A DNA stretch of 64,000 nucleotides from an uncultured Gammaproteobacteria bacterium. Its GTDB lineage: Bacteria > Pseudomonadota > Gammaproteobacteria > Steroidobacterales > Steroidobacteraceae. Within the stretch, counting starts at the first letter, position 1, and each line of letters begins with the position of its first letter. The translations under genes were made by a program, and so were the position numbers. The stretch covers positions 13,367 to 77,366 of the forward strand of contig CAWHCA010000003.1 in NCBI GenBank assembly GCA_963827615.1, in the 5' to 3' direction. The notes beneath the pieces are model-generated. The model was not told the origin of the DNA. It saw only the letters and a program-made list of their open reading frames with translations, and did no database searches. Positions 1-64,000 of the stretch are shown here, in pieces.

Positions 1-1907
1 CCGGTCGTGCTGTCCGCCGCATGCTCCTCGGTGTTCATGCGCACGTAGCGCGCCGCGTTCCACAGCTTGTTGCAGAAATTGCGGTAGCCCTCGACCCGGC
101 CGAGGTCGAAGCGGATGTCACGGCCCATGGTCGCAAGCGCGGCGAAGGTGAAGCGCAACGCATCGGTGCCGAAAGACGGAATACCCTGTGGAAACTGCTT
201 GCGCGTCGCCTTCTCGATCGCGTTACGCATCTGCGGCTGCATCAGGCCGGTGGTGCGCTTGGCGACCAGCGCCTCGACGTCGATGCCGTCGATGAGGTCG
301 AGCGGATCGATGATGTTGCCCTTCGACTTCGACATCTTGTTGCCGTGCTCGTCGCGGATGAGCCCGGTGATGTAGACCTCGCGGAAGGGCACGTCGTCCT
401 GGAACCTGAGTCCCATCATGATCATCCGGGCGACCCAGAAGAAGATGATGTCGAAGCCCGTGACCAGCACGGACGTCGGGTAGAAGGCCGCGAGTTCCGG
501 CGTCCGCTGCGGCCAGCCGAGCGTCGAAAACGGCCACAGCGCCGAACTGAACCAGGTGTCGAGCACGTCCTCGTCCTGGCGCAGCGCGACGGGCCTGCCG
601 TGGTGCCGGGTTGCGGCGACCTGCGCGTCCGCTTCGCTGCGCGCGACGAAGATGTTGCCGTCGTCGTCGTACCACGCAGGAATGCGATGCCCCCACCAGA
701 GCTGCCGGCTGATGCACCAGTCCTGGATGTTGCGCATCCACTGGAAGTAAGTCTTGGACCAGTTGTCCGGGACGAAGCGGATGCGTCCATCTGCAACGGC
801 ATCGATGGCCGGCGCCGCCAGCGGCGCGATGCGCACGTACCACTGGTCGGTGAGCCACGGCTCCAGCACCGCGCCGCTGCGGTCGCCGCGCGGCACGGGC
901 AGCGTGTGCGGGTCGACTTTCTCGAGCAACCCGGCGGCTTCGAGGTCGGCGACCACGCGCTTGCGTGCCTCGAATCGGTCCAGGCCCCGGTATTGCGGCG
1001 GCACTTCGTCGTTGAGCGCCGCATCGGCCGTGAGGATGTTGATCATCGGCAGCGAGTGACGCTTGCCGATTTCGTAGTCGTTGAAGTCGTGCGCCGGCGT
1101 GATCTTGACGCAGCCGCTGCCGAACGCGGGATCGCAGTAGTCGTCGGCGATGATCGGCACGAGACGGCCGGTCAGCGGCAACCGGACTTGCTGGCCGACG
1201 AGCTGCTGGTAGCGCTCATCTGCCGGATTCACGGCGACGGCCGTGTCACCGAGCATCGTCTCCGGACGCGTCGTCGCGACGATCATGTGGCCGCTGCCGT
1301 CCGCAAGCGGATAACGCAAGTGCCACAGGCTGCCGGCTTCGGGCTCCGAGATCACTTCGAGGTCGGACAGTGCCGTGTGCAGCACCGGGTCCCAGTTCAC
1401 GAGACGCTTGCCGCGATAGATCAGCCCGTCCTCGTGCAGGCGCACGAAGACTTCGAGCACGGCGGCGGAGAGTCCTGCGTCCATCGTGAAGCGGTCGCGC
1501 GACCAGTCGACCGAATTGCCGAGCCGGCGCATCTGGCGCGTGATCGTGCCGCCCGATTCCTCTTTCCACTGCCACACGCGCTCGAGGAATTTCTCGCGGC
1601 CCAGATCGTGCCGTGTCCTGCCCTCGGCGGCCAGCTGGCGCTCGACGACCATTTGCGTCGCGATGCCCGCGTGGTCGGTGCCCGGTTGCCAGAGGGTGCG
1701 ATCGCCGTCCATGCGGTGCAGCCGGGTCAGCACGTCCATCAGCGTGTGCTGGAAGGCATGCCCCATGTGCAGCGTGCCCGTGACGTTCGGCGGCGGGATG
1801 GCGATGCAGTAGGGTGGGCCCTCGCCGGCGGGCGCAAACCCGCCGGCCGCTTCCCAGGCAGCGTAGATGCGGGATTCGATGTCTCGGGGGGAGTAGCTCT
1901 TGTCCAT
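1..1907 (-). CDS. valS: Valyl-tRNA synthetase, N-terminal ~635 codons (3' part lies beyond the window edge)
   Basis: Hand translation of the minus strand from the ATG at 1907 gives [24 protein letters not shown]...[15 protein letters not shown] (HIGH motif). KMSKSKGN (KMSKS motif) follows further on. It sits in the classic pepA-holC-valS position. It is absent from the ORF track because it runs off the window edge. Confidence 0.93.
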
Positions 1908-1962
1908 CGACGGCCTCGTGCTCGAACCGTCGATTATAGCGGCAGTCCCGCGCCTGGCCGTC

Positions 1963-2250
1963 TCAGTTCGAGAGACCCGGCCCTCGGAAATGCTCGGCGA
2001 TGACCCGCGAGATCAGCCGCGGCAACTCGGCCTTGAGGCGGTCCGAGACCTGCTCGAGCAGCAGGGCCTCCATTTCGCGCAGCGCGTTGTGGACCAGTTC
2101 GTCGGCATGTTCGTGGACCACAGCCGTCAGGTGCGCTTCGAGCTCGCCCAGGAACCGGCTGGTGTCGTTGATGAAGGCCGAGGCTGAACCGATGTTCGGC
2201 TCGACGATGTCCGTCAGGACTGGGATCTGGTCGATGGGCAGGTTGTCCAT
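1963..2250 (-). CDS. Small acidic hypothetical protein between holC and valS
   Basis: 95-aa ORF on the same strand as, and tightly spaced between, holC and valS. No recognisable motif. Confidence 0.45.
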
Positions 2251-2268
2251 GGTGCAGCGGAGCCTCGC

Positions 2269-2706
2269 TCAGAGCGGATGCGCCTCGGGCACGCAGCCTG
2301 CGTCACGGTACGTTCGCCAGCGGAGGCGGCCCGCCTTCCTGGCGTCTTCGTCGCCGCCGACCACTTCGCAGATTCGAGCATAGGCGGAAAAGTCTGCGGG
2401 TGCATCGGGCGCGAGGTTGATCAGCACGTCGCGGTGAGTGGCAGGAAGGTTGGCGCTGCCCACCACGACCGGGGTCGCGGCAACCACGTCCGGCTCGGTC
2501 GGCCAGACGACGTGCGGCACGAAGCTGCGGTCGGAAAAGGTCCACAGCAATTCGTCGAACTCCGCGGTCTCCGCGGCACTGGCGGTGCGTACGGCCACCC
2601 GCAAGCCCTGATCGTACGCTTTCTCGGCGAGGCGGCACGCCGTGACGAGGCGAGCCCGGCGGTCTGGTTCGCCGAGCGGGTAGAAGTCGACCTTGATCGT
2701 GCCCAC
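2269..2706 (-). CDS. holC: DNA polymerase III chi subunit
   Basis: 145 aa lying 18 nt downstream of pepA. Size and sequence (VDFYPL..., ELLWTF...FVPH) are typical of HolC, and the pepA-holC-valS synteny is conserved. Confidence 0.85.
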   Translation of the reverse strand: MGTIKVDFYPLGEPDRRARLVTACRLAEKAYDQGLRVAVRTASAAETAEFDELLWTFSDRSFVPHVVWPTEPDVVAATPVVVGSANLPATHRDVLINLAPDAPADFSAYARICEVVGGDEDARKAGRLRWRTYRDAGCVPEAHPL

Positions 2707-2724
2707 GGTTCGTGCAGGGCGGCG

Positions 2725-4209
2725 TCAGGCCCGGCCGAGCAGGAAATCCATCAGCAGGGGCACCGGGCGACCGGTGCTGCCCTTGTGCGATCCTGTCAGG
2801 TACGCCGTGCCCGCAATGTCCAGGTGGGCCCAGTGCAGGCCTTCGGTGAACTTGGCGAGGAAGCACGCAGCGGTAATGGCGCCGCCGTCGCGACCGCAGG
2901 CATTGGCGAAATCCGCGAAATTGCTCTTCAGCTGCTCGTGGTATTCCTCGGCCATCGGCATGTGCCAGCAGCGGTCCTCCGCGCGCAGGCCGGCCGCGGT
3001 GAGCTCGCCCGCGAGTTCGTCATCGTTGCTCATGACGGCGCTCAGGTGCGCGCCGAGTGCGATCACGCAGGCGCCCGTGAGCGTCGCGATGTCGACGACC
3101 GCCGCCGGCTTGAACCGGCGCGCGTAGGTGAGCGCATCGCACAGGATCAGGCGGCCTTCGGCGTCGGTGTTGATCACCTCGATGGTCTGGCCCGACATGC
3201 TGCGGACGATGTCGCCCGGCTTCGTCGCGCGGCCGCTCGGCATGTTCTCGCAGGATGGAACGATGCCGACGACGTTGAGCTTGAGGCCCATTTCGGCCGC
3301 GGCCTTGATCGCGCCGAAGACGCTGGCAGCGCCCGTCATGTCGAACTTCATCTCGTCCATGCCCGGCGGCTGCTTCAGCGAGATGCCGCCGCTGTCGAAC
3401 GTGACGCCCTTGCCGACGAGCGCGACGGGCGCCTGTCCCGCGCGACCGCCGTCGTAGCGCATGACGATCAGCTTGGCCGGCTCGTCGGTGCCGTTGGTGA
3501 CGGACAGGAACGAACCCATCTTGAGCCGCTTCAGGTCGCGTTCCTCGAGTACCTGCGTCCGCACCGACTTGTACGACCGGGCGAGTTCCTTCGCCTGCTG
3601 CGCGAGGTGGCCCGGCGTGCAGACGTTGGCCGGGAGGTTGGCGAGATCGCGCGTCAGGGCGGAGCCCGCGGCAATCGCCTGGCCATGGTCCAGGCCACGT
3701 TGGGTGGCCGACTTCTGGCTGGCCTCGGAGATGGCGATGCCGAACGATTTCAACGCTGGATCCGCTGGCTTGCGCGCGCTGCGGATGGCGGGGACACGGT
3801 AGAGTGCAGCGCCCACCGCCTCGGCGGCGAGGCGGGCGTCGTAATAGGCGTCGGGCTCAGCGACCGATTCCGCGAGGTAACTTACGGCGTCACGGGCGCC
3901 CGTCCGGGCGATCGCGCCAAGCGCGGCCAGCAGCGCCTTGCGGTACTGCTTGCGGCCAAAGGCACCCTTCTTGCCGAGTCCGACCACCAGGATGCGTTCG
4001 CAGGCGGCGCCTTCCGTATCGATGAGGCGCAGTTCGCCAGTCTTGCCATGCACGTCGCCGCGCTTGATCAACCGGCTCAGGCGTCCTGCCAGGGCGGAGT
4101 CGAGCGCGGCCGCCGCGCCGGTCAGCCCGCCACCGCCTTCGTGCAGGCCGACGATGGCGCAATCGGTCTTCTGGCGTTGCGGGGCGGCGGTGGCGACGAA
4201 TAGACGCAT
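2725..4209 (-). CDS. pepA: Leucyl (cytosol) aminopeptidase, M17 family
   Basis: 494 aa with M17 catalytic-region motifs (VGKGVTFDSGGISLK, NTDAEGRL). It is divergent from lptF, as in other gammaproteobacteria. Confidence 0.95.
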   Translation of the reverse strand: MRLFVATAAPQRQKTDCAIVGLHEGGGGLTGAAAALDSALAGRLSRLIKRGDVHGKTGELRLIDTEGAACERILVVGLGKKGAFGRKQYRKALLAALGAIARTGARDAVSYLAESVAEPDAYYDARLAAEAVGAALYRVPAIRSARKPADPALKSFGIAISEASQKSATQRGLDHGQAIAAGSALTRDLANLPANVCTPGHLAQQAKELARSYKSVRTQVLEERDLKRLKMGSFLSVTNGTDEPAKLIVMRYDGGRAGQAPVALVGKGVTFDSGGISLKQPPGMDEMKFDMTGAASVFGAIKAAAEMGLKLNVVGIVPSCENMPSGRATKPGDIVRSMSGQTIEVINTDAEGRLILCDALTYARRFKPAAVVDIATLTGACVIALGAHLSAVMSNDDELAGELTAAGLRAEDRCWHMPMAEEYHEQLKSNFADFANACGRDGGAITAACFLAKFTEGLHWAHLDIAGTAYLTGSHKGSTGRPVPLLMDFLLGRA

Positions 4210-4324
4210 CGGTCAGTCCTTTATCCGTAAGGCGTCCAGCGCGGGTCGACTTTGTACCCGGTCGCCGGTTCGCCCGTTAAACTGAACGCGCGAGTTTACC
4301 GATTCCCGCCGAGGCCCGCGAACT

Positions 4325-5440
4325 TTGCTCAATCGCCTGGACCGCTACCTGCTGCGCGAAGTGACCGTGACCTTCGTCGCGGTCACCGGCGTGCTGCTGA
4401 TCGTGCTGCTTTCCAACCAGTTTGCGCGGGTGCTCGGGCAGGCGGCAGCCAACGGGTTTCCCGCCAGCATCGTGCTGACGCTGATCGGCCTGACCACGCT
4501 GCAGCAGCTCACCGTGCTCGTGCCGATCGGCCTGTTCCTCGGCATCGTGCTGGCGCTCGGCCGCCTGTACCACGAGAGCGAAATGACGGCGATGACGGCC
4601 TGCGGCGTCGGGCCGTTGCGGATTTACCGGCCGATTGCGCTGCTGGCGGTGGTCGTGGCAGCCCTGCTCGCGGTGCTTTCCTACCGGATCGTGCCGGCTG
4701 CCTGGATCAAATCGAACGATCTTCGGGTCGAGGCGACGCGGGCTGCACAGTTCGGCGCGCTCACGCCGGGACGATTCCGCAGCTTCGCCGGCGGCGATGC
4801 CGTCTTCTATGCCGAGCGCGTCGAGAAGTCGGGTGAGCTGTACGGCGTGTTCGTGCAGCGCAGTGTCGGTGACAAGATCGAGGTTGCAATGGCCGAAAGG
4901 GCAGTGCAACGTGGGGCGGGCCAGCCCGAGCAGATGTTCATCCTGTTCGACGGGCGTCGCTACGAGGGCGTGCCCGGGATGCCGAACTGGCGCATCGTGG
5001 AATTCCGCGAGCACGGGATCCCGGTACGCCTGCCCGAGGCGAAGGCGGGCAAGGACAAGATCGAGGCGAAGAGCACGGCGACGCTGATGGCGTCGGACGA
5101 GCCGAAGGATCGCGCCGAACTGGCGTGGCGCACGGCGGTGCCCGTCATGGCGCTCGTGCTGATGGTGCTCGCGGTGCCGCTCGCCCGCCTGCGCCCGCGC
5201 CAGGGACGGTTCGCCCGGGTTGCCTACGCGGTGCTCGCGTACTTCATGTATTCGAACCTGCTGGCGGCGGTGCGGGTCTGGATCCAGAAGGATGCTGCGG
5301 GCGGACAACTGGGCCTCTGGTGGGTCCATCTCGTGCCGCTCGCGCTCGCCGCATGGCTGCTCTGGAGTGAAATCCATCCCGGCAAACCATGGCGCGTTCG
5401 CTGGCAGCGACGTCCAGCCAGCGCCGCCGCGGCTGGCTGA
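4325..5440 (+). CDS. lptF: LPS export ABC permease LptF
   Basis: 371 aa with N-terminus MLNRLDRYLLREV and a multi-TM YjgP/YjgQ-type profile. Divergent from pepA and followed by lptG. TTG start. Confidence 0.9.
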   Translation: MLNRLDRYLLREVTVTFVAVTGVLLIVLLSNQFARVLGQAAANGFPASIVLTLIGLTTLQQLTVLVPIGLFLGIVLALGRLYHESEMTAMTACGVGPLRIYRPIALLAVVVAALLAVLSYRIVPAAWIKSNDLRVEATRAAQFGALTPGRFRSFAGGDAVFYAERVEKSGELYGVFVQRSVGDKIEVAMAERAVQRGAGQPEQMFILFDGRRYEGVPGMPNWRIVEFREHGIPVRLPEAKAGKDKIEAKSTATLMASDEPKDRAELAWRTAVPVMALVLMVLAVPLARLRPRQGRFARVAYAVLAYFMYSNLLAAVRVWIQKDAAGGQLGLWWVHLVPLALAAWLLWSEIHPGKPWRVRWQRRPASAAAAG

Positions 5441-5454
5441 GGCCGATCGTCGTG

Positions 5455-6528
5455 ATGGGAGTTCTCAGCCGTTACCTGATCCGCACCGTGCTCGGTTATA
5501 CCGCGCTGGTCATGATCGTGCTGCTCGCGCTCGGCGCGCTGTTCATGTTCATCGGCCAGCAGGACGACATCGGCGTCGGCAACTACACGGCTACGCAGGC
5601 ATTGCTGTTCGTCGCCCTGAACCTGCCGAGCTACCTGTTCCAGTTGCTGCCCGTGGCGGCATTGATCGGCTCGCTGCTCGGCCTCGGCAACCTGGCGCGA
5701 GGCAGTGAGCTCATCGTCATGCGTTCCGCGGGCGTGACGACGCTGCGTTTCTGCCTGTGGCTCGGCACGGCCGGCCTGATCCTGTCGTCGCTGATGTTCG
5801 TCATCGGTGAATACGTCGCTCCGCCGCTCGGGCAGTACGCGCGGCAGCTCAAGGTCTTTGCCAAGTTCGACGAGTTCGCCCTCGCAGGCAACCGCGCGAC
5901 GTGGGTGCGTGACGGCGACACCATCATCAGCGTCGACCAGCAGTCTGCCAGCACGCGCTTCGGCGGCATCAAGGTGTTCCAGGTCGATCGCGATCGCCGG
6001 CTCGTGAGCGTCGGCCGCGCCGAGTCGGCGAGCGTCAAGGGCGGCAATGTCTGGCGGCTGGAGAAATACGTCGGCACGTCGTTCGAGCGGGATTCGCTCA
6101 CGGCCGCCGTCGATCGAGCCGGCGAGCGCGACGTGCGCACGTCGTTGTCGTCGGAGTTCCTCGGTCTTGCGATCGCGGAACCCGACACGATGGGATTGCG
6201 TGACCTGCGGGACTACATCGCGCACCTGCAGCGCAACGCACTGCAGTCGGACCGGTTCGAGATGGCTTACTGGTCTCGCCTCGCGCGGTTCGTCGCCGTG
6301 CTGCTGGTGATCATGCTGGCGCTGCCGTTCTGCGTGGGGTCGTTGCGCAATTCGGGGCAGGGCGCGCGCACCGTGGTCGGCGTGCTGATCGGTGCTGGAT
6401 TCGTGCTGCTGAGCCAGACGCTCGAGAGCAGCGGGGAGTTGTTCGGCCTGCCGCCCTGGGTGGTGGGCTGGCTGCCGACGGCGTTGCTCGGTGCGGTGAC
6501 GGGGACGCTGCTCTGGCGTAACCGCTGA
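5455..6528 (+). CDS. lptG: LPS export ABC permease LptG
   Basis: I chose the internal ATG at 5455 (MGVLSRYLIRTVLGY), which lies just after the lptF stop at 5440. The upstream part of the ORF-track ORF overlaps lptF. Confidence 0.9.
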   Translation: MGVLSRYLIRTVLGYTALVMIVLLALGALFMFIGQQDDIGVGNYTATQALLFVALNLPSYLFQLLPVAALIGSLLGLGNLARGSELIVMRSAGVTTLRFCLWLGTAGLILSSLMFVIGEYVAPPLGQYARQLKVFAKFDEFALAGNRATWVRDGDTIISVDQQSASTRFGGIKVFQVDRDRRLVSVGRAESASVKGGNVWRLEKYVGTSFERDSLTAAVDRAGERDVRTSLSSEFLGLAIAEPDTMGLRDLRDYIAHLQRNALQSDRFEMAYWSRLARFVAVLLVIMLALPFCVGSLRNSGQGARTVVGVLIGAGFVLLSQTLESSGELFGLPPWVVGWLPTALLGAVTGTLLWRNR

Positions 6529-6611
6529 GTCGCAGGTTCGATTCCGCAGCTGCCGCTTCGATGCGGTGTGTTCGTGCGACTTTATCGGGCCGACGGATTT
6601 TTCTGGCAAGG

Positions 6612-7112
6612 CGCGGGTTGCAGGGCGCCCGTTCCGGGTCTTCTCCGGGCGAGCGGAAAGGCAGACACGCTCGCCCGGAGAAGACCCCGAACGAACGCCT
6701 GATCGACGGCGCCTGAGCGAATTTTCGGCGGACCGAAAATTCGCACGGCGCAGAGGCGTCGAAGCGGTGCCGGGAATCGATTTCGATGTGCCGATGGCAC
6801 CGCCGATTATCCCAGGTGACAGCATCAACCACGGTGGGGCATCACCCCGGTCAGGCAACGATCGTGAAAGCTGGAATCGGGTCGCGCCGCAACCTTCAGG
6901 TTGTCTCGTCGGATGTCGCGTGTCTCGATGGGTGTGCGCAGGCCTCGAAGCGGAACGCCGTCTTTACTGCGTGAATCTACTTGCGCCGTGCGGGTCGTTC
7001 GGTCCGCCGAACGGCTCGCTCAGGCGCGGCGTGTCGAGCGTTTGATTCGGTTGATTGTCCGAATCGCGTGTCTGCCTTTCCGCGATTCGGACAATCAACC
7101 GAATCGAACGCC
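6612..7112. repeat. Pair of ~130-140 nt imperfect inverted repeats, each holding one long and one short hairpin, enclosing ~230 nt
   Basis: Long hairpin 1 (6631-6692) has a 20+4 bp stem and the loop GAAAGGCAGACA. Long hairpin 2 (7044-7105) has a perfect 25 bp stem and the loop TGTCTGCCTTTC, the exact reverse complement. Short hairpins lie at 6717-6744 (loop CGGA) and 6990-7019 (loop TCCG). The flanks share GCGCCTGAGCGA, TTCGGCGGACCGAA and CGCACGGCGCA in inverted orientation. Confidence 0.85.
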
Positions 7113-7114
7113 TG

Positions 7115-7618
7115 TCACTTCCCCGCCTTCCGCCCCTTCGGCAGCACCACCACCCGCGAATGCGAAAGGGAGTCATGCCAGGTCCGTCGCTCACGATCGA
7201 ACAGCGCCCACACCCAGCCGAGACCCGCCGGCAGCCACGAAAGGACACTCGCGCCCAGCCGCACGGCCACGTCCCGCCACGTCAGCAGGAACCCGTCGTC
7301 GCGCTGCACGCGCAACCGCCAGGTTGCCATGCCCAGCGTCTGCCCTCGCTGGGTCCAGGGCAGGCCGAAGTAGACGACGATGGCGATCGCGAGCGCCGCC
7401 CAGTACGGCAATACGAGCAGCGGGAAGCGATCCCAGGTCACGGCCTCGCCACCCGTGAATGGCAGGAAGCCTGCAGTGACGATCATCAGCACGGCCAGCA
7501 CCAGCAATCCGTCGTAGACCATAGCCGCAAGTCGTCGCAGCAATCCAGCCGGGGGCAGCTCCACCGCAGCAGGAGCAGGGTCGGGGGGATTCACGGAATC
7601 GTCGGCAGGGCTGTTCAC
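7115..7618 (-). CDS. RDD-family membrane protein
   Basis: 167 aa with three hydrophobic segments. It carries the family-typical LRRLAAMVYDGLL and an RDD tripeptide (VQRDDG). Confidence 0.75.
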   Translation of the reverse strand: MNSPADDSVNPPDPAPAAVELPPAGLLRRLAAMVYDGLLVLAVLMIVTAGFLPFTGGEAVTWDRFPLLVLPYWAALAIAIVVYFGLPWTQRGQTLGMATWRLRVQRDDGFLLTWRDVAVRLGASVLSWLPAGLGWVWALFDRERRTWHDSLSHSRVVVLPKGRKAGK

Positions 7619-7640
7619 GGCAGCGAGCGCGGCGGCAAAT

Positions 7641-7922
7641 TCAGAACTTGTCGGATCGCAGCACGCTCACGTCCTGCATGAACAGGATCATCGCGTAGTG
7701 ATCGTAGAATTTCTCGCGCACCCGCGCGGCGATACGGTCCGCGACAGCCGGGTCGCAGATGACCTCGACGCGGATGTTGCCTTCCTGCGCCCAGTCGGAC
7801 TGGCGCAGCCCGCGGCTGCCCTTGCCACGGACATCGGTAATCGTGAAGCCGCGAACGCCGAGCGCTTCCAGCTCGGTGACCAGCGCGCGCTCGAGCGCGG
7901 ATTCGGTGACGATCGTGACCAT
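7641..7922 (-). CDS. P-II-like signal protein (SbtB-like)
   Basis: I chose the internal ATG at 7922 (MVTIVTESALERALVTELEALGVRGFTITDVRGKGSRG...). It has a P-II-like beta-alpha-beta start and a T-loop-like GKGSRG. It lies 31 nt downstream of the SbtA-like permease. The upstream 80 codons of the ORF-track ORF are Arg/Ser-rich and overlap that gene. Confidence 0.6.
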   Translation of the reverse strand: MVTIVTESALERALVTELEALGVRGFTITDVRGKGSRGLRQSDWAQEGNIRVEVICDPAVADRIAARVREKFYDHYAMILFMQDVSVLRSDKF

Positions 7923-7953
7923 GCGTCGCGTGTAGTGCTGCACCGGGGTGGTC

Positions 7954-8895
7954 TCAGAAGGAGGCGACCAGGGTCGCCAGCCGTTGGTAGATCGGAATGC
8001 CGATAATGATGTTGAAGGGGAAGGTGACGGCGAGCGACGCCGTGAGCGAGAGCGCCGGATTGGCCTCGGGCACGGCCGTGCGCATCGCGGTCGGCGCGGC
8101 GATGTATGAAGCACTCGCCGCGAGCGTCGCGAGGACGAAGATGCCACCCGGCGAGAGGCCAATCGCGCGGCCGAGCAGGGCGCCGACGGAGGCGCCGAAC
8201 AACGGCATCAACGTGCCAAACAACACCAGGAACGGGGCGTTGCGTTTCAGCGCGCCGAGTTGCGTTGCGGCGATCAACCCCATCTCGAGCAGGAACAGCG
8301 CAAGGATGCCCTTGAACAGGCCGAAGAACAGTGGCTGGATCGATGCCGTACCTTCGGGCCCGCTGATCCAGCCAATCGCGAGGCCGCCCAGCAGCAGGAC
8401 GATGCTGCGGCCGAGCAGCAGTTCGCGCAGCAGCGGCTTCCAGGCGACGTCACCGCCGAAACCACGTGCCAGCACGATGCCTGCGAGAATTGCCGGCACC
8501 TCGAGTACCACGACCCACACCGGGGCGCGCGCTTCGTACGGAATTCCCTGCACCGCAAGGTGGCCGATGAGGACCGCAAACGTACCGACGCTCACCGAGC
8601 CATAATGCGCGCCGAGGGACGCCGCGTCGGCGCGGCCGAGCCGGCCGAGGAAGCGCGCGACGAGAAAGACGGGGATCGGCAGGCCGAAACCGAGGACCAG
8701 CAGGGCTGCGAGTTCGACGGGGGGAAAGCCTTCACCGGCACGCGCGAGTTCGACGCCGCCTTTCAGGCCGATCGCGAGCAGCAGCAGGGTGCTGACGAAA
8801 TCGTAAATCGATGCAGGCAGGCGCAGTTCGGCTTTGGCCAGGCCCGCGAAGGCACCGAGCAGGAAGAACAGGATGACGGGATCCAGGGTCGGCAT
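7954..8895 (-). CDS. Sodium-dependent bicarbonate transporter-like permease (SbtA/DUF897-type)
   Basis: 313-aa polytopic membrane protein (MPTLDPVILFFLLGAFAGLAKAELRLP..., GLKGGVEL). It is paired with a downstream P-II-like gene, as in sbtA-sbtB. Confidence 0.65.
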   Translation of the reverse strand: MPTLDPVILFFLLGAFAGLAKAELRLPASIYDFVSTLLLLAIGLKGGVELARAGEGFPPVELAALLVLGFGLPIPVFLVARFLGRLGRADAASLGAHYGSVSVGTFAVLIGHLAVQGIPYEARAPVWVVVLEVPAILAGIVLARGFGGDVAWKPLLRELLLGRSIVLLLGGLAIGWISGPEGTASIQPLFFGLFKGILALFLLEMGLIAATQLGALKRNAPFLVLFGTLMPLFGASVGALLGRAIGLSPGGIFVLATLAASASYIAAPTAMRTAVPEANPALSLTASLAVTFPFNIIIGIPIYQRLATLVASF

Positions 8896-9018
8896 GAATA
8901 TTCATTTGCGGGACGAAGGTCCGGTGCGCCCGGAGCGCAACGATAGGCGAAGATGCCATGCGCGTCACGGTGTTCAAGGGTGGAACCCGGCTCCTGCCCA
9001 GCGACGAACGAGGCGACG

Positions 9019-9723
9019 ATGAGTTCGGTTCCAGTTCACGATTCGACGACTGCGACTGCGACTGCGACAGCGCTGGTCTGGGACTGGCCGCTGCGTGCGT
9101 TTCACTGGTCGCTGGTGGTTGCCGTCGCCGGTTCGTTCGCGACGCACTATGCAGGGATAGAGTGGTTCGACTGGCATCGCCGTTGCGGCTATGCCGTTGC
9201 AGTGCTGGTGGGATTCCGGCTCGCGTGGGGTTTCGTGGGTCCGCGGTACTCGCGGTTCTCGTCGTTCCTGCGCGGGCCAGGCGTGGTGATCGAACACTTG
9301 CGTGGCCGGCAACCGTACCCGACGGCGGGCCACAATCCCCTCGGTGCGGTCAGTGTGCTGGCGTTCGTGGGGTCGCTGGCGATGCAGGTGGGCACGGGAC
9401 TGTACGCCAACGACGAGATCGCGAATGCCGGACCATTCTATGGCTGGGTTACGCAGGCAACCAGCAATCGCCTTACTGCGCTGCACGATCTCAATTCCAA
9501 CGTCCTGCTGGCGTTGATCGTCGCGCATCTCGTCGCCATCGCGTGGTACGACGGGCGGCGACGGCTTGGCCTGGTGCGCGCGTTCTGGACGGGCCGCAAG
9601 GCAGGGGCGGAGGGCATTCGTTCCTCTCGCGGTGAACTCGCGATCGTTATCGTGGTGGCGTTGAGCGTCGCCCTGGCGCTCGCGATCCGTGCGGCGCCAG
9701 AGGCGTCGGTCAGCTTCTTCTAG
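9019..9723 (+). CDS. Cytochrome b561 / Ni-Fe-hydrogenase b-type cytochrome family membrane protein
   Basis: Start chosen at the ATG at 9019. It has four TM segments with conserved His residues (RAFHWSL, GHNPLGA, VAHLVAI). Confidence 0.8.
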   Translation: MSSVPVHDSTTATATATALVWDWPLRAFHWSLVVAVAGSFATHYAGIEWFDWHRRCGYAVAVLVGFRLAWGFVGPRYSRFSSFLRGPGVVIEHLRGRQPYPTAGHNPLGAVSVLAFVGSLAMQVGTGLYANDEIANAGPFYGWVTQATSNRLTALHDLNSNVLLALIVAHLVAIAWYDGRRRLGLVRAFWTGRKAGAEGIRSSRGELAIVIVVALSVALALAIRAAPEASVSFF

Positions 9724-9770
9724 GGCGCGGGTCGTTTCAGGGAACGATGCCGGCGCTGAAGAGTAGCTGG

Positions 9771-10238
9771 TCAGTCGTTCTTGTATTTGTCGTGACAAGC
9801 CTTGCACGTGTTCGCCGTGTCGAAGAACGCCGCCTTGCTTTTCGCAAAGTCGCCTGACTTCGCCACCGTCGCCAGGGTTGCACTGCGCTCGACGAGGTCT
9901 TTCATCTTCGCGTCGAAGTCCGCGCGGTTGGCCCACATTTCGGGCTTCAGCTCCGAGTGCGGCAGGCCCTTGGTTTCGGCCGGGAAGCCTTCACTGAGCA
10001 TCGGTGCGATCAGGGCGACGCGTTCGGCGCGCTTCGCGAATTCGGCCGCGTCGTAAGGCGCCTTGCCCTGGGCCATTGCGCCCAGCGGGCCGAAGTTCCA
10101 GGCCATCACCTGGTACAGCGACTTGCGGTACTTGAGCGCCTGCTCGCCCTTCGATGGCGGGTCGTCGGCCTGCGCCGCGCCGGCGAACAGGCACGAGGTC
10201 GTGAGCAAGGCAACTGCAAACGAACGTGAAAACGTCAT
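9771..10238 (-). CDS. Cytochrome c-prime (class II cytochrome c)
   Basis: 155 aa with a signal peptide and a four-helix-bundle-like sequence. The single haem motif lies near the C-terminus (CKACHDKYK), which is the class II signature. Confidence 0.85.
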   Translation of the reverse strand: MTFSRSFAVALLTTSCLFAGAAQADDPPSKGEQALKYRKSLYQVMAWNFGPLGAMAQGKAPYDAAEFAKRAERVALIAPMLSEGFPAETKGLPHSELKPEMWANRADFDAKMKDLVERSATLATVAKSGDFAKSKAAFFDTANTCKACHDKYKND

Positions 10239-10328
10239 GGGTCGGGCGCTCCTTCAAGCGGCAGTCCTCGGGGGAACCGCGAAGGTACCGCAGCCCGCGT
10301 GACGGTGTCACGACGGCAATGCCGTCAA

Positions 10329-11078
10329 TCAACCCGTGCGACGCGAAGTGGCGAGGATGTCGGCGCGATAGGCGCGCAGGATCTTCCAGATCTCGGTCTC
10401 GGACGGGCGATCGGCCATGCGGGCGATCAGGCCTGCGAGCGCAGGCCATTCGCGGCCCCACTCGAGCATGCGAACCGCATCGGCGATCACCTGCTGCGTC
10501 ATGGCGTCCTTGGCCCTGGGTGTGGACGGCGACGCCGTGGCGGGTCCAGGACGAGCGGCGGGCTTCGGTGCCGGTGCCGACACCGGGGTTGTCCGTGGCC
10601 GTGCCGGCCGCTTGTGTGATCCGGTGACGGACTTGTGGGTGGCGTCGGTATGCGCTGCTTGCGCCGCGGCGGGCGCGGCAGTGGTGCGTGCTTGCTCGGG
10701 GGCGGCCTTGGTCCCGGCGCGAATTCGTGGCTGCTCCACCGTCGCAGACACGCTCGAATCCGGCGCTTTGCCGCTTGCCAGCGGAATGAAGCGTTCGATG
10801 TGCTCCGAGCCGAGCAGGCTCGTCAGGAACGACATCAACTCGAGCGACTCGGCAAATTTCGCGTCGCCTGCGTCACGGCGTTCGTTGAGGTGCCGTTTCA
10901 GGTCCAGCAGGCGGGTGCGGGCGAGATTGACGACCAGCGCATTCGGACGCTGGTGCTTCGGCCAGCTCTCGGCGCGTGCGTACGCGGCGTCGTCCAGTTT
11001 CAGGTAACGCAGGTGCAGGTCAACGCTCGCCAACCAGCGATCGAGCAACTCCTCCACGCGCTTGTCCGTCGTCGACAT
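10329..11078 (-). CDS. Hypothetical protein
   Basis: 249-aa ORF with normal composition at both ends and an Ala/Pro/Thr-rich middle linker. No motif recognised. Confidence 0.55.
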   Translation of the reverse strand: MSTTDKRVEELLDRWLASVDLHLRYLKLDDAAYARAESWPKHQRPNALVVNLARTRLLDLKRHLNERRDAGDAKFAESLELMSFLTSLLGSEHIERFIPLASGKAPDSSVSATVEQPRIRAGTKAAPEQARTTAAPAAAQAAHTDATHKSVTGSHKRPARPRTTPVSAPAPKPAARPGPATASPSTPRAKDAMTQQVIADAVRMLEWGREWPALAGLIARMADRPSETEIWKILRAYRADILATSRRTG

Positions 11079-11215
11079 CGTGCCTGAACCCCGTCCTGTA
11101 GGCGGAGTCTAGCGTGCGGGCGGGGGTCTGCCGTGACCTCGTGCACCAGGCTGTGACCCGCCTCGCAGTTCGAGTCCGGGCGAGGCCTGGTCGGCAAAGG
11201 GTTGTCAAGTATCCG

Positions 11216-11240
11216 TATATGGGACATACTGTCCCATATA
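11216..11240. promoter_or_regulatory. AT-rich palindromic operator candidate TATATGGGACA-tac-TGTCCCATATA overlapping the start codon
   Basis: Perfect 11-bp arms with a 3-bp spacer, in an otherwise GC-rich region. A -35-like TTGTCA lies at 11202-11207, and a -10-like CATACT at 11225-11230 sits inside the palindrome. Both candidate ATGs (11219, 11240) lie in the arms. Confidence 0.4.
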
Positions 11241-12076
11241 TGGCATTACAGTCTCAGCGCTCCATCGTCACCGCCAGCCTGCGCTGGCTGCGGCCAATCG
11301 CGCGCTGGCTGTTGAAGTCCGGCGTCACCTGGAAGGAATTCGCCGAGCTGTCGCGCGGCGTCTTCGTCAGCGTCGCGGCCGAGGAATTCGGCCTGCGAGG
11401 GCGCCCCACCAACGTGTCGCGCATCGCGCTGCTCACGGGCATGACTCGGCGTGAGGTGCGCCGCTATCGCGAATCCGGGGTCGCGACACCAGTCGACGAC
11501 GTGCGAGCGGAGGACGACCTCAATCACGCGAGCCGCGTGCTGGCGGGCTGGCACCTCGACGCCGAATTCATCGACGAGATCGGCAAGCCGCGTGCACTGG
11601 AGGCCAAGGGCGACGGCGCGACTTTCGAACAGCTCGTGCGCCGCTACGCGGGCGACATCCCGGTGACGGCACTGATCAAGGAACTCGTGCGTTCGAGCTC
11701 GATCGAGCGCACGACGGACGGCCGCTATCGAGCGCTCCGTCGCTTCTACATGCCGCGGGCGATGGACGGGCAGGCCGTCGAGCGCGCAGGCGCGGTGATC
11801 GCCGACCTTGCGACCACGGTCGAACACAACCTGACGCGTGATGCTGCCGAGCCGCCGCGTTTCGAAGGCCGCGCCCAGAACCGTCACGTCGATCCGCGCC
11901 AGCTGCCCGCCTTCCGCGCGTTCATGGAGCGCGAGGGCCAGGCATTCCTCGAGCGCTGCGACGAATGGCTGAGCGCGCATGAAGCACAACAAGTCGATGG
12001 GGCGCCGGTGGCGACCCTGCGGTTGGGCGTAGGGGTCTTTGCAATTCAGGAACGGATGGTCGGAGAAGAATCATGA
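11240..12076 (+). CDS. Hypothetical cytoplasmic protein, first gene of the lipoprotein operon (possibly DUF6502-type; family name from memory, unverified)
   Basis: ORF from the ATG at 11240 (MALQSQRSIVTASLRWLRPIARWLLKSGVTWKEFAELSRGVF...). Its stop overlaps the next start (ATGA at 12073-12076). Confidence 0.55.
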   Translation: MALQSQRSIVTASLRWLRPIARWLLKSGVTWKEFAELSRGVFVSVAAEEFGLRGRPTNVSRIALLTGMTRREVRRYRESGVATPVDDVRAEDDLNHASRVLAGWHLDAEFIDEIGKPRALEAKGDGATFEQLVRRYAGDIPVTALIKELVRSSSIERTTDGRYRALRRFYMPRAMDGQAVERAGAVIADLATTVEHNLTRDAAEPPRFEGRAQNRHVDPRQLPAFRAFMEREGQAFLERCDEWLSAHEAQQVDGAPVATLRLGVGVFAIQERMVGEES

Positions 12077-13512
12077 TGCAAGCTGACACGGCGCTGGGCC
12101 GCTGGATGACGTTCGGTGTCGCGTTCCTGGTGGCTGCCTGTGGCGGCGGAGGCGGCAGCAGCTCGGACGGCGTCACCGCGGGCATCGATCGCGGCGGCAT
12201 CGTCACGGCCACGGGTTCCATCACCGGCTTCGGCAGCGTGCACGTCAATGGCGTGCACTACGTGACGACGGGCGCCACCATCACGCTCGACGACAACCCT
12301 GGCGCCGAATCGGACCTGCGCGTCGGCCAGGTCGTGCGAATCGAAGGTCGCATCGACCAGGATGGCGTCAACGGCACGGCAACGCGCGTCATCTTCGACG
12401 ACGAAGTCGAAGGCCCGGTGCAGAGCATCGATCGCGTGAATTCGCGCCTGGTCGTGCTCGGACGCACGGTCCAGGTCCGCACGCAGACGTCGTTCGACGA
12501 CAGCATCTCGCCGCGCAGCCTCGAAGGCGTCGCCGTCGGCGACCGCATCGAAGTCAGCGGGCTCGTGGCGACGACGGGCATCGTCGAAGCGACGCGCATC
12601 GAGCGGAAGACGGCGCAGTCGAGCGTCGAAGTGAAGGGCACCATCTCCGCGCTCGACACGAACGCACGCACCTTTGCGCTGAGCCAGCTGACGGTCTCGT
12701 ATGCGAGTGCGCAGCTGAACGGCTTCGCCAGCGGGCAGCCGGCAAATGGCGACCGCGTCGAGGCCTTCGGCTCGGTCGACGGCAATGGCGTGCTGGTCGC
12801 GACCCGGGTCGAGCGAGAAAGCGGTGGCACCGCCGGCAACGCCGACGAACAGGCGGACTATGAAGGCCTGATCACGAGCTTCGTGTCGGCAACGGATTTC
12901 GCGGTGGCCGGGCAGCGCGTCACGACGACGGCGTCGACCGCCTATGAAGGCGGCACGGCGTCGAACCTGGCCCTCGACGTGCCAGTCGAGGTCGAGGGCC
13001 GCTTCAACGCGTCGGGCGTCATCGTCGCGACCAAGGTGCAGTTCCGCCGCGGCAGCGACACGGAATTCTCGGGTCGCGTCGACTCGGTGGATGCGGCAGG
13101 CAACAGCCTGGTGGTCTTCGGCGTCACGATCCGTGTGAACTCGCTCACGCGCTTCGAGGACCACAGTGGCGCCGACGTGCAGCGGTTCAGCCTCACCAGC
13201 ATCGCCGTCGGCGACTACGTGGAAGTCGACGCCTACAACGACGGCAGCGGCCTGCTCGCGACGAAGCTCGAACGCGACGACGACCAGGGCGAGGTCCAGC
13301 TCGAGGGCGTCGCCCAGAACGTGGCCGCGCCGAATTTCACGGTCGGCGGCGTCGCCGTCACGACCGATGGCAATACCGAATTCAGGGATACCAATGGCGT
13401 GACCGTCAACGCCGCGGCGTTCTTCCAGGCGGCCCCGGGCCGCCAGGTCAAGGCGCGCGGCACGCTGGTGGGCAACGTCGTGCTGGCCACGAGGGCCGAA
13501 CTCGAAGACTGA
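12073..13512 (+). CDS. Lipoprotein built from repeated DUF5666-like beta modules
   Basis: It has a lipobox (FLVAAC followed by GGGGG). The internal module G.I.GFGSV.VNGV...T...DD.....L.VG..V.V.G recurs several times. It is a paralogue of the next gene. Confidence 0.65.
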   Translation: MMQADTALGRWMTFGVAFLVAACGGGGGSSSDGVTAGIDRGGIVTATGSITGFGSVHVNGVHYVTTGATITLDDNPGAESDLRVGQVVRIEGRIDQDGVNGTATRVIFDDEVEGPVQSIDRVNSRLVVLGRTVQVRTQTSFDDSISPRSLEGVAVGDRIEVSGLVATTGIVEATRIERKTAQSSVEVKGTISALDTNARTFALSQLTVSYASAQLNGFASGQPANGDRVEAFGSVDGNGVLVATRVERESGGTAGNADEQADYEGLITSFVSATDFAVAGQRVTTTASTAYEGGTASNLALDVPVEVEGRFNASGVIVATKVQFRRGSDTEFSGRVDSVDAAGNSLVVFGVTIRVNSLTRFEDHSGADVQRFSLTSIAVGDYVEVDAYNDGSGLLATKLERDDDQGEVQLEGVAQNVAAPNFTVGGVAVTTDGNTEFRDTNGVTVNAAAFFQAAPGRQVKARGTLVGNVVLATRAELED

Positions 13513-13589
13513 CCGGAGTTCCGGGGTAAAGACGGGCCTGCAATGACGGGTCCGATACCGATCAGTACCGAGCTGTGCAGAGGTGTGAG

Positions 13590-15626
13590 ATGAATCCAGT
13601 GCAGAACTTTTTAGGAATGACGGCAGTGGCCCTGCTGGTTGCCGGATGCGGTGGCGGGGGAGGCACGGCCGATGGCGGCGCGGCCTCGAACCCGCCGCCT
13701 GCGACCGGCTCGACCACGACCACGACGACGTTTGTCACCGGCGCGATCGCCGGCTTCGGCAGCGTCATCGTCAATGGCGTGCGTTACGACACGGACTCGG
13801 CGCAGGTCAGCATCGAGGACAAGCCGGCGACGGCGGGCGAGCTGAAGGTCGGTGAAGTCATTCACCTGACGGCAGAGGTCGATGCGCAGGGTGTCGCGCG
13901 CGCGAAGTCGATCCAGCAGGATCACCTGATCCAGGGCACCGTTCAGGCGCTGGACACGGTGGCGGGAACACTCACGATCGCCGGGCAGGTGGTCATCGTC
14001 GACAACGAGACCATGTTCGACGACTCGATCCCCACACGCTCGCTGGCCGGCATTGCGGTGGGCGACAGGATCGAGGTGCACGGCTTTGCGAGCGCCGGGG
14101 GCACGGCACGTGCGACTCGCATCGAGAAGGCAGGTGCGGGCGAGACCGAGGTCGAAGTGACCGGCGTGGTCAGCAACCTCGACACCGGCCTGAAGCGCTT
14201 CGACATCGGCACCCTCGTCGTCGACTACTCGGCGGCCACGCTCGAGGATTTCGGCTCGACGGGCCCTGCCGCCGGCAACCTTGTCGAGGTCAAGGGCACG
14301 TCGTTCCTGGCGGACGGCGCTTTGCGTGCCACGAAGGTGGAACGAGAGGGCCACAATTCTGACGGCCGCAGCGGCGACGACAGCGAAGTCGAGGGTCTCG
14401 TCACCCGGTTCGGTTCCGTGACGGACTTCGACGTCGCCGGCCAGAAGGTCATCACCAATTCCGCGACGATCTTCGTCAACGGCACTGCGACCGACCTGCA
14501 ACTCAACGTGAAGGTGGAAGTCGAAGGCAGGTTCGACTCGTCCAATGCGCTGGTTGCGGCCAAGGTCGCGTTCAAGCGGCAGTCGACGGCTCGCCTTGCG
14601 GCCATGGTCGAAAGTGTCGACGCGGCCGGCGGCAGTTTCCGCGCGCTGGGCGTGACTGTCGTGGTGTCCTCCACCACGCGCAAGGAGGACCACGAGAGCG
14701 ACGATCACTTCTTCAGCCTGGACGACCTCCGCGTCGGCGACTGGGTCGAAGTGGGCGGCTACGTCGATCCGGCCGGTACCGGCAAGCTGATCGCGACCCG
14801 GCTCGAGCGTGACGAACCGGAAGACGAAGTCGAACTGCGTGGCCCGGCGACCGACGTCGCAGCAACGAGCCTCAAGGTCCTGGGCGTCAGCGTCGAACTG
14901 CTGCCGGGCACCGAGTACGAGGACGAAGACACCCGAATCACCGCCAGCGAGTTCCTTGCGCGCGCGGTCGGCCAGACGGTCGAAGTCGATGGCAGCTGGA
15001 ACGGCACGTCGCTGCTCGCCGACAAGGCGGAGATCGAGCGTGAGGGCGGCGGTGTCGTCACACCTCCGGTCACGCCGCCGGTCACACCCCCGGTGACACC
15101 TCCGGTCACGCCGCCGGTGGGCGGCAACCAGCCGCCGGTTGCCAATGCGGGCACTCCGCGCAGCGTTACGACGGGCGCCACGGTCGCGCTCAATGGCACT
15201 GCCAGCACCGATCCGGAAGGCGCGGCACTCACTTATGCGTGGGTGCTGCAGGTTCCGGGCGGCAGCAAGGCGAGCCTGTCGAGCGCCACGAGCAGCCAGC
15301 CGAGTTTCGTAGCCGACGTCGCCGGGTCGTATACCGCGACGTTGACCGTGAGCGACGGTGCACTCACGTCGTCGGCCAGCGTTGCGATCACGGCGCAGGC
15401 GCCGACGCCGCCACCGCCGCCGTCACTCGACGGTGCGGCGCTCTATACGGCGAAGTGCCAGAGCTGCCACGGTGCGATCAAGCCGATCTTCAGCCGCAAC
15501 GCGCGTGACGCAGCGAGGATCCAGACTGCGATCGACAACAACAAGGGCGGCATGGGCTTCCTCTCGTCGCTGACCGCGGCCGAGGTGCAGGCCATTGCCG
15601 CGGCCGTCACGGCAGCGAATCCGTAA
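13590..15626 (+). CDS. Lipoprotein: DUF5666-like repeats + (TPPV)5 linker + PKD-like domain + C-terminal mono-haem cytochrome c domain
   Basis: The ATG at 13590 is preceded by GAGG, and the lipobox is LLVAGC. The PKD-like segment reads PVANAG...TVALNGTASTDPEG..LTYAW...GSYTATLTVSDG. The c-type haem motif CQSCH lies about 60 residues from the C-terminus. Confidence 0.7.
   Translation: MNPVQNFLGMTAVALLVAGCGGGGGTADGGAASNPPPATGSTTTTTTFVTGAIAGFGSVIVNGVRYDTDSAQVSIEDKPATAGELKVGEVIHLTAEVDAQGVARAKSIQQDHLIQGTVQALDTVAGTLTIAGQVVIVDNETMFDDSIPTRSLAGIAVGDRIEVHGFASAGGTARATRIEKAGAGETEVEVTGVVSNLDTGLKRFDIGTLVVDYSAATLEDFGSTGPAAGNLVEVKGTSFLADGALRATKVEREGHNSDGRSGDDSEVEGLVTRFGSVTDFDVAGQKVITNSATIFVNGTATDLQLNVKVEVEGRFDSSNALVAAKVAFKRQSTARLAAMVESVDAAGGSFRALGVTVVVSSTTRKEDHESDDHFFSLDDLRVGDWVEVGGYVDPAGTGKLIATRLERDEPEDEVELRGPATDVAATSLKVLGVSVELLPGTEYEDEDTRITASEFLARAVGQTVEVDGSWNGTSLLADKAEIEREGGGVVTPPVTPPVTPPVTPPVTPPVGGNQPPVANAGTPRSVTTGATVALNGTASTDPEGAALTYAWVLQVPGGSKASLSSATSSQPSFVADVAGSYTATLTVSDGALTSSASVAITAQAPTPPPPPSLDGAALYTAKCQSCHGAIKPIFSRNARDAARIQTAIDNNKGGMGFLSSLTAAEVQAIAAAVTAANP
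15060..15119 (+). repeat. Five tandem 12-nt units encoding (TPPV)5
   Basis: ACA CCT CCG GTC-type units were read directly. The synonymous third positions vary between units. Confidence 0.9.
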
Positions 15627-15669
15627 CAGGATCGACTAACAGAACCCCGGACCTCCCGGTCCACCCCTT

Positions 15670-15705
15670 GGGCGGGACGGCGCAAGCCTCCCGCCCTATT
15701 TTTTT
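15670..15705 (+). terminator. Rho-independent terminator after the lipoprotein operon
   Basis: GGGCGGGA-(11 nt loop)-TCCCGCCC followed by TATTTTTTT. The T-run also encodes the last codons (KK-stop) of the convergent solute-binding gene. Confidence 0.7.
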
Positions 15706-17270
15706 GTCTCGAAGCGCAGGTGACGCGTCGCGAGGTGACCGAGGGGGTTGACCGCGACGCCTGCGACGTCCGGCTTGGCGAGCAGCTTCGAGACGCGATG
15801 AAACACCGGGATGACCGGCGAGTCCGCGAGCAGCCACTGTTCGGCAAGGACCATGGATGACGCACGCTGCGCTGCGTCCCGCGCAAGCCGCGATTCGGCC
15901 AGCAGCGCGTCGTAGCGGGCGCTCTTGTATCCCGGAACGTTCTGCGCGTGGCCGGACTCGAACAGTGCGAGAAACGCCTCGGCGTCGATGAAGTCGGCGG
16001 ACCAGCCGAACCGTAGCAAATCGCAATCACCCGGATCCTCGCGCAGCGCGAGGTACGCCTTCCACTCGATCTCGACCAGCTCGACTTCGACACCGAGCGT
16101 GCGACGCCATTGATCGACAAGTGCGACCGCGGTTCGGTGGTGATTGGCACTCGCGTCCGAGCACAGTCGCAACCGATCAGGCGCGGCACCGCGTCCGCGT
16201 GCTTCGCGCCACAGCCTTCGCGCCTCGTCGATACGCTCAACCGCGGGAAGCGGAGTCCACGTGAACTGCGCCGGCGTGTAACCGGGTACGCCTGCGGGAA
16301 CCCAACCGTAGGCGGGTTGCTCTCCCGCGCCGGTCACTTGCCGGGTGATCTGCCCGCGATCGACTGCCATGGATAGCGCCACGCGCGCATCCCGGTCACG
16401 CATGCGCGCAAGATTGAACGCGTAGCCATACGTGCTCAGGTACGGCGCAATGTGCAGTTCATCGGCAAGGTTCTGCTGCAACCAGCTGACCTGCGTGTTC
16501 GGCACTTCGCTCGTAACGTCGAGCGCGCCCGAGCGGTAGAGGTTCAGCTCGGTGTTGAGGTCCTCGAGTGTCAGGTAGGTCACGCGCTCGACCGCCACCG
16601 CCTCCGCGGCGTGATAGTGGGGGTTGCGCTCGAGTTCGATCTTCTCGCCTGGACGACGCAGGAGTAGCCGGTAAGGGCCGTTGCCGATGAAGGATGCCTC
16701 AGCGCTGGCCGCGAATCGTTGCGGCGCGGCGACCGGCAGCGCCAGCACGGCAGGAAGGTAGGGCACAGCGCGCGCCATCTCGAGCACGACGGTCCGGGAA
16801 TCCGTCGCGTGGACGGAAGTGACGTCTTGCAGCAACGCGGAATAGGGTGCCTGCGAGTCCTTAACTCTTGCTGCATCCAGGCCAGCGACAAACTGCGCGG
16901 CGTTCAGCGGGGTGCCGTCGGACCAGCGCAGATTCTCACGCAACGTGAAGGTCCAGGTGCGGCCGTCGTCCGACACGCTCCATGTCTCCGCCGCTCCGGG
17001 GACGATGCGGCCGTCGGCAGCCTCCGTCGTCAGTCCTTCGAACAGTTCCTGTGACAGCGCCAGTGCCGGGTTGTCCTCGGCGAGGCGTGGGTCGAGAGTG
17101 GCGGGTTCGCCGCCCAAGGCGCGGGTGAGGGTACGGTGCGGGTCCGCAGTCACAGGCAGGTTTGCGTCCTGTGGGGATGGATGCCGATCCGATCCGCAAG
17201 CGGCGATCGCCAGCGTTACCAGTGCTACGACGCAGCGCAATAAGGCTGTCAACGTGTTTCCCGTCTGCAT
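15696..17270 (-). CDS. ABC transporter substrate-binding protein, family 5 (peptide/nickel type), lipoprotein
   Basis: I chose the ATG at 17270 (MQTGNTLTALLRCVVALVTLAIAAC lipobox). The body is OppA/DppA-like. No cognate permease or ATPase genes are adjacent. Confidence 0.8.
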   Translation of the reverse strand: MQTGNTLTALLRCVVALVTLAIAACGSDRHPSPQDANLPVTADPHRTLTRALGGEPATLDPRLAEDNPALALSQELFEGLTTEAADGRIVPGAAETWSVSDDGRTWTFTLRENLRWSDGTPLNAAQFVAGLDAARVKDSQAPYSALLQDVTSVHATDSRTVVLEMARAVPYLPAVLALPVAAPQRFAASAEASFIGNGPYRLLLRRPGEKIELERNPHYHAAEAVAVERVTYLTLEDLNTELNLYRSGALDVTSEVPNTQVSWLQQNLADELHIAPYLSTYGYAFNLARMRDRDARVALSMAVDRGQITRQVTGAGEQPAYGWVPAGVPGYTPAQFTWTPLPAVERIDEARRLWREARGRGAAPDRLRLCSDASANHHRTAVALVDQWRRTLGVEVELVEIEWKAYLALREDPGDCDLLRFGWSADFIDAEAFLALFESGHAQNVPGYKSARYDALLAESRLARDAAQRASSMVLAEQWLLADSPVIPVFHRVSKLLAKPDVAGVAVNPLGHLATRHLRFETKK

Positions 17271-17410
17271 GGATGCGAAGTCCGAGGCATATGGTCGTCG
17301 CAAATCAGGCGTATGACAAAAAGTGTGTCGGGTAAGGTCCGAACTGCGTTTTGACAGAACCCGGCAGGCTGGGTGACTATCCCCGCCGCTGTGCGTTTGG
17401 AGCGCGACGA

Positions 17411-19636
17411 ATGGATTCCGAGTTCAAGTACCGCGCTTTCATAAGTTACAGTCACAGCGACGAGTCCTGGGCCAAGTGGCTGCACAAGTCGCTCGAGACG
17501 TACTCGGTGCCGAAGCGCCTCGTCGGCAGACAGACCGAGTTTGGCCCCGTGCCTGCACGATTCGCGCCGGTGTTTCGTGACCGGGACGAACTTGCGACGG
17601 CGACCAACCTGGGCGAGACCCTGACGCGAGCACTGGAGCAGTCTGCGTTCCAGGTGGTGATCTGTTCGCCGGCCGCCGCGAAGTCACGTTGGGTGAACGA
17701 GGAAATCCTCGCATTCAAGCGCCTGGGCCGCGAGCACCGGATTTTTTGTCTGATCGTAGGCGGTGAGCCGGGCGCGTCCCTTGTGGAAGCCACCACGGAG
17801 CAGGAGTGTTTCCCGAACGCGCTCATCTATACGATGGGTGCGGACGGACAACTCACCTCGACGCGCGGCGAGCCGATCGCCGCCGACGCCCGGCCACAGA
17901 AGGACAGTAAGCAGGACGTCCGGCTGAAGCTGGTCGCCGGGATGCTCGGCGTCGGTCTCGACGAGTTGAAGCAGCGCGAGGCCCACCGGCGGCAGCGGCG
18001 CATGATGGCGCTGGTCACTGCGTCCGTCGTCGGTATGGCGATCACCTCGGGCCTTGCCGCCGCCGCCTGGATCGCCCGCAACCAGGCCGAGCGCGAGCGC
18101 GTCCGCGCGGAGACCGAAGCCGAAACCGCCCGGCAGACCACGAACTTTCTCGTCGGCCTGTTCGCCGTCTCCGACCCGAACGAGGCTCGCGGCAACTCCA
18201 TCACCGCGCGCGAGATCCTCGACAAGGGCTCGCAGCGCATCAAGTCGGAATTGGTCACGCAGCCGGCGATCCAAGCCACGCTGATGGAGACCATGGGGAC
18301 GGTGTACACGAGCCTGGCGCTTTACCCTCCGGCTGCGTCGCTGCTCGACAGCGCACTGCAGAAGCGTCTCGAACTCTATGGCGCGGACAGCCTCGAGGTG
18401 GCGCAATCGGCGGAGAAGCTCGGCGGGGTGCTGACGCTGACCGCGGAGTACGACAAAGCGGAGTTGATGTACCGCAAGGCGCTGGGCTTGCGACAGCAAC
18501 AGCTCGGACCCGAGCACGTCGACATCGCGCGCAGCCAGTACCTGCTTGCCGATCTTCTCTCTCGCAAGGGCGAGTACGATGCGGCCGAGCCGTTGTTTCG
18601 CGAGTCGCTGGCGATGCGGCGCAAGTTGCTCGGCGGCAACACCGTCGAGGTGGCCAAGAGCCTCGAAGGGCTGGCGATGAATCTCTATAACCAGGGCAAA
18701 TACGACGAGGCCCTGCCCGCGATGCGACTTGCGGTTGAGTTGCAGAGGGGACTGCACCATGCGCCGCACACCGACCTGGCCGAGGCGCTGAGCAATCTCG
18801 GCCTGGTGCTGAGCGACATGGGTGAGTACGGCGAGTCTGAAAAGCTGTATCGGGAGTCGTTGCAGATGAAACGCGTCCTGCTGGGTGACACGCACCCGGA
18901 GATCGCGCTGGGCCTCAACAACATCGCATACGCTTTGACCGACCAGAAGAAATACGACGAGGCGGCGTCGATGTACCGTCAGGCCATAGCCATGCAGCAC
19001 AAGCTGCTCGGCGACGACCACCCGGACATTGCGGCCGCGCTGAACAACCTGGCATTCGTGCTGCACGACAAGGGCGATGCCGAGGGTGCCCGCAGGATGA
19101 TGCAGCAATCGCTCGACATGTACCGACGCACGGTCGGGTCCGAGCATCCGTCGATTGCCCGCGGCATGGGCAACCAGGCGATGTGGCTGATGCAGGCGGG
19201 TGATTACAAGTCGGCCGAACCTCTGTTGCGCGAGGCGCTGCAGATGCGCAGAAAGCTGCTCGGCAATGAGCACACGGACGTCGCCGGCACGCTGACGCTG
19301 CTCGCCAGTCTGCTGGTCGAGACCGGGCGGTTCGAGGAGGCGCGGGCGGCCGCCGCGGAAGCCCGGGCGATTTGCCTGCCCGCCCTGGGGGCGGCCCACT
19401 GGCGGACGGCGGCCGCCACCAGCACCGAAGGCGCGGCGTTGGTCGGTTTGGGGCAAACCGCGCAGGGTGCCAAGTTGTTGATCGAGGGGTTGGCCGCGCT
19501 GCGCGCCGACACGGGGGCATTGCCCTTTTTCCTGGACAACGCGACCCGCTGGGCTGAGGAATACAGCCGCAAGCGGACCGGCGCGCAGGATGCGGTCAAG
19601 CAAACTGCCATGTTGCTAGGCAACAAGGACCGCTGA
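17411..19636 (+). CDS. TIR domain - single TM - TPR repeat protein
   Basis: ATG at 17411. The N-terminal TIR signature is YRAFISYSHSDESWAKWL...FRDRDEL...VVICSPAAAKSRWVNEEILAF. One hydrophobic helix follows (MMALVTASVVGMAITSGLAAAAWIA), then about 9 TPR_12-like repeats (...YDEA...A..L...LG..HP..A..LNNLA...). Confidence 0.85.
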   Translation: MDSEFKYRAFISYSHSDESWAKWLHKSLETYSVPKRLVGRQTEFGPVPARFAPVFRDRDELATATNLGETLTRALEQSAFQVVICSPAAAKSRWVNEEILAFKRLGREHRIFCLIVGGEPGASLVEATTEQECFPNALIYTMGADGQLTSTRGEPIAADARPQKDSKQDVRLKLVAGMLGVGLDELKQREAHRRQRRMMALVTASVVGMAITSGLAAAAWIARNQAERERVRAETEAETARQTTNFLVGLFAVSDPNEARGNSITAREILDKGSQRIKSELVTQPAIQATLMETMGTVYTSLALYPPAASLLDSALQKRLELYGADSLEVAQSAEKLGGVLTLTAEYDKAELMYRKALGLRQQQLGPEHVDIARSQYLLADLLSRKGEYDAAEPLFRESLAMRRKLLGGNTVEVAKSLEGLAMNLYNQGKYDEALPAMRLAVELQRGLHHAPHTDLAEALSNLGLVLSDMGEYGESEKLYRESLQMKRVLLGDTHPEIALGLNNIAYALTDQKKYDEAASMYRQAIAMQHKLLGDDHPDIAAALNNLAFVLHDKGDAEGARRMMQQSLDMYRRTVGSEHPSIARGMGNQAMWLMQAGDYKSAEPLLREALQMRRKLLGNEHTDVAGTLTLLASLLVETGRFEEARAAAAEARAICLPALGAAHWRTAAATSTEGAALVGLGQTAQGAKLLIEGLAALRADTGALPFFLDNATRWAEEYSRKRTGAQDAVKQTAMLLGNKDR

Positions 19637-19742
19637 GAAACCGTTTTGGGCCAGGCCTTTCGTCACAATCCGATCGCGACGCTCTGCCCTCCCGGTTGAC
19701 ATAATCGTCCGGCCTCGGCCGCGGCAGTGCAAGCGACTGAAT

Positions 19743-19758
19743 TGTGATACGTTTCACA
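19743..19758. promoter_or_regulatory. CRP/CLP-type binding site candidate TGTGA-N6-TCACA
   Basis: TGTGATACGTTTCACA is an exact match to both half-sites of the CRP consensus core. It lies about 145 nt upstream of the first lectin gene start. Confidence 0.4.
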
Positions 19759-19895
19759 CATTCAAGACGCTTGCGCTCGGTCTGGCCTTGAAGCGCCGCC
19801 TGCAAGTCGAGCCGGCCGAGCAATTCGACTCGCTTTAAGAATAAGAAAGACACCGCAAGGGTCCCTGGCCTTGCGCGCACGCAGGAGTGAACAAG

Positions 19896-21380
19896 GTGGG
19901 TAAGGGAATCAGTCTGTTTGCCGGTCTGACCGCATTGTTTGCCATGGGTTCGGCGGGAGCGGCTTGTCCCGGCACGCCGACGCAGGCAGATACCAATCCG
20001 GAAACCGGGCACTATTTTGAGGTCTACGCGGCCACGGGCATCACCTGGGACGATGCCAAGGCGTGCGCCGATGCCAGCACCAGCAACGACATTCCCGGGC
20101 ACCTTGCGACCATTACGTCGTCCAGCGAGGACGAATGGGTCGATAGTTTGAGAAACAGCTCAGGGCTCGGCCAGGTCTGGGTTGGCGGTTACCAGGTGCC
20201 GGGCTCGACGGAGCCGGGTGGCGGGTGGCGTTGGGAAAACAACGAGGGCCCCTTTTCAGGCGTGAACAACGACCCCGGTCTGCCTGGATACACGAACTGG
20301 GCCGCTGCCGAGCCGAACAATGACGGGGGCGTCGAGAGCCACCTGACGCTTGGTCGGTACGGCCTGGGCGGCGGCTGGAACGACGAAGGCAGTGCTCTCG
20401 GTTCAATCGGCGGCTTCATCGTCGAGTACGATGTGCCGCGCACCGCCGAGTGCACTGTCGGTGTCGATTGCCAGACTATCAACGGCCAGACGCTGCAGTT
20501 TCCGCCGGGATCGTTCCAGGCCGGCGACAAGGTCAAGTTCACGGCCTATGAGTTCACGGATCCGCGCGTCGTCGCCGGCAAGTGCACGACACGTGGGCCA
20601 CTGACATTGTTCACGGATCCCGCCTTCGGATCCAATGCGCAGCTGAAGATTCCGCCGTACCTGTGCGGTTCGCCCAGGTTTGTCGTCGTCAAGGTGGACT
20701 CGAGCGATCTCGACATACTGAAGGGGACCGTGCTGGTCGAGAACCAGACCACTGAGGTGGTCCTGCCGACCAACCTGTACAAGTGCTTTGACCCGATCAT
20801 TGGCAGCGCGCTAGAGGGTGTGGATTCGCGGTGGAAAAAGGATCCGCAGTACCAGGACGTGGTCGTGTGGCAGTCCACCAACCCGCTCGACATGCTCGAA
20901 AATATGACCACGACTCCGCTCGACTTCGTTGGCGCTGCGACCGAAGCCACGAATGGATGTGGCAGTACCGTGGCGAAGGTCCGCGGCGCGTCCTATTTCA
21001 TCGTCGGCATGCACATCGATTTCGGCCCGGGCTACGAGTTGTCGTCCAACTCGCTGGCGAACTACGGCAAATTCGTGAGCCTGACCCGGTACAAGCTGAC
21101 GCTACTGCGCAAGTCTATTGTGGCGGCGAGGTCGGCGGGATCACTCAGACCGGCCGTCTCCACGGCGATGGACGCATTGATCGCGCTCGCGATCTACCGG
21201 CTCGACCGGGGCAATCCCGCGGGCGCGTTGGTCCAGGTCAGGCAGTTCCTCTGGCTCGCCAACGCGGCGACATACACGCCAATAGCTGGCGCCAACTACA
21301 ACGGTGATCATGTCATGCGCGGCGAGAACATTGCGTTCATGCTGCGGGTCAAGGTCATACCCTACCCGGTCGCGCCTTGA
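19896..21380 (+). CDS. Secreted C-type lectin domain protein, paralogue 1 (CTLD + ~300-aa Cys-rich domain of unknown function)
   Basis: The GTG at 19896 lies 8 nt after AGGAG; the ORF-track start at 19887 overlaps the RBS. It has a signal peptide. CTLD landmarks are GHLATITSSSEDEWV, VWVGG, WRWENNEGPF, NWAAAEPNNDGG (EPN) and GGGWNDEG (WND). Confidence 0.8.
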   Translation: MGKGISLFAGLTALFAMGSAGAACPGTPTQADTNPETGHYFEVYAATGITWDDAKACADASTSNDIPGHLATITSSSEDEWVDSLRNSSGLGQVWVGGYQVPGSTEPGGGWRWENNEGPFSGVNNDPGLPGYTNWAAAEPNNDGGVESHLTLGRYGLGGGWNDEGSALGSIGGFIVEYDVPRTAECTVGVDCQTINGQTLQFPPGSFQAGDKVKFTAYEFTDPRVVAGKCTTRGPLTLFTDPAFGSNAQLKIPPYLCGSPRFVVVKVDSSDLDILKGTVLVENQTTEVVLPTNLYKCFDPIIGSALEGVDSRWKKDPQYQDVVVWQSTNPLDMLENMTTTPLDFVGAATEATNGCGSTVAKVRGASYFIVGMHIDFGPGYELSSNSLANYGKFVSLTRYKLTLLRKSIVAARSAGSLRPAVSTAMDALIALAIYRLDRGNPAGALVQVRQFLWLANAATYTPIAGANYNGDHVMRGENIAFMLRVKVIPYPVAP

Positions 21381-21453
21381 ATGAGCCACGGACCGGGCAT
21401 GCGGCTCGCCGCAGTCCACGGTCCCTGGCCTTGCACGCACGAAGGAGTGGAGA

Positions 21454-23007
21454 ATGAATATGGACAAGGGAATCGGTCTATTTGTCGGCTTGGCAGCGGT
21501 GTTTGCCATGGGGTCCGCGCAGGCCGCGTGCCCCGGAACTCAGGTGCTGGTGTATTCGGACATCAATGACGCCACCGGCCACGTTTTCGAGGTTTACAGG
21601 GCGAACGGGATTTCCTGGGCCGACGCGGCGGACTGCGCCGACAACATCACCACCACCGGCGCCACGGGGCACCTCGCAACCATCACGTCATCCAGCGAGA
21701 ACCAGTGGGTCATCGACTCCCTGTTGATCCCTTCGCTGACCACGTCGGTAGAAGTTCCCTCGCCGCTGACGCAAAGCCAGGTCTGGGTGGGCGGTGTGCA
21801 AGACGCGTCGGCGACGGGAATCGGCGATGGCTGGCGTTGGGTGAATAGCGAAGGGCCGTTTTCCGGCACGAACAACAATCCCGCGATGCCGGGCTTCACC
21901 AATTGGGCCGGCAGCGAGCCGAACGATGGTGACGGTTTCGAGAACGGGCAAGAGAATCATTTGACGGTCGGCCGGTACCCCGGGAATTACTATGTCTGGA
22001 ACGACGAAGGTGCCGCTCCGGGCTCGATTGGTGGATTCATCGTCGAATACGACGTGCCGCGTACGGCCCAGTGTACCGTCGGTGTTAATTGCGAAACCAT
22101 CGACGGTCAGACGCTGGTTTTTCCGACTGGATCGTACACGACCGGCGACACGATCAAGTTCACGGCCTATGAATTCAACGATCCGCGCGTCGTCGCCGGC
22201 AAGTGCACGACGCGGGCGCCGCTGACGTTGTTCATGGATACTGCCGCTTTCGGGTCCAATGCGCAGCTGAGAATCCCACCGTACCTTTGCGGTTCCCCCA
22301 AGTTTGTCGTCGTCGCGGTGGACTCAAGTCAGCTCGACATCCTCAAGGGCACCGTGTTCGTCGAAAACCAGACGACCGAGAAGGTGCTGCCCAGTAACCT
22401 TTACAAGTGTTTTGACCCGATCCTCGGCAGCCTGCTGACGGGGGATTCGCGTTACTCCCCGGATCCGCAGTACCAGGACGTGGTCGTGTGGCAATCCACG
22501 AATCCCACAGGCATGCTCGAAAACGCGACCACGGCGCCGCCCGACTTCGTTGGCGCAGCGACTGAAGCCACGAACGGTTGCGGCAGCACCGTCGCGAAGG
22601 TCCGGGGTGCTTCCTACTTCGTGGTCGGCATGCACATCGACTTCGGTACAGGTTTCGAATATGCGACAAACCCGTTGCAGAACTATCAGCAGTTCGTCGC
22701 GTTGACCCAGTACAAGCTCTCGCTGCTACAGAAGTCCGTGGCCAATGCGCGATCGGTCGGCTCGGTGAAGAATCCGGACGGGCAGGCCATGGCCTCGCAG
22801 GTGAAGAACGCGATCAGCAAGCTCAACGCGGGTGATCCCGCCGGCGCGCTAACGTCGATCAACCAGTTCATCAACAAGGTGAATTCGTCCACGTACTACT
22901 TTCCCACGAGCGTGACGTTCAACTACAACGGCGATCACCTGATGCGCGGCGAGAACATCAGGTTCATGCTGCGGGTCAAGGTGATCCCCTACAAGCCAGT
23001 GCCTTAA
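21454..23007 (+). CDS. Secreted C-type lectin domain protein, paralogue 2
   Basis: Same architecture as paralogue 1: GHLATITSSSENQWV, VWVGG, WRWVNSEGPF, NWAGSEPNDGDG (EPN), YVWNDEG (WND). The 5' leader is duplicated too (GGTCCCTGGCCTTGC.CGCACG.AGGAGTG before both genes). Confidence 0.8.
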   Translation: MNMDKGIGLFVGLAAVFAMGSAQAACPGTQVLVYSDINDATGHVFEVYRANGISWADAADCADNITTTGATGHLATITSSSENQWVIDSLLIPSLTTSVEVPSPLTQSQVWVGGVQDASATGIGDGWRWVNSEGPFSGTNNNPAMPGFTNWAGSEPNDGDGFENGQENHLTVGRYPGNYYVWNDEGAAPGSIGGFIVEYDVPRTAQCTVGVNCETIDGQTLVFPTGSYTTGDTIKFTAYEFNDPRVVAGKCTTRAPLTLFMDTAAFGSNAQLRIPPYLCGSPKFVVVAVDSSQLDILKGTVFVENQTTEKVLPSNLYKCFDPILGSLLTGDSRYSPDPQYQDVVVWQSTNPTGMLENATTAPPDFVGAATEATNGCGSTVAKVRGASYFVVGMHIDFGTGFEYATNPLQNYQQFVALTQYKLSLLQKSVANARSVGSVKNPDGQAMASQVKNAISKLNAGDPAGALTSINQFINKVNSSTYYFPTSVTFNYNGDHLMRGENIRFMLRVKVIPYKPVP

Positions 23008-23016
23008 GTAGGCGCC

Positions 23017-23052
23017 AGACAAAGCCCGTGACTCGCGGCACGGGCTTTGTCT
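23017..23052 (+). terminator. Hairpin terminator after lectin paralogue 2
   Basis: AGACAAAGCCCGTG-(8 nt)-CACGGGCTTTGTCT is a perfect 14-bp stem. Only a weak T-tract follows. Confidence 0.55.
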
Positions 23053-23104
23053 ATCTGAAGGTCCGGTGTGCTGGGGCGGCTAGCCCCGGCGTACCGGCGC
23101 AGAC

Positions 23105-24298
23105 GTGATCGGCGGCCGGCTCGACAAGCGACTGTACGGCGCCATGTTCCTGATGGCCACGAGCGCCATCGGCCCCGGCTTCATCACCCAGACGACTCAG
23201 TTCACCGCCCAACTCGGCGCGGCCTTCGCTTTTGCGATCCTGGTCTCGATCCTCATCGACGTCGCGCTGCAGTTGAACGTGTGGCGCGTGATCGGCGTGT
23301 CGGGATTGCGGGCGCAGGAACTCGGGAATAGCGTAGCGCCGGGCGTCGGGCATGTGTTCACGGTCTTCGTGGTGCTCGGTGGTTTCGTCTTCAACGTCGG
23401 CAATATCGCGGGCGCCGGGCTTGGTCTCGAGGCGCTGCTGGGACTCGAGCCGAAGTGGGGCGGGGCGGCTTCGGCTTTGCTGGCGATCGCGGTCTTTTTG
23501 TCGCGCCGGGCCGGAGTCACGATGGACCGGATCGTCGTCGTGCTCGGCTTCGTCATGATCGCGCTGACAGCGTACGTGGCCTTCGTCTCCCAGCCTCCGC
23601 TCGGCGCCGCGCTGCGTAACGCGGTGCTGCCCGAGCGAGTCGACTTCCTCGCGATCACGACGCTGGTCGGTGGCACGGTGGGCGGCTACATCACTTATGC
23701 CGGCGCGCATCGGCTGCTCGACGCCGGTGTGCACGGTCCTGACCGTGTGGCGGAGATTTCCCGGGCCTCAGTTATCGGCGTGCTGGTGACCGGCCTGATG
23801 CGTGTCCTGCTGTTTCTCGCCGTGCTCGGCGTGGTCGCGGCAGGCGTGCGGCTGGATCCGTCCAACCCAGCCGCCTCTGCCTTCGAGGCGGCCGCCGGCG
23901 GAGTGGGCAGGCGCGTGTTCGGCCTGATCCTGTGGGCTGCCGCAATCACCTCGGTCATCGGTGCTTCGTACACGTCGGTGTCGTTCCTTGTCGGCGCGTC
24001 GGCGCGGCTTGCGCGACGCCGGAGCATTCTCGTAGTGGCTTTCGTCGGCCTGTCGGCAACCGTGTACCTGATGGCGGGTGCGGCGCCTGTGCCACTGCTG
24101 GTGTTCGCGGGTGCCTTCAATGGCCTGATCCTGCCGATCGGCATCGCCGTCCTGCTGTGGGTGGCGATCCGCCGGCCCTATCTAATGGGCGGTTACGCCT
24201 ATCCCCGTCACCTTGCTGCGTTGGGTTTCGTGGCATGGCTGGTCACGATCTACCTTGGCTGGGAATCGCTCGACAGGCTGGCGACGCTGTTCATTTAA
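23105..24298 (+). CDS. Nramp-related membrane transporter (divergent; lacks the canonical DPGN motif)
   Basis: 397 aa with about 11 TM segments. The N-terminal segment MATSAIGPGFITQTTQF resembles Nramp-family TM1. Confidence 0.55.
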   Translation: MIGGRLDKRLYGAMFLMATSAIGPGFITQTTQFTAQLGAAFAFAILVSILIDVALQLNVWRVIGVSGLRAQELGNSVAPGVGHVFTVFVVLGGFVFNVGNIAGAGLGLEALLGLEPKWGGAASALLAIAVFLSRRAGVTMDRIVVVLGFVMIALTAYVAFVSQPPLGAALRNAVLPERVDFLAITTLVGGTVGGYITYAGAHRLLDAGVHGPDRVAEISRASVIGVLVTGLMRVLLFLAVLGVVAAGVRLDPSNPAASAFEAAAGGVGRRVFGLILWAAAITSVIGASYTSVSFLVGASARLARRRSILVVAFVGLSATVYLMAGAAPVPLLVFAGAFNGLILPIGIAVLLWVAIRRPYLMGGYAYPRHLAALGFVAWLVTIYLGWESLDRLATLFI

Positions 24299-24385
24299 CG
24301 GATACGGTGGGCGGCCCGCCTGCCGCCCGCCGCCGATCGCAGCAATCGACGCGCCCGGTGCGGTGGATGGGTATCATCCCCGCGC

Positions 24386-26188
24386 ATGGCGACCGCACCC
24401 GAGCACGCAGCGCCCGCTGAGACTCCCTTCACCGCCGGTCCGGACCGCCGGACGGGCGCGCGCAGCTACGCCGTTCCTTTCATCGTGGCCGTCACGGGCC
24501 ATCGCGACCTCGTCCCCGACGAGATTCCGATCATCCGGTCCCGCGTGCGCGACTGCCTGTTCAGCCTGCGCTACGAGTACCCCAGCCGCATCATCGTCGT
24601 GATGTCCTCGCTGGCCGACGGCGCGGACCGCCTCGTGGCGGAAGAGGCGTTGCAGCTCGGCATGCCGCTCAGCGTCGTCTTGCCGATGCCGCGGGTGATG
24701 TACGAGGAAGACTTCACGCCGGAGTCCCTCGAGCAGTTCGCGGAACTCTGCGACAAGGCCGCAGAGATCTTTGAACTGCCCCTGCTGCCGGGTGCGACGC
24801 CACGGTCCATCGCGGAAAGTGGGCCGAACCGCACCCGCCAGTATGCCCAGCTCGGCGTGTTCCTGAGCGCGCACTGCCACGTGCTGCTCGCGCTCTGGGA
24901 TGGCAAAGGCAGTGACCTTCTTGGCGGCACGGCGGCCACGATCCAGTTCCATCACCACGACGTGATGCCCGGCTACACGCCGCGCGTGACCTCGAGCAAG
25001 CTCAACCTGACCGAAGACGAGAGCGACCTCGTTTATCACATCGTCTGTTCGCGGGACCGGCCGGACGGCGAGCCTGCGCCCGGGTTGAAGCCCTTGGAGA
25101 CGTCATGGTTCACGACGGACGAGGAGAATCCGCGGACGGCCGAGATTTCCGCGCGGCACCGCAAGGTGTTCGAGTACACCAACGAGTTCAGCCGCGAAGC
25201 GCAGAACAACGCGGCCGCGATCGACAAGGAACGCTACTCGCTGTTGACCGGCGAGCAGGCAGCGACGTTGCCGGCCGGTCTCTGGGACATCAACCAGGCG
25301 TTCTGCGCGGCCGACTGGCTGGCCATCCACTACCAGAAGAAGGTCGTGAAGACGCTGCAGGGGGGCCACGTGGCAGCCTTCCTGACCGCCGTGGGCTACC
25401 TGACGTACACCGACCTGCTATCCACGCCGTTGATGATCGGCGGCATCATCTCGTTGATGCTTTTCGCCGTCGTGAACAACGCACTCGCGGTGCGCGGCAG
25501 CTGGCAACGCAAGTACCTCGACTATCGCACGCTGGCGGAAGGCCTGCGGGTCCAGTTCTACTGGGCTGCGGCCGGCGTCACCAGCGGCAGCGTTTCGAAG
25601 TACGCGCACGACAACTTCCTGCAGATGCAAGACACCGAGCTTGGCTGGATCCGCAACGTCATGCGCGTCGCCGGCATGGAGTGCGACGTGGCGCCAAACC
25701 TCGATCCGCATGGCGTGCAGTTCGCGGTGCAGGAGTGGATCGGCGACGACAAGTCCGGCCAGCTCGGTTATTACCGCAAGAAGTCCGCCCAGCGCATCGT
25801 CGAGCACGACTCCACGTTGCGCATCGGGCGGCTCGGGATCTGGACCACGATCATCGCGCTCACGACATTGCTGTTCGTTGGTTCGGCGCTATCGGACGAA
25901 GTGCGGACCCCGGTCGTCTACCTGATGGGTATCGTCATGCTGATGGTGGGCGTGCGGCAGGCGTACGCAAAGACCACGGCCGAGGCCGAACTGATCAAGC
26001 AGTACGAGTTCATGCATCGCATCTTCCGCAACGCGCGCAAGCGTATCGACGATGCCGACAACGACGGTGACAAGCGGCGTATCCTGAAGATCCTCGGGGA
26101 TGCCGCGCTGGAAGAACACGCGCAGTGGATCCTGATCCACCGCGAGCGGTCGATCGACGAGAAGGAGGGGATCAAGCTCGGCGGCTGA
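24386..26188 (+). CDS. SLOG-like (LOG/YpsA-type Rossmannoid) domain fused to two 2TM SLATT-like modules
   Basis: The N-terminal ~200 aa carry FIVAVTGHRDL, SSLADGADRLVAEEAL and a LOG-like glycine motif LLGGTAATIQF. Two hairpin TM pairs follow (about aa 335-380 and about aa 480-525). The second pair is preceded by GQLGYYRKKSAQRI, typical of SLATT/DUF4231-type modules. Confidence 0.6.
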   Translation: MATAPEHAAPAETPFTAGPDRRTGARSYAVPFIVAVTGHRDLVPDEIPIIRSRVRDCLFSLRYEYPSRIIVVMSSLADGADRLVAEEALQLGMPLSVVLPMPRVMYEEDFTPESLEQFAELCDKAAEIFELPLLPGATPRSIAESGPNRTRQYAQLGVFLSAHCHVLLALWDGKGSDLLGGTAATIQFHHHDVMPGYTPRVTSSKLNLTEDESDLVYHIVCSRDRPDGEPAPGLKPLETSWFTTDEENPRTAEISARHRKVFEYTNEFSREAQNNAAAIDKERYSLLTGEQAATLPAGLWDINQAFCAADWLAIHYQKKVVKTLQGGHVAAFLTAVGYLTYTDLLSTPLMIGGIISLMLFAVVNNALAVRGSWQRKYLDYRTLAEGLRVQFYWAAAGVTSGSVSKYAHDNFLQMQDTELGWIRNVMRVAGMECDVAPNLDPHGVQFAVQEWIGDDKSGQLGYYRKKSAQRIVEHDSTLRIGRLGIWTTIIALTTLLFVGSALSDEVRTPVVYLMGIVMLMVGVRQAYAKTTAEAELIKQYEFMHRIFRNARKRIDDADNDGDKRRILKILGDAALEEHAQWILIHRERSIDEKEGIKLGG

Positions 26189-27400
26189 TCAGTTCTTCTT
26201 CGGTGGCACCTTCGAATACTCGCCGCGCCCCTCGAGCACGGGATCCGTCGACAGGTTCCAGCCCAGGTTGCGCGCTTCGTTCGGGTCGACGGGTTCGCTC
26301 GAGATCCAGACGACGAGGCGCATGCCGTCGGTGATGTAGGGGTCGCCCGTGAGGTTGTAGCGCGGTTTTTCATGCGTGGCTTCGCCGACGCCGCGCACGA
26401 AGGCGAACCGGCTGACGGCGTCGTGGTGCAGCAGGCTGTGCAGCAGGTATTCGCGCGACTCGTCGATGACCGGGTCGATCACGTGCGTCGTCAGCGTGGG
26501 CGACTTCGTGGTCCCCTTGACGCCGATGTCGCGGCTGACCTGGCCGAACCAGACCGGACGGCCCTCGCTGCGGAAAGGGGCCAGCCACAGGCGCATGTGG
26601 TTGCGCTGGGCAATGGTCGCCCTGCCGCGCTGCAACGCGACGTCCTGCTTGCGGCCGAAGGCGTGCAGCGAGCTGACTGGAGCGGTCAGGAACGACTTTT
26701 CCGCAATTGCCGCGCCCACCATGCGCCGCACGCTGTCTGCGGTGATCGCCTCGGTGAAACTCCAGCCACTCGCGGCAAGTGCAGAGATGACTTCTTCGCC
26801 TGCGCCGACGATGACGACGTTGAGTGGATCGCCTTCGCCGTCACCGGCCGTGCTCGTCGTGCAGCACGGCAACTCCCGCAGTCGTGCGCGAAGCTCATCG
26901 GGCGCGAGATCCGGAAATTCGTTCACCTTCTCGTAGAGCGCCTTGAGCGACGATCGCTCGTAGTCGAAGCCCTCCGTGGGCAGCATCACGGCGAACCGCA
27001 TGCGGATGCCTCGCTGGTTGCCCGTCATGCGGATGTCGACGAAGCGGCCTCCACGCATGTGCGACGCATAGACGTAGCCTTCATTCGTGGACCTGGCCGC
27101 GGAGAAAAAGGGCAGGGCATGCTGGCGGAACCGGTCCGCGTGGGCGGCACGCTGGTCCTTCGGCACCTTCTTCAGCGTGACCAGCGCAACCTCGTCGGCC
27201 GAGTAGTAGTCGGGATCGATCGAGACCGGCAGCAACCAGTAATCGTGGTCACTGGTGTTTTCGATGCGCAGCCAGATCGGCTGGATGCCGGCTGCGGCCA
27301 GCGGCACGCCGAAGAATTTCGCTGCCTGTTCCTCGGTCGGGATCGCAAGATGGACGGTGACGCCGTCCTGCTGCAGTGTCCGCAGGCGTCCGAGATGCAA
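26189..27400 (-). CDS. LssY_C-domain protein (as called, from a TTG; the N-terminal signal peptide appears to be in another frame)
   Basis: The C-terminal half resembles the LssY C-terminal domain (GDPLNVVIVG...ALAASGW...RNHMRLW). A signal-peptide-like ORF start (ATG 27596, MTCWSWPRRASSATASVLAIAAVAL) joins this frame only after a 1-nt shift near 27515-27525. Confidence 0.6.
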   Translation of the reverse strand: MHLGRLRTLQQDGVTVHLAIPTEEQAAKFFGVPLAAAGIQPIWLRIENTSDHDYWLLPVSIDPDYYSADEVALVTLKKVPKDQRAAHADRFRQHALPFFSAARSTNEGYVYASHMRGGRFVDIRMTGNQRGIRMRFAVMLPTEGFDYERSSLKALYEKVNEFPDLAPDELRARLRELPCCTTSTAGDGEGDPLNVVIVGAGEEVISALAASGWSFTEAITADSVRRMVGAAIAEKSFLTAPVSSLHAFGRKQDVALQRGRATIAQRNHMRLWLAPFRSEGRPVWFGQVSRDIGVKGTTKSPTLTTHVIDPVIDESREYLLHSLLHHDAVSRFAFVRGVGEATHEKPRYNLTGDPYITDGMRLVVWISSEPVDPNEARNLGWNLSTDPVLEGRGEYSKVPPKKN

Positions 27401-27720
27401 GGGCAGGCCGGCGGTCTCGGCGTCGATCGCCGCGGCCGACTGGACGCCTAGGGGAGTCTGCGCCTCGGCGCTCGCTGCCGCGGCCGGAACCTCCGCAGCG
27501 GCGCCAGCCAGCGTCAGGCATCAGTGCGACAGCAGCTATCGCGAGCACGCTCGCGGTGGCGCTCGACGCGCGCCGTGGCCAGGACCAGCATGTCATGCGT
27601 TTGAATCCCCAGGGCGCTGGCGATCCTTGGGGCAGGGATACCGGCCCGTGCCTGTCGCTCGCGCATGAGTTGGACTGTAACTTATATTCCGGGGATCGCG
27701 GTCCGGACCGATCATCGACA

Positions 27721-29298
27721 ATGCGTATTCCATGCAGGTTACTGCTCGCAGCGGCCACGGCGCTGATGACAGGCTGCGCGTCATCCCCGCCAGCCGATGC
27801 GCCGGCAGGAACCAGCGCACCCAGGGCATTCGTCGAGGAAGCCAGTGCCACGTCGGTGCTGGGGCCGGATAGCGTATTCGTCGGCAGTCCGTACGAGGAA
27901 GTCGGTGCGTCGGGGCTCTTTCCGCCGCGCGGCCCCGCCGACTGCAGTCTCGCGGTGCTCGCCAATGGCGAGGATTCCCTCGCCGTGCGCCTGGACGTGC
28001 TGAAGGCGGCGCAGAAATCGATCCGCATCCAGGCGCTCGTGTTCAAGGGCGACGAATCCGGTCTGCGCGTCGCGGAGATCCTGAAGCAGAAGAAGGCCGC
28101 GGGTCTCGACGTACGAATCATCGTCGACGCATTCTCGAATCCGTGGTTGCAGACCCAGTGGATGTATTTCGACCTGAAGCAGCACGGCATCGAGGTCGAA
28201 GGGTACGAGGCCATGGCGTTGCAGTGGCTCAACGAGGTGCCCGTGCCGCACCTCACGCCGCACTACGACCCGCAGCAGCCGGACAAGCGGTTCCACGAGA
28301 AGATGTGGATCGTCGACGGGGAAACGGATGCCGCCGTGGCGGTGACCGGCGGCCTCAACATCGGCAACGAGTATTTTCGCGCCAACCCGGCCGATCCCGA
28401 CGCCACCTGGCGCGACCAGGACGTGGTCGTGCGCGGCGCGATCGTGCGCGACCTGGTCACCGCATTCGACCGCAATTTCGATTACTTCGTCGGCGTCAAG
28501 AAGAGCCGCGGCATCTTCAATACCAACCTGTACTGGGACGCGACTCGCCACTTGCTCGACAAGACCGGCAAGGTGCCGGTGAAGTTCACGACGAATCCCG
28601 ACGTGGCGGCGCACGTGGCCGGGATCGAGGCGCGCCGGCCGGCGCTCGCGTATTCGGGCGCGACTTGCCGGTTTTTCCAGAGCCGCCCCCGATTCAGGGA
28701 AACCTACATTCAGCAGGCCTACGTCAAGCTGATCGAGCGCGCGAGGTCCGAGGTACTGATCGCGAACGCGTACTTCGTGCCGACTGCAACGATCAAGCTC
28801 GCACTGCAGGACGCGGCGAGGCGCTGCGTGGCCGTGCGGCTGATCTCCAACAGCCCCGAGACCAACGATCTGCCTGAGATCAGCCTGGTGGGACGCGGGC
28901 ATTACAAGGACCTGCTGGCGGTGAACCAGGCGCCCGAGGTGGTCGCCTGCAAGAGCGCCGAGCCGGGGCTGCGAATCTGGGAATGGGTGGGGCAGGCGGC
29001 CACCGAGGCCGAGCGCCGGCAGGGCACGATGCACTCCAAGTACGCCGTGATCGACGGCCGCCGCAGCCTGGTCGGTTCCTACAATCTCGACCCGCGCAGC
29101 GAGAAACTGAACAGCGAGTCGGCGTTGGTTTTCGAACAGCCCGAGTTGTCAGGCCAGCTGCGCGATGCGTTCTTCAGCAACGACCTCAGTTACAGCCGCG
29201 AGGTGACGCCGGCGCAGGCGGCGGAATTCGAGGCACCCGAGGACGTAATCGAACGCTTCCGCAAGTCGATCGGGCACCTGTTCGAGCAGCACTTGTAA
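27721..29298 (+). CDS. Phospholipase D / cardiolipin-synthase-like lipoprotein with two HKD motifs
   Basis: I chose the ATG at 27721 (MRIPCRLLLAAATALMTGC lipobox). HKD motif 1 is FHEKMWIVDGE and HKD motif 2 is MHSKYAVIDGRRSLVGSYNLDPRS. Confidence 0.85.
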   Translation: MRIPCRLLLAAATALMTGCASSPPADAPAGTSAPRAFVEEASATSVLGPDSVFVGSPYEEVGASGLFPPRGPADCSLAVLANGEDSLAVRLDVLKAAQKSIRIQALVFKGDESGLRVAEILKQKKAAGLDVRIIVDAFSNPWLQTQWMYFDLKQHGIEVEGYEAMALQWLNEVPVPHLTPHYDPQQPDKRFHEKMWIVDGETDAAVAVTGGLNIGNEYFRANPADPDATWRDQDVVVRGAIVRDLVTAFDRNFDYFVGVKKSRGIFNTNLYWDATRHLLDKTGKVPVKFTTNPDVAAHVAGIEARRPALAYSGATCRFFQSRPRFRETYIQQAYVKLIERARSEVLIANAYFVPTATIKLALQDAARRCVAVRLISNSPETNDLPEISLVGRGHYKDLLAVNQAPEVVACKSAEPGLRIWEWVGQAATEAERRQGTMHSKYAVIDGRRSLVGSYNLDPRSEKLNSESALVFEQPELSGQLRDAFFSNDLSYSREVTPAQAAEFEAPEDVIERFRKSIGHLFEQHL

Positions 29299-29345
29299 AA
29301 AAATCATTGACTTATTAGTAAGTTACGGCAAATACTTAATGTGGA
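29299..29345 (+). promoter_or_regulatory. AT-rich island with TTGACT; candidate promoter for the biosynthetic locus
   Basis: AAAAAATCATTGACTTATTAGTAAGTTACGGCAAATACTTAATG stands out against GC-rich surroundings. TTGACT is followed about 17-19 nt later by AATACT/TACTTA. Confidence 0.3.
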
Positions 29346-29510
29346 TGCCGTGCCCAGGTTGCTGCCCGAGCGTTGCAGAAACTGTGATGCAGGTCCGCAG
29401 TGGGCAGTCCGATGACGACTAGCATTTGTGTCTCATGAGGGTCCGGCAAGGCAGCGATCCGCTTCGAGTCGGCCTGGGCTGGAAGGCCGGGCCCGAGGAA
29501 CCTGGCGAAC

Positions 29511-30725
29511 ATGCCGAAAATTGGGCCGCGGATCCTGCTGCTGGGAGGCGACGCCGACTACAACGTCGGTGACCGCGCCATCGTGTCGGCACTGAGTCAA
29601 TGCATCGTGTCGCACGACCCATCCGCCGAGGTCTCGATCGTCGCCAGTCAAGTCGCGGGCCCACCGATTCGCGGTGTTGCCCGGATGATCCCCCGTGGCA
29701 CGGCCGGAGTCGCCGGGTTGTGTCGGGCCGCCGCCGCCGCGGATCGCGTCCTCATTGCCGGCGGCGGACTGTTCCAGGACGACGACAGTCGCGCCAAGAT
29801 GCCCTATTGGGCGGCACGAATTTCCCTGCTGAAAAGCCTGAATCCAAGCATCGCTGGTCATTCGATCGGTGCGGGTCCGTTGCGACACGTCGAGAGCCGG
29901 GCGGCCGCAGGAATCGCCTGTGCTGCGTTGACGACGATTTCCGTGCGCGACCGTTTCGCGCAGGCGGCGCTGGCAGCCTGCACGTCCCGCTCGATCGACG
30001 TCGTACCCGATCCGGCATTCATGCTCGAGGCGGCGCCACGAGGGGACGCGACCGACCTGCTGCGCAGCCTCGATCTCGAACCCGGTCGACCCCTGATCGT
30101 CGTCGCGGCCAGGCACTGGTTTCACAGCCGCGGCGGTTTCATACCCAACGTCGTCAAGGCCAGGACCGGCATCGGTGTCGCGCGCGACGAGCAGCGATTC
30201 GAACGGCTGCTCGACGTGCTCGTGGACGGCCTGACGCACCTGGCCCGGCGTCTCGAGGCCGCGGTGCTGCTGCTGCCGAGCTACAACGTCGCGCACGAGG
30301 GGGACGATGTCGTGTGCGAAGCGCTGGCCCGGCGACTGCGCGACGTCACCGTCCGGATGGCGCGGATCGTCGATCCCCGGTTGTACAAGGCCGTACTGGG
30401 CCACGCAGCGCTGATCATTTCGTCGCGGATGCATCCGCTCATCCTCGGGGCCGGCATGGGCGTGCCACTGGTGGGCCTGTCCTACAACGACAAATTCCGT
30501 GGATTGTTCGATCAACTCGGCTTGGACACGAGCCTGCTGCCGCTCGACGACTTTCCCGCTCGATGGGGTGCGCGGGAATTGATCGCCGCCGCCGAAGCGG
30601 CGCTCGACGGACGGGACGACCTGCAGCATCGCGCCGAGTTGCTTGGAACTGCCGTACAGCGACGCACGCTCGAAGTCGCCTTTGCCGACCTGCGCGAGCG
30701 AACGCCGGAAGTGGTCGATGCGTGA
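29511..30725 (+). CDS. Polysaccharide pyruvyl transferase family protein
   Basis: 404 aa with N-terminal ILLLGGDADYNVGDRAI and GGGLFQDD motifs typical of CsaB/WcaK-type enzymes. Confidence 0.75.
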   Translation: MPKIGPRILLLGGDADYNVGDRAIVSALSQCIVSHDPSAEVSIVASQVAGPPIRGVARMIPRGTAGVAGLCRAAAAADRVLIAGGGLFQDDDSRAKMPYWAARISLLKSLNPSIAGHSIGAGPLRHVESRAAAGIACAALTTISVRDRFAQAALAACTSRSIDVVPDPAFMLEAAPRGDATDLLRSLDLEPGRPLIVVAARHWFHSRGGFIPNVVKARTGIGVARDEQRFERLLDVLVDGLTHLARRLEAAVLLLPSYNVAHEGDDVVCEALARRLRDVTVRMARIVDPRLYKAVLGHAALIISSRMHPLILGAGMGVPLVGLSYNDKFRGLFDQLGLDTSLLPLDDFPARWGARELIAAAEAALDGRDDLQHRAELLGTAVQRRTLEVAFADLRERTPEVVDA

Positions 30726-31938
30726 CGCGCTGCGTGTCATGAGCCCGGGCACACCGACTGCATCGTCGCAGCCTGCGGCGAGCATGCGACTCCAGCGCCT
30801 GCTGACCGACGCAGGTCGGCACGTCCCGTTGTATCGCCGCCTGTGGACAGAGTCGGGTATCGACGTCGATGAACTGCAGGTCGCCGGGGATTTCCCGCGA
30901 TTGCCGTGGCTCGACAAAGCGGCCCTGCGGTCTTGCCGTCCCGAGGACAGGATTCACGGCAAGCGCCGTGGCATTCACCTCGCGGAGGAGCTTTCGAGCG
31001 GCTCGAGCGGCGAGCCCCTGGCGGTCTTCAAGGACCGAGCTGCCCAGCTGCGGCGCCGCTGGGCATTCCTGCGTGCGCTGCTCGCATGTGGATACCGACC
31101 GGGACAGCGATGCCTGCTGCTGACGAGCCGGCGATCAGCAAAGTGGCCGACGGTCGCGCGCTGGTCCTACGCCAGCATCGGCGAGGACACGGCCACGCTC
31201 GCGTCCCGTCTCGATGCCCTGCAGCCGGACGTGCTGTACGGCCCGCTCTCGACACTGGAACTGCTGGCCGCGCAACGCACTCAGCGGACGCCGCGACCGG
31301 CTGGGCCGCGCCTCGTCATCTCGACGGCGGAGCAGTTGACGCGACAGCGACGCGCAACGCTCGAGCGGGGATTCGGCGCACCCGTCGCCGATTTCTACGG
31401 CCTGTCCGAGCTCGGCCTGGTCGCATACCGTACTCCAGGGAATCCGCGATTCACGCCGGCTCGGTCCAGCCTGATCCTTGAATTCTTTCCCATCGCAGGC
31501 GAGCCGTCGGTCGAGCGCCTGGTCGTCACCGACCTGGCCGAGCGCACGTCGCCGTGGATCCGTTACGACACCGGGGATCTCGTCAGGCGCGACCCGCAGC
31601 TTGCCGGTCGCCCGATCGTCGAACTCGCCGGTCGGTCGGTGGACTGCATCGTGCTGCCGGACGGCGGCCTGGTTTCTCCCTACCGCATCGACGTCCTGCT
31701 CGAGCAAGTGCCCGGCCTGAAGGCGTTCGAGGTCCTGCAGCATGCCGACCTGACCCTGGACGTGACGCTCGACATGGCGCCTGGCACCGGCGAGCAAGCC
31801 TGCTCGAACGTCCGTCGCGGACTCGAGTCCATCCTGGGCACCACCGCGGCGATACGGATACGGACAGGCGCGATCCATAGAGACCCGACGGGCACGAAGT
31901 TCCGCCCGATCCGGTCACTCGTCGGGAGCACGGCTTGA
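30718..31938 (+). CDS. CapK / phenylacetate-CoA-ligase-like adenylate-forming enzyme
   Basis: I chose the ATG at 30718, which overlaps the upstream stop (ATGCGTGA). It has the AMP-binding P-loop SSGSSGEP and PaaK/F390-synthetase-like organisation. Confidence 0.7.
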   Translation: MRDALRVMSPGTPTASSQPAASMRLQRLLTDAGRHVPLYRRLWTESGIDVDELQVAGDFPRLPWLDKAALRSCRPEDRIHGKRRGIHLAEELSSGSSGEPLAVFKDRAAQLRRRWAFLRALLACGYRPGQRCLLLTSRRSAKWPTVARWSYASIGEDTATLASRLDALQPDVLYGPLSTLELLAAQRTQRTPRPAGPRLVISTAEQLTRQRRATLERGFGAPVADFYGLSELGLVAYRTPGNPRFTPARSSLILEFFPIAGEPSVERLVVTDLAERTSPWIRYDTGDLVRRDPQLAGRPIVELAGRSVDCIVLPDGGLVSPYRIDVLLEQVPGLKAFEVLQHADLTLDVTLDMAPGTGEQACSNVRRGLESILGTTAAIRIRTGAIHRDPTGTKFRPIRSLVGSTA

Positions 31939-33104
31939 AGATCCTGTCCCTGACCTACGAGTACCCCCCGATCGGCGGCGGCGGCAGCGTTGTCGCAGCA
32001 GCGGTCAACGAGGAGCTGGTCCGGCTCGGTGACGAGGTGACCGTGCTGACCTCGGGGATGAAGGGGCTACCGGCCGAGGAAACGGTCGAAGGTGTGGCCG
32101 TGCACCGGACCGCCTGCATCCGGCGGCATCGTCATTACACGAGCACCGCCGAGTTGCTCACGACCCTCCTGCCCACGTACCGGCGCGGAGCGCAGTTGAT
32201 CCGCGCCATCAAGCCGGACGTCATTCATGCACACTTCATCCTGCCTTCAGGGCCGGTGGCTCGTGCACTGTCCGAGCGCTTCGACGTGCCGTATGTCCTG
32301 ACGGCGCACGGCTCCGACGTCCCGGGCTACAACCCGGACCGGTTCGGGCTGATGCACCGGATGCTCAAGCCCGCCTGGCGACAGATCGTCGAGGGCGCTT
32401 CGTCGGTGACCTCACCTTCGCGTTTCCTGGCCGGGTTGATGCGGGCGCAGGGTTGCGCGGTGCCGATTTCGATCGTGCCGAATGGCCACCGTCCGCATCC
32501 GGGCCTCGGGACCGTGCGGCGCAACCGGGTACTGGTCGTCGCGCGGATGTTCCCCCGCAAGGGCATCCAGCATTTCATCGATGCCGTCGCTGGCGTGGAA
32601 GGCGAATGGGAGTTCGTCATCGCCGGTGACGGCCCCTTCAGGGACCAGCTCGAGGCACAGGCGCGCAGCGTCGCACCGAACGTGCAATTCGTCGGCTTCG
32701 TCAACCGCGAGACCCTGCGGTCCCTGTACGAGTCTTCGCAGATCCTGGTGTTTCCATCGATCCAGGAAAACTTCCCGATGGTGCTGCTCGAGGCGATGGA
32801 CGCGGGCTGCGCCATCGTGACCACCAATGCCGAGGGTTGCGCGGAGGTGGTCGGCGACGCGGGTCTCGTCGTGCCCACGGGCGACCCGCAGGGCATTCGT
32901 GCGGCGCTCGACAAGCTCATGCATGAACCTGAACTCGTGCGTAACCTCGCTGGCCGCGCGCGCGCGCGCGCCGCGAGGCTGACCTGGCCCAACATCGTGG
33001 GACGGTACCGCGAGGTCCTGCAGGCGGCGATCTCGCAACGGTCGCCCACCACCACGCGCACGATAGAAGTGCCCACCGCATCGACGCCGCAAGCCCTGCG
33101 TTGA
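31935..33104 (+). CDS. Glycosyltransferase family 4 (GT-B, group 1)
   Basis: MKILSLTYEYPPIGGGGSVV at the N-terminus, plus C-terminal FPSIQENFPMVLLEAMDAGCAIV (E-x7-E region). TTG start overlapping the upstream stop. Confidence 0.85.
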   Translation: MKILSLTYEYPPIGGGGSVVAAAVNEELVRLGDEVTVLTSGMKGLPAEETVEGVAVHRTACIRRHRHYTSTAELLTTLLPTYRRGAQLIRAIKPDVIHAHFILPSGPVARALSERFDVPYVLTAHGSDVPGYNPDRFGLMHRMLKPAWRQIVEGASSVTSPSRFLAGLMRAQGCAVPISIVPNGHRPHPGLGTVRRNRVLVVARMFPRKGIQHFIDAVAGVEGEWEFVIAGDGPFRDQLEAQARSVAPNVQFVGFVNRETLRSLYESSQILVFPSIQENFPMVLLEAMDAGCAIVTTNAEGCAEVVGDAGLVVPTGDPQGIRAALDKLMHEPELVRNLAGRARARAARLTWPNIVGRYREVLQAAISQRSPTTTRTIEVPTASTPQALR

Positions 33105-33125
33105 CCGATCGCTCATCGCTTCTTG

Positions 33126-34088
33126 ATGCCATGGAGACATGTAAAGACGATCGCCTCACTGGCCGCGCCCATCGTGCTGCCGGTGCAACGCCTCGTTGGC
33201 AGACTGCCGGGGTCGGCTGATCCAGTCACGATGATCTGCGCCGGTGCGCCGTCGACCGCGGACTTCGTGGCCGGCGCACTGCTCGAAGTCGAGGAGCGAG
33301 TCGTCGTCGGCAGGCTCGCCAGTCCGCTCGAGTTGCGTGGCGCTGCATTCCGCAGGATGTGTTCGGATGCAGATCTCGTGGCGGCGGAAGTCCCGCGTGC
33401 CTGGCAGGTTTGCCTTCCGACAGGCGCTCAACTGCGCATGCCGGCCTGGGTATCGCAGGAACTGCTGGCGGCCGGAGCATCGCCGGTCACGCTGCCCGCG
33501 CCGATGCTCAAGGAAGTCAGGCGCCAGACCAGGCGCAATGCCTACGAACTTCGCTTTTCAACGGACGTGCGCGACGTCAGGCGCTTCTACGCCACTTTGT
33601 ATCGCCCGTACGTCACGGCACGTTTCGGCTCGGGCGCGGTCCTCGTGGACGAGACGCAGTTCCTCGCCGTCAGTCGAGGAATGACGCTGGCCATGCTGAT
33701 GGCCGCCGGGGAGTGGGTTGCCGGCATGTTGCTCCAGCAACGCGGCGAGACCCTGCACCTGGGATGGTTCGGCTCGACGACGGTGCCGCCACGGGCAGGC
33801 GCGAGCGAAGTCCTCGACGCGGGCAGCATCGCGTGGGGTGTCGCGAAAGGCGTCCGCCGCGTCGTGATGGGACATTCGCGGCCGAGCCTTGCTGACGGAG
33901 TCGTCCGCTACAAGAGTCGATTCGGCGCGAGCGTGCGGCCAACACGGTTCCCGCAACGAACCGTCGGGCTGTGGGTGCAGCGCTGGTCTCCCGCGCTCGT
34001 CGCGCGTCTCAATGCAGCAGCATTCGTCAGCTTTCGCGATGGCCTGACTTGCGTGTACGAGGCGCAGCCCGACGTCGCGGCAACTTGA
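33126..34088 (+). CDS. FemAB / Acetyltransf_6-like GNAT-fold protein
   Basis: The segment FYATLYRPYVTARFGSGAVLVDETQF parallels FYDEMYVPHLTNRFGSAAYIEPEWKV in the 36050 gene. LHLGWFG and RYKSRFGA motifs are present. Confidence 0.5.
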   Translation: MPWRHVKTIASLAAPIVLPVQRLVGRLPGSADPVTMICAGAPSTADFVAGALLEVEERVVVGRLASPLELRGAAFRRMCSDADLVAAEVPRAWQVCLPTGAQLRMPAWVSQELLAAGASPVTLPAPMLKEVRRQTRRNAYELRFSTDVRDVRRFYATLYRPYVTARFGSGAVLVDETQFLAVSRGMTLAMLMAAGEWVAGMLLQQRGETLHLGWFGSTTVPPRAGASEVLDAGSIAWGVAKGVRRVVMGHSRPSLADGVVRYKSRFGASVRPTRFPQRTVGLWVQRWSPALVARLNAAAFVSFRDGLTCVYEAQPDVAAT

Positions 34089-34103
34089 GGCCGCTGCGAC
34101 TCG

Positions 34104-35412
34104 TCAGCCAGCGTCGTCCACCCGGTCGGTGCGGGGCTTGGTCGGCAGACGGATGCCGAATCGCGACAGCAGCCCTTTCAATCGCGGCTTGACGACGAAG
34201 AAATACAGGTACGCGACGACGAGTGCCGGTTGCCGCTGGTACAGGTGCACCTCGACGGTGTCCCTGGCGTGCGTCGCCCAGCGGACCTTGTTCTTGAGGA
34301 AGCCGCCGAGAAAGTCGTATTCCTCCAGGCCGCTCCGGAAGCATTCCTCGAGCTCGAGCGACTCGAGGAACGTGCCGGGCGAGCAGCCCGAATAGGCAGC
34401 GTCATGAGCAATGTGCAGGGAATAGAACCGACGCTCGTGCACAAGGCCGAAGGTCGCCGCCACCAGGTGGCCATCGACGCGCAGGCAGCGGAAGACGAAC
34501 TGTCCGCTGTCGCCGAAGGCGTGGATCAAGTGCCGGTAGAATCGCAGGTGTTCCACGCTCTGCGACACGCCCACTCCTTTCCTGGCTTTCCAGCCGCGGC
34601 TTTCGAGCACTTCGTACTCGCCGAAGAGTTGCTGCAGCCGCTGCTCGTCGCCCGGCGCAACTCGTGTACTCGAGTTGCCCTGCGCCCTGCAGTTTCCTGC
34701 GGGCACTCTTCAGGTTCTTGCGGAACTTCTGCGACTTCGTCGCCAGCAGTTGCTCCCAGGTGCCAGCGAAGGTCAGGTACGGACAATGCGAACTCGGGAC
34801 CCTGCCGTGCAGCATCCCGTGCCTGGATAGCGTGGTGCAGAACGTCTCCAGCGCAGGGTCCGCAGCATCCTGTTCATGAAACCAGATGACGTCCCACTGG
34901 TCGCGTAGTGCCAGCAGAGCGTGGGCGGTGGCTTCAGCGCAGTCGCGTCGATCGCGGCTGAACAGGAAGGCCGGCCGGTCGACCTGCCACGGTGCCCCGA
35001 GGAAGGTCAGCTGTCGGCGCACCTTGCCGTGCATCCGTAGCAGCGAGACCTGGAACGGTGCAATGCCGATCATCTCGTCGCCGTCGTGGATGCAGACGAT
35101 CATGAGCTTGAGGTCGACCGCGAAGCTGCGCACCCAGGCCGCCTGGTAGCGGTGCGTCTGGAACACGGTCAGTCCCGGCACGGCCTGCTCGATGCTCTGC
35201 CAGTGTTCCTGGAGACCGAGGAGACCGTCTTCATCGGTGACCAGGCTCGTTCGAAGCGCCTTGCCGGACGACGTACGGACAGGTTCACTCGCGTGCGAAG
35301 CATCGACGGGTCGCCTGCGATCCGTGCAGCGCCCTGCAGCGAGCGGCTCCCACACGACCAACGGCGCAGCCTGGCCCGCTCGCGTGGTGTCGTCGCCGAG
35401 TTCGGCAGCCAA
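34104..35412 (-). pseudogene. CelD/BcsL-like GNAT (Acetyltransf_6) gene split by a frameshift near 34660-34670
   Basis: Two overlapping ORFs (34402-35412 and 34104-34706) together align collinearly with the intact paralogue at 43439-44605: ...KSQKFRKNLKSARRKLQGAGQLEY / RVAPGDEQRLQQLFGEYEVLESRGWKARKG...EEYDFLGG. The junction is TAC-A-CGA, with one extra nucleotide. Confidence 0.6.
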
Positions 35413-35842
35413 CGCGAAGCCGAGCTTGCGGAAGACCGGCCTGGTGTCGCTTCCACATCTTTCCGGTCTCCCGGATCGCGTGGGCGACGATCGGCAGGCC
35501 GGGATACTCGAGGCGGGCCTCGCGTGAAAACGCAGTGAGCAGCTTGATCAAGTGACGCTGGTAGCCTGGCAGGACCGCCATGTCCGCCACGTAGACATTG
35601 TCCCCGATCGCCTGTCCCGGAATCTCCGCACCGTCGTCCAGGTGCGCCAGGACATATCCCACCAGCTCATCGCCGGCGAACAGGCCGAGGTTCAGCGACC
35701 CGTAGTGATCGTCTTCATACCGCAGGCGGGCTTCGATCAGGTGTTGCGGTTCTTGATATTCGCGGCTGTATACCCGACGCTCCACGGCGACGACGGCCGC
35801 GCGGTCCATCGCGGAAAGCCGCCTGACTTCTAGGTATCGCAT
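35285..35842 (-). CDS. Small GNAT N-acetyltransferase, C-terminus apparently frameshifted near 35440-35455
   Basis: ATG at 35842 (MRYLEVRRLSAMDRAAVVAVERRVY...VYVADMAVLPGYQRHLIKLL). After ...AIRETGKMWKR the called frame turns Arg-rich. The adjacent frame reads RPVFRKLGFALAAELGDD, a typical GNAT C-terminal strand, and runs on into the CelD-like ORF. Confidence 0.55.
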   Translation of the reverse strand: MRYLEVRRLSAMDRAAVVAVERRVYSREYQEPQHLIEARLRYEDDHYGSLNLGLFAGDELVGYVLAHLDDGAEIPGQAIGDNVYVADMAVLPGYQRHLIKLLTAFSREARLEYPGLPIVAHAIRETGKMWKRHQAGLPQARLRVGCRTRRRHHASGPGCAVGRVGAARCRALHGSQATRRCFARE

Positions 35843-36049
35843 CGTGGCAGGAATGGGGGCGTGCGCCGCATGGAAAGGGATTCTGACATCCGCGTGAAGT
35901 CGTGAACTGTGCGTCCGTTCACAACCGCCCGGCCCATGGCCTGTGAGCATGTCGCTTCACACGGAGCCACTTTGCATTCCCAAGGACCCAGACAGGTTCG
36001 TGCCGCGGGCGTGACGCTGCCCGAACCCCGTTCGCCGATCCGCCCCGCC

Positions 36050-37249
36050 ATGATCGGGCAGCCGGGCGGGTTCGCGCGCGTGCGTGCCGGGACCGAGCGG
36101 CTCTACTGGCAGTGGCAGGAATACCGGGAATCGGCTGCGACCCGCGAGGCCAGCGCGCTGCTGGTCTCCGGTCCCGAAAAGCATTCCGGAGCACCCCTCC
36201 GGTCGCTTTATTTTGGATCGGGCAACAACCTGTCGTACGTGCTCGGACTTCTCTACGACGAGTACCGCATCGAAGAGGAGCATCGACACCTGCATGCCTG
36301 GCAGGTGAAGAACTGGGTGGAGCGTTATCGCGACAAGGTCGATTTCGTGAGTGCGGATCTGCCCTGGCCCTATCACCATTTGCTGGCGGATCGCGGACTC
36401 CTGGAGACCCCCGCCTGGGTGGACCAGAAACTGTCGCTGCCGGAACGCTGGGAGGATGTGCTGGCGCAATTGCGCGGTTCGGCGAGGGGCGAGGACTTGC
36501 GCAAGATCCGCAAGCACGGCCTCCAGTACCGGATCGTCCGCGACGAGGAAGCGATTCGGCGGTTCTATGACGAGATGTACGTGCCGCACCTGACCAACCG
36601 ATTCGGCAGCGCGGCGTACATCGAGCCGGAGTGGAAAGTCCATTATTGCGCCGAGAACGGCGCGTTGATGGAGATCCTGCGCGACGGGGAGATCGTGGCG
36701 GGCCAGGTCCTGTTCGGGGACCGGCAGGACATGCAGTTGCTCTGGGCGGGAACGTCCCGCGGAGAGTTCGGGCAGCAGTCGCAAGGCGTGTTCCCGGCCC
36801 TGTACTACTTCGGCATCCTGTATGCCTTCGAACTCGGCTGTCACGCGGCGGATTACTGTGGCAGCAGGCCTCTGCTGTCGGACGGCATCTTCCAGCTGAA
36901 GCGACGCTGGGGCGGGCACGTCTACGACGGCTGGAGCCGGGACTCCCTTTTCTTCCTGCCCATCAACCTGGGGCAGGCCAATCTCGGTTTCCTGACCCGG
37001 CACCCGCTGATCGCCCGGTGCCGCCAAGGTCTCGTCGGCAAGGTCTTCCTCGGCACCGAACCCATCCAACCCGACGACGTCGCGCGTGCCGAGCTGGTGT
37101 ATGCGACCGCCGGTCTGCAGGCGATCAGGTTGTACTCGTTGCAGCGGCCGGGTTCGGCAGCACTTGATGCAGCGCGCGCAACACCGGGGATCGAACTCGT
37201 GGACCTGAGCTGCGAGGCGCAGCCCGCGGCGGCCTACTGCCGGTGCTGA
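36050..37249 (+). CDS. FemAB / Acetyltransf_6-like GNAT-fold protein, paralogue of 33126-34088
   Basis: I chose the ATG at 36050. It shares motifs with 33126-34088 (see that entry) and also has LLWAGTS and FQLKRRWGG. Confidence 0.5.
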   Translation: MIGQPGGFARVRAGTERLYWQWQEYRESAATREASALLVSGPEKHSGAPLRSLYFGSGNNLSYVLGLLYDEYRIEEEHRHLHAWQVKNWVERYRDKVDFVSADLPWPYHHLLADRGLLETPAWVDQKLSLPERWEDVLAQLRGSARGEDLRKIRKHGLQYRIVRDEEAIRRFYDEMYVPHLTNRFGSAAYIEPEWKVHYCAENGALMEILRDGEIVAGQVLFGDRQDMQLLWAGTSRGEFGQQSQGVFPALYYFGILYAFELGCHAADYCGSRPLLSDGIFQLKRRWGGHVYDGWSRDSLFFLPINLGQANLGFLTRHPLIARCRQGLVGKVFLGTEPIQPDDVARAELVYATAGLQAIRLYSLQRPGSAALDAARATPGIELVDLSCEAQPAAAYCRC

Positions 37250-37293
37250 CGTTGCGCGCAGATTCATTGCAGGCTGGAGGAGGGCAACGCCCG

Positions 37294-37992
37294 ATGGAGA
37301 TCCGCATAGAGCCCGGCAGGTTTGCCTTGTCGCTGCTGCTGATAGCGATCGCGCTGCTCATCGCCCACGTCACCGGAGCGGTCGCGAGTCACGTCTTCCA
37401 CCACCAGCAGGTATTCGGCCTGGTCGATTCCTTCGACATGAACGTCGAGAACAACGTGCCGACGTTTTTTTCCGCGTTCATACTCGTGACGAGCGCGGTC
37501 CTGCTGACCGTCATCACCAGCCAGTCGACCGCCGATCGCTATGCGGGCCACTGGAAATGGCTGGTCATCATCTTCACTTTCATGGCGATCGACGAGGATG
37601 CCGCGCTGCATGAACTGCTGATCGAGCCGGTTCGTGACCTGCTGCCAGTGACGGGGCCGTTGTACTTCGCGTGGGTGATCCCGTACGGCCTGGCGGTGCT
37701 GGCCATCGGCGTGCTGTACCTGAGGTTCGTGTGGTCGCTGACCGCGCGCACGCGCGGGTTGTTCATCGCTGCCGGCAGCCTCTATCTCGCCGGCGCGCTC
37801 GGCTTCGAGTCCATCGGCGGCTGGTACTTTTCCCGGCACGGGGAAATGGAAGACCTGCGGTACTCGCTGCTGGTCGCGACCGAGGAATTCCTCGAGATGT
37901 CCGGGATCATCCTCTTCATCTACGCCTTGCTGGACTACCTGCGCGACCGGCTCGCGGGCGACCCCCTGCGGATCTTCATGGCCAGGTCCTGA
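37294..37992 (+). CDS. Polytopic membrane protein of unknown function
   Basis: About 6 hydrophobic segments. I chose the ATG at 37294 (MEIRIEPGRFALSLLLIAIALLIAHV). Confidence 0.5.
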   Translation: MEIRIEPGRFALSLLLIAIALLIAHVTGAVASHVFHHQQVFGLVDSFDMNVENNVPTFFSAFILVTSAVLLTVITSQSTADRYAGHWKWLVIIFTFMAIDEDAALHELLIEPVRDLLPVTGPLYFAWVIPYGLAVLAIGVLYLRFVWSLTARTRGLFIAAGSLYLAGALGFESIGGWYFSRHGEMEDLRYSLLVATEEFLEMSGIILFIYALLDYLRDRLAGDPLRIFMARS

Positions 37993-37995
37993 CGG

Positions 37996-39780
37996 TCAGG
38001 TTTCCTGCAGCAGGGCGCGGTGCCGGCTGCCGGGAGCCGTGAGTTCGTCGTAGCTGCCTTGCGCCGCGATGCGCCCGCCTTCCAGCACGACGACCTCGTC
38101 GCAGAACGTCGCAACAGATGGCTTGTGCGACACGAAGACGATCGTCCTGCCCCCGAGCGCCCGCAGTGAAGCCAGGATCCTGGCCTCCGTGGCGAGATCC
38201 AGTTCGTTGGTCGCCTCGTCCATGATCAACACCGCCGGGTCGTGATAGAGCGCCCTGGCGATGCCGATTCTCTGCCGCTGGCCTCCGCTAAGCCTGGCGC
38301 CGCGCTCGCCGACGACGGTCAGATACCCGGCCTCGAGTTCGTTGACGACGAAGTCATGCAACTCCGCAATGCGCGCGGCCCGCTCGAGCCTGGGGTAGTC
38401 GATGTCGCCGGGTTCGATGCCCAGCGCGATGTTGCTGGCGATCGTGTCGTCGATCAGGTAGATGACCTGTGGCACGTACCCGATGTTGTCCTGCCAGGCA
38501 CGCACGTTGCCTGGCGTCAACAGCGTGCCATCGACAGTGATCCCGCCGGCCGACGGCGGCAGGAGTCCGAGCAGCAGGTCCACGGTCGTCGACTTGCCGG
38601 CGCCCGTAGGCCCCGCCAGGCACACGGACCGACCCACAGGAATCGCCAGGCTCAACCCGGGCAAGGTGTCCTGACGGCTGTCCGGATAGCGGAAGGAGAC
38701 GTTTTCCAGCCTGATCGAGTTCCGCGGAACCATCGCGTCACCCGTCGCGACTGCCGGCTCCGTGCAGGGATCGGAGTAGTCCTGCCACAGTCCGTCCAGC
38801 GCCGCAGTCTTGTAACGGATGGCCTCGATACCGTCGAAGAGTCCCTGCAGCGCCGGGATGAGCCGGTACGCGGCATAGGCGAGCATCGCGATTACAGGCA
38901 GTATCTCGCCCGCATACCCGGTATCGCCGATCAGGTAGACCGTCGCGAAAACGAGTCCGCCGAAAGCGACCAGTTCGAGACTCTGGGCCGGGACGATGTC
39001 CAGGGTGCTGTAGGTGATGGCATTCCTGGACGAGCGCAGCAGCGGCCTCGCGAAACGCTCCACGAAATGCGCCTCGCGCCCGAGCACCTTGATGGCCTTG
39101 GCTGCGCCGATCGCCTCGTGGGCATTCTTGTAGATCTCGGTATTCAGGGTCGCGAACTCCGCTCCGAGCCGCGTGACCCTGGGCATGATCAACAGGTAGA
39201 TCAACAGGTACGCCACCGCCAGCACGACCAGCGTGACGGTCATGACCCACGGCTGGATCACCACGAGCAGCACGACGATGAACAGCGTCGTGACGGCATC
39301 CGAGAATACGTTGATGCCCGCCATCAGCGTGCCGATGGCCACCCGGTCGATCTCGGCCACCACCATCTTGACGAGTTCCGACGAGTTCCGCTGCACGAGG
39401 AAAAGGTAGGGACGCGCCAGGTACCGGCTCATGAGCCGGCGCGCCAGGTTGTATTCGCCGAGGTGGCAGACCCGGAAAGTCAGCCACGCGTTGATACCTA
39501 CGAGGAGATTGGTCGCCAGCAGCATGCTGAATGCGGTCAGGCCGAGGAATTTCAGAAAGGCATTCGTGCTGGTAAACCCGAGGGCGCCGTAGGCCCAGGC
39601 CAGGTAATGATTCTCCGTCACGAGGGTCGGGTCGGTGACGACGGCGATGAACGGCATGATGGATGCGACCCCGACGGCCTGCACCAGCCCGCTGACCGTT
39701 GTGCTCAGCAGCAGCAGCAGGAGCTGGCGCTTCTCTCCGGCCGAGAAGAAAGACAGGAGTTTTCGCCAGTCGTCGATCAT
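37996..39780 (-). CDS. ABC exporter, fused permease-ATPase (MsbA/type I exporter-like)
   Basis: I chose the ATG at 39780 (MIDDWRKLLSFF...). It has an N-terminal 6-TM domain, Walker A GPTGAGKST, the signature LSGGQRQR and Walker B VLIMDEAT. Confidence 0.9.
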   Translation of the reverse strand: MIDDWRKLLSFFSAGEKRQLLLLLLSTTVSGLVQAVGVASIMPFIAVVTDPTLVTENHYLAWAYGALGFTSTNAFLKFLGLTAFSMLLATNLLVGINAWLTFRVCHLGEYNLARRLMSRYLARPYLFLVQRNSSELVKMVVAEIDRVAIGTLMAGINVFSDAVTTLFIVVLLVVIQPWVMTVTLVVLAVAYLLIYLLIMPRVTRLGAEFATLNTEIYKNAHEAIGAAKAIKVLGREAHFVERFARPLLRSSRNAITYSTLDIVPAQSLELVAFGGLVFATVYLIGDTGYAGEILPVIAMLAYAAYRLIPALQGLFDGIEAIRYKTAALDGLWQDYSDPCTEPAVATGDAMVPRNSIRLENVSFRYPDSRQDTLPGLSLAIPVGRSVCLAGPTGAGKSTTVDLLLGLLPPSAGGITVDGTLLTPGNVRAWQDNIGYVPQVIYLIDDTIASNIALGIEPGDIDYPRLERAARIAELHDFVVNELEAGYLTVVGERGARLSGGQRQRIGIARALYHDPAVLIMDEATNELDLATEARILASLRALGGRTIVFVSHKPSVATFCDEVVVLEGGRIAAQGSYDELTAPGSRHRALLQET

Positions 39781-40090
39781 TCGTTCGCTGCTCTTCGCCG
39801 TTTGCCGACCAGGGCCCGATGCATCGGAGGCATCCTGGAAAGGGTAGCGTCCGGATGCACCAGGCATGCGTGACGCGATACCAGAATATCCTACCGGGTT
39901 GTGGCCGCACGGACCGTGCGGCATCCCGCCGCGAACGCAGTGCGCCAGTCATCCCGCAGCGATCCGGCAATGGCGGACGGGAGAGAGGAGAGAAGGGCGC
40001 GGCCTCTTCAATAATGTGAACTGCATTGCCTCGCGATTTTCCGCGACGACCTAGCATGCGTGACGTCCCACAGGAGGTTCCGACGTCACC

Positions 40091-40909
40091 ATGGACCAGG
40101 CAGCGCACACCTCGGCCGCCGAACTGCGTTTTTCCGACGCACGTTCCGCACGCAAATGGGCCGACATGTACGACTCCGACACGGACTCGCTGCAGGAAGC
40201 GAGTTTCCGGGCCCGGTGCGATGCGGCCGTGAACTACGTGCTCCGCGTCCTGCCGGTGGATGGCCGCGTGCTCGATCTTGGGTGCGGCTCCGCGCCTGTT
40301 CTCAGCCGGCTCAGGCAGCAGGGCGCTTCGTGCACGGGGCTCGAGTACTCCGAGGACATGCTGCGGCACGCCAAGGCGCGGTTGCAGTCGATGCAACTGG
40401 ATGTCGGTGACCTGCACCGCGGCGACTGCCGCGAGACTCCGTTCGCAGCGGCATCATTCGATGTCGTCGTTTGTCTCGGCGTGATCAGCTACGTCGAGGA
40501 CTACGCCGTCGTGCTCAGCGAGATCAAGCGCATCCTGAAGCCTGATGGTTACGCGCTCGTCAGCTTTCGCAACCGGTTCAATCCGATCCTCTGGGACCCG
40601 GCCGTGGGACTGAAGACCCTCGCCCGGGCCGCCACCGGTCGCGTGCGCCCAGAGCCGTACAAGATCGGGCGTTTCATGGACTTCCGGGAGTTCCGGCGCA
40701 AGATGGACGAGGCCGGCTTCGAGTATCGCCATTTCGTCGGCATCGGCCTAGGGCCGGTCAAGTTCAACCGGCGCGCGCTGCTGGCCGAGCGGGTCTCGAT
40801 CAGGCTCAGCGATTCCCTGACGGCCGTCCTGCGTCGCCTGGGCTGGCAGGCGCCGATACGCTGGCTCGCCGACGTCAGCCTGTGGGTCTACAGCAAACCG
40901 GCGGCATAG
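40091..40909 (+). CDS. Class I SAM-dependent methyltransferase
   Basis: Motif I VLDLGCGSA, with post-I and motif II/III spacing (FDVVVCLGVISYV, LKPDGYALVSF). Confidence 0.85.
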   Translation: MDQAAHTSAAELRFSDARSARKWADMYDSDTDSLQEASFRARCDAAVNYVLRVLPVDGRVLDLGCGSAPVLSRLRQQGASCTGLEYSEDMLRHAKARLQSMQLDVGDLHRGDCRETPFAAASFDVVVCLGVISYVEDYAVVLSEIKRILKPDGYALVSFRNRFNPILWDPAVGLKTLARAATGRVRPEPYKIGRFMDFREFRRKMDEAGFEYRHFVGIGLGPVKFNRRALLAERVSIRLSDSLTAVLRRLGWQAPIRWLADVSLWVYSKPAA

Positions 40910-40946
40910 GCCGGAGCGCCGACTGCCTTTTCCCTGTCGAGTGACG

Positions 40947-42233
40947 CTATTGCGCGGTGCGGGGCTGCTGCACCGTCCGCAGACCGCGGGAGATTCGCGA
41001 CGAGACGTGCTCGCGAACCACGTCGCGGTAATGGTGCCACGCGGGACGCCAGTCGTCCCGGGCGTACGCGGCCTCGATCCTGGGGCCGTGCAAGGAACGC
41101 AACCACTCAAAATACGATGGGCCGCCTTTGCCACCCAATTGCTTGACCGCCATGAGGTCTGCGTAGAGCCGGTACCAGGTCACGCCGTCCCGCCAGGTGG
41201 TGACCGGTTCGACGCGATCGCCGATGAGGTCGCGATAGGCGATGTAGGGAATGTCGACACCGCAGGCCGGCGCGAGCCCGATGGTATTCACCGGGCGCGG
41301 ATTGATCTCGATGAGCTTGTATTCGCCCGTCGCCGCGTCGAACTTGTACTCGACGCCGCAGATTCCCGAGAAGCCGGTGCCCTGCAGCAACCGCAGTGAC
41401 TGGCGGACGACCACGTCGTCGTGGCAGGACACCGTCATCGTGCAATAGCCGAAGTCGACCGGCAGCTGGCGTATCTTGCGCCGCACGCAATAGGCAAGCG
41501 GGACTCCGTCATCGTTAAGGTAGGCCAGGAAGGTGAACAGCTGTTCGTCCCGGCCGCCGATGACCTCCTGCAGCATGACGTCCCTGGAGTCGTCGCCCAT
41601 CGACAACCAGGCGCCGCGCAGTTCGTCCGGCGTGCGTACCAGGAGCGCCTTGCGGCCCTGCGAGACCCGTTGCATCGAGGCGAGGCGCCACGTGTGGGCG
41701 ACCAGTGGCTTGATGATGTACGGATAGTTGTGGATCGTCGCAGCCAGTCGTTCGATGTCGCTGCGACTCTCGGGGAAGTACGTCTCCGGAATCGGAATCC
41801 CGAGCCGCTCGGCCTGCTCGTACTGTCGTCGCTTGTTGACGACGTGCTGCATCACCTCGGGGCGTGCGGCGCAGACTCGGAAGGCGTGTTCCAGGACGGG
41901 CCGGTGGGCACCGAGAAATTCCGCGCAATCGTCGCTCGCGGGGATCAGGACGCGTTTGCCGGAATACCGGGACGCGAGTTGCAGCAGGTACTCCACCAGC
42001 GCAGGCCCCGACTGGTACATGTCGGGACACAGGGCGACCTCGCTGCAGTACTTTGAATGCAGGCTGTGATCGAGCCGGTTCGGGTGAACACGAACGACCG
42101 GCACGCCCTGGCGGCCGAGCGAGCGCGTCACCGCCAGCGCGATCAGGCTCGTGCTGCTGGTACGCCGGTTGGGGTCCGGTTCATGGCTGATGACGAATGC
42201 GGTGCCAGGAGTTCTCTGCTCCGGGCGAGTCAT
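40947..42233 (-). CDS. ATP-grasp domain carboxylate-amine ligase-like protein
   Basis: 428 aa with ATP-grasp landmarks (YPYIIKPL, VMLQEVIGG, GVEYKFDAATGEYKLIEINPRP). Confidence 0.8.
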   Translation of the reverse strand: MTRPEQRTPGTAFVISHEPDPNRRTSSTSLIALAVTRSLGRQGVPVVRVHPNRLDHSLHSKYCSEVALCPDMYQSGPALVEYLLQLASRYSGKRVLIPASDDCAEFLGAHRPVLEHAFRVCAARPEVMQHVVNKRRQYEQAERLGIPIPETYFPESRSDIERLAATIHNYPYIIKPLVAHTWRLASMQRVSQGRKALLVRTPDELRGAWLSMGDDSRDVMLQEVIGGRDEQLFTFLAYLNDDGVPLAYCVRRKIRQLPVDFGYCTMTVSCHDDVVVRQSLRLLQGTGFSGICGVEYKFDAATGEYKLIEINPRPVNTIGLAPACGVDIPYIAYRDLIGDRVEPVTTWRDGVTWYRLYADLMAVKQLGGKGGPSYFEWLRSLHGPRIEAAYARDDWRPAWHHYRDVVREHVSSRISRGLRTVQQPRTAQ

Positions 42234-43423
42234 GGGACGAGTACCCCGGCCGATACGAAGACGTTGCCGTCCATGATGCGGCGCGCGGTGCGGTCGATCC
42301 GTATCGAGTGAATGGTGGGCCGTCCGGAGTCGAAGCCATGGACGATCTCGGACGCGATCACGCCGGAGGGGTGACCGATCCTGAACACGCCGCGTCCGTC
42401 CGTCAGCGGCCGGCGCAAGAGGTCAGCCACGACGGTCCCGGGGATGCTGGCTGCCGCCGTCAGGCACATCGCACCTGTCACCGCGAATGCCTTGTGCACC
42501 CGCTCCGGATTGACGATGCGGGCGACGAGATCGAGCGCACGGCGCGCACCCGTGGCGTCCGTCGGCGACACGTCCTGCGGTGCCGAGCCGACGATCGCGA
42601 TCTTCAATCGCGCCGCCCGCCGCGTGCCGCGTGACGTGCGATCCGCATCCTGCAGGTAACGCTCGGCGATCGACTCGCGGATCTCCTCGATTTCCTGTCG
42701 CAGGCCCGGCACCAACTCGAGTTCGCACGGGCTCTCAGACCCGCTGAGCCCCCAGGTGTGCGCGGGAATGATCGCGTACAGGTTGCCGCAGTCGACGAGC
42801 GAAAACTGCACGACGGTGCCGCGGGTCGTGTGCATCTCGTCCTGGGGAGATCCGGACGGGAGGAGGTGACCGGTGTCGCCGCCGGCCGGGTCGATGAATT
42901 CGAGACTGACCTGTGCATCGGGACTCGGGACGACCGGCCCTCGTGCATCGCGGTTGCCGGGCGGCAGGCCGCTGGTGGTCGAAACGGTTGCGACGATCTG
43001 CTTGCCGTTGTTGGTGCAATGGATTCGAACGCGGGCCGGGCCGTCCGCAACGCGCACGAGCCGCTCGTGAATCGCGTAGAGGGCCACGGCTGCGGCGGTG
43101 TTGCCGCAACTCACCGCGTAGTTAACGGTTGCCGAGGCGATGCCGACCTGGCCGAAGCAGTAGTCGACGTCGACGTCGGGTCGCGTGGCTCGTCCGACGA
43201 TCGCGACCTTGCTGGTCAGTGGATCGGCACCGCCGAGTCCGTCGATCTGGCGTGGATCCGGACTGCCGAATGCCGCGAGGATCAGCTGGTCCCGCGATCG
43301 TGGATCCGCCGGCAGGTCGGCTGCCGCGAAGACGATGGCCTTGCTGGTTCCGCCGCGCATGATCGCGCAGTGCACCGAGTGGATCGTGGATTTGTCCGTG
43401 ATGGCGGACAGTAAGGCGGACAT
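42230..43423 (-). CDS. PrpF-family (2-methylaconitate isomerase / 4-oxalomesaconate tautomerase-like) protein
   Basis: N-terminal CAIMRGGTSKAIVF, then DGLGGADPLTSKVAIV and SCGNTAAAV, typical of the PrpF/DapF-like fold. Its stop overlaps the ATP-grasp start. Confidence 0.8.
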   Translation of the reverse strand: MSALLSAITDKSTIHSVHCAIMRGGTSKAIVFAAADLPADPRSRDQLILAAFGSPDPRQIDGLGGADPLTSKVAIVGRATRPDVDVDYCFGQVGIASATVNYAVSCGNTAAAVALYAIHERLVRVADGPARVRIHCTNNGKQIVATVSTTSGLPPGNRDARGPVVPSPDAQVSLEFIDPAGGDTGHLLPSGSPQDEMHTTRGTVVQFSLVDCGNLYAIIPAHTWGLSGSESPCELELVPGLRQEIEEIRESIAERYLQDADRTSRGTRRAARLKIAIVGSAPQDVSPTDATGARRALDLVARIVNPERVHKAFAVTGAMCLTAAASIPGTVVADLLRRPLTDGRGVFRIGHPSGVIASEIVHGFDSGRPTIHSIRIDRTARRIMDGNVFVSAGVLVP

Positions 43424-43438
43424 CTGGCGGCGCCTGCC

Positions 43439-44605
43439 TTATATGACCTGGCTGTCCGTCACGGCTGGACCCGGCTTTCGGGCGGGGACCTCCGGGCTCC
43501 TCGCCTTCGAACTGGCGGGACGAAGGTAGGCACCCCGCGGCCAGACTCCCATCCGGATCGGGATGCTCCTGAGTCCAGGCGTGAAAGCCAGCAGGTCCAT
43601 CCCGGTGCGCTCGACCGCGAGCCAGCGCCTCTTGTGCTCGGAATGGCCGCCGAGAAAATCGTATTCGGTCAGGCCCTGCGCGATGCAGTCCTGGATGACC
43701 CACGTGCGCAACGCGTTGCCGACGTGCGGCGAGTAGTCCGGGTCGAAACCCTCCTGCAGCTGCAGGAACGCGCGCCCATAGACATATCCGATCTGGACGG
43801 CCTTGGGTTCCGATCCGTCGAACAGGGTATAGACTGCGAGCCAGCCGCGCGCCAGCGCCTCCGGCGCGAAGCATTCGTAGAATTCCCTCTCCTTGACGTT
43901 GCGGTCGAAGACGCCGTCCTGGCCCACGGCCCTCCAGCGCTTGCCGTGCAACCGGAACAGTGCGTCGAGCGCCGGACCCAGTTCGTCATGAGTCGTCACC
44001 TTACGCACCTCGACGCCGGGCTTCGACAGGATCTTTTTCGTGTTGCGCCGGATCTGCTGCCGCCGGTTGGTCGACATGCTCGCGAGGAACGCGTGGTAGT
44101 CCGCGGGCAATGTCACCGTCGAGAAGTCCCTGGGGCGGCTGCGGATGCCGAGCCGTCCCGCGCGCAGCGCCCGGACCATCGGCTCGTGTGCGCCCGACCA
44201 GGATTCGAGGTTGGGGATCCAGAGCAGGTCCCATTCCGACCGCAATGCGTGCATTGCGCGGACGATCACCTCGCAGACGCGGTCTTCGTCCGACGTGCGC
44301 GCGAGCCAGGTCTGGTATTCGGCGCCGGAGTCGACGTCGCCGATCATTCGCAGCATGCGGTACGGCAGGATGTCCAGCAGCCGATAGTTGGCGACATAGA
44401 ACGGCGCGACACCGAGCAGCTCGCCGCCGGTCCCGCGCACGCAGATGATTCTCAGGTCGGTGACCGAGCGCTGCACCCGCAGCCAGCAGTCCAGCCACTC
44501 CCAGGTCATGAACAGCTGGTCAGCCTTGCTGTCGGCGAGCAGGGTATTCCATTGCCCGCGCAACCCATGCCATTGCGCCAGGCTGCGAATGACCTCGTAC
44601 TTCAT
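43439..44605 (-). CDS. CelD/BcsL-like GNAT (Acetyltransf_6) protein, intact paralogue
   Basis: 388 aa (...STNRRQQIRRNTKKILSKPGVEVRKV...LFRLHGKRW...TEYDFLGG). First gene of the minus-strand operon 44605-40947. Confidence 0.65.
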   Translation of the reverse strand: MKYEVIRSLAQWHGLRGQWNTLLADSKADQLFMTWEWLDCWLRVQRSVTDLRIICVRGTGGELLGVAPFYVANYRLLDILPYRMLRMIGDVDSGAEYQTWLARTSDEDRVCEVIVRAMHALRSEWDLLWIPNLESWSGAHEPMVRALRAGRLGIRSRPRDFSTVTLPADYHAFLASMSTNRRQQIRRNTKKILSKPGVEVRKVTTHDELGPALDALFRLHGKRWRAVGQDGVFDRNVKEREFYECFAPEALARGWLAVYTLFDGSEPKAVQIGYVYGRAFLQLQEGFDPDYSPHVGNALRTWVIQDCIAQGLTEYDFLGGHSEHKRRWLAVERTGMDLLAFTPGLRSIPIRMGVWPRGAYLRPASSKARSPEVPARKPGPAVTDSQVI

Positions 44606-44803
44606 CCAGCTGTCCTCGGCCGGGATGCCCGACCGTCAGAGTGTCCGCGATAGCGGCACCGTATGTGGTCACGGCCGCCCGTTCCGTGATTCGCATCACA
44701 GGTTGTCGGTTCGCGGTGAGCCGCCCAGGGAAGCGCCACGGGCGCAGGTTCGCCGCGCTGGCCCGTAGCAGGGCCAGTTGCTGCAGCTAAACCATTGATT
44801 GGA

Positions 44804-44825
44804 TGGCGCTCCCAGAGGGATTCGA
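44804..44825. repeat. 22-nt direct copy of the 3' end of tRNA-Glu (att-like)
   Basis: TGGCGCTCCCAGAGGGATTCGA is identical to 45884-45905, the tRNA 3' acceptor/T-arm. The upstream flanks are also similar (CCATTGATT / CCATGATTT). Confidence 0.75.
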
Positions 44826-45864
44826 GCGAGACTGGTGAACCAGTGTTCGTTCAGGCACTCGTCCCGGAACCGTCCGTTGAACGACTCGACGTAGGCGTTC
44901 TGGTTCGGCTTGCCGGGCTCGATCAGCCGCAGCTGCGATCGCCTTGGCGATGCGCCCAGTTCAGCATCGCCTTGCCCGTGAACTCGGCACCGTTGTCGGT
45001 TCGGATCATGGCCGGCGTTGCCGCGCTGCGCACAGATGCCATCGAGGATGCGCGTCAGGTGATCGCCGCCGATCGCGTGCTCCGGCAACGATCGCGACGG
45101 CCTCGTGCGTGGCGTCGTCCACGATCACCAGGCACTTGATCGTGCGGCCCGAGGCCACGCGGTCGAACACGAAGTCCATCGACCAGACCTCGTTGGCACG
45201 GCCGGGCCGAATCAGCGGCTGGCGATCGCTCACCGGGATCTTCTTGCGCCGCCGGCGCCGGATATGCAGCTTCTCGAGCCGGTACAGCCGCTCGACCCGC
45301 TTGTAGTTGACGATGCTCGCCGGCCTGCCGCAGCTTCAGGTGGATCATGCCGACGCCGTAGCGCCGATGCCGCTGCGCCAGCGCCACGATCCGCGTTCGC
45401 AATGCCGACGTTGCGGTCCGGCCGCGGCTGGTAACGCAGCGAGCTCGCGCTCATGCCCGCGATCGCCAGGCAGCGCCGTTCCGTCAGTCCCTCGCGCTTG
45501 CATCCACCGCACCAGCTCGCGACGTGCCGGGGCGGTTACCATTTTTTTCGAAGCGCTTCCTTGGTCACTTCGTTCTCGAGCAGCGCCTCGGCCAGCAGCT
45601 TCTTCAGCTTCGCGTTCTCCGCCTCGAGCGCCTTCAGCCGCCTGGCGTCGGAGACATCCATGCCGCCGAACTTGCTCCGCCACAGGTAGTAGCTCGCCTC
45701 CGAGAACCCGTGCTTGCGGCACAGCTCCTTCACCGGCACGCCCTTATCGGCCTCCCGCAGGAACCCGATGATCTGCTCTTCACTGAATCGCTTCTTCACG
45801 TCCAACCTCCCGGCCGGGGTTAGACTCTAAACCGCTCCGCTACTCAAAAGCGGGGGGACTGTCA
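44826..45864 (-). mobile_element. Degraded, 3'-truncated IS3-family (IS407-group-like) insertion sequence
   Basis: The left end is TGACAGTCCCCCC... at 45864. OrfA is intact. An A-rich slippery run (CGAAAAAAATGG) sits at the OrfA end. OrfB survives as three out-of-frame pieces (RYGVGMIHLKLRQAG; NEVWSMDFVFD...VIVDDATHEAVAI; GKPNQNAYVESFNGRFRDECLNEHWF). It stops abruptly at the tRNA-fragment repeat, and no right inverted repeat is present. Confidence 0.85.
45536..45799 (-). CDS. IS3-family transposase OrfA (HTH + leucine zipper)
   Basis: The GTG at 45799 gives (M)KKRFSEEQIIGFLREADKGVPVKELCRKHGFSEASYYLWRSKFGGM...LKALEAENAKLKKLLAEA. Confidence 0.85.
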   Translation of the reverse strand: MKKRFSEEQIIGFLREADKGVPVKELCRKHGFSEASYYLWRSKFGGMDVSDARRLKALEAENAKLKKLLAEALLENEVTKEALRKKW

Positions 45865-45883
45865 CCGAAGTCCATGATTTAAG

Positions 45884-45959
45884 TGGCGCTCCCAGAGGGA
45901 TTCGAACCCTCGTACCAGCCTTGAGAGGGCTGTGTCCTGGGCCTCTAGACGATGGGAGC
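45884..45959 (-). tRNA. tRNA-Glu (anticodon CUC), 76 nt with encoded CCA
   Basis: Folded by hand. The acceptor stem is GCTCCCA/TGGGAGC and the D-arm is GTCTAGAGGCCCAGGAC, identical to the E. coli tRNA-Glu D-arm. The anticodon stem is CAGCC/GGCTG with loop CTCTCAA (anticodon CTC). The T-arm is GAGGG-TTCGAAT-CCCTC, with discriminator G and CCA. Confidence 0.9.
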
Positions 45960-46050
45960 GTGTGGCGGACCGGTTTGGACTAACCGGGTCCTGAGGAAGC
46001 CGCGTATTATACCCGGCTGTTTTCCACGGTCCAGCAGAAGCTCCCTGCCC

Positions 46051-47721
46051 TTGTTTTCGTTCACTAAACTCTTCCGGTCGCGCGATGCCAAGGCCGCAGC
46101 GGCTGCCGAGGCCCCCGCGGGTCCACCCCAACCGACGATCTACGCGCGCGCGGACCACCCGGTGTCGCGCTCGAACATCTCGCCGGCCGCGCTCAAGGTG
46201 CTCTATCGCCTCAAGGACTCCGGCTACCAGGGTTTCCTGGTGGGCGGTGCCGTGCGCGACCTGCTGCTCAACGTGCAGCCGAAAGACTTCGACATCGCGA
46301 CCGATGCGCATCCGGAGGACGTGCGCCGGACCTTCCGCAACTGCCGCCTGATCGGACGGCGCTTTCACCTCGCGCACGTGCGTTTCGGCCAAGAGATCAT
46401 CGAGGTCGCGACGTTTCGCGCCGCGCACACCGAGATCGACGAAGACCACGGCGTCGACGAAGTGGAGCACCGCGCGATCGACGAGCACGGCCGCATCCTG
46501 CGCGACAACCTCTACGGCACGATCGAAGAGGACGTGTGGCGCCGCGACTTCACGGCCAACGCGCTCTACTACAACATCGAGGACTACTCGATCTGGGATT
46601 ACGTGGGCGGCGTCGAAGACGCGCGCAACCGCGTCCTGCGCCTGATCGGCGATCCGGCGACGCGTTATCGCGAAGACCCGGTGCGCATGCTCCGCGCAGC
46701 GCGGTTTGCCGCGAAGCTCAATTTCACGCTGCACCCGGGCACGGAAGCGCCGATCGGCGAACTCGCCTACATGCTCGACCGCATGCCGGCAGCGCGCCTG
46801 TTCGACGAAACGCTGAAGTTGATGCTTTCGGGTCATGCCGAAGCCTCGCTCGAATGGCTGATCCGGCTCGAGTTGCTGCCGCACCTGATGCCGGACGTCG
46901 CCGCTGCGCTCGAAGCCGCACCGGAGTCCGCCGGTGCCCGCCTGGTGCAACTCGGCCTCGAAGACACGGACGATCGCGTCCACGACGACAAATCGGTGAC
47001 GCCGACGTTCCTGTTCGCCGTGCTGCTGTGGCCCGCCATCCTGCGCGCGCTGGGCACGCCGGACGGACCGCTGCCGGACGATCCGCAGCGACTGCTCGAC
47101 GCCAGCGACAAAGTCATCGGGCGCCAGTTGCAGCGCATCGCGTTGCCGAAGCGTTTCTCGCTGCCGATGCGCGAACTGATCATGCTGCAGACGCGGTTCG
47201 AGCGACGCTCGGGCCGCCGTGCGCTGCGCCTGCTCGAGCATCCGCGGTTCCGCGCGGCATACGATTTCCTGCTGCTGCGCGCCGAGTCCGGCGAAGCCGA
47301 TCCGGAACTGGCGCAGTGGTGGACCGACCTGCAGGAAGCCTCGGACGAGGATCGTCTCGCGATGGTCGAGAACCGTCCGGTGTCGGAGCAGGGAGCGAGG
47401 CCACCAAGAGTGCAGCCTCGCGCCGGCGTCGTCGTCCGCGGCGGCGTCGCAAGCCGTCCGGTCCGGCACCGACGCCGTGACGGCAAGTCATGCGCCTCCA
47501 CCCCCCGCGTCCGCAAAGCCGCGCTGGGTGCCGGCGTACGTCGCGCTCGGCAGCAATCTCGCGCAACCCCTGCGCCAGGTCGAACGCGCGCTCGAAGCAC
47601 TGGACGCATTGCCCGGAACGCGGCTCATGCTGCGTTCTTCAGCCTATCGCTCGCGTCCCATGGGACCGGTCGAACAACCCGATTTCGTCAATGCCGCGGC
47701 TGCGCTGCTGACGCAACTTGA
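46051..47721 (+). CDS. pcnB: Poly(A) polymerase I; C-terminal tail probably misread after ~47392 (the true stop is likely 47478-47480 in the +1 frame)
   Basis: Core motifs are FLVGGAVRDLLL, KDFDIATDA and RLIGRRFHLAHV. I propose a TTG start at 46051, because the ORF-track ATG at 45952 overlaps the tRNA. The adjacent frame encodes the expected Arg-rich tail ...SRRRRRPRRRRKPSGPAPTP-stop. Confidence 0.88.
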   Translation: MFSFTKLFRSRDAKAAAAAEAPAGPPQPTIYARADHPVSRSNISPAALKVLYRLKDSGYQGFLVGGAVRDLLLNVQPKDFDIATDAHPEDVRRTFRNCRLIGRRFHLAHVRFGQEIIEVATFRAAHTEIDEDHGVDEVEHRAIDEHGRILRDNLYGTIEEDVWRRDFTANALYYNIEDYSIWDYVGGVEDARNRVLRLIGDPATRYREDPVRMLRAARFAAKLNFTLHPGTEAPIGELAYMLDRMPAARLFDETLKLMLSGHAEASLEWLIRLELLPHLMPDVAAALEAAPESAGARLVQLGLEDTDDRVHDDKSVTPTFLFAVLLWPAILRALGTPDGPLPDDPQRLLDASDKVIGRQLQRIALPKRFSLPMRELIMLQTRFERRSGRRALRLLEHPRFRAAYDFLLLRAESGEADPELAQWWTDLQEASDEDRLAMVENRPVSEQGARPPRVQPRAGVVVRGGVASRPVRHRRRDGKSCASTPRVRKAALGAGVRRARQQSRATPAPGRTRARSTGRIARNAAHAAFFSLSLASHGTGRTTRFRQCRGCAADAT

Positions 47722-48016
47722 ACCAGTGACGCTGCTGCGCGAGTTGCAAGCGCTCGAAGCCCGGCTCGGGCGCGAAGTCCCGGTCGTGCGCTGGGGGCCG
47801 CGCCTGATCGACCTCGACCTGCTCGTGCATGGTCAAACTCGCTGCAACGATGCCGAACTGACCTTGCCGCATCCCGGTATCGCCGAACGCGACTTCGTAC
47901 TCGTGCCCCTGGCCGAGATCAGCCCATCCCTCGACGTGCCTGGCGTTGGTAGAGTGGACGCATTGCTGCAACGCCTCGCCCCGCCTGCCCTGGAACGCAT
48001 TCCCGGATCGGATTGA
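47528..48016 (+). CDS. folK: 2-amino-4-hydroxy-6-hydroxymethyldihydropteridine diphosphokinase (HPPK)
   Basis: The GTG at 47528 gives (M)PAYVALGSNLAQPL..., matching the usual distance of GSN from the N-terminus. Also present are DQPDFVNAA, RWGPRLIDLDLL and LTLPHP. An alternative GTG at 47477 would overlap the corrected pcnB stop (GTGA). Confidence 0.88.
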   Translation: MPAYVALGSNLAQPLRQVERALEALDALPGTRLMLRSSAYRSRPMGPVEQPDFVNAAAALLTQLEPVTLLRELQALEARLGREVPVVRWGPRLIDLDLLVHGQTRCNDAELTLPHPGIAERDFVLVPLAEISPSLDVPGVGRVDALLQRLAPPALERIPGSD

Positions 48017-48019
48017 CGC

Positions 48020-48715
48020 ATGACTTTCGACCGCACTCCCGGCGACGACGAGGTTGCCGAGCCTGCCGTGCCGACGCCGCACCGCTACGTCGTGATCGAA
48101 GGCCCGATCGGCGTCGGCAAGACCAGCCTCGTGCGCCGCCTCGGCCGCAGTTTTGGCAGCGAACTGGTGCTGGAGCAGGATTCGGAGAACCCGTTCCTCG
48201 AGCGCTTTTACCGCAACCCGCGCGCCGCCGCGTTCCAGACGCAGCTGTACTTCCTGTTCCAGCGCTCGCGGCAGTTGCAGGATTTGCGCCAGTCCGACCT
48301 GTTCGAAAACGTACGTGTCGCCGACTACATGCTCGAGAAAGACCGGCTGTTCGCGCGGCTCACGCTCGACGACGAGGAATTCGCGCTGTACGAGCAGGTC
48401 TACGAGCGGCTCTCGATCGACGCGCCGTCGCCCGACCTCATCGTCTACCTGCAGGCCCCGGTCGACGTCCTGCTCGAGCGCATCGCGCGTCGCGGCATCG
48501 AATACGAACAGCAGATCGAGCGCCGCTACCTCGAGCGACTGACCGAAGGCTACGCGCGGTTCTTCCTCGAGTACGACGCGGCCCCGGTGCTGATCGTGAA
48601 CGCCGCGGAGATCGATCCGATTGGCAACGAGGCGGACTACCAGGCCCTGCTGGCCGAAATCGTCCGGCCCCGCAAGGGACGCCATTACTTCAACCCGCTC
48701 AAGAACTTGCTGTAG
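48020..48715 (+). CDS. Deoxynucleoside kinase family protein
   Basis: P-loop IEGPIGVGKTS, plus ENPFLERFY and FQTQLYFLFQR motifs. Confidence 0.85.
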   Translation: MTFDRTPGDDEVAEPAVPTPHRYVVIEGPIGVGKTSLVRRLGRSFGSELVLEQDSENPFLERFYRNPRAAAFQTQLYFLFQRSRQLQDLRQSDLFENVRVADYMLEKDRLFARLTLDDEEFALYEQVYERLSIDAPSPDLIVYLQAPVDVLLERIARRGIEYEQQIERRYLERLTEGYARFFLEYDAAPVLIVNAAEIDPIGNEADYQALLAEIVRPRKGRHYFNPLKNLL

Positions 48716-48787
48716 ATCCCGGCATCATCCGGCGTTGATGTTTCGGGGCCGCTCCGTCATTCTTGCGGCCTCGCACGAGGCGGCCCT

Positions 48788-49615
48788 ATGTACACCCAAT
48801 TGCAACTGCGGGATTCGGCGCGTCCGCCCGTCACCGTGGCCTCGCTGGGCCGCATGAAGGAGCAGGGCGAGAAGATCTCCTGCATCACCTGTTACGACGC
48901 CAGCTACGCGGCCCTCGTCGATGCGGCCGATCTCGACGTCGTGCTCGTCGGTGATTCGCTCGGCATGGTGATCCAGGGTTACGACACGACCGTGCCGGTG
49001 ACGTTGAACGACGTCATCTATCACTGCCGCTCGGTCGCGAAGGGACTGGTCCGGCCGTTCCTGATGGCGGACATGCCGTTCATGACCTACACGTCGAAGG
49101 ACGAAGCGCTGAAGAACGCCGTGCGACTGATGCAGGAAGGCGGCGCCAAGATGGTGAAGCTCGAGGGCGGCGCCGGCCAGGCGGAGATCGTCGAATTCCT
49201 CGCGAGTCACGACATCGCGGTCTGCGCGCACCTCGGCCTGCGGCCGCAGTCCGTGCACAAGACGGGCGGGTTCCGCGTGCAGGGGCGCGAGGAGGCGGCG
49301 GCAGAGCAGATGCGCCGCGATGCCAGGTTGCTGCAGGATTCCGGCGCGGATGTCGTGCTGCTCGAGTGCATCCCGTCGCACCTCGGCAAGGAGATCACGG
49401 CGGAGTTGCACGTGCCGGTCATTGGCATCGGCGCGGGTCCTGACACAGACGGCCAGATCCTCGTGCTCTACGACGTGCTCGACATCACGCCGGGACGCAA
49501 GCCCAGGTTCGTGCAGAACTTTCAGCAGGGCCGTGACAGCCCGCTGGCCGCGATCCGGGCTTACGGCGAGGCCGTGAAAAGCCGCGCATACCCCGCGCCC
49601 GAGCATTGTTTCTGA
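48788..49615 (+). CDS. panB: 3-methyl-2-oxobutanoate hydroxymethyltransferase
   Basis: 275 aa: ITCYDASYAALVDAADLDVVLVGDSLGMV..., GGAKMVKLEGG. Confidence 0.95.
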   Translation: MYTQLQLRDSARPPVTVASLGRMKEQGEKISCITCYDASYAALVDAADLDVVLVGDSLGMVIQGYDTTVPVTLNDVIYHCRSVAKGLVRPFLMADMPFMTYTSKDEALKNAVRLMQEGGAKMVKLEGGAGQAEIVEFLASHDIAVCAHLGLRPQSVHKTGGFRVQGREEAAAEQMRRDARLLQDSGADVVLLECIPSHLGKEITAELHVPVIGIGAGPDTDGQILVLYDVLDITPGRKPRFVQNFQQGRDSPLAAIRAYGEAVKSRAYPAPEHCF

Positions 49616-49653
49616 GCACGTCAGCACCAACGCCACCAGGGACTGCCCGACCG

Positions 49654-50514
49654 ATGCAAACGATCACGCGGATCGCGGAACTCCGCGAAACCGTCACGCG
49701 CTGGCGGCTCGCCCGCGAGAGCATCGCGTTCGTGCCCACCATGGGCAACCTGCACATGGGGCATGCGAGCCTCATGTCGGCTGCGCACCTGCACGGCAGG
49801 CGCGTCATCTCCAGCATCTTCGTCAACCCGATGCAGTTCGGACCGTCCGACGATTTCAGTGCGTATCCGCGCACCCCGGACGACGATTCCAACCTGCTGG
49901 GCGAATACGGCGTCGATGCGCTCTTTCATCCGACCGTCGAGGAAATGTACCCCTCGGGCAGCGTCGGCAGCACCGTCGTCGACGTACCCGGCCTCACGGA
50001 CATTCTCTGCGGCGTGTTCCGCCCCGGGCATTTCCAGGGGGTCGCGACCGTGGTCGTCAAGCTGCTGTGCCTGGTACAGCCGGACGTTGCGATCTTCGGC
50101 GAAAAGGACTTCCAGCAGCTCACGGTGATCCGACGCGTCGTCGACGACCTGAACCTGCCGGTAAAGATCGTCGGCGCGCCCACGGTGCGCGCGGATGACG
50201 GACTCGCGCTCAGTTCGCGCAATCGCTACCTGTCCGAATCCGAGCGGGCGGCAGCGCCTGCACTGTATCGCGCGCTCGACAAGGCGCGGCGTCGGCTCGA
50301 AGCGGGCGACATGGATTACGCAGGCATGCAGGCCGAAGGGCTCGGCGAGCTCGCGCATGCGGGCTTCCGCCCAGAGTATTTCGAAGTACGCACTGCGGAT
50401 CGTCTTGCGATCCCGACGGCAAACGACGTAAACATCGTCGTGCTCGCGGCGGGCCGGATCGGCAGGGCGAGGCTGATCGACAACCTCCAGTGCACCGCTC
50501 CAAGAAGGGGATAG
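49654..50514 (+). CDS. panC: Pantoate-beta-alanine ligase
   Basis: ATG at 49654, with FVPTMGNLHMGHASLM (HIGH-like) and FGEKDFQQ motifs. The stop codon lies inside the GGGGATA repeat. Confidence 0.95.
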   Translation: MQTITRIAELRETVTRWRLARESIAFVPTMGNLHMGHASLMSAAHLHGRRVISSIFVNPMQFGPSDDFSAYPRTPDDDSNLLGEYGVDALFHPTVEEMYPSGSVGSTVVDVPGLTDILCGVFRPGHFQGVATVVVKLLCLVQPDVAIFGEKDFQQLTVIRRVVDDLNLPVKIVGAPTVRADDGLALSSRNRYLSESERAAAPALYRALDKARRRLEAGDMDYAGMQAEGLGELAHAGFRPEYFEVRTADRLAIPTANDVNIVVLAAGRIGRARLIDNLQCTAPRRG

Positions 50515-50644
50515 GGGATAGGGGATAGGGGTTAGTCGGAGGTTCGTAGTAAACCGACACTCCATCGCGCCGCGGCAGGCGCTGAACCCATCTTTCCGGC
50601 TTCGACCACCTCCGACTATCCCCCAACCCCTATCCCCTAACCCC
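50507..50644. repeat. Large imperfect hairpin with GGGGATA-repeat arms (G-quadruplex-capable) filling the panC/queG convergent gap
   Basis: The left arm is GGGGATAGGGGATAGGGGATAGGGGTTAGTCGGAGGT (50507-50543). The right arm is ACCTCCGACTATCCCCCAACCCCTATCCCCTAACCCC (50608-50644). 33 of 37 positions are complementary by hand count, and the loop is 64 nt. The plus strand has four GGGG tracts separated by ATA. Confidence 0.85.
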
Positions 50645-51712
50645 TTAGCTGGGCGCGCGGCGTCCAGCGTCCAGTGCCCAGCGGACATGCTCGCGCACCA
50701 ACTCGCTCGGGTCGTCCAAGCGTGATTCGAGTGCAGCGACAACCGCCGGCGTCGCCGGCGCATTGCCGAGCGCCACCGCGACGTTGCGTAACCACCGCTC
50801 GTAACCAATGCGTCGAATTGCGCTGCCTGCGGTCAGCGCGAGAAACTGCTCTTTGCTCCAGCGGAACAAGTCGACCAGGCTTGGCGCGTCGAGTCCGTGT
50901 CGCGTCCGGAAATCGGGCTCGGCCGTGACCTTGGCATAACGGTTCCAGGGGCACACGAGCTGGCAATCGTCGCAGCCATAGATGCGGTTGCCCATCGCAG
51001 TGCGAAACTCCTGCGGAATCGGGCCGTCGTGCTCGATCGTCAGGTACGAGATGCAGCGTCGCGCGTCCAGTTCATAGGGCGCGACGATCGCCCGCGTCGG
51101 ACACACGTCGATGCAGGCCGTGCACGAGCCACAGTGCGAGCTCACCGGCTCGTCGATGGGCAGCGGCAGGTCGGTGTAGATCTCACCGAGGAAGAACCAG
51201 GAGCCATCGTGACGGTCGAGCAGGTTCGTGTGCTTGCCGATCCAGCCGAGCCCGGCGTCACGGGCCAGCGCCTTCTCCAGCACGGGCGCGCTGTCCGTGA
51301 AGGCCCGGAAACCTGCGGTGCCCGCAGCGGCGGCGATGCGCCCAGCCAGTTGCGCGAGACGGTGACGCAGCACTTTGTGGTAGTCGCGACCGAGCGCGTA
51401 GCGGGAAACGTAACCCAACAACGGGTCGTTCAGCACGGTCTCCGGGTCCGTTGCTTCGACCCGGTAATCCATGCGCGCGCTCACGACGCGAATCGTGCCC
51501 GGGATCAGTTCGGCGGGTCGCGTGCGCCGGGTACCGTGCCGTTCCATGTACTGCATCGTGCCGTGACGCCGTTGCGCCAGCCACGCATCCAAGCGCTGCT
51601 CGTCCTCGGCGAGGTCGACACCAGCAATGCCGACCTTCTGGAAGCCGAGTTCACGACCCCATTCCTTGATCAAGAGCGCGAGCGACACAACGGGTTGCAT
51701 TGAGGGCTGCAT
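50645..51712 (-). CDS. queG: Epoxyqueuosine reductase
   Basis: I chose the ATG at 51712 (or 51700). Two 4Fe-4S motifs are present (CGSCTACIDVCP, CDDCQLVCPWN), with a HEAT-like C-terminal region. The upstream part of the 569-aa ORF is antisense to nnr. Confidence 0.9.
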   Translation of the reverse strand: MQPSMQPVVSLALLIKEWGRELGFQKVGIAGVDLAEDEQRLDAWLAQRRHGTMQYMERHGTRRTRPAELIPGTIRVVSARMDYRVEATDPETVLNDPLLGYVSRYALGRDYHKVLRHRLAQLAGRIAAAAGTAGFRAFTDSAPVLEKALARDAGLGWIGKHTNLLDRHDGSWFFLGEIYTDLPLPIDEPVSSHCGSCTACIDVCPTRAIVAPYELDARRCISYLTIEHDGPIPQEFRTAMGNRIYGCDDCQLVCPWNRYAKVTAEPDFRTRHGLDAPSLVDLFRWSKEQFLALTAGSAIRRIGYERWLRNVAVALGNAPATPAVVAALESRLDDPSELVREHVRWALDAGRRAPS

Positions 51713-51757
51713 GGGACGGCACGGACCGGGCGAGAAGGCTGGCAGTATAATCGTCTG

Positions 51758-53236
51758 ATGCACCCGCTCCCCGCCGGTCTCTTCTCTGCCGCCGAAGTGC
51801 GCGAACTCGATCGTCGGGCCATCGAGCGCTGCGACCTTCCCGGCTACGAACTCATGACGCGCGCGGGTCACGCGACCCTCAACGCGCTGCGTCAGCGCTG
51901 GCCGGACGCACGCTCGATCGTCGTGCTGTGCGGGCCGGGCAACAACGGCGGCGACGGTTACGTGGTTGCCCGCATTGCCCGTGCACAGGGGCTCAGGGTG
52001 CACGTCGTTGCCATCGCGAATCCATCCAGCCTGACGGGAGACGCACTTCGCGCACACGACGAATTCGTCGCGGCAGGTGGGCAACTCGAGCCCTGGCAGC
52101 CGCAGGTGGTGCGCGCGGGCGAAGTCATCGTCGACGCGATCTTCGGCACGGGACTCACCCGCGGCGTCACTGGCGCGGCGGCAGACTGCATTCGCGCCAT
52201 CAACGAAGCGAACCGGCCCGTCGTCGCCGTCGACATTCCATCCGGGCTGCAGTCGGACAGCGGCCACGTGCTGGGTTGCGCCGTGCGCGCCGATCTCACC
52301 GTCACGTTCATCGGGCGCAAGGTGGGCTGCTATCTCGGTGCCGGGCCCGACCATGCGGGCAGGATCGTGTTCGACGACCTCGAGGTGCCGCTGAGTGCCT
52401 ACGAAGGGTCGAAACCCACGTTGCGTCTGCTCGACGAGTCAGTCGTGCAGGCTGCGCTGCCCGTGCGCGGACGCACCGCGCACAAGGGGCGTCACGGCCA
52501 CGTACTCGTGATCGGCGGTGCCGCGGGCATGGGTGGCGCAGTGCACCTCGCGGCGACAGCCGCGCTGCGCGCGGGCGCGGGCCTCGTCACCGTGGCGGCG
52601 CATCCGCAGAGCCTCGGAGCGCTCATCTCGCGGCCCGAATTGATGTCGCTCGCCGCTGGCGGTCGCGCCGATATAGAGCGCGGCCTCGGGCGCGCGACCG
52701 TGCTCGCTCTCGGACCCGGCCTCGGCCTGACGCCGTGGGCAATGGAGATTTTCGACTCGGCGCTCGCTGCGCAAAAACCTGTCGTGGTCGATGCCGACGC
52801 GCTCAACCTGCTGGCGCTCAATCCGCGTAAGTGCGAACACTGGGTGCTGACGCCGCATCCTGGCGAGGCCGCGCGCCTGCTGGGCGTCACCACGGACGAC
52901 ATCCAGCGCGATCGTTTGGCGGCCGCTGCCGCCCTGCAGCAGCGTTACGGCGGCGTGATCGTGCTGAAGGGTGCGGGCTCGATCGTGCGGGTGCAGGCGG
53001 GTACGGGCTGGCTCTGCGATCGCGGCAATCCGGGCATGGCCGTTGCCGGCATGGGCGATGTTCTCACGGGTGTGATCGCGGGCATCGCCGCACAGTGCGG
53101 CGACCTCGCGCTTGCCGCGATGGCCGGCGTGTTCGTTCACGCCTGCGCGGGCGATCGCGCGGCTGCGACAGGTGAACGCGGCTTGCTGGCGACCGACGTC
53201 ATCGACCAGGTGCGAAGCTGCGTGAACCCGCGGTGA
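51758..53236 (+). CDS. nnr: Bifunctional NAD(P)H-hydrate epimerase / ADP-dependent dehydratase
   Basis: YjeF_N (GPGNNGGDGYV) plus a C-terminal carbohydrate-kinase-like domain (GHVLVIGG, GNPGMAVAGMGDVLTG). Confidence 0.9.
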   Translation: MHPLPAGLFSAAEVRELDRRAIERCDLPGYELMTRAGHATLNALRQRWPDARSIVVLCGPGNNGGDGYVVARIARAQGLRVHVVAIANPSSLTGDALRAHDEFVAAGGQLEPWQPQVVRAGEVIVDAIFGTGLTRGVTGAAADCIRAINEANRPVVAVDIPSGLQSDSGHVLGCAVRADLTVTFIGRKVGCYLGAGPDHAGRIVFDDLEVPLSAYEGSKPTLRLLDESVVQAALPVRGRTAHKGRHGHVLVIGGAAGMGGAVHLAATAALRAGAGLVTVAAHPQSLGALISRPELMSLAAGGRADIERGLGRATVLALGPGLGLTPWAMEIFDSALAAQKPVVVDADALNLLALNPRKCEHWVLTPHPGEAARLLGVTTDDIQRDRLAAAAALQQRYGGVIVLKGAGSIVRVQAGTGWLCDRGNPGMAVAGMGDVLTGVIAGIAAQCGDLALAAMAGVFVHACAGDRAAATGERGLLATDVIDQVRSCVNPR

Positions 53237-53703
53237 TGACGGAGTACGTCGCCCACGGTCCGGACGAGATGCGGGCGTTCGGCGCCCGTCTGGCGCGGGC
53301 GCTGCTGGCCGCGCCTGCCGAGGAGTCGTTGCTCGTCACGCTCTCCGGCGAACTCGGCGCCGGCAAGACGACGCTGGTGGGCGGGTTGCTGGCAGAGCTG
53401 GGACACGTCGGTGCGGCTCGCAGCCCCACGTACACATTGCTCGAACCGTACCGTTTGCAGGGGCGCGACATCACGCACTGTGACCTGTACCGGCTGCGTC
53501 ATCCGGATGAACTCGATGACCTGGGTCTGCGCGACCTGCGAGTCGCGGGCTCGGTGCTGCTCGTGGAGTGGCCGGAGAAAGCGGAGGGCAGGCTGAACGC
53601 GGCCGATCTTGCGCTGACCTTCGACTACTCTGGCCCGGATGCGCGCAAGCTCGTTGCAGCGGCGCGGTCACCGGCGGGCCAGGCCGTGCTCATGCGGCTA
53701 TGA
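53233..53703 (+). CDS. tsaE: tRNA t6A biosynthesis ATPase TsaE
   Basis: LSGELGAGKTTLVGGL and SPTYTLLEPY...HCDLYRL, with a 4-nt overlap with nnr. Confidence 0.9.
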   Translation: MMTEYVAHGPDEMRAFGARLARALLAAPAEESLLVTLSGELGAGKTTLVGGLLAELGHVGAARSPTYTLLEPYRLQGRDITHCDLYRLRHPDELDDLGLRDLRVAGSVLLVEWPEKAEGRLNAADLALTFDYSGPDARKLVAAARSPAGQAVLMRL

Positions 53704-53777
53704 CGGCACGTGATAAACATCCCGTATCCTTATAATTTTATTGAAATATCTGGCTCCGGCGCGGTAGATTACGCGCC

Positions 53778-55121
53778 ATGCTGACCCGCGGAACCCGCTC
53801 AACCGCTCTGCGACTGGCCTGGCTGGTGCTGTCGCTGGCCTGGTTGCCCGCGTGGGCGAGCCCCGCACACGTCACAGACGTCAGGTTGTGGTCCGGTCCG
53901 GAAGGCACGCGACTCGTCATCGAATTGTCGGCGCCCGTCGAGTACGACGTATTTGCGCTCGACGACCCTGACCGTATCGTCGTCGATCTCGCGAACACGA
54001 CTCTGCCAGCGAACGAGTCGCTTCCGCCGGGACAGGGCCCGGTGAAGTCGCTGCGTTCGGGTCCGCAGCAAGGGCAGGGCTTGCGCTTCGTCCTCGACGT
54101 GACCGAGGCGCTGAAGCCGCGCAGCTTCGTGGTCGGTCCTGACGGCAGCGCTGGGCATCGCCTGGTCGTCGAACTGCCCGGTTCGCCAGTGGTCGTCGCG
54201 GCGCCGATGAATGCTGCACGCACTTCGCCTGCGGGCAACGAGGTGCTCGCCATGGTCGCCGACACATCGCGCGCAGTGGCTGCGCCCGCGGTGCCGAAGG
54301 TTACCGAGCCGACTCCGTTGCCGACGAAGGTGGCGAGTCCGGCCGTCAAGGGCCGCGACCTGGTCATCGCGATCGACGCGGGCCACGGTGGACAGGATCC
54401 TGGCGCGATCGGCCGGGGCGGCACGCGCGAGAAGGACGTCACGCTCGCGATCGCACGCAAGCTTGCTGCGGAGATCAATGCGGAAGACGGCATGAAGGCC
54501 GTCCTGATCCGTGAAGGCGACTACTTCATCACCCTGGGTGGCCGCACGCGCAAGGCGCGCCAGCTCGGCGCCGACATGTTCGTCTCGATTCACGCCGACT
54601 CCGTGCAGAACCGTGCCGTGAGCGGTTCGTCGGTCTACGTGTTGTCGCTGCGTGGCGCCAGCGACGAGGCGGCGAAGTGGCTGGCGGATACCGAAAACGC
54701 GGCCGACCTGAAGGGTGGCGTCTCGCTCGACGAGAGCGACGACGTGCTGGCGTCGGTGCTGCTCGACGTCACGCAGAAGGAGTCGATCAGCGACAGTGTC
54801 GAAGCAGCCGACAGCGTCCTGACCGCGCTGCGCGGCGTAAGCAATACGCACGGCACGCCGCGTGTCCGGCACGCGGGCTTCATCGTGTTGAAGTCGCCGG
54901 ACATTCCTTCGATGCTGGTCGAGACAGCCTTCATCTCGAACGCGACCGACGAACGGCGCCTGCGCGATCCCGAGCACCAGTCACGCATTGCCGCTGCCGT
55001 GCGCACGGGCGTGCGCAACTACTGGTACGACAACCCGCCGCCCGGCTCGAAACTCGCAGCCATCGTGGCTGCGCAGCGAGGCGGCACGGCGGACGCCGGC
55101 ACGGCCGTCGCAGGACGCTGA
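53778..55121 (+). CDS. amiB: N-acetylmuramoyl-L-alanine amidase (AMIN domain + Amidase_3)
   Basis: Signal peptide, AMIN-like VTDVRLWSGPEGTRLVIEL, and amidase_3 motifs IAIDAGHGGQDPGA and FVSIHAD. It sits in the nnr-tsaE-amiB-mutL position. A perfect TATAAT at 53731-53736 lies upstream. Confidence 0.9.
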   Translation: MLTRGTRSTALRLAWLVLSLAWLPAWASPAHVTDVRLWSGPEGTRLVIELSAPVEYDVFALDDPDRIVVDLANTTLPANESLPPGQGPVKSLRSGPQQGQGLRFVLDVTEALKPRSFVVGPDGSAGHRLVVELPGSPVVVAAPMNAARTSPAGNEVLAMVADTSRAVAAPAVPKVTEPTPLPTKVASPAVKGRDLVIAIDAGHGGQDPGAIGRGGTREKDVTLAIARKLAAEINAEDGMKAVLIREGDYFITLGGRTRKARQLGADMFVSIHADSVQNRAVSGSSVYVLSLRGASDEAAKWLADTENAADLKGGVSLDESDDVLASVLLDVTQKESISDSVEAADSVLTALRGVSNTHGTPRVRHAGFIVLKSPDIPSMLVETAFISNATDERRLRDPEHQSRIAAAVRTGVRNYWYDNPPPGSKLAAIVAAQRGGTADAGTAVAGR

Positions 55122-55182
55122 TTCCCTTCGCTTTGCTATGCTCGCGCACCCGGCGCGAGCCGCCACGACTCTCCTGCCTGCC

Positions 55183-57030
55183 ATGACGATCCGGGTCCTG
55201 CCCGAGCAACTCGTTCACCAGATCGCTGCCGGCGAGGTGGTCGAGCGCCCGGCGTCCGTGATCAAGGAACTGGTCGAGAACAGCCTCGATGCCGGCGCGC
55301 TGGCGATCGACATCGAAGTCGAGAAGGGCGGCGCAGAGCTGTGTCGTGTGCGGGACGACGGCATCGGGATCGCCGCGGACGAGTTGCTGCTCGCCCTGGC
55401 CCGTCACGCCACCAGCAAGATCGGCAGCATCGATGACCTGGAGGCGGTGCGCACGCTGGGTTTCCGCGGCGAGGCCTTGCCGAGCATCGCGTCCGTCTCG
55501 CGCATGCGGATGATTTCGCGTCCGCGCGCCGCTGAGACGGCGCACATGGTTGCCGCCGTCGACGGTGCGCTGACGGGACCGGTGCCGCACCCGCATCCGC
55601 CCGGCACGACGGTCGAGGTCCGCGATCTGTTCTTCAACGTGCCCGCGCGGCGCAAGTTCCTGCGCTCCGAGCGCACGGAACTGGCGCAGATCGAACGGCT
55701 CGTGGAACGGCTCGCGCTCAGTCGTTTCGACGTCGGTTTCCGGCTGTCGTCTGCACGCAAGGTGCTCGCCGATCATCCGCCGGCGCGCGACGAACGCTCG
55801 CGCGATGCCCGTGTCGCGGCGATGCTGGGCGAGGACTTCATCGCCAACGCGATGAAGCTCGATCACGAAGGGTCGGGCCTGCGGCTGCACGGCTGGTTCT
55901 GCCTGCCGACATACGCGCGCAGCCAGGCCGACCAGCAGTACTTCTTCCTCAACGGCCGGCCGCTGCGCGACAAGCTCATCGCGAGCGCAGTGCGGCTCGC
56001 GTATCGCGACGTCCTGTTCCATGGCCGCCATCCAGCGTACGTGCTGTTCCTCGAGATGGACCCCGTGCGTGTCGACGTGAACGCGCACCCGCAGAAACTC
56101 GAGGTGCGTTTTCGCGAACCCGGCCTGATCCACGATTTCCTGTTTCGCACGCTCGAGCGCGCGCTCGCCGAAACGCGGCCGACCCAGTCCGCTGCCGATG
56201 CGATTCCCGCCGCTCGCGCCGACTGGTCATTGCCCGGCAGCGCGTCGCTCGACTGGTCGCGCGGCAGCGCCGGCGACGTCAGCGGTTCGTACCAGGCGCG
56301 CCGCGCCTTTCCGACTATCCCCTATCCCCTATCCTCCAACCCCTCGGTGGCTGGCGCACAAACCGCGGCGACGGATATGTATCGCGCGTTTGACCAGGTG
56401 CGCGAAATCGCAGCATCTGACGCCGCCGCCGCCGCTACGCCCGCCGCCGAACATCCCCTGGGCTACGCCATTGCGCAGCTGCACGGCGTTTACATCCTCG
56501 CGCAGGCGCGAGGGGGCCTCGTGCTGGTCGACATGCATGCCGCGCACGAGCGCACCACGTACGAGCGGCTGAAGGCCGCGATGCAGTCCGACCGCTTGCC
56601 GGCGCAGCCGCTGCTGGTGCCGATTGTGGTCCACGTTGCGGTCGCCGACGCGGACGAGGCGGAATCGCACGCCGGGTTGTTCGCGAGCCTCGGCCTTGCA
56701 ATCGATCGCAGCGGACCTGCGTCGTTGCTGGTGCGATCGACGCCGGCATTGCTGCCCAACATCGATCCCGCCACCTTGCTGAAGGACATGATTGCGGACC
56801 TGCGTGAGCAGGGAAGTGCCGCGACGACGGCGGCCTTCGACCGCGCGCTCGGCACCATGGCCTGCCACCAGGCCGTCCGCGCCAACCGCCGGCTGACCGT
56901 ACCCGAGATGAATGCTCTGCTGCGGGAAATGGAGCAGACGGTGCGCAGTGATCAGTGCGTGCACGGACGTCCGACCTGGTCGTTCGTCAGCATGGACGAT
57001 CTCGACCGGCTGTTCCTGCGCGGACGATGA
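55183..57030 (+). CDS. mutL: DNA mismatch repair endonuclease MutL
   Basis: ATG at 55183: MTIRVLPEQLVHQIAAGEVVERPASVIKELVENSLDAG, plus the C-terminal ACHQAVRANRRL and CVHGRPT motifs. Confidence 0.95.
   Translation: MTIRVLPEQLVHQIAAGEVVERPASVIKELVENSLDAGALAIDIEVEKGGAELCRVRDDGIGIAADELLLALARHATSKIGSIDDLEAVRTLGFRGEALPSIASVSRMRMISRPRAAETAHMVAAVDGALTGPVPHPHPPGTTVEVRDLFFNVPARRKFLRSERTELAQIERLVERLALSRFDVGFRLSSARKVLADHPPARDERSRDARVAAMLGEDFIANAMKLDHEGSGLRLHGWFCLPTYARSQADQQYFFLNGRPLRDKLIASAVRLAYRDVLFHGRHPAYVLFLEMDPVRVDVNAHPQKLEVRFREPGLIHDFLFRTLERALAETRPTQSAADAIPAARADWSLPGSASLDWSRGSAGDVSGSYQARRAFPTIPYPLSSNPSVAGAQTAATDMYRAFDQVREIAASDAAAAATPAAEHPLGYAIAQLHGVYILAQARGGLVLVDMHAAHERTTYERLKAAMQSDRLPAQPLLVPIVVHVAVADADEAESHAGLFASLGLAIDRSGPASLLVRSTPALLPNIDPATLLKDMIADLREQGSAATTAAFDRALGTMACHQAVRANRRLTVPEMNALLREMEQTVRSDQCVHGRPTWSFVSMDDLDRLFLRGR
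56311..56344. repeat. Solo in-frame copy of the GGGGATA-hairpin arm inside the mutL linker
   Basis: CCGACTATCCCCTATCCCCTATCCTCCAACCCC shares CCGACTATCCCC plus CCCCTATCCCC-type units with the right arm at 50608-50644. It encodes ...FPTIPYPLSSNPS... in the variable MutL linker. Confidence 0.7.
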
Positions 57031-58001
57031 CTGCCGCGGCGAGTACCATCGACGACGCGCCCGACGCTGTCTGCCTGATGGGGCCGACGTGCACGGGCAA
57101 GACCGCGCTGGCCCTGCAACTGGCGCAGCGGTTTCCGCTCGAGATCGTCAGCGTCGATTCGGCGCTGGTCTATCGCGGCATGGACATCGGCACGTCGAAG
57201 CCGTCGCCGGCCGAACGCGCGGCCGTGCCGCATCACCTCATCGACATCTGTGATCCGTCGCAGCCGTATTCCGCCGGACGGTTCCTGCGCGACGCCCTCC
57301 AGTGCATCGCTGAAATTCGTGCTCGCGGCCGGGTCCCCCTGCTGGTTGGCGGCACGATGCTGTACTACCGCGCGCTGACCCACGGGCTCGCGCCCTTGCC
57401 CGCAGCCGACCCCCAGGTGCGCGCTGCCCTGGACCTGGTCGCGCAAGCGACCGGCTGGCCCGCCATGCATGCCGAGCTCGCTGCGCGCGATCCAGTTGCA
57501 GCAAGCCGGATTCAACCCGCGGATGCCCAGCGAATCCAGCGGGCGCTCGAAGTCCTGCAGCTCACCGGCGAACGACTGTCAGACCTGCAGCAGCAGTCCG
57601 AACCCCCTGCGGTCCGTCTCGCGCGGTTCGCCCTGATGCCCGTTTCGCGGCCGGAGCTGTACGTCCGGATCAATGCGCGGTTCGACCAGATGGTCGCGGC
57701 CGGACTGGTGGACGAGGTCAGGTCGCTGCGGGCCCGGGGCGACCTCGACCCGGACCTGCCCAGCCTGCGGGCCGTTGGTTACCGCCAGATCTGGCGGTAT
57801 CTCGATGGCGAGTGCAGCCTGGAGGACGCCCTGGCGGCCGCCCGGCAGGCGACCCGCAACCTGGCCAAGCGCCAGCTGACGTGGCTCCGTGGCGATCCGG
57901 CCATTGCCTGGGTGCCGTCCCTTGTAGAACGCGATCTCGTCCCGATATACGACGCCGTATCCAGCGCGGCCGGGAAAATTGGCGCGAAACCCGTGTGCTA
58001 G
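57027..58001 (+). CDS. miaA: tRNA dimethylallyltransferase
   Basis: The ATG at 57027 overlaps the mutL stop (ATGA). Motifs are [10 protein letters not shown] and [18 protein letters not shown]. Confidence 0.95.
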
Positions 58002-58105
58002 ACTGGCCCCGTTCTTGCTGGGAGCCTGGGGCATCCAGGCGGGCCGTTTCACGGAAGAAGCTGTGCAGGAACGAACGGCACCAGAGAAAAAAGGAGACGA
58101 TAACA

Positions 58106-58366
58106 ATGGCCAAGGGCCAGTCCCTGCAGGATCCATTCCTGAACGCTCTGCGCAAGGAGCGCATCCCTGTTTCCATCTATCTGGTCAACGGCATCAAGCT
58201 GCAGGGCCAGATCGACTCGTTTGACCAGTTCGTGGTCCTGCTGCGCAATAGCGTGAGCCAGATGGTCTACAAGCACGCAATCTCGACGATCGTGCCGGCC
58301 CGCAACGTGCGCCTGCCGGCGGGCGATGATGACCTGCCGCCGCTCGAGGACGCCCCCGCGGGCTGA
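58106..58366 (+). CDS. hfq: RNA chaperone Hfq
   Basis: [64 protein letters not shown]. An AAGGAG RBS lies at 58091-58096. Confidence 0.97.
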
Positions 58367-58392
58367 GCCGGACCAGGCGAGGGCAGGGAGCA

Positions 58393-59739
58393 TTGTTCGA
58401 AAGGCCGGCCAGCGGCGAACGCGCGATCCTGGTCTGTGTGGGGCTCGGTCGAGCCCCTGAGCCCGATCGCGTCGAGGAATTCGGCGCGCTCGCGCGTTCG
58501 GCCGGCGCGCAGGTGCTCGAAGTGCTGGCGCCCACCCGCAAGGCCGCCGATCCCCGCTTCCTGATCGGGTCCGGCAAGGTCGAAGAGCTGCGCGCGCGCG
58601 TCAAAGCCCTCGCCGCCGATCTCGTCGTCATCGACGGCGCGCTGAGCCCCAGCCAGGAACGCAATCTCGAAAAGGAACTGCAGTGCCGCGTGCTCGATCG
58701 CAGCGGCCTGATCCTCGACATCTTCGCGCAACGCGCGCGCACGTTCGAAGGCAAGTTGCAGGTTGAACTCGCACAGCTGCAGCACATGTCGACGCGTCTC
58801 GTGCGCGGCTGGACCCATCTCGAGCGCCAGCGCGGCGGCGGCATCGGCCTGCGCGGACCGGGTGAAACCCAGCTCGAAACCGACCGCCGACTGATCGGCA
58901 AGCGCATCAAGACCCTCAACGATCGCATCGAGAAGGTGCTGCAGCAGCGTGAGACCACGCGGCAGGAGCGCAAGCGGCAGGAGGTTCCGACCATCGCGCT
59001 GGTCGGTTACACGAACGCTGGCAAGTCGACCCTGTTCAATCGGCTCACGCGCTCCGACGCGTATGCAGCCGACCAGTTGTTCGCGACGCTCGATCCGACG
59101 GTACGACGCCTGCACCTGGCGCCCGGCCTCGAGACGGCGCTCGCCGATACGGTCGGATTCGTGCGCGACCTGCCGCACGAACTGGTCGCCGCATTCCGCT
59201 CGACGCTGCAGGAAGCCCGCGAAGCCGACCTGCTGCTGCACGTCATCGATGCGTCCGATCCCGAGCGCAACGACCGCATCGCGCAGGTCGACGAGGTGCT
59301 CGAGTCGATCGGCGCGCGGGGCGTGCGGCAGATCGCGGTGTACAACAAGATCGACCGCACGGGTGAACCGCCGCGGTCGGAAACCGGCGCGGACGGTCGC
59401 ATCGACCGGGTCTGGCTTTCGGCGCACAGTGGTGCGGGAATCGACCTGTTGCTGCAGGCATTGCATCAGGCGCTCGGCGCCGACCTCTGCCGGTGTACCC
59501 TGCGCCTTCCGCCCCAGGCTGGACGCGCCAGGGCCCGGCTCTTCGCGGCGGGAGCGGTCATTTCGCACAAGACCCTGGCGGACGGCGTCGTCGAGGCCGA
59601 GATCAGCCTGCGCCGGCAGGACCTCGAACGAATCTGCCGTGAGGACGGGATCGAGCTGCCAACGACAAACGAGCCTTGTGCCGACACGGGGCGGTTTCTA
59701 CAATCCAGCGAATCTTTGGCGACCCGGGGTGCGGCATGA
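58393..59739 (+). CDS. hflX: GTPase HflX
   Basis: MFERP start (TTG), G1 motif GYTNAGKST, and DTVGF and NKID motifs. Confidence 0.95.
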   Translation: MFERPASGERAILVCVGLGRAPEPDRVEEFGALARSAGAQVLEVLAPTRKAADPRFLIGSGKVEELRARVKALAADLVVIDGALSPSQERNLEKELQCRVLDRSGLILDIFAQRARTFEGKLQVELAQLQHMSTRLVRGWTHLERQRGGGIGLRGPGETQLETDRRLIGKRIKTLNDRIEKVLQQRETTRQERKRQEVPTIALVGYTNAGKSTLFNRLTRSDAYAADQLFATLDPTVRRLHLAPGLETALADTVGFVRDLPHELVAAFRSTLQEAREADLLLHVIDASDPERNDRIAQVDEVLESIGARGVRQIAVYNKIDRTGEPPRSETGADGRIDRVWLSAHSGAGIDLLLQALHQALGADLCRCTLRLPPQAGRARARLFAAGAVISHKTLADGVVEAEISLRRQDLERICREDGIELPTTNEPCADTGRFLQSSESLATRGAA

Positions 59740-59816
59740 CGGCCGACGCCCGCAAGCAACGCCCGGGATTCGCTTTCAAGTCCCTGAAAAACCAAGCATC
59801 CGGAGCACTCCCACCC

Positions 59817-61003
59817 ATGGCCTGGAACGACCCGGGCAAGAATCGCAATCCCTGGGGCAACCGCCCCGACAAGGGAGCGGCCGACCTTGACGAGGCCCTG
59901 CGCAACTTGCAACGCAAACTGTCCCAGATGTTCGGGGGCAAAGGTGGAGGTGGCGACGACGGCGGCCGTGAAGACGGTGGCGGCGGTTTCGGCGGTGGCA
60001 GCAATGCCATGCGCGGTTTCGGCTTCAGCACCGTCGCGCTGGTGCTGGTCGGCGTCTGGGCGCTTACCGGTTTCTACGTGGTCGACGCCGCCGAACGCGG
60101 CGTGGTCACGCGCTTCGGACGGTTCGTCGCGGCGACCGAACCCGGCCTGCGGTGGCACATTCCGTGGCCCGTCGAGGCGCGCCAGATCATCAACGTCGAG
60201 ACCGATCGAGGGCGTGAACGATCAGACGCGCATGCTCACCGCGGACGAAAACCTCGTCGACATCAACATCGCCGTGCAGTACCGGCGTGCGGAGCCGGTG
60301 GCGTACGCGTTCAACGTGCGCGATCCCGACCAGACGTTGAAGGAAGTCGCCGAGAGCGCCATCCGCGAGATCGTCGGTCGCAGCCAGCTCGACTTCGTGC
60401 TCGAGCAGGGCCGCCAGGAAATCACGGCCAAGACCAAGGAACTGATCCAGCGCACGCTCGATGCCTACAAGACCGGCATCGAGGTGACGACGGTCAACCT
60501 GCAGGGCGTCAGCGTGCCGGAGCAGGTCCAGAGTTCGCAGCGCGACGCCATCAAGGCGCGTGAAGACCGCGAACGTCTCGCCCTGGAGGCGCAGGCCTAC
60601 GCCAACGACATCCTGCCGAAAGCCAAGGGCTCGGCCGCACGCCAATCCGGAGGACGCAGCGGCCTACAAGGCACGTATCGTCGCCGACGCCGAAGGTGAA
60701 GCGCAGCGCTTCTCGCAGCTGCTGGCGAGCTACCTGCGGGCGCCAAGCGTCACGCGCCAGCGCCTGTACTTCGAGACCCTGGAAGTGGTGCTGGGCAACA
60801 CGAACAAGGTGCTGGTCGACACCAAGGGCACGGGCAACATGATTTACCTGCCGCTCGACAAGCTGACCGAGGGGCGCACCCGCACACTGACGCTCGACGA
60901 GCAGCGCCAGGTCCCTGACACTGTCCAGCCCCGGGCTGAGGCTGGCGGGGCCGCCCCCGTCGAAGCTGCGCCCGATGCCAACCGCGAGCGGGGGTCACGC
61001 TGA
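59817..61003 (+). pseudogene. hflK: HflK, reading frame broken twice (near 60198-60212 and 60638-60650); possibly assembly indels
   Basis: MAWNDPGKNRNPWG... runs to ...RQIINVETD in frame 1. Frame 2 then reads IEGVNDQTRMLTADENLVDINIAVQYR...ILPKAKGSAAR. Frame 3 reads PEDAAAYKARIVADAEGEAQRF...LYFETLEVVLGN... through to the stop at 61003. The three pieces are collinear with E. coli HflK as I recall it. Confidence 0.85.
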
Positions 61004-61872
61004 TGCCAAACCGTGGTTACCTGCCGTTGATCCTGGTCGGCGCCGCCCTGCTGCTGTTCTCGATGGCGGCGTTTACCGTGCGCGAAACCGAGCTCGCGCT
61101 CAAGTTCCGCTTCGGCGAGATCGTGCGCGCCGACTACAAGCCCGGCCTGCATTTCCTGACGCCGTTCGTGAACAACGTGATCAAGTTCGACAGGCGGATC
61201 CTGACCGAGGATTACCCGGCCGAACAGTTCCTGACCAGCGAAGGCAAGATCCTGCGCATCAACTTCTTCGTGAAGTGGCGCATCAGCGACGTCTCCCGCT
61301 TCTACACCTCCACCTCGGGTGGCAGCGAGGAAGTCGCGAACCGTCGCCTTGGTGAAATCATCAAGGACGGCATCAAGACCGTCATCGCGCGCCGCACCAT
61401 CCAGCAGGTCGTGGCGGCGGACCGCAGCGAGTTCCTCGGCGAAGTGCTCGAGATTGCCGGCAAGAACGTCGGCAACCTGGGCATCGCGCTGGTCGACGTG
61501 CGCGTGAAGAACATCGAGTTGCCGGAGGAGGTCAGCGAGTCGGTGTTCAACCGCATGCGGCAGGACTTCGCACGCCAGGCGGCGCAGCTGCGAGCCGAGG
61601 GTTCCGCGGTGTCGGAACGCACGCGCGCCGAGGCGGATCGCCAGCGCACGGAAATCCTGGCCAACGCCTATCGCGAGGCCGAGATCATCAAGGGCCAGGG
61701 CGACGCGGCGGCGGCCGACATCTACGGCAAGGCGTACGGCGCGAACCCTGAGTTCTTCGCGTTCCACCGCTCAATGCAGGCCTATCGCCGGTCGCTCGGC
61801 AAGCAGGGCGACGTGCTCGTGATCGCGCCCGACGGCGAGTTCTTCGAGTACCTGAAGGAATCCGGGCGCTGA
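61003..61872 (+). CDS. hflC: HflC (SPFH/band 7) protease modulator
   Basis: 289 aa. The start overlaps the hflK stop by 1 nt (TGATG). It has an N-terminal TM segment and the SPFH domain. Confidence 0.9.
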   Translation: MPNRGYLPLILVGAALLLFSMAAFTVRETELALKFRFGEIVRADYKPGLHFLTPFVNNVIKFDRRILTEDYPAEQFLTSEGKILRINFFVKWRISDVSRFYTSTSGGSEEVANRRLGEIIKDGIKTVIARRTIQQVVAADRSEFLGEVLEIAGKNVGNLGIALVDVRVKNIELPEEVSESVFNRMRQDFARQAAQLRAEGSAVSERTRAEADRQRTEILANAYREAEIIKGQGDAAAADIYGKAYGANPEFFAFHRSMQAYRRSLGKQGDVLVIAPDGEFFEYLKESGR

Positions 61873-61900
61873 CCACAGCGCCCGGCAACCCCGCTCGTCG

Positions 61901-63438
<1,538 letters not shown>

Positions 63439-63440
<2 letters not shown>

Positions 63441-63665
63441 GGAAGGGGAGGAAGGGCAGGAAGGGCAGGAAGGAGAGGAAGGGCAGGAAGGAGTCAGCAC
63501 GGACAACTTCTGTACCTCCAACTAATCCCTATGCCGGAATCCATCGTCCCGCCCTAGTATCCGCAGGTATCCGGCGTACTAGCCTGCGGACACGCTTTCC
63601 GCCAACACTTCCGATACCTTCCTTGCCTTCCTCCCCTTCCTCCCTTCCTCCCTTCCTCCCCTTCC
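63439..63665. repeat. Large hairpin with a polypurine GGAAGG-repeat left arm and a polypyrimidine right arm, filling the purA / acyl-CoA dehydrogenase gap
   Basis: The left arm is GAGGAAGGGGAGGAAGGGCAGGAAGGGCAGGAAGGAGAGGAAGGGCAGGAAGGAG (63439-63493). The right arm is CCTTCCTTGCCTTCCTCCCCTTCCTCCCTTCCTCCCTTCCTCCCCTTCC (63617-63665). The ~120-nt loop holds an inner 7-bp hairpin, CCGCAGG...CCTGCGG. Confidence 0.85.
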
Positions 63666-63666
63666 A

Positions 63667-64000
63667 ATGAAACCCTACGAATCCCCCTGGATGGACGACG
63701 ACCTCCGCATGCTGCGCGAGGCGATTTCCCGTTATGTCGACGCCGAGATGCTGCCGCTGGACGCGAAGTGGCGGGCGGAGCATCGAGTGGACAAGGAATC
63801 GTGGCGCAAGATCGGCGCGGCTGGATTCCTGCTGATGGACGTGCCCGCGGAATACGGTGGCGGCGGTGGCGATTTCCGTCACGAGACGCTGCTGTACGAG
63901 GAACTCAACCGGCGCGGCGTTTCCGGCTTCGGCCAGGGCGTGCACAGCATCGCGGCGCACTACGTGCTCAATTACGGCACCGAGGAGCAGAAGCAGCGCT
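63667..64000 (+). CDS. Acyl-CoA dehydrogenase, N-terminal 111 codons (continues beyond the window)
   Basis: Hand translation from the ATG at 63667 gives MKPYESPWMDDDLRMLREAISRYVDAEMLPLDAKWRAEH...GFLLMDVPAEYGGGGGDF...HYVLNYGTEEQKQR, a typical ACAD N-terminal domain. It is absent from the ORF track because it is open at the window end. Confidence 0.8.
   Translation, partial: MKPYESPWMDDDLRMLREAISRYVDAEMLPLDAKWRAEHRVDKESWRKIGAAGFLLMDVPAEYGGGGGDFRHETLLYEELNRRGVSGFGQGVHSIAAHYVLNYGTEEQKQR

Follow-up and report, generated by a model that had tools for sequence, protein, structure and literature searches.

The gene at 24386..26188 on the plus strand of the window (the whole 64,000-nucleotide stretch of DNA analysed here) encodes a 600-aa membrane protein that is, on balance, best read as the effector of a Thoeris-type TIR signalling system, gated at the membrane by a TIR-derived signal. 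Binding of that signal to its cytoplasmic nucleotide-sensing domain probably makes the protein open or breach the inner membrane. In the window lineage, this effector appears to be coupled to extracytoplasmic sensing. Its architecture joins an N-terminal SLOG-fold domain to two SLATT modules, SLATT being the SMODS and SLOG-associating 2TM effector. Bacterial immunity is known or predicted to use each of three parts, namely nucleotide signals made by TIR domains, SLOG sensors, and SLATT membrane effectors, and the SLOG-SLATT-SLATT family unites the three in one unannotated architecture. The family would also allow one to test directly whether SLATT membrane modules can be gated by a SLOG domain.

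More than 3,200 SLOG-SLATT-SLATT homologues, thousands of them full-length, were found at E<=1e-3, and 6,596 clusters (50% identity) match the 600-aa protein, 948 of these at E<=1e-30. Since the family is large and almost all homologues measure 570-600 aa, the ORF is a real and constrained gene; its GC3 is 0.88, against a GC of 0.66 for the window. These thousands of proteins span several phyla. The tandem-SLATT layout is unannotated yet common, which corrects the view in the original prediction that two SLATT modules in one chain are unusual. The window protein alone falls below all curated Pfam and NCBIfam cut-offs and matches no PADLOC model, while PDB searches with its sequence and with its profile returned nothing useful. 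Viral contigs hold only three weak relatives, so SLOG-SLATT-SLATT is not a phage gene family.

The AlphaFold2 model of the whole protein (pLDDT 84, pTM 0.86) accompanies a hydropathy profile with four TM helices, and all soluble parts are predicted to be cytoplasmic. The three motifs quoted in the original prediction are in place: VAVTGHRDL at residues 34-42, LLGGTAATIQF at 178-188, and QLGYYRKKSA at 459-468. G38, H39, R40, G181, and T182 vary little or not at all, even in relatives at 27-50% identity. The loops TGHRD (G38, H39, R40), AEGAD (G79, D81), and GGT (G181, T182) are invariant or at least 90% conserved, and H39, D81, and W171 are invariant across the SLOG-SLATT-SLATT alignment.

The gene had been described as a single-gene system. 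Its relatives tell otherwise, for two genes travel with it, one for a TIR-TM-TPR protein and one for a secreted lectin-like protein. In the window, the TIR-TM-TPR partner occupies 17351..19636 on the plus strand, with a likely start at the ATG at 17411, and matches Pfam TIR_2 (6e-12), ThsB_TIR (2.7e-7), and TPR_12 (6e-99). Its TIR domain (~17438-17761) is followed by a single TM helix (18002-18076) and a TPR array (~18400-19390), all on the plus strand. The one hydrophobic segment has positive charge on its N-side. The protein is predicted to be the signal generator, with its TPR array outside the cytoplasm; the periplasmic placement of the array rests on that one hydropathy-predicted helix. 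Both Glu residues of the TIR motif S.WvnEE are invariant in 27 orthologues, and this Glu is presumably the catalytic one, as in TIR NADases generally. PADLOC returned only generic weak TIR matches.

The lectin gene, CTLD-X copy A (19887..21380, plus strand; Pfam Lectin_C 1e-3), encodes a secreted C-type-lectin protein of the animal, sugar-binding type, composed of a signal peptide, a collectin-like CRD with EPN/WND, a beta domain, and a helical bundle. Its AlphaFold2 model has a pLDDT of 87, and Foldseek matches it to mannose-receptor CTLDs at 1e-6 and to CL-K1 at an rmsd of 2.5 A. EPN and WND are invariant in the CTLD-X lectins. Copy B, a tandem paralog 67% identical, follows at 21454..23007 on the same strand. 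Sequence profiles are suggestive of homology between the C-terminus of the lectin protein and Y800, a secreted partner of ~800 aa found in other loci (hhalign P=2.5e-4, probability 43%).

Conservation of this neighbourhood was counted in a close clade of 48 related loci with at least 5 kb on both sides. The TPR partner is present in 29 of the 48, always on the same strand as the SLOG-SLATT-SLATT gene, and the secreted partner occurs in these same loci (29/29). A TIR head sits on 26 of the 29 TPR partners, that is, in 26/48 close loci. The variant form is DUF4062–nSTAND1–TM–TPR, in which the TIR head is exchanged and the TM-TPR part is kept. An hhalign comparison of the DUF4062 head with the TIR head gave no signal, and hence DUF4062 is not claimed to be TIR-like. 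Two gene orders are found, namely TIR-TPR, lectin, target, or Y800, target, TIR-TPR, which indicates that the linkage between TIR-TPR gene and target survives rearrangement. An apparent 1,461-aa fusion of secreted partner and target in locus L044 was discarded as an out-of-frame ORF artefact.

TIR genes also lie immediately beside distant relatives from other phyla (30–45% identity). In this distant clade, TIR is the most frequent neighbour (18/86 loci, usually 4-340 nt off), and DUF4062-nSTAND1 comes next. The TIR fusions beside distant homologues carry kinase, NB-ARC-TPR, or FGE-sulfatase modules, the FGE-sulfatase domain having a C-type lectin fold. Two WD40-repeat neighbours were flagged only by the TIR profile built in this analysis, with no Pfam TIR row seen for either. 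Homologues in metabolic contexts of the cytokinin type would have spoken against the original prediction; the contexts found are of no such type, with genes for TIR, STAND, or lectin proteins as neighbours.

No TIR or STAND gene lies nearby in 19 of the 48 close loci or in 27 of the 37 well-flanked distant loci, and the protein may therefore also act alone or with a partner encoded elsewhere. These loci favour a different, somewhat unlikely explanation: a stand-alone housekeeping channel gated by nucleotides, whose SLOG domain senses an endogenous metabolite such as NAD+, ADPR, or another nucleotide. Sensing would then tune ion flux or membrane potential as in TRPM2, and the TIR and lectin genes would be add-ons in some lineages. 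TRPM2 is gated by ADPR, and both TRPM2 and TRPM4 combine a SLOG-like N-terminal MHR1/2 domain with an ion channel. TRPM2 and TRPM4 are also among the Foldseek matches of the N-domain, which suits this explanation, as do the location of the gene in the core chromosome and the strong conservation of its length and sequence over whole families. Against it, TIR genes, though rare, far outnumber any other neighbour in two independent clades, and the TIR linkage persists through changes of gene order and swaps of head domain. The "orphan" copies, moreover, may have their partner elsewhere in the genome.

The window is part of a core chromosome and not a defence island. Across Steroidobacteraceae and Woeseiaceae, the SLOG-SLATT-SLATT gene seems to have been inherited vertically, a mode of inheritance that is atypical for phage-defence cassettes. 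One distant homologue sits on a conjugative element. Between the lectin genes and the target lies an Nramp-family transporter gene (23105..24298, plus strand; Pfam Nramp 8e-20), which holds this position in the nearest relatives only and is elsewhere or absent in others. It was rejected as a partner, being a lineage-specific insert, and is probably not part of the system.

Downstream, the target converges on an LssY_C-domain gene (26189..27400, minus strand; Pfam LssY_C 2e-45). The stop codons of the two genes abut in ggcggcTGATCAgttc, with the TGA of the target at 26186-26188 and the TCA of the minus-strand LssY_C gene at 26189-26191, forming TGATCA at 26186..26191. The abutment noted in the original prediction is therefore real, but it is not conserved and the LssY_C gene is an unrelated neighbour. 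Among relatives, TGATCA recurs in L001, while the spacer measures 11 nt in L002 and 58 nt in L004, and the LssY_C gene is absent in L003, L007, L016, and L079. The zero spacer is a local, non-conserved accident with no role in the system. The LssY_C gene and a PLD gene were both rejected as functional partners because they are found in the nearest relatives only. A terminator and promoter scan of 17000-27600 gave 5 terminator-like sites against 7.3 expected from shuffles, hence nothing significant; the T-tract of a hairpin on the minus strand at 26144-26121 is poor.

The SLOG-fold domain, a predicted nucleotide-ligand sensor, covers residues ~28-250 (24467..25135, plus strand), which is the N-terminal two-fifths of the protein, and is predicted to be cytoplasmic. 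AlphaFold modelling, proposed as a check in the original prediction, gave the N-terminal part a SLOG fold: strands and helices alternate over residues 32-242, with pLDDT >90 for residues 30-190. Foldseek assigns probability 1.0 to structures of ShosA (8zva), DprA (3uqz, 5mll, 3maj), the MoCo carrier, and the LOG-family protein TM1055, with 2iz7 and 1rcu among the matched entries and E values of 6e-3 to 0.14. The Rossmannoid three-layer alpha/beta fold of DprA, LOG, and MoCo carrier is thus found in the N-domain by AlphaFold2 and Foldseek. The ThsA SLOG structure is absent from the 50 best Foldseek matches. The domain falls in no Pfam family, and YAcAr, a SLOG family, reaches only E=0.078 on the window protein (13 bits against a cut-off of 28). 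YAcAr is matched by 9/82 diverse members, with a best E of 1.2e-6 and 7.8e-5 on L077. Together with the Foldseek probability, these matches uphold a SLOG-like N-domain at the family level.

It is very doubtful that the SLOG domain is an enzyme making or destroying the signal, for example, a membrane-tethered nucleotide/nucleoside N-glycosidase or a hydrolase of ADPr derivatives. Some SLOG clades are indeed catalytic (LOG), and the same has been proposed for viral SLOGs (PMC9503650, Aravind lab). The invariant H39, R40, and D81 could be catalytic. However, the "LOG-type" motif of the original prediction lacks the catalytic Glu of PGGxGTxxE: the window protein reads LLGGTAATIQF, the family consensus is GGTxQVVRF, and no Glu stands at the motif position, so the N-domain is not a LOG enzyme. 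LOG proteins are soluble and sit in a metabolic context, whereas this domain is fused to four TM helices. Its fusion to two SLATT modules is a sensor-effector pattern, and its profile matches belong to the YpsA-related (YAcAr) clade and not to LOG. A membrane-anchored DprA-like DNA-binding protein, for instance, in DNA uptake or processing, is highly improbable: DprA structures are among the best Foldseek matches and Pfam DNA_processg_A matches 1/82 members (0.0024), but the likeness does not go beyond the superfamily level (16-18% identity, E 0.01-0.3), no competence genes lie nearby, and the TIR/STAND neighbours indicate nucleotide signalling.

The membrane part contains two two-helix hairpins, as originally predicted, with helices at 298-341/344-371 and 458-501/504-531 according to hydropathy and AlphaFold2. 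A SLATT-type 2TM hairpin with flanking helices thus occurs twice, at 298-341/344-371/373-396 and 458-501/504-531/533-556. SLATT module 1 (residues 298-396; 25277..25573, plus strand) runs from a cytoplasmic helix through a TM hairpin (~323-341, 345-366) to a conserved helix, RKYLDYRTLAEGLRVQFYW; R381 and E385 of this module are invariant. SLATT module 2 (residues 458-556; 25757..26053, plus strand) has the QLGYY helix, a TM hairpin (~483-501, 505-528), and a further helix. A conserved C-terminal cytoplasmic helix follows in the model at residues 560-587 (26063..26146, plus strand), with invariant G571, E577, and W581.

Profile matches in relatives give the two hairpins different identities. 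The hairpin 1 region matches DUF4231 in 23/40 members (best 1.5e-6) and SLATT_3 in 21/40; the hairpin 2 region matches SLATT_1 in 22/40 (best 5e-7). Pfam matches among 82 diverse members are DUF4231 in 38, SLATT_1 in 24, and SLATT_3 in 18. On the window protein itself, NCBIfam SLATT_3 is sub-threshold (E=0.054, residues 305-387). Two SLATT-type modules are accordingly supported at family level, hairpin 1 as DUF4231/SLATT_3 and hairpin 2 as SLATT_1. The DUF4231-type match, which had been placed on the second hairpin, lies on the first. Compared by hhalign for a possible internal duplication, the two hairpins align in register with a probability of 28% (P=6e-4).

For the favoured reading, a TIR-gated membrane effector, the following sequence of events can be proposed. 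The lectin and the extracytoplasmic TPR array would detect a cue at the envelope or in the periplasm, possibly a glycan to which the EPN/WND lectin binds. Detection would activate the cytoplasmic TIR, which would turn NAD+ into an ADP-ribose-derived messenger, and the SLOG domain would bind this messenger. The tandem SLATT modules may then rearrange or oligomerise, making the inner membrane leaky. Depolarisation, together with growth arrest or death, would result.

A bolder and unlikely version holds that the system is an outside-in, innate-immune-like pathway handed down vertically throughout entire orders of Gammaproteobacteria from soil and sediment, and not a classic cytoplasmic phage sensor. 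Here, the secreted collectin-type lectin, through the EPN/WND sugar site, and the TPR array would sense a glycan or envelope cue. A single-pass TIR receptor would carry the signal across the membrane by Toll-like-receptor logic, and the TIR product would gate a SLOG-controlled four-helix SLATT conductance by TRPM2 logic.

Among known systems, Type I Thoeris (ThsB TIR with ThsA SIR2-SLOG) shares with the window locus a TIR gene adjoining an effector with a SLOG domain, and the TIR catalytic Glu is kept in the window partner. Clustering of a TIR gene with the effector is found in the window (TIR_2 at 6e-12), in the 26/48 close loci, and in distant clades. The SLOG domain of ThsA binds TIR-made 3'cADPR (bioRxiv 10.64898/2025.12.03.692087), and the YpsA-like SLOG clade senses cADPr (PMC9503650). 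The differences are several. Type I has a SIR2 NADase output and a small cytosolic ThsB, whereas the window has two SLATT membrane modules, a TIR fused to TM-TPR, and a secreted lectin as third component. PADLOC gives no Thoeris match beyond generic TIR, and neither a match to ThsA/ThsB models nor a defence-island or mobile context was found for the window locus, which sits in a core chromosome.

Type VII Thoeris (TIR and ThsH, with canonical cADPR as signal) likewise combines a TIR with a SLATT membrane effector; ThsH responds to cADPR and is predicted to breach the membrane upon ligand binding (bioRxiv 10.64898/2025.12.03.692087). By description, the ThsH ligand pockets lie between SLATT protomers, whereas here a separate SLOG domain precedes two unlike SLATT modules (SLATT_3-like and SLATT_1-like). 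Burroughs, Aravind, and colleagues predicted associations of SLOG with SLATT and of TIR with SLATT that follow the same logic, a nucleotide-sensing SLOG with a 2TM SLATT pore-former. In that work, SLATT is predicted to be a membrane effector regulated by ADPr derivatives (PMC9503650), and TIR-SLATT neighbourhoods are recorded (PMC9503650, PMC7159879). TRPM2 and TRPM4 also join a cytoplasmic SLOG-fold domain to a membrane conductance. Theirs is a 6-TM tetrameric channel, in contrast to the non-homologous four TM helices in two SLATT hairpins here, and the likeness is analogy, not membership.

STAND/NLR-type bacterial conflict systems have TIR heads and TPR, WD40, or C-type-lectin sensors (PMC7159879, PMC10907252), comparable to the partners described here with TIR or DUF4062-nSTAND1 heads and TPR, NB-ARC, or FGE-sulfatase modules. 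The window clade differs in that its repeat array is predicted to be extracytoplasmic and its lectin is a separate secreted protein. By analogy, the window partner resembles Toll-like receptors, its repeats forming a predicted ectodomain that a single TM helix links to a cytoplasmic TIR; it differs in its N-terminal TIR and in its repeat type. If this topology is true, the locus, with its animal-type C-type lectin, would represent a rare bacterial case in which a glycan sensor outside the cytoplasm signals through a transmembrane TIR protein, and it would bear on how Toll-like and lectin-based innate immunity arose.

The plus-strand ORF 24386..26188, which encodes the 600-aa SLOG-SLATT-SLATT protein, is, by its coding statistics and homologues, a real gene under constraint. 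GC at third codon positions is 0.88, compared with 0.66 for the window as a whole. A word-indexed search with the protein recovered more than 3,200 homologues at E<=1e-3, and an exhaustive search returned 6,596 clusters at 50% identity (948 at E<=1e-30), whose members are nearly all 570-600 aa long and match end to end. The motifs quoted in the original prediction were located at residues 34-42, 178-188, and 459-468. Hydropathy and an AlphaFold2 model (pLDDT 84, pTM 0.86) both display the two anticipated membrane hairpins, at 298-341/344-371 and 458-501/504-531, each followed by cytoplasmic helices. From the charge distribution, we read all soluble parts as cytoplasmic.

Taken alone, the window protein reached no curated threshold in Pfam, NCBIfam, or PADLOC: Pfam YAcAr, a SLOG family, gave E=0.078 and NCBIfam SLATT_3 gave E=0.054 (residues 305-387), both below threshold, and no PADLOC model matched. 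At the family level, 82 representatives sharing only 27-50% identity with the window protein were scanned: DUF4231 matched 38 of them, SLATT_1 24, SLATT_3 18, and YAcAr 9. When the halves of the membrane part were scanned separately (n=40 each), the first hairpin matched DUF4231 in 23 members and SLATT_3 in 21, and the second matched SLATT_1 in 22; both hairpins are therefore SLATT modules, each from a different subfamily. The proposal of two SLATT-like modules thus stood, with the DUF4231-type match falling on the first hairpin and not, as proposed, on the second. Profile-profile comparison aligned the hairpins in register but weakly (P=6e-4).

The N-terminal domain, expected to be SLOG-like, matched ShosA, several DprA structures, the MoCo carrier protein, and LOG-family TM1055 in Foldseek with probability 1.0 and modest E-values; TRPM2/TRPM4 were also among the matches. 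By this modeled likeness the domain belongs to the SLOG superfamily; the SLOG fold and the tandem SLATT modules are among the features shown for this system. The LOG-type motif lacks the catalytic form PGGxGTxxE, its Glu being missing, for which reason we read the domain as a putative ligand sensor and not as a LOG enzyme. Across the deep alignment, invariant positions are H39, D81, and W171 (SLOG domain), R381 and E385 (directly after the first hairpin), and G571, E577, and W581 (C-terminal helix). Woeseiaceae also hold variants of 824-844 aa with a duplicated N-domain, SLOG-SLOG-SLATT-SLATT (locus L077, 6-2480; proteins P0108, P0116, P0118, P0121, and P0271-P0325). Because SLATT was named for its association with SLOG, this domain logic had already been predicted, and Thoeris types combining TIR with SLOG and TIR with SLATT are experimentally known. 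No literature description was found of a family joining a SLOG head to SLATT_3-like and SLATT_1-like modules (the 2015 founding paper may contain one); Pfam has no model for the head, and PADLOC has none for the family.

Downstream, the stop codons abut as first described, TGA at 26186-26188 meeting the TCA (26189-26191) of the convergent LssY_C gene (26189..27400). This zero spacer is a local accident. One related locus (L001) shares TGATCA, the spacer is 11 nt in L002 and 58 nt in L004, and LssY_C is missing from four close relatives. The 11-nt spacer of L002 (9800-9820; TGATCAGCTGAGGATCA) looks as if the TGATCA junction had undergone a short duplication. A terminator scan gave fewer sites than shuffled sequences. 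On the minus strand, a hairpin with a 10-bp stem (26121-26144) lies 45 nt beyond the stop of LssY_C, inside the 3' end of the SLOG-SLATT-SLATT coding region, and shares sequence with the codons for the conserved WILIH motif; its T-tract is poor, and the site does not exceed chance. A phospholipase-D/cardiolipin-synthase-like gene with two HKD motifs (27376-29298; weak DISARM DrmC model matches) accompanies LssY_C in none but the closest relatives. Neither gene is a recurrent neighbor, both being confined to those relatives and deleted in several.

With one genome scanned per GTDB species, a relative turned up in at least 581 species. The best 80, mostly Steroidobacteraceae, Woeseiaceae, and Lysobacterales MAGs, had their genes called and products clustered. 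The single-gene system initially envisaged gave way to a module with two recurrent partners. The first, ~740 aa, comprises a TIR head, one hydrophobic helix, and a TPR array; in the window it occupies 17351..19636 (Pfam TIR_2 6e-12, ThsB_TIR 2.7e-7, long TPR_12/TPR_10 array). The second is secreted, of either ~490 aa (two window copies, 19887..21380 and 21454..23007) or ~800 aa, the latter possibly related to the former at its C-terminus (hhalign P=2.5e-4). Of the 48 loci flanked by 5 kb or more on each side, the TPR partner occurs in 29, always on the same strand, with a TIR head in 26 of them. The secreted partner occupies exactly these 29 loci, so that lectin and TM-TPR module always co-occur; the other 19 have neither. 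Two gene orders exist: TIR-TPR, lectin, SLOG-SLATT-SLATT; and ~800-aa protein, SLOG-SLATT-SLATT, TIR-TPR. Several Woeseiaceae (L062, L066, L068, L075, L078, L080; e.g., L068 2706-6290) carry DUF4062 and an nSTAND1 NTPase in place of the TIR head, in a protein of ~1,200 aa whose TM and TPR parts remain homologous; likeness of DUF4062 to TIR could not be shown. The TIR motif S.WvnEE is invariant in 27 orthologues, and we take its second Glu to be the catalytic position of TIR NADases. In the window an Nramp gene (23105..24298) lies between the lectin genes and the SLOG-SLATT-SLATT gene, a position confined to the nearest relatives. In several relatives, synteny with the cluster is also seen for two adjoining lipoprotein-like genes of DUF5666 repeats (12073-15626), the second of which adds a PKD domain and, at its C-terminus, a cytochrome-c domain of CBB3 type.

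The ~490-aa partner has three parts in its AlphaFold2 model (pLDDT 87). Its N-terminal domain resembles animal C-type lectin CRDs, the closest being those of the mannose receptor (CTLDs at 1e-6 in Foldseek) and of collectins (CL-K1/CL-11, rmsd 2.5 A over 140 residues). The middle domain is beta-rich, and the C-terminus is a helical bundle matching Pfam FIMAH in some members. Throughout 78 homologues the Ca2+/sugar site keeps its EPN and WND motifs unchanged, and the sequence bears a signal peptide whose cleavage site is of AxA form (pLDDT <50, residues 1-23). The family is small (233 matches), and the tandem paralogs (19887-23007) are 67% identical. A genuine C-type lectin of the EPN/WND type may be uncommon among bacteria. 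No description was found of a three-gene module with a membrane-anchored TIR-TPR and a collectin-like lectin, though the 2015 founding paper may contain one.

Linkage to TIR genes is recurrent and survives rearrangement, and these TIRs look catalytically intact. Seven members 30-34% identical, from Acidobacteriota and Bacteroidota, were placed on contigs, and a TIR gene directly adjoins three: P0338 (TIR_2 30 nt downstream, DUF4062-NACHT-TPR gene 4 kb off), P0344 (located on a conjugative element; a divergent ThsB_TIR gene plus another TIR), and P0345 (8 nt upstream a TIR-DUF4190 gene; also an RyR-domain gene and another SLOG-SLATT paralog). Of the remaining four, a TPR-CHAT gene lies near one, and the other three have nothing. 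At L089 (4807-9716), a small RyR-domain gene and a TIR-DUF4190 gene sit between two SLOG-SLATT-SLATT paralogs; the P0338 locus (L084/L085) likewise has an RyR-domain gene in its vicinity. Seeding a metagenome scan on this clade brought 80 more loci; counting six of the earlier ones, the SLOG-SLATT-SLATT ORF was located in 86. The two commonest neighbor clusters are TIR proteins (18 loci, usually at a distance of 4-340 nt) and proteins of the DUF4062-nSTAND1 type (7 loci), and 10 of 37 loci with at least 1.5 kb on each side have one or the other. Alongside a Pfam-confirmed TIR, the partners carry an FGE-sulfatase module, itself of C-type-lectin fold, a protein kinase, NB-ARC/NACHT+TPR, or nothing further (examples with an added module: L126 7759-9060, L153 7849-9213, and L139 5943-8822). 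The L139 layout is plant-TNL-like. Two long WD40-repeat proteins (L169 1092-4154; L094 1337-5956) were flagged by our own TIR profile, one weakly (E=4e-4), and the Pfam rows displayed for them include no TIR.

The TIR-TM-TPR partner of the window's clade has a single TM with positive charge on its N-side, which predicts an extracytoplasmic TPR array, on the side to which the lectin is exported as well; the trigger in this clade is for this reason probably an envelope or periplasmic cue. Published work on Thoeris reports that the ThsA SLOG domain binds TIR-made 3'cADPR and that ThsH, a SLATT effector, responds to cADPR (bioRxiv 10.64898/2025.12.03.692087), and predictions from the Aravind lab make SLATT a membrane effector regulated by ADPr derivatives and have YpsA-like SLOGs sense cADPr (PMC9503650). 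By extension from both, the TIR would make an NAD+-derived messenger, the SLOG domain would bind it, and the SLATT modules would rearrange or oligomerise, permeabilising the inner membrane. We consider this scheme, with its envelope or periplasmic trigger, somewhat probable as a whole. The main rival, a stand-alone nucleotide-gated channel coupled to TIR only sometimes, draws on the many loci without partner genes and on the core-chromosome, vertically inherited setting; set beside the recurrent TIR linkage, it seems to us rather unlikely. The distant loci display the pattern described for NLR-like conflict systems, in which a constant effector stands beside varying TIR/STAND sensors (PMC7159879, PMC10907252).

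Follow-up and report, generated by a model that had tools for sequence, protein, structure and literature searches.

The 15 kb stretch between positions 29511 and 44605 consists of two separate uncharacterized modules that adjoin each other beside a tRNA gene, and our results ruled against one new pathway. It is a composite accessory island rather than a single locus, in which a lineage-conserved block of 7–8 genes (module B) is joined by a widespread portable cassette of 3–4 genes (module A) (table 1). An initial annotation of the window, that is, of the whole 64,000-nucleotide stretch of DNA analyzed, had treated the island as a single biosynthetic locus; its gene list proved to be real, with every gene recovered at or near its originally assigned position and in a frame supported by GC3, but the unity of the locus was not upheld. 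The modules are separable because module B occurs without module A in L020–L023, L025, and L030–L040 of our locus comparison, and because module A (L005) and module B (L023) lie on different contigs in one MAG.

Table 1. Features of the island and its borders (positions in the window)
Feature	Position	Strand	Basis or gene order
Module B	29511-39924		Pyruvyl transferase, PaaK-like ligase, GT4, Fem1, GNAT-CelD, Fem2, TM protein, ABC exporter
Module A	40091-44605		Methyltransferase, ATP-grasp, PrpF-like isomerase, CelD2
AT-rich intergenic island, upstream of module B	29296..29345	+	Sigma-70-like match TTGACT-18-AATACT, 29307-29336
Polysaccharide pyruvyl transferase, CsaB/WcaK-like	29511..30725	+	PF04230, 71.6 bits
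PaaK/CapK-like adenylate-forming ligase	30715..31938	+	PDB PaaK 2y27 match, SSGSSGEP motif
GT4 glycosyltransferase	31935..33104	+	Glycos_transf_1 126 bits, Glyco_trans_4_4 92 bits (Pfam)
Fem1, putative divergent tandem-GNAT (Fem/CelD superfamily) protein	33123..34088	+	hhalign vs. Fem2 family
GNAT–Acetyltransf_6 (CelD-like) fusion gene, broken	34104..35842	-	Acetyltransf_6 81 bits, C-terminal piece
Fem2, putative tandem-GNAT Fem/MprF-like transferase	36050..37249	+	AF2 model, Foldseek, hhalign
Polytopic membrane (TM) protein, optional member of module B	37291..37992	+	AF2 model
Fused TMD-NBD ABC exporter, PglK/MsbA/HepA-like	37996..39924	-	ABC_tran 92 bits, ABC_membrane 43 bits
Class I SAM methyltransferase	40091..40909	+	Methyltransf_11, 85.6 bits
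ATP-grasp carboxylate–amine ligase	40947..42233	-	ATPgrasp_Ter, 33.5 bits
PrpF-family isomerase	42230..43423	-	PF04303, 287 bits
CelD2, Acetyltransf_6 tandem-GNAT protein	43439..44605	-	PF13480, 93.6 bits
IS3-family remnant	44696..45805	-	HTH_Tnp_1 89 bits; orfA intact (45536-45805), orfB split, three frames
tRNA-Glu(CUC), conserved anchor of variable slot	45884..45959	-	ARAGORN

About 50 ORFs supported by GC3 were observed in the 64 kb window, and 40 of these were run against Pfam. Neither Wzx, Wzy, Wza/Wzc, nor a phosphoglycosyl transferase was found among the approximately 50 ORFs, and the 40 Pfam-scanned ORFs lacked polymerase, outer-membrane export, and sugar-nucleotide genes as well as an initiating phosphoglycosyl transferase, in agreement with the earlier view that this is not a standard EPS or O-antigen cluster. 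The proposed presence of three classes of amide- or acyl-forming enzymes together with an ABC exporter was supported. Neither full-text literature searches nor NCBIfam returned a described pathway with these gene combinations, which the initial annotation had likewise not recognized, and none of the island's enzymes reached an NCBIfam equivalog cut-off. All island genes except GNAT-CelD are intact with high GC3, and operon-like coupling through stop/start overlaps was observed for the pyruvyl transferase, ligase, and GT4 genes, for Fem2 and the TM protein (reported as overlapping the Fem2 stop), and for PrpF and ATP-grasp.

In module B, the first three assignments stood, on PF04230, the 2y27 match, and the Pfam glycosyltransferase matches, respectively. 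The pyruvyl transferase scored 105 bits against CsaB (TIGR03609), under the cut-off of 213. The ligase matched the PaaK structure over its full length (E 3e-16, residues 15–382), showed weak AMP-binding and PaaK matches in Pfam and NCBIfam, and, at 47 bits, stayed far short of the 646 bits that NCBIfam requires for PaaK; its ORF opens at a TTG at 30643, and the ATG at 30715 overlaps the stop of the upstream gene. Between the ligase stop and the GT4 start there is an overlap of 4 nt, and no NCBIfam equivalog was obtained for the GT4 enzyme, the best score being that of TuaC (103 bits vs. a cut-off of 550). The TM protein had no Pfam match, and its AF2 model (pLDDT 88, about 7 helices) gave no significant match in the fold search; it is missing from module B of L032, L033, and L037 and was found by itself in Nitrosococcus and Trichocoleus.

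The exporter, originally called MsbA-type, was upheld as an ABC half-transporter through ABC_membrane and ABC_tran, and in NCBIfam it scored higher against PglK (270 bits, cut-off 1000) than against MsbA (229) or HepA (224), all under their cut-offs. It resembles PglK/Wzk of Campylobacter and Helicobacter, which flip complete lipid-linked oligosaccharides, in being a fused TMD-NBD half-transporter that accompanies glycosyltransferases without Wzx/Wzy; however, type I secretion families score similarly, as do MsbA and HepA, and no oligosaccharyltransferase or ligase is encoded nearby.

Fem1 and Fem2, first described as a FemAB-like pair, did not pass Pfam thresholds, an outcome named beforehand as counting against the call; nevertheless, profile comparison and an AlphaFold/Foldseek model outweighed it, and membership in the Fem/MprF tandem-GNAT superfamily holds for both predicted proteins at the superfamily and fold level only. 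Fem1 had no Pfam or NCBIfam match, and Fem2 scored 19 bits in Pfam, under the 22-bit cut-off. In hhalign, Fem1 matched the Fem2 family with a probability of 99.6% (E 5.6e-25, 282 columns), and Fem2 matched the Acetyltransf_6 family at 95% (E 2.4e-8); among 51 sampled family members, Acetyltransf_6 was matched in 26 and FemAB in 5. The top 26 Foldseek matches of the Fem2 AF2 model (pLDDT 91) were all aa-tRNA-dependent transferases, among them Sbb17/Sba18 (E 6e-12), FemX, FemA, and MprF; MprF and aminoacyl-PG synthase domains were matched at E 3e-9 to 1e-7. The best structural neighbors included natural-product enzymes, at low TM-scores of 0.37–0.51.

A K-R-R-W-G motif contains a lysine that never varies in the Fem2 alignments (K284) and hardly varies in the CelD2-type alignment (K325); this residue may recall the catalytic lysine of FemX, Lys305 (PMC12945691), a correspondence proposed without an alignment. 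FemABX, MprF, and Orf11 (Sba18, Sbb17), which the Fem2 model matches best in structure, share its tandem-GNAT fold, but identity is 11–18% with TM-scores of 0.3–0.5, the island proteins have no PF02388 match, tRNA use is putative, and the island context is one of Gram-negative glycan genes rather than peptidoglycan, phosphatidylglycerol, or antibiotic pathways. A second likeness is to HfsK and CelD (BcsL), FemX-like double-GNAT cytoplasmic proteins; HfsK of the Caulobacter holdfast, which shows genetic coupling to EPS systems, was proposed to act in the acylation of EPS or its precursors (PMC5362036). HfsK is encoded with polysaccharide genes, as are the island's proteins, and the scores of CelD2 and of the GNAT-CelD fusion both exceed the Acetyltransf_6 threshold; by contrast, the island has four such genes, of which Fem1 and Fem2 form a divergent subfamily under Pfam thresholds.

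The count of four, instead of the five FemAB/CelD/GNAT-type genes originally reported, follows from the finding that what had been listed as a "small GNAT" and a "frameshifted CelD" make up a single fusion gene of about 565–600 aa in relatives, present as one ORF in L020–L024 and as a called gene of 580 aa in L030. The CelD-like assignments themselves were retained through Acetyltransf_6, both here and in CelD2. The fusion gene is broken by two +1 insertions (~34651 and ~35439) that are specific to the window, neither of them occurring in the 4 relatives compared. Because the housekeeping gene pcnB carries a third window-specific indel, these frameshifts suggest assembly error rather than decay.

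Module B is a conserved Steroidobacteraceae block, with its gene order maintained in about 12 Steroidobacteraceae-like MAG loci whose identity ranges from 54 to 96%. In four distant loci (L030, L033, L034, and L040), it adjoins PMM–DegT aminotransferase–ManC–CysNC–CysD, so that the neighbors of distant copies are GDP-mannose, aminotransferase, and PAPS genes, and in L030 it also adjoins an AMP-ligase/ACP/PLP-decarboxylase/sulfotransferase set. A compact cluster in Benzoatithermus flavus (L027) holds a Wzx-like flippase, an ATP-grasp enzyme, a GT4 (47%), a pyruvyl transferase (44%), and a Fem-like Acetyltransf_6 protein (33 bits).

Module A is a portable cassette in a variable slot beside tRNA-Glu, and the assignments of its four genes, including the intact CelD at 43439, stand on Pfam matches. 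The PrpF stop and the ATP-grasp start overlap by 4 nt. The ATP-grasp ligase has 342 homologues, some labeled "D-aspartate ligase" by JGI, and a structure search gave no close solved structure. The PrpF-family isomerase was closest in the PDB to 3-methylitaconate isomerase (Mii; 3g7k, 242 bits), followed by oxalomesaconate isomerase (6p3j, 191 bits), and SK and CGN motifs, which we take to be catalytic, are visible in its sequence. It matches the family of Mii, GalD, and 2-methylaconitate isomerase PrpF over its full length, but reaches neither of the two NCBIfam equivalog cut-offs (283 and 190 bits vs. 440) and, within glycan loci, goes tightly together with an ATP-grasp ligase gene rather than with propionate, gallate, or nicotinate catabolism. 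Over 32 related loci, PrpF and ATP-grasp were adjacent in 31, across many phyla, with the methyltransferase beside the pair in 18 and an Acetyltransf_6-like gene close to it in 21.

The border formed by the IS3 remnant and tRNA-Glu(CUC) was confirmed by the HTH_Tnp_1 match and ARAGORN. Fragments of the remnant contain rve-like sequence, and it is not found at the corresponding site of L008 and L020. The same tRNA-Glu adjoins PcnB in L008, L020, L021, L022, and L024, and the variable slot of relatives holds IS21, integrase, and restriction-modification genes. The horizontal acquisition suggested earlier was supported for module A only, by this slot; neither GC content nor GC3 differed between the island and its flanks. 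The AT-rich island, described as promoter-like, has the sole sigma-70-like match in 29000–46000, which is not above chance (1 vs. 1.9 expected). Just upstream of module B lies a PLD/cardiolipin-synthase-like gene; PLD and LssY flanking genes are missing or decayed in L020, L022, and L024, which retain module B.

Module A loci usually lie inside Wzx/Wzy or PEP-CTERM-type EPS loci, with Wzy_C, Wzx, GT4, sulfotransferase, UDP-sugar dehydrogenase, polysaccharide deacetylase/DUF3473, and EpsL-like neighbors. EPS loci of the Wzx/Wzy and XrtA/PEP-CTERM types with accessory tailoring genes resemble the settings of both modules elsewhere, which also include AMP-ligase/ACP/PLP-decarboxylase genes besides the sulfotransferase genes, but the window lacks their core genes, and no exosortase/PEP-CTERM gene was seen in it. 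Because both modules occur in or beside EPS and sugar-nucleotide gene sets elsewhere, polysaccharide or glycoconjugate tailoring is favored over a free nonribosomal small molecule; of the two products first suggested, the decorated glycan or glycolipid is therefore the better reading.

A secreted small molecule from one or both modules, either an aminoacylated or acylated amino sugar or a short nonribosomal peptide conjugate, is unlikely. Its bonds would be made by Fem-type aa-tRNA transferases, the ATP-grasp enzyme, and the PaaK-like ligase, and the ABC transporter would export it. The top Fem2 matches, Sbb17/Sba18, were crystallized with the amino sugar streptothrisamine, which the related enzyme Orf11 glycylates (PMC12945691), and the window is devoid of glycan polymerization and outer-membrane export genes among its Pfam-scanned ORFs. 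In L015 and L016, the module A trio occurs by itself among unrelated metabolic genes, so a self-contained small-molecule function fits as well, and the genes directly upstream of PrpF–ATP-grasp in Dechloromonas (L014) encode an NRPS, a thioesterase, and two methyltransferases. However, in addition to the recurrent EPS and sugar-nucleotide surroundings, PF04230 pyruvyl transferases and GT4 enzymes typically serve in polysaccharide assembly, and in L027 this core is accompanied by a Wzx-type flippase, a protein that handles lipid-linked glycans.

We consider it quite unlikely that module B remodels membrane lipids, with a GT4-made glycolipid, MprF-like aminoacylation by the Fem-type enzymes assisted by the TM protein, and transfer to the outer leaflet by the MsbA-like transporter. 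The MprF and aminoacyl-PG synthase matches of Fem2, the relation of the exporter to the MsbA lipid flippase, the upstream PLD gene, and weak GT4 matches to glycolipid and GlcN-PG synthases are consistent with such a role; yet those GT4 scores are all far under cut-offs, PLD and LssY can be lost while module B is kept, the TM protein is dispensable and elsewhere unlinked to Fem genes, and GDP-mannose, aminotransferase, and PAPS genes adjoin the distant copies of the module. That the island is no working unit here, but unrelated accessory genes piled up and decaying at a tRNA integration hot spot, is improbable: the broken GNAT-CelD and IS3 orfB, the IS21, integrase, and restriction-modification genes in the slot of relatives, and the decaying LssY and PLD genes would fit, but the other genes are all intact, the pcnB indel suggests assembly error, and the order of module B, kept to ~55% identity, and the occurrence of module A across phyla argue for purifying selection.

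For the glycoconjugate, we propose that, most likely, a lipid-linked pyruvylated glycan is assembled in the cytoplasm, heavily tailored with acyl or aminoacyl groups, and flipped by an exporter of the PglK/MsbA type. Gene families, fold, modularity, synteny, and co-occurrence were observed, whereas substrates, donors, the sequence of steps, and the nature of the final polymer are proposed. In module B, GT4 would add a sugar to a lipid-linked acceptor at the cytoplasmic face, and the CsaB/WcaK-type enzyme would then add a pyruvate ketal. Fem1, Fem2, and the GNAT-CelD fusion would attach acyl or aminoacyl groups, probably to an amino sugar, with either aminoacyl-tRNA or an acid that the PaaK-like ligase has activated as the donor, before the ABC exporter, which may take the place held by Wzx in L027, flips the product. 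In module A, which may have landed in the variable slot that separates module B from tRNA-Glu, the isomerase may provide one specific isomer of an unsaturated di- or tricarboxylate, the ATP-grasp ligase may form an amide from a carboxylate and an amine, either on the glycan or for it, and the methyltransferase and CelD2 may provide further modification. Taken together, there is about an even chance that the island builds and tailors a surface glycoconjugate through two independent gene modules.

Mapping of the window proteins onto related loci by tblastn indicated that the 15-kb region, which the initial annotation had taken as one biosynthetic locus, is composed of two modules that are separable in related loci. 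Genes were called via third-position GC and the calls were checked with Pfam and NCBIfam; by these means, all genes listed in that annotation were found in the window, whose GC content is approximately 66%. Module B has the order pyruvyl transferase–ligase–GT4–Fem1 / GNAT-CelD / Fem2–TM protein / ABC exporter, and module A the order methyltransferase / ATP-grasp–PrpF–CelD2. Stop/start overlaps couple the pyruvyl transferase, ligase, and GT4 genes, the Fem2 and TM protein genes, and the PrpF and ATP-grasp genes; five transcription units are predicted, and a promoter and terminator scan of the region gave counts no higher than chance level.

Genes of the two modules, in window coordinates
Feature	Module	Coordinates	Strand	Remark
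Pyruvyl transferase	B	29511–30725	+	PF04230, 71.6 bits (gathering 25.3)
Adenylate-forming enzyme (PaaK-like ligase)	B	30715–31938	+	SSGSSGEP motif (adenylation P-loop)
GT4 glycosyltransferase	B	31935–33104	+	
Fem1	B	33123–34088	+	Related to Fem2
GNAT/Acetyltransf_6 region (GNAT-CelD)	B	34104–35842	−	
Fem2	B	36050–37249	+	Related to Fem1
Polytopic membrane protein (TM protein)	B	37291–37992	+	
Fused ABC exporter	B	37996–39924	−	ABC_membrane + ABC_tran half-transporter
Methyltransf_11 methyltransferase	A	40091–40909	+	
ATP-grasp enzyme	A	40947–42233	−	
PrpF-family protein	A	42230–43423	−	PF04303, 287 bits (gathering 27)
CelD2	A	43439–44605	−	Acetyltransf_6 (PF13480), 93.6 bits

None of the 13 genes had an equivalog-level NCBIfam match. 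The pyruvyl transferase scored 105 bits with CsaB (cut-off 213) and 25 bits with WcaK (cut-off 727), and the PaaK-like ligase, which matched the phenylacetate-CoA ligase structure 2y27 in the PDB over its full length (E 3e-16), scored 47 bits with TIGR02155 (equivalog cut-off 646). The best NCBIfam matches of the ABC exporter were PglK (270 bits, cut-off 1000) and MsbA (229 bits, cut-off 602), neither of which was reached, and the feature in common with these flippases is the type I exporter architecture only. The PrpF-family protein scored 283 bits with OMA tautomerase and 190 bits with PrpF (cut-off 440 for both), and its nearest PDB matches were 3-methylitaconate isomerase (242 bits) and oxalomesaconate isomerase. 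A PDB sequence search returned generic matches only for the ATP-grasp enzyme (E ≥ 9e-4) and none for CelD2; the 'D-aspartate ligase' (Aslfm-type) label on ATP-grasp homologues is automatic JGI naming only, and neither the PDB nor NCBIfam supported this identity. Two further candidates were rejected. The GT4 scored far under the NCBIfam cut-offs for BshA/MshA of thiol biosynthesis, and matches to the DVU_1553 ligase and DVU_1556 methyltransferase reached 46 bits (cut-off 300) and 70 bits (cut-off 155), respectively, the two window genes moreover belonging to different modules.

Pfam scans of 40 window ORFs revealed none of the hallmarks of Wzx/Wzy-dependent exopolysaccharide (EPS) or O-antigen synthesis (flippase, polymerase, initiating phosphoglycosyl transferase, and PCP/OPX pair), so that the reported absence of Wzx, Wzy, Wza/Wzc, and an initiating transferase was borne out. 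Nor were an ABC2 permease, KpsE/D, or Wza, as expected for a Wzm/Wzt or KpsMT-type pathway, found in the window; these systems use a separate ABC-2 permease and ATPase with PCP/OPX, whereas the window exporter is a fused half-transporter. The hallmarks of XrtA/PEP-CTERM EPS loci (exosortase, PEP-CTERM proteins, EpsL, deacetylase, and FemAB-like pair) were likewise absent from the window in the Pfam scan, no window protein matched the PEP-CTERM FemAB-type model of NCBIfam, and an association with such systems was seen in related loci only. Full-text literature searches on PrpF/ATP-grasp, CelD/FemAB, PEP-CTERM, Acetyltransf_6, and polysaccharides turned up no account of either module, the sole match being a pantaphos paper that concerns an unrelated cluster. 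Neither the literature searched nor the curated NCBIfam families match module A or B, in agreement with the earlier statement that no described pathway is recognizable. Every part is nevertheless a known kind of enzyme, and taken together the parts follow a glycoconjugate-tailoring logic.

The FemAB-like assignments of the initial annotation failed at the Pfam thresholds, with no match for Fem1 and 19 bits for Fem2 (cut-off 22), but held at the level of the Fem/CelD superfamily. Fem1 and Fem2 are clear paralogues (hhalign probability 99.6%, E 5.6e-25), and the Fem2 family profile aligned with the CelD2/Acetyltransf_6 profile (95%, E 2.4e-8). The AlphaFold (AF2) model of Fem2 (pLDDT 91) had as its top 26 Foldseek matches in the PDB exclusively aminoacyl-tRNA-dependent tandem-GNAT transferases (E 6e-12 to 1e-6), among them Sbb17/Sba18 (6e-12), FemX (1e-10), the MprF synthase domains (3e-9), and FemA; the model thus predicts a tandem-GNAT fold resembling FemX, FemA, or MprF. 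With 2,626 representative clusters at E ≤ 1e-3, this is a large family, and in a sample of it Acetyltransf_6 was matched by 26 of 51 members and FemAB by 5 of 51 (E ≤ 0.01); nearly all close homologues in the searched collection carry neither a precomputed Pfam domain nor an informative name. In a K-R-R-W-G motif, the lysine does not vary across the Fem2 alignments (K284) and hardly varies in the CelD2-type alignment (K325), recalling the catalytic Lys305 of FemX (PMC12945691), a likeness that does not derive from a direct FemX alignment. Acyl-CoA donors for tandem-GNAT enzymes are also possible, because the Acetyltransf_6-like BspF bears the NCBIfam name crotonyl transferase. The closest studied analogue of the CelD-type genes of the window is Caulobacter HfsK, a FemX-like tandem GNAT that is coupled to EPS systems and for which acylation of the holdfast polysaccharide was proposed (PMC5362036).

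Between Fem1 and Fem2, a small GNAT gene and a frameshifted CelD gene had been described; both sequences are present, but in relatives they are not two genes, since one ORF spans the GNAT domain and then the Acetyltransf_6 domain in five related loci (L020–L024), and the counterpart in the distant carrier L030 is a called gene of 580 aa with GNAT and Acetyltransf_6. The C-terminal piece in the window scored 81 bits with Acetyltransf_6, above the Pfam gathering score of 22 bits. Compared with four relatives, the window has two single-base insertions in GNAT-CelD, of a C at ~34651 and of a G at ~35439. A further window-specific insertion, of 2 nt at ~47393 in the 3' end of pcnB (ORF 45952-47721) compared with L008, L020, and L021, lengthens the PcnB frame to 589 aa and carries it into the region of the expected downstream folK. 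Given three window-specific indels, one of them in housekeeping pcnB, true pseudogenization of GNAT-CelD is no more likely than assembly error.

Module A behaves as a portable cassette. Apart from the window, only its closest relatives (L003/L019 and L004/L024) have the two modules side by side, and in one MAG they lie on separate contigs (L005 and L023); at L008, CelD2–PrpF–ATP-grasp lies near tRNA-Glu and pcnB, and the contig ends before the expected module B. The ATP-grasp protein has 342 homologues in the database, and in 32 genome loci with ATP-grasp genes at least 39% identical, PrpF was adjacent in 31, an Acetyltransf_6-like gene was a neighbor in 21, and the methyltransferase in 18. 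Hosts of module A include Dechloromonas hankyongensis, Azonexus, Azovibrio, Haliea, Marinimicrobium, and Cellvibrio, as well as Woeseiaceae, Acidiferrobacteraceae, Myxococcota, and Gemmatimonadales. The Pfam-labelled neighborhoods contain Wzy_C, Wzx, GT4, sulfotransferases, UDP-sugar dehydrogenases, polysaccharide deacetylase with DUF3473, EpsL-like barrel, and WecG. In D. hankyongensis XY25 (L014 678-9972), the region directly upstream of PrpF–ATP-grasp encodes a two-module NRPS (A-T-C-A-T), a TubC_N/thioesterase protein, and two methyltransferases, and a WbqC-like gene follows downstream. This NRPS neighborhood hints that the acid or amine partner of the cassette may be NRPS-derived. A secreted small molecule is thus a possible product, as would also be consistent with the Acetyltransf_6–PrpF–ATP-grasp trio that stands alone amid unrelated genes at two loci (L015 and L016) and with the natural-product enzymes among the structural matches of Fem2.

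The tRNA-Glu(CUC) beside pcnB was kept in all relatives checked, and the slot between it and module B varies among them. It holds a membrane protein of 328 aa in L020 and L021, several membrane-protein ORFs in L023, and module A in L024 and the window, the latter having an additional IS3 remnant; in L022, a neighboring pair of ORFs (15488-17813; 518 and 252 aa), whose N-termini are HTH-like and IstB-like, is read, from size and N-terminal sequence only, as a putative IS21-type element. On the fragment L001 (1-7300), whose ATP-grasp gene is 100% identical to that of the window, module A stands beside the start of the ABC gene at a contig end; next to CelD2, a phage-type integrase, an HTH_17 protein, a MamI-type restriction enzyme, and an N6 methyltransferase replace the IS3 remnant, and no tRNA was detected on this fragment. 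The GC and GC3 of the region are like those of the rest, giving no compositional sign of horizontal transfer. Thus, the proposed horizontal acquisition is supported for module A, by presence and absence across relatives and not by composition, but not for module B, which looks vertically inherited within the family, yet occupies two chromosomal sites across sub-lineages.

The flanking genes are housekeeping or unrelated: LptF/G, a TIR-TPR protein, an Nramp-like transporter, an LssY_C protein, and a PLD-like protein on the left, and pcnB, a deoxynucleoside kinase, panB, and panC on the right. The LssY_C and PLD/cardiolipin-synthase-like genes (26189-29298, left of module B) are intact in the window and L023 and fragmented or missing in L020, L022, and L024; therefore, the left flank is variable too. 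The TIR-TPR protein (17351-19636, + strand, 761 aa) combines a TIR domain (TIR_2, ThsB_TIR) at its N-terminus with long TPR arrays (NCBIfam FxSxx_TPR, 202 bits) and may be a defense or NAD-signaling protein; the two unassigned ORFs after it (19887-21380 and 21454-23007) have a lower GC of 0.59-0.62. Elsewhere in the window, two neighboring proteins (12073-15626) have six DUF5666 repeats apiece, the second also with PKD domains and, at its C-terminus, a cbb3-type cytochrome c domain; a DUF6502 protein comes before the pair.

The order and orientation of module B were kept in about 12 Steroidobacteraceae-like MAG loci at 54–96% protein identity, and in the close relatives L020–L023 and L025 it occupies the same site on the chromosome, unaccompanied by module A. 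The fold matches of Fem2 and the MsbA-like exporter suggested MprF-like lipid remodelling as an alternative function; however, the PLD and TM genes are dispensable, the TM protein being absent from module B of L032, L033, and L037 (the last also lacking GT4 and Fem1), and distant copies of module B lie in a sugar-nucleotide context. The TM protein itself had a good AF2 model (pLDDT 88) with no significant Foldseek match (best E 0.19, to rhodopsins and GPCRs), and homologues of 42-45% identity stand alone in Nitrosococcus watsonii and Trichocoleus (L028 and L029), so that a role as an MprF-like membrane partner is unsupported. Its family has invariant acidic and histidine residues (D101, E102, H107, E108, E173, E198, E199, and E202). 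In the distant carriers (L030, L033, L034, and L040), module B adjoins phosphomannomutase, DegT-type aminotransferase, ManC, CysNC, and CysD, and in L030 also an AMP-ligase, a carrier protein, a PLP decarboxylase, and a sulfotransferase; the block there sits among genes for polysaccharide precursors, with capacity for amino-sugar formation and sulfation. The cultured Benzoatithermus flavus has a distant analogue (L027), in which a Wzx-like flippase, an ATP-grasp enzyme, a GT4 (47% identity), and a pyruvyl transferase (44%) occur together with a Fem-like protein over the Acetyltransf_6 threshold; there Wzx takes the role of the window's ABC exporter, which argues for a lipid-linked glycan substrate. 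Conservation over such large distances makes a non-functional remnant unlikely.

For glycoconjugate tailoring, we propose that the GT4 of module B would build a lipid-linked sugar at the cytoplasmic face, where the pyruvyl transferase would add a ketal pyruvate. Several tandem-GNAT transferases would next N-/O-acylate or aminoacylate the pyruvylated sugar from a CoA thioester supplied by the PaaK-like ligase or from aminoacyl-tRNA, and the ABC half-transporter would flip the product. In module A, the PrpF-like enzyme may supply a specific unsaturated di- or tricarboxylate, and the ATP-grasp enzyme would link a carboxylate to an amine as an amide, with the methyltransferase and CelD2 completing the substituent. 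A bolder version, which we regard as improbable, is that four Fem-type tandem-GNAT enzymes of a Gram-negative bacterium draw on aminoacyl-tRNAs to decorate a lipid-linked pyruvylated sugar with aminoacyl groups or a short peptide, and that the widespread PrpF–ATP-grasp cassette adds a previously unknown amide-linked unsaturated di-/tricarboxylate to exopolysaccharides, together forming a new class of tRNA-dependent peptide–glycan hybrid surface polymer.

On bacterial surface polymers, non-sugar decorations determine charge, adhesion, and antigenicity as well as recognition by phages or by immune systems, and for most such decorations no installing enzyme is known. The present analysis provides three testable, uncharacterized units, namely, the PrpF–ATP-grasp cassette, the module B block, and the large Fem1/Fem2 family. 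The cassette, with or without methyltransferase and Acetyltransf_6 genes, occurs in EPS loci of many bacteria from activated sludge, soil, and the sea, including the cultivable Dechloromonas, Cellvibrio, Marinimicrobium, and Haliea, with D. hankyongensis XY25, Cellvibrio fibrivorans, and Marinimicrobium sp. ABcell2 among the cultivable carriers of module A, and module B of the Steroidobacteraceae combines up to three Fem-like transferases with its own predicted ABC flippase. If these Fem-like enzymes use aminoacyl-tRNA, tRNA-dependent aminoacylation would reach Gram-negative glycans, beyond peptidoglycan, lipids, and antibiotics.
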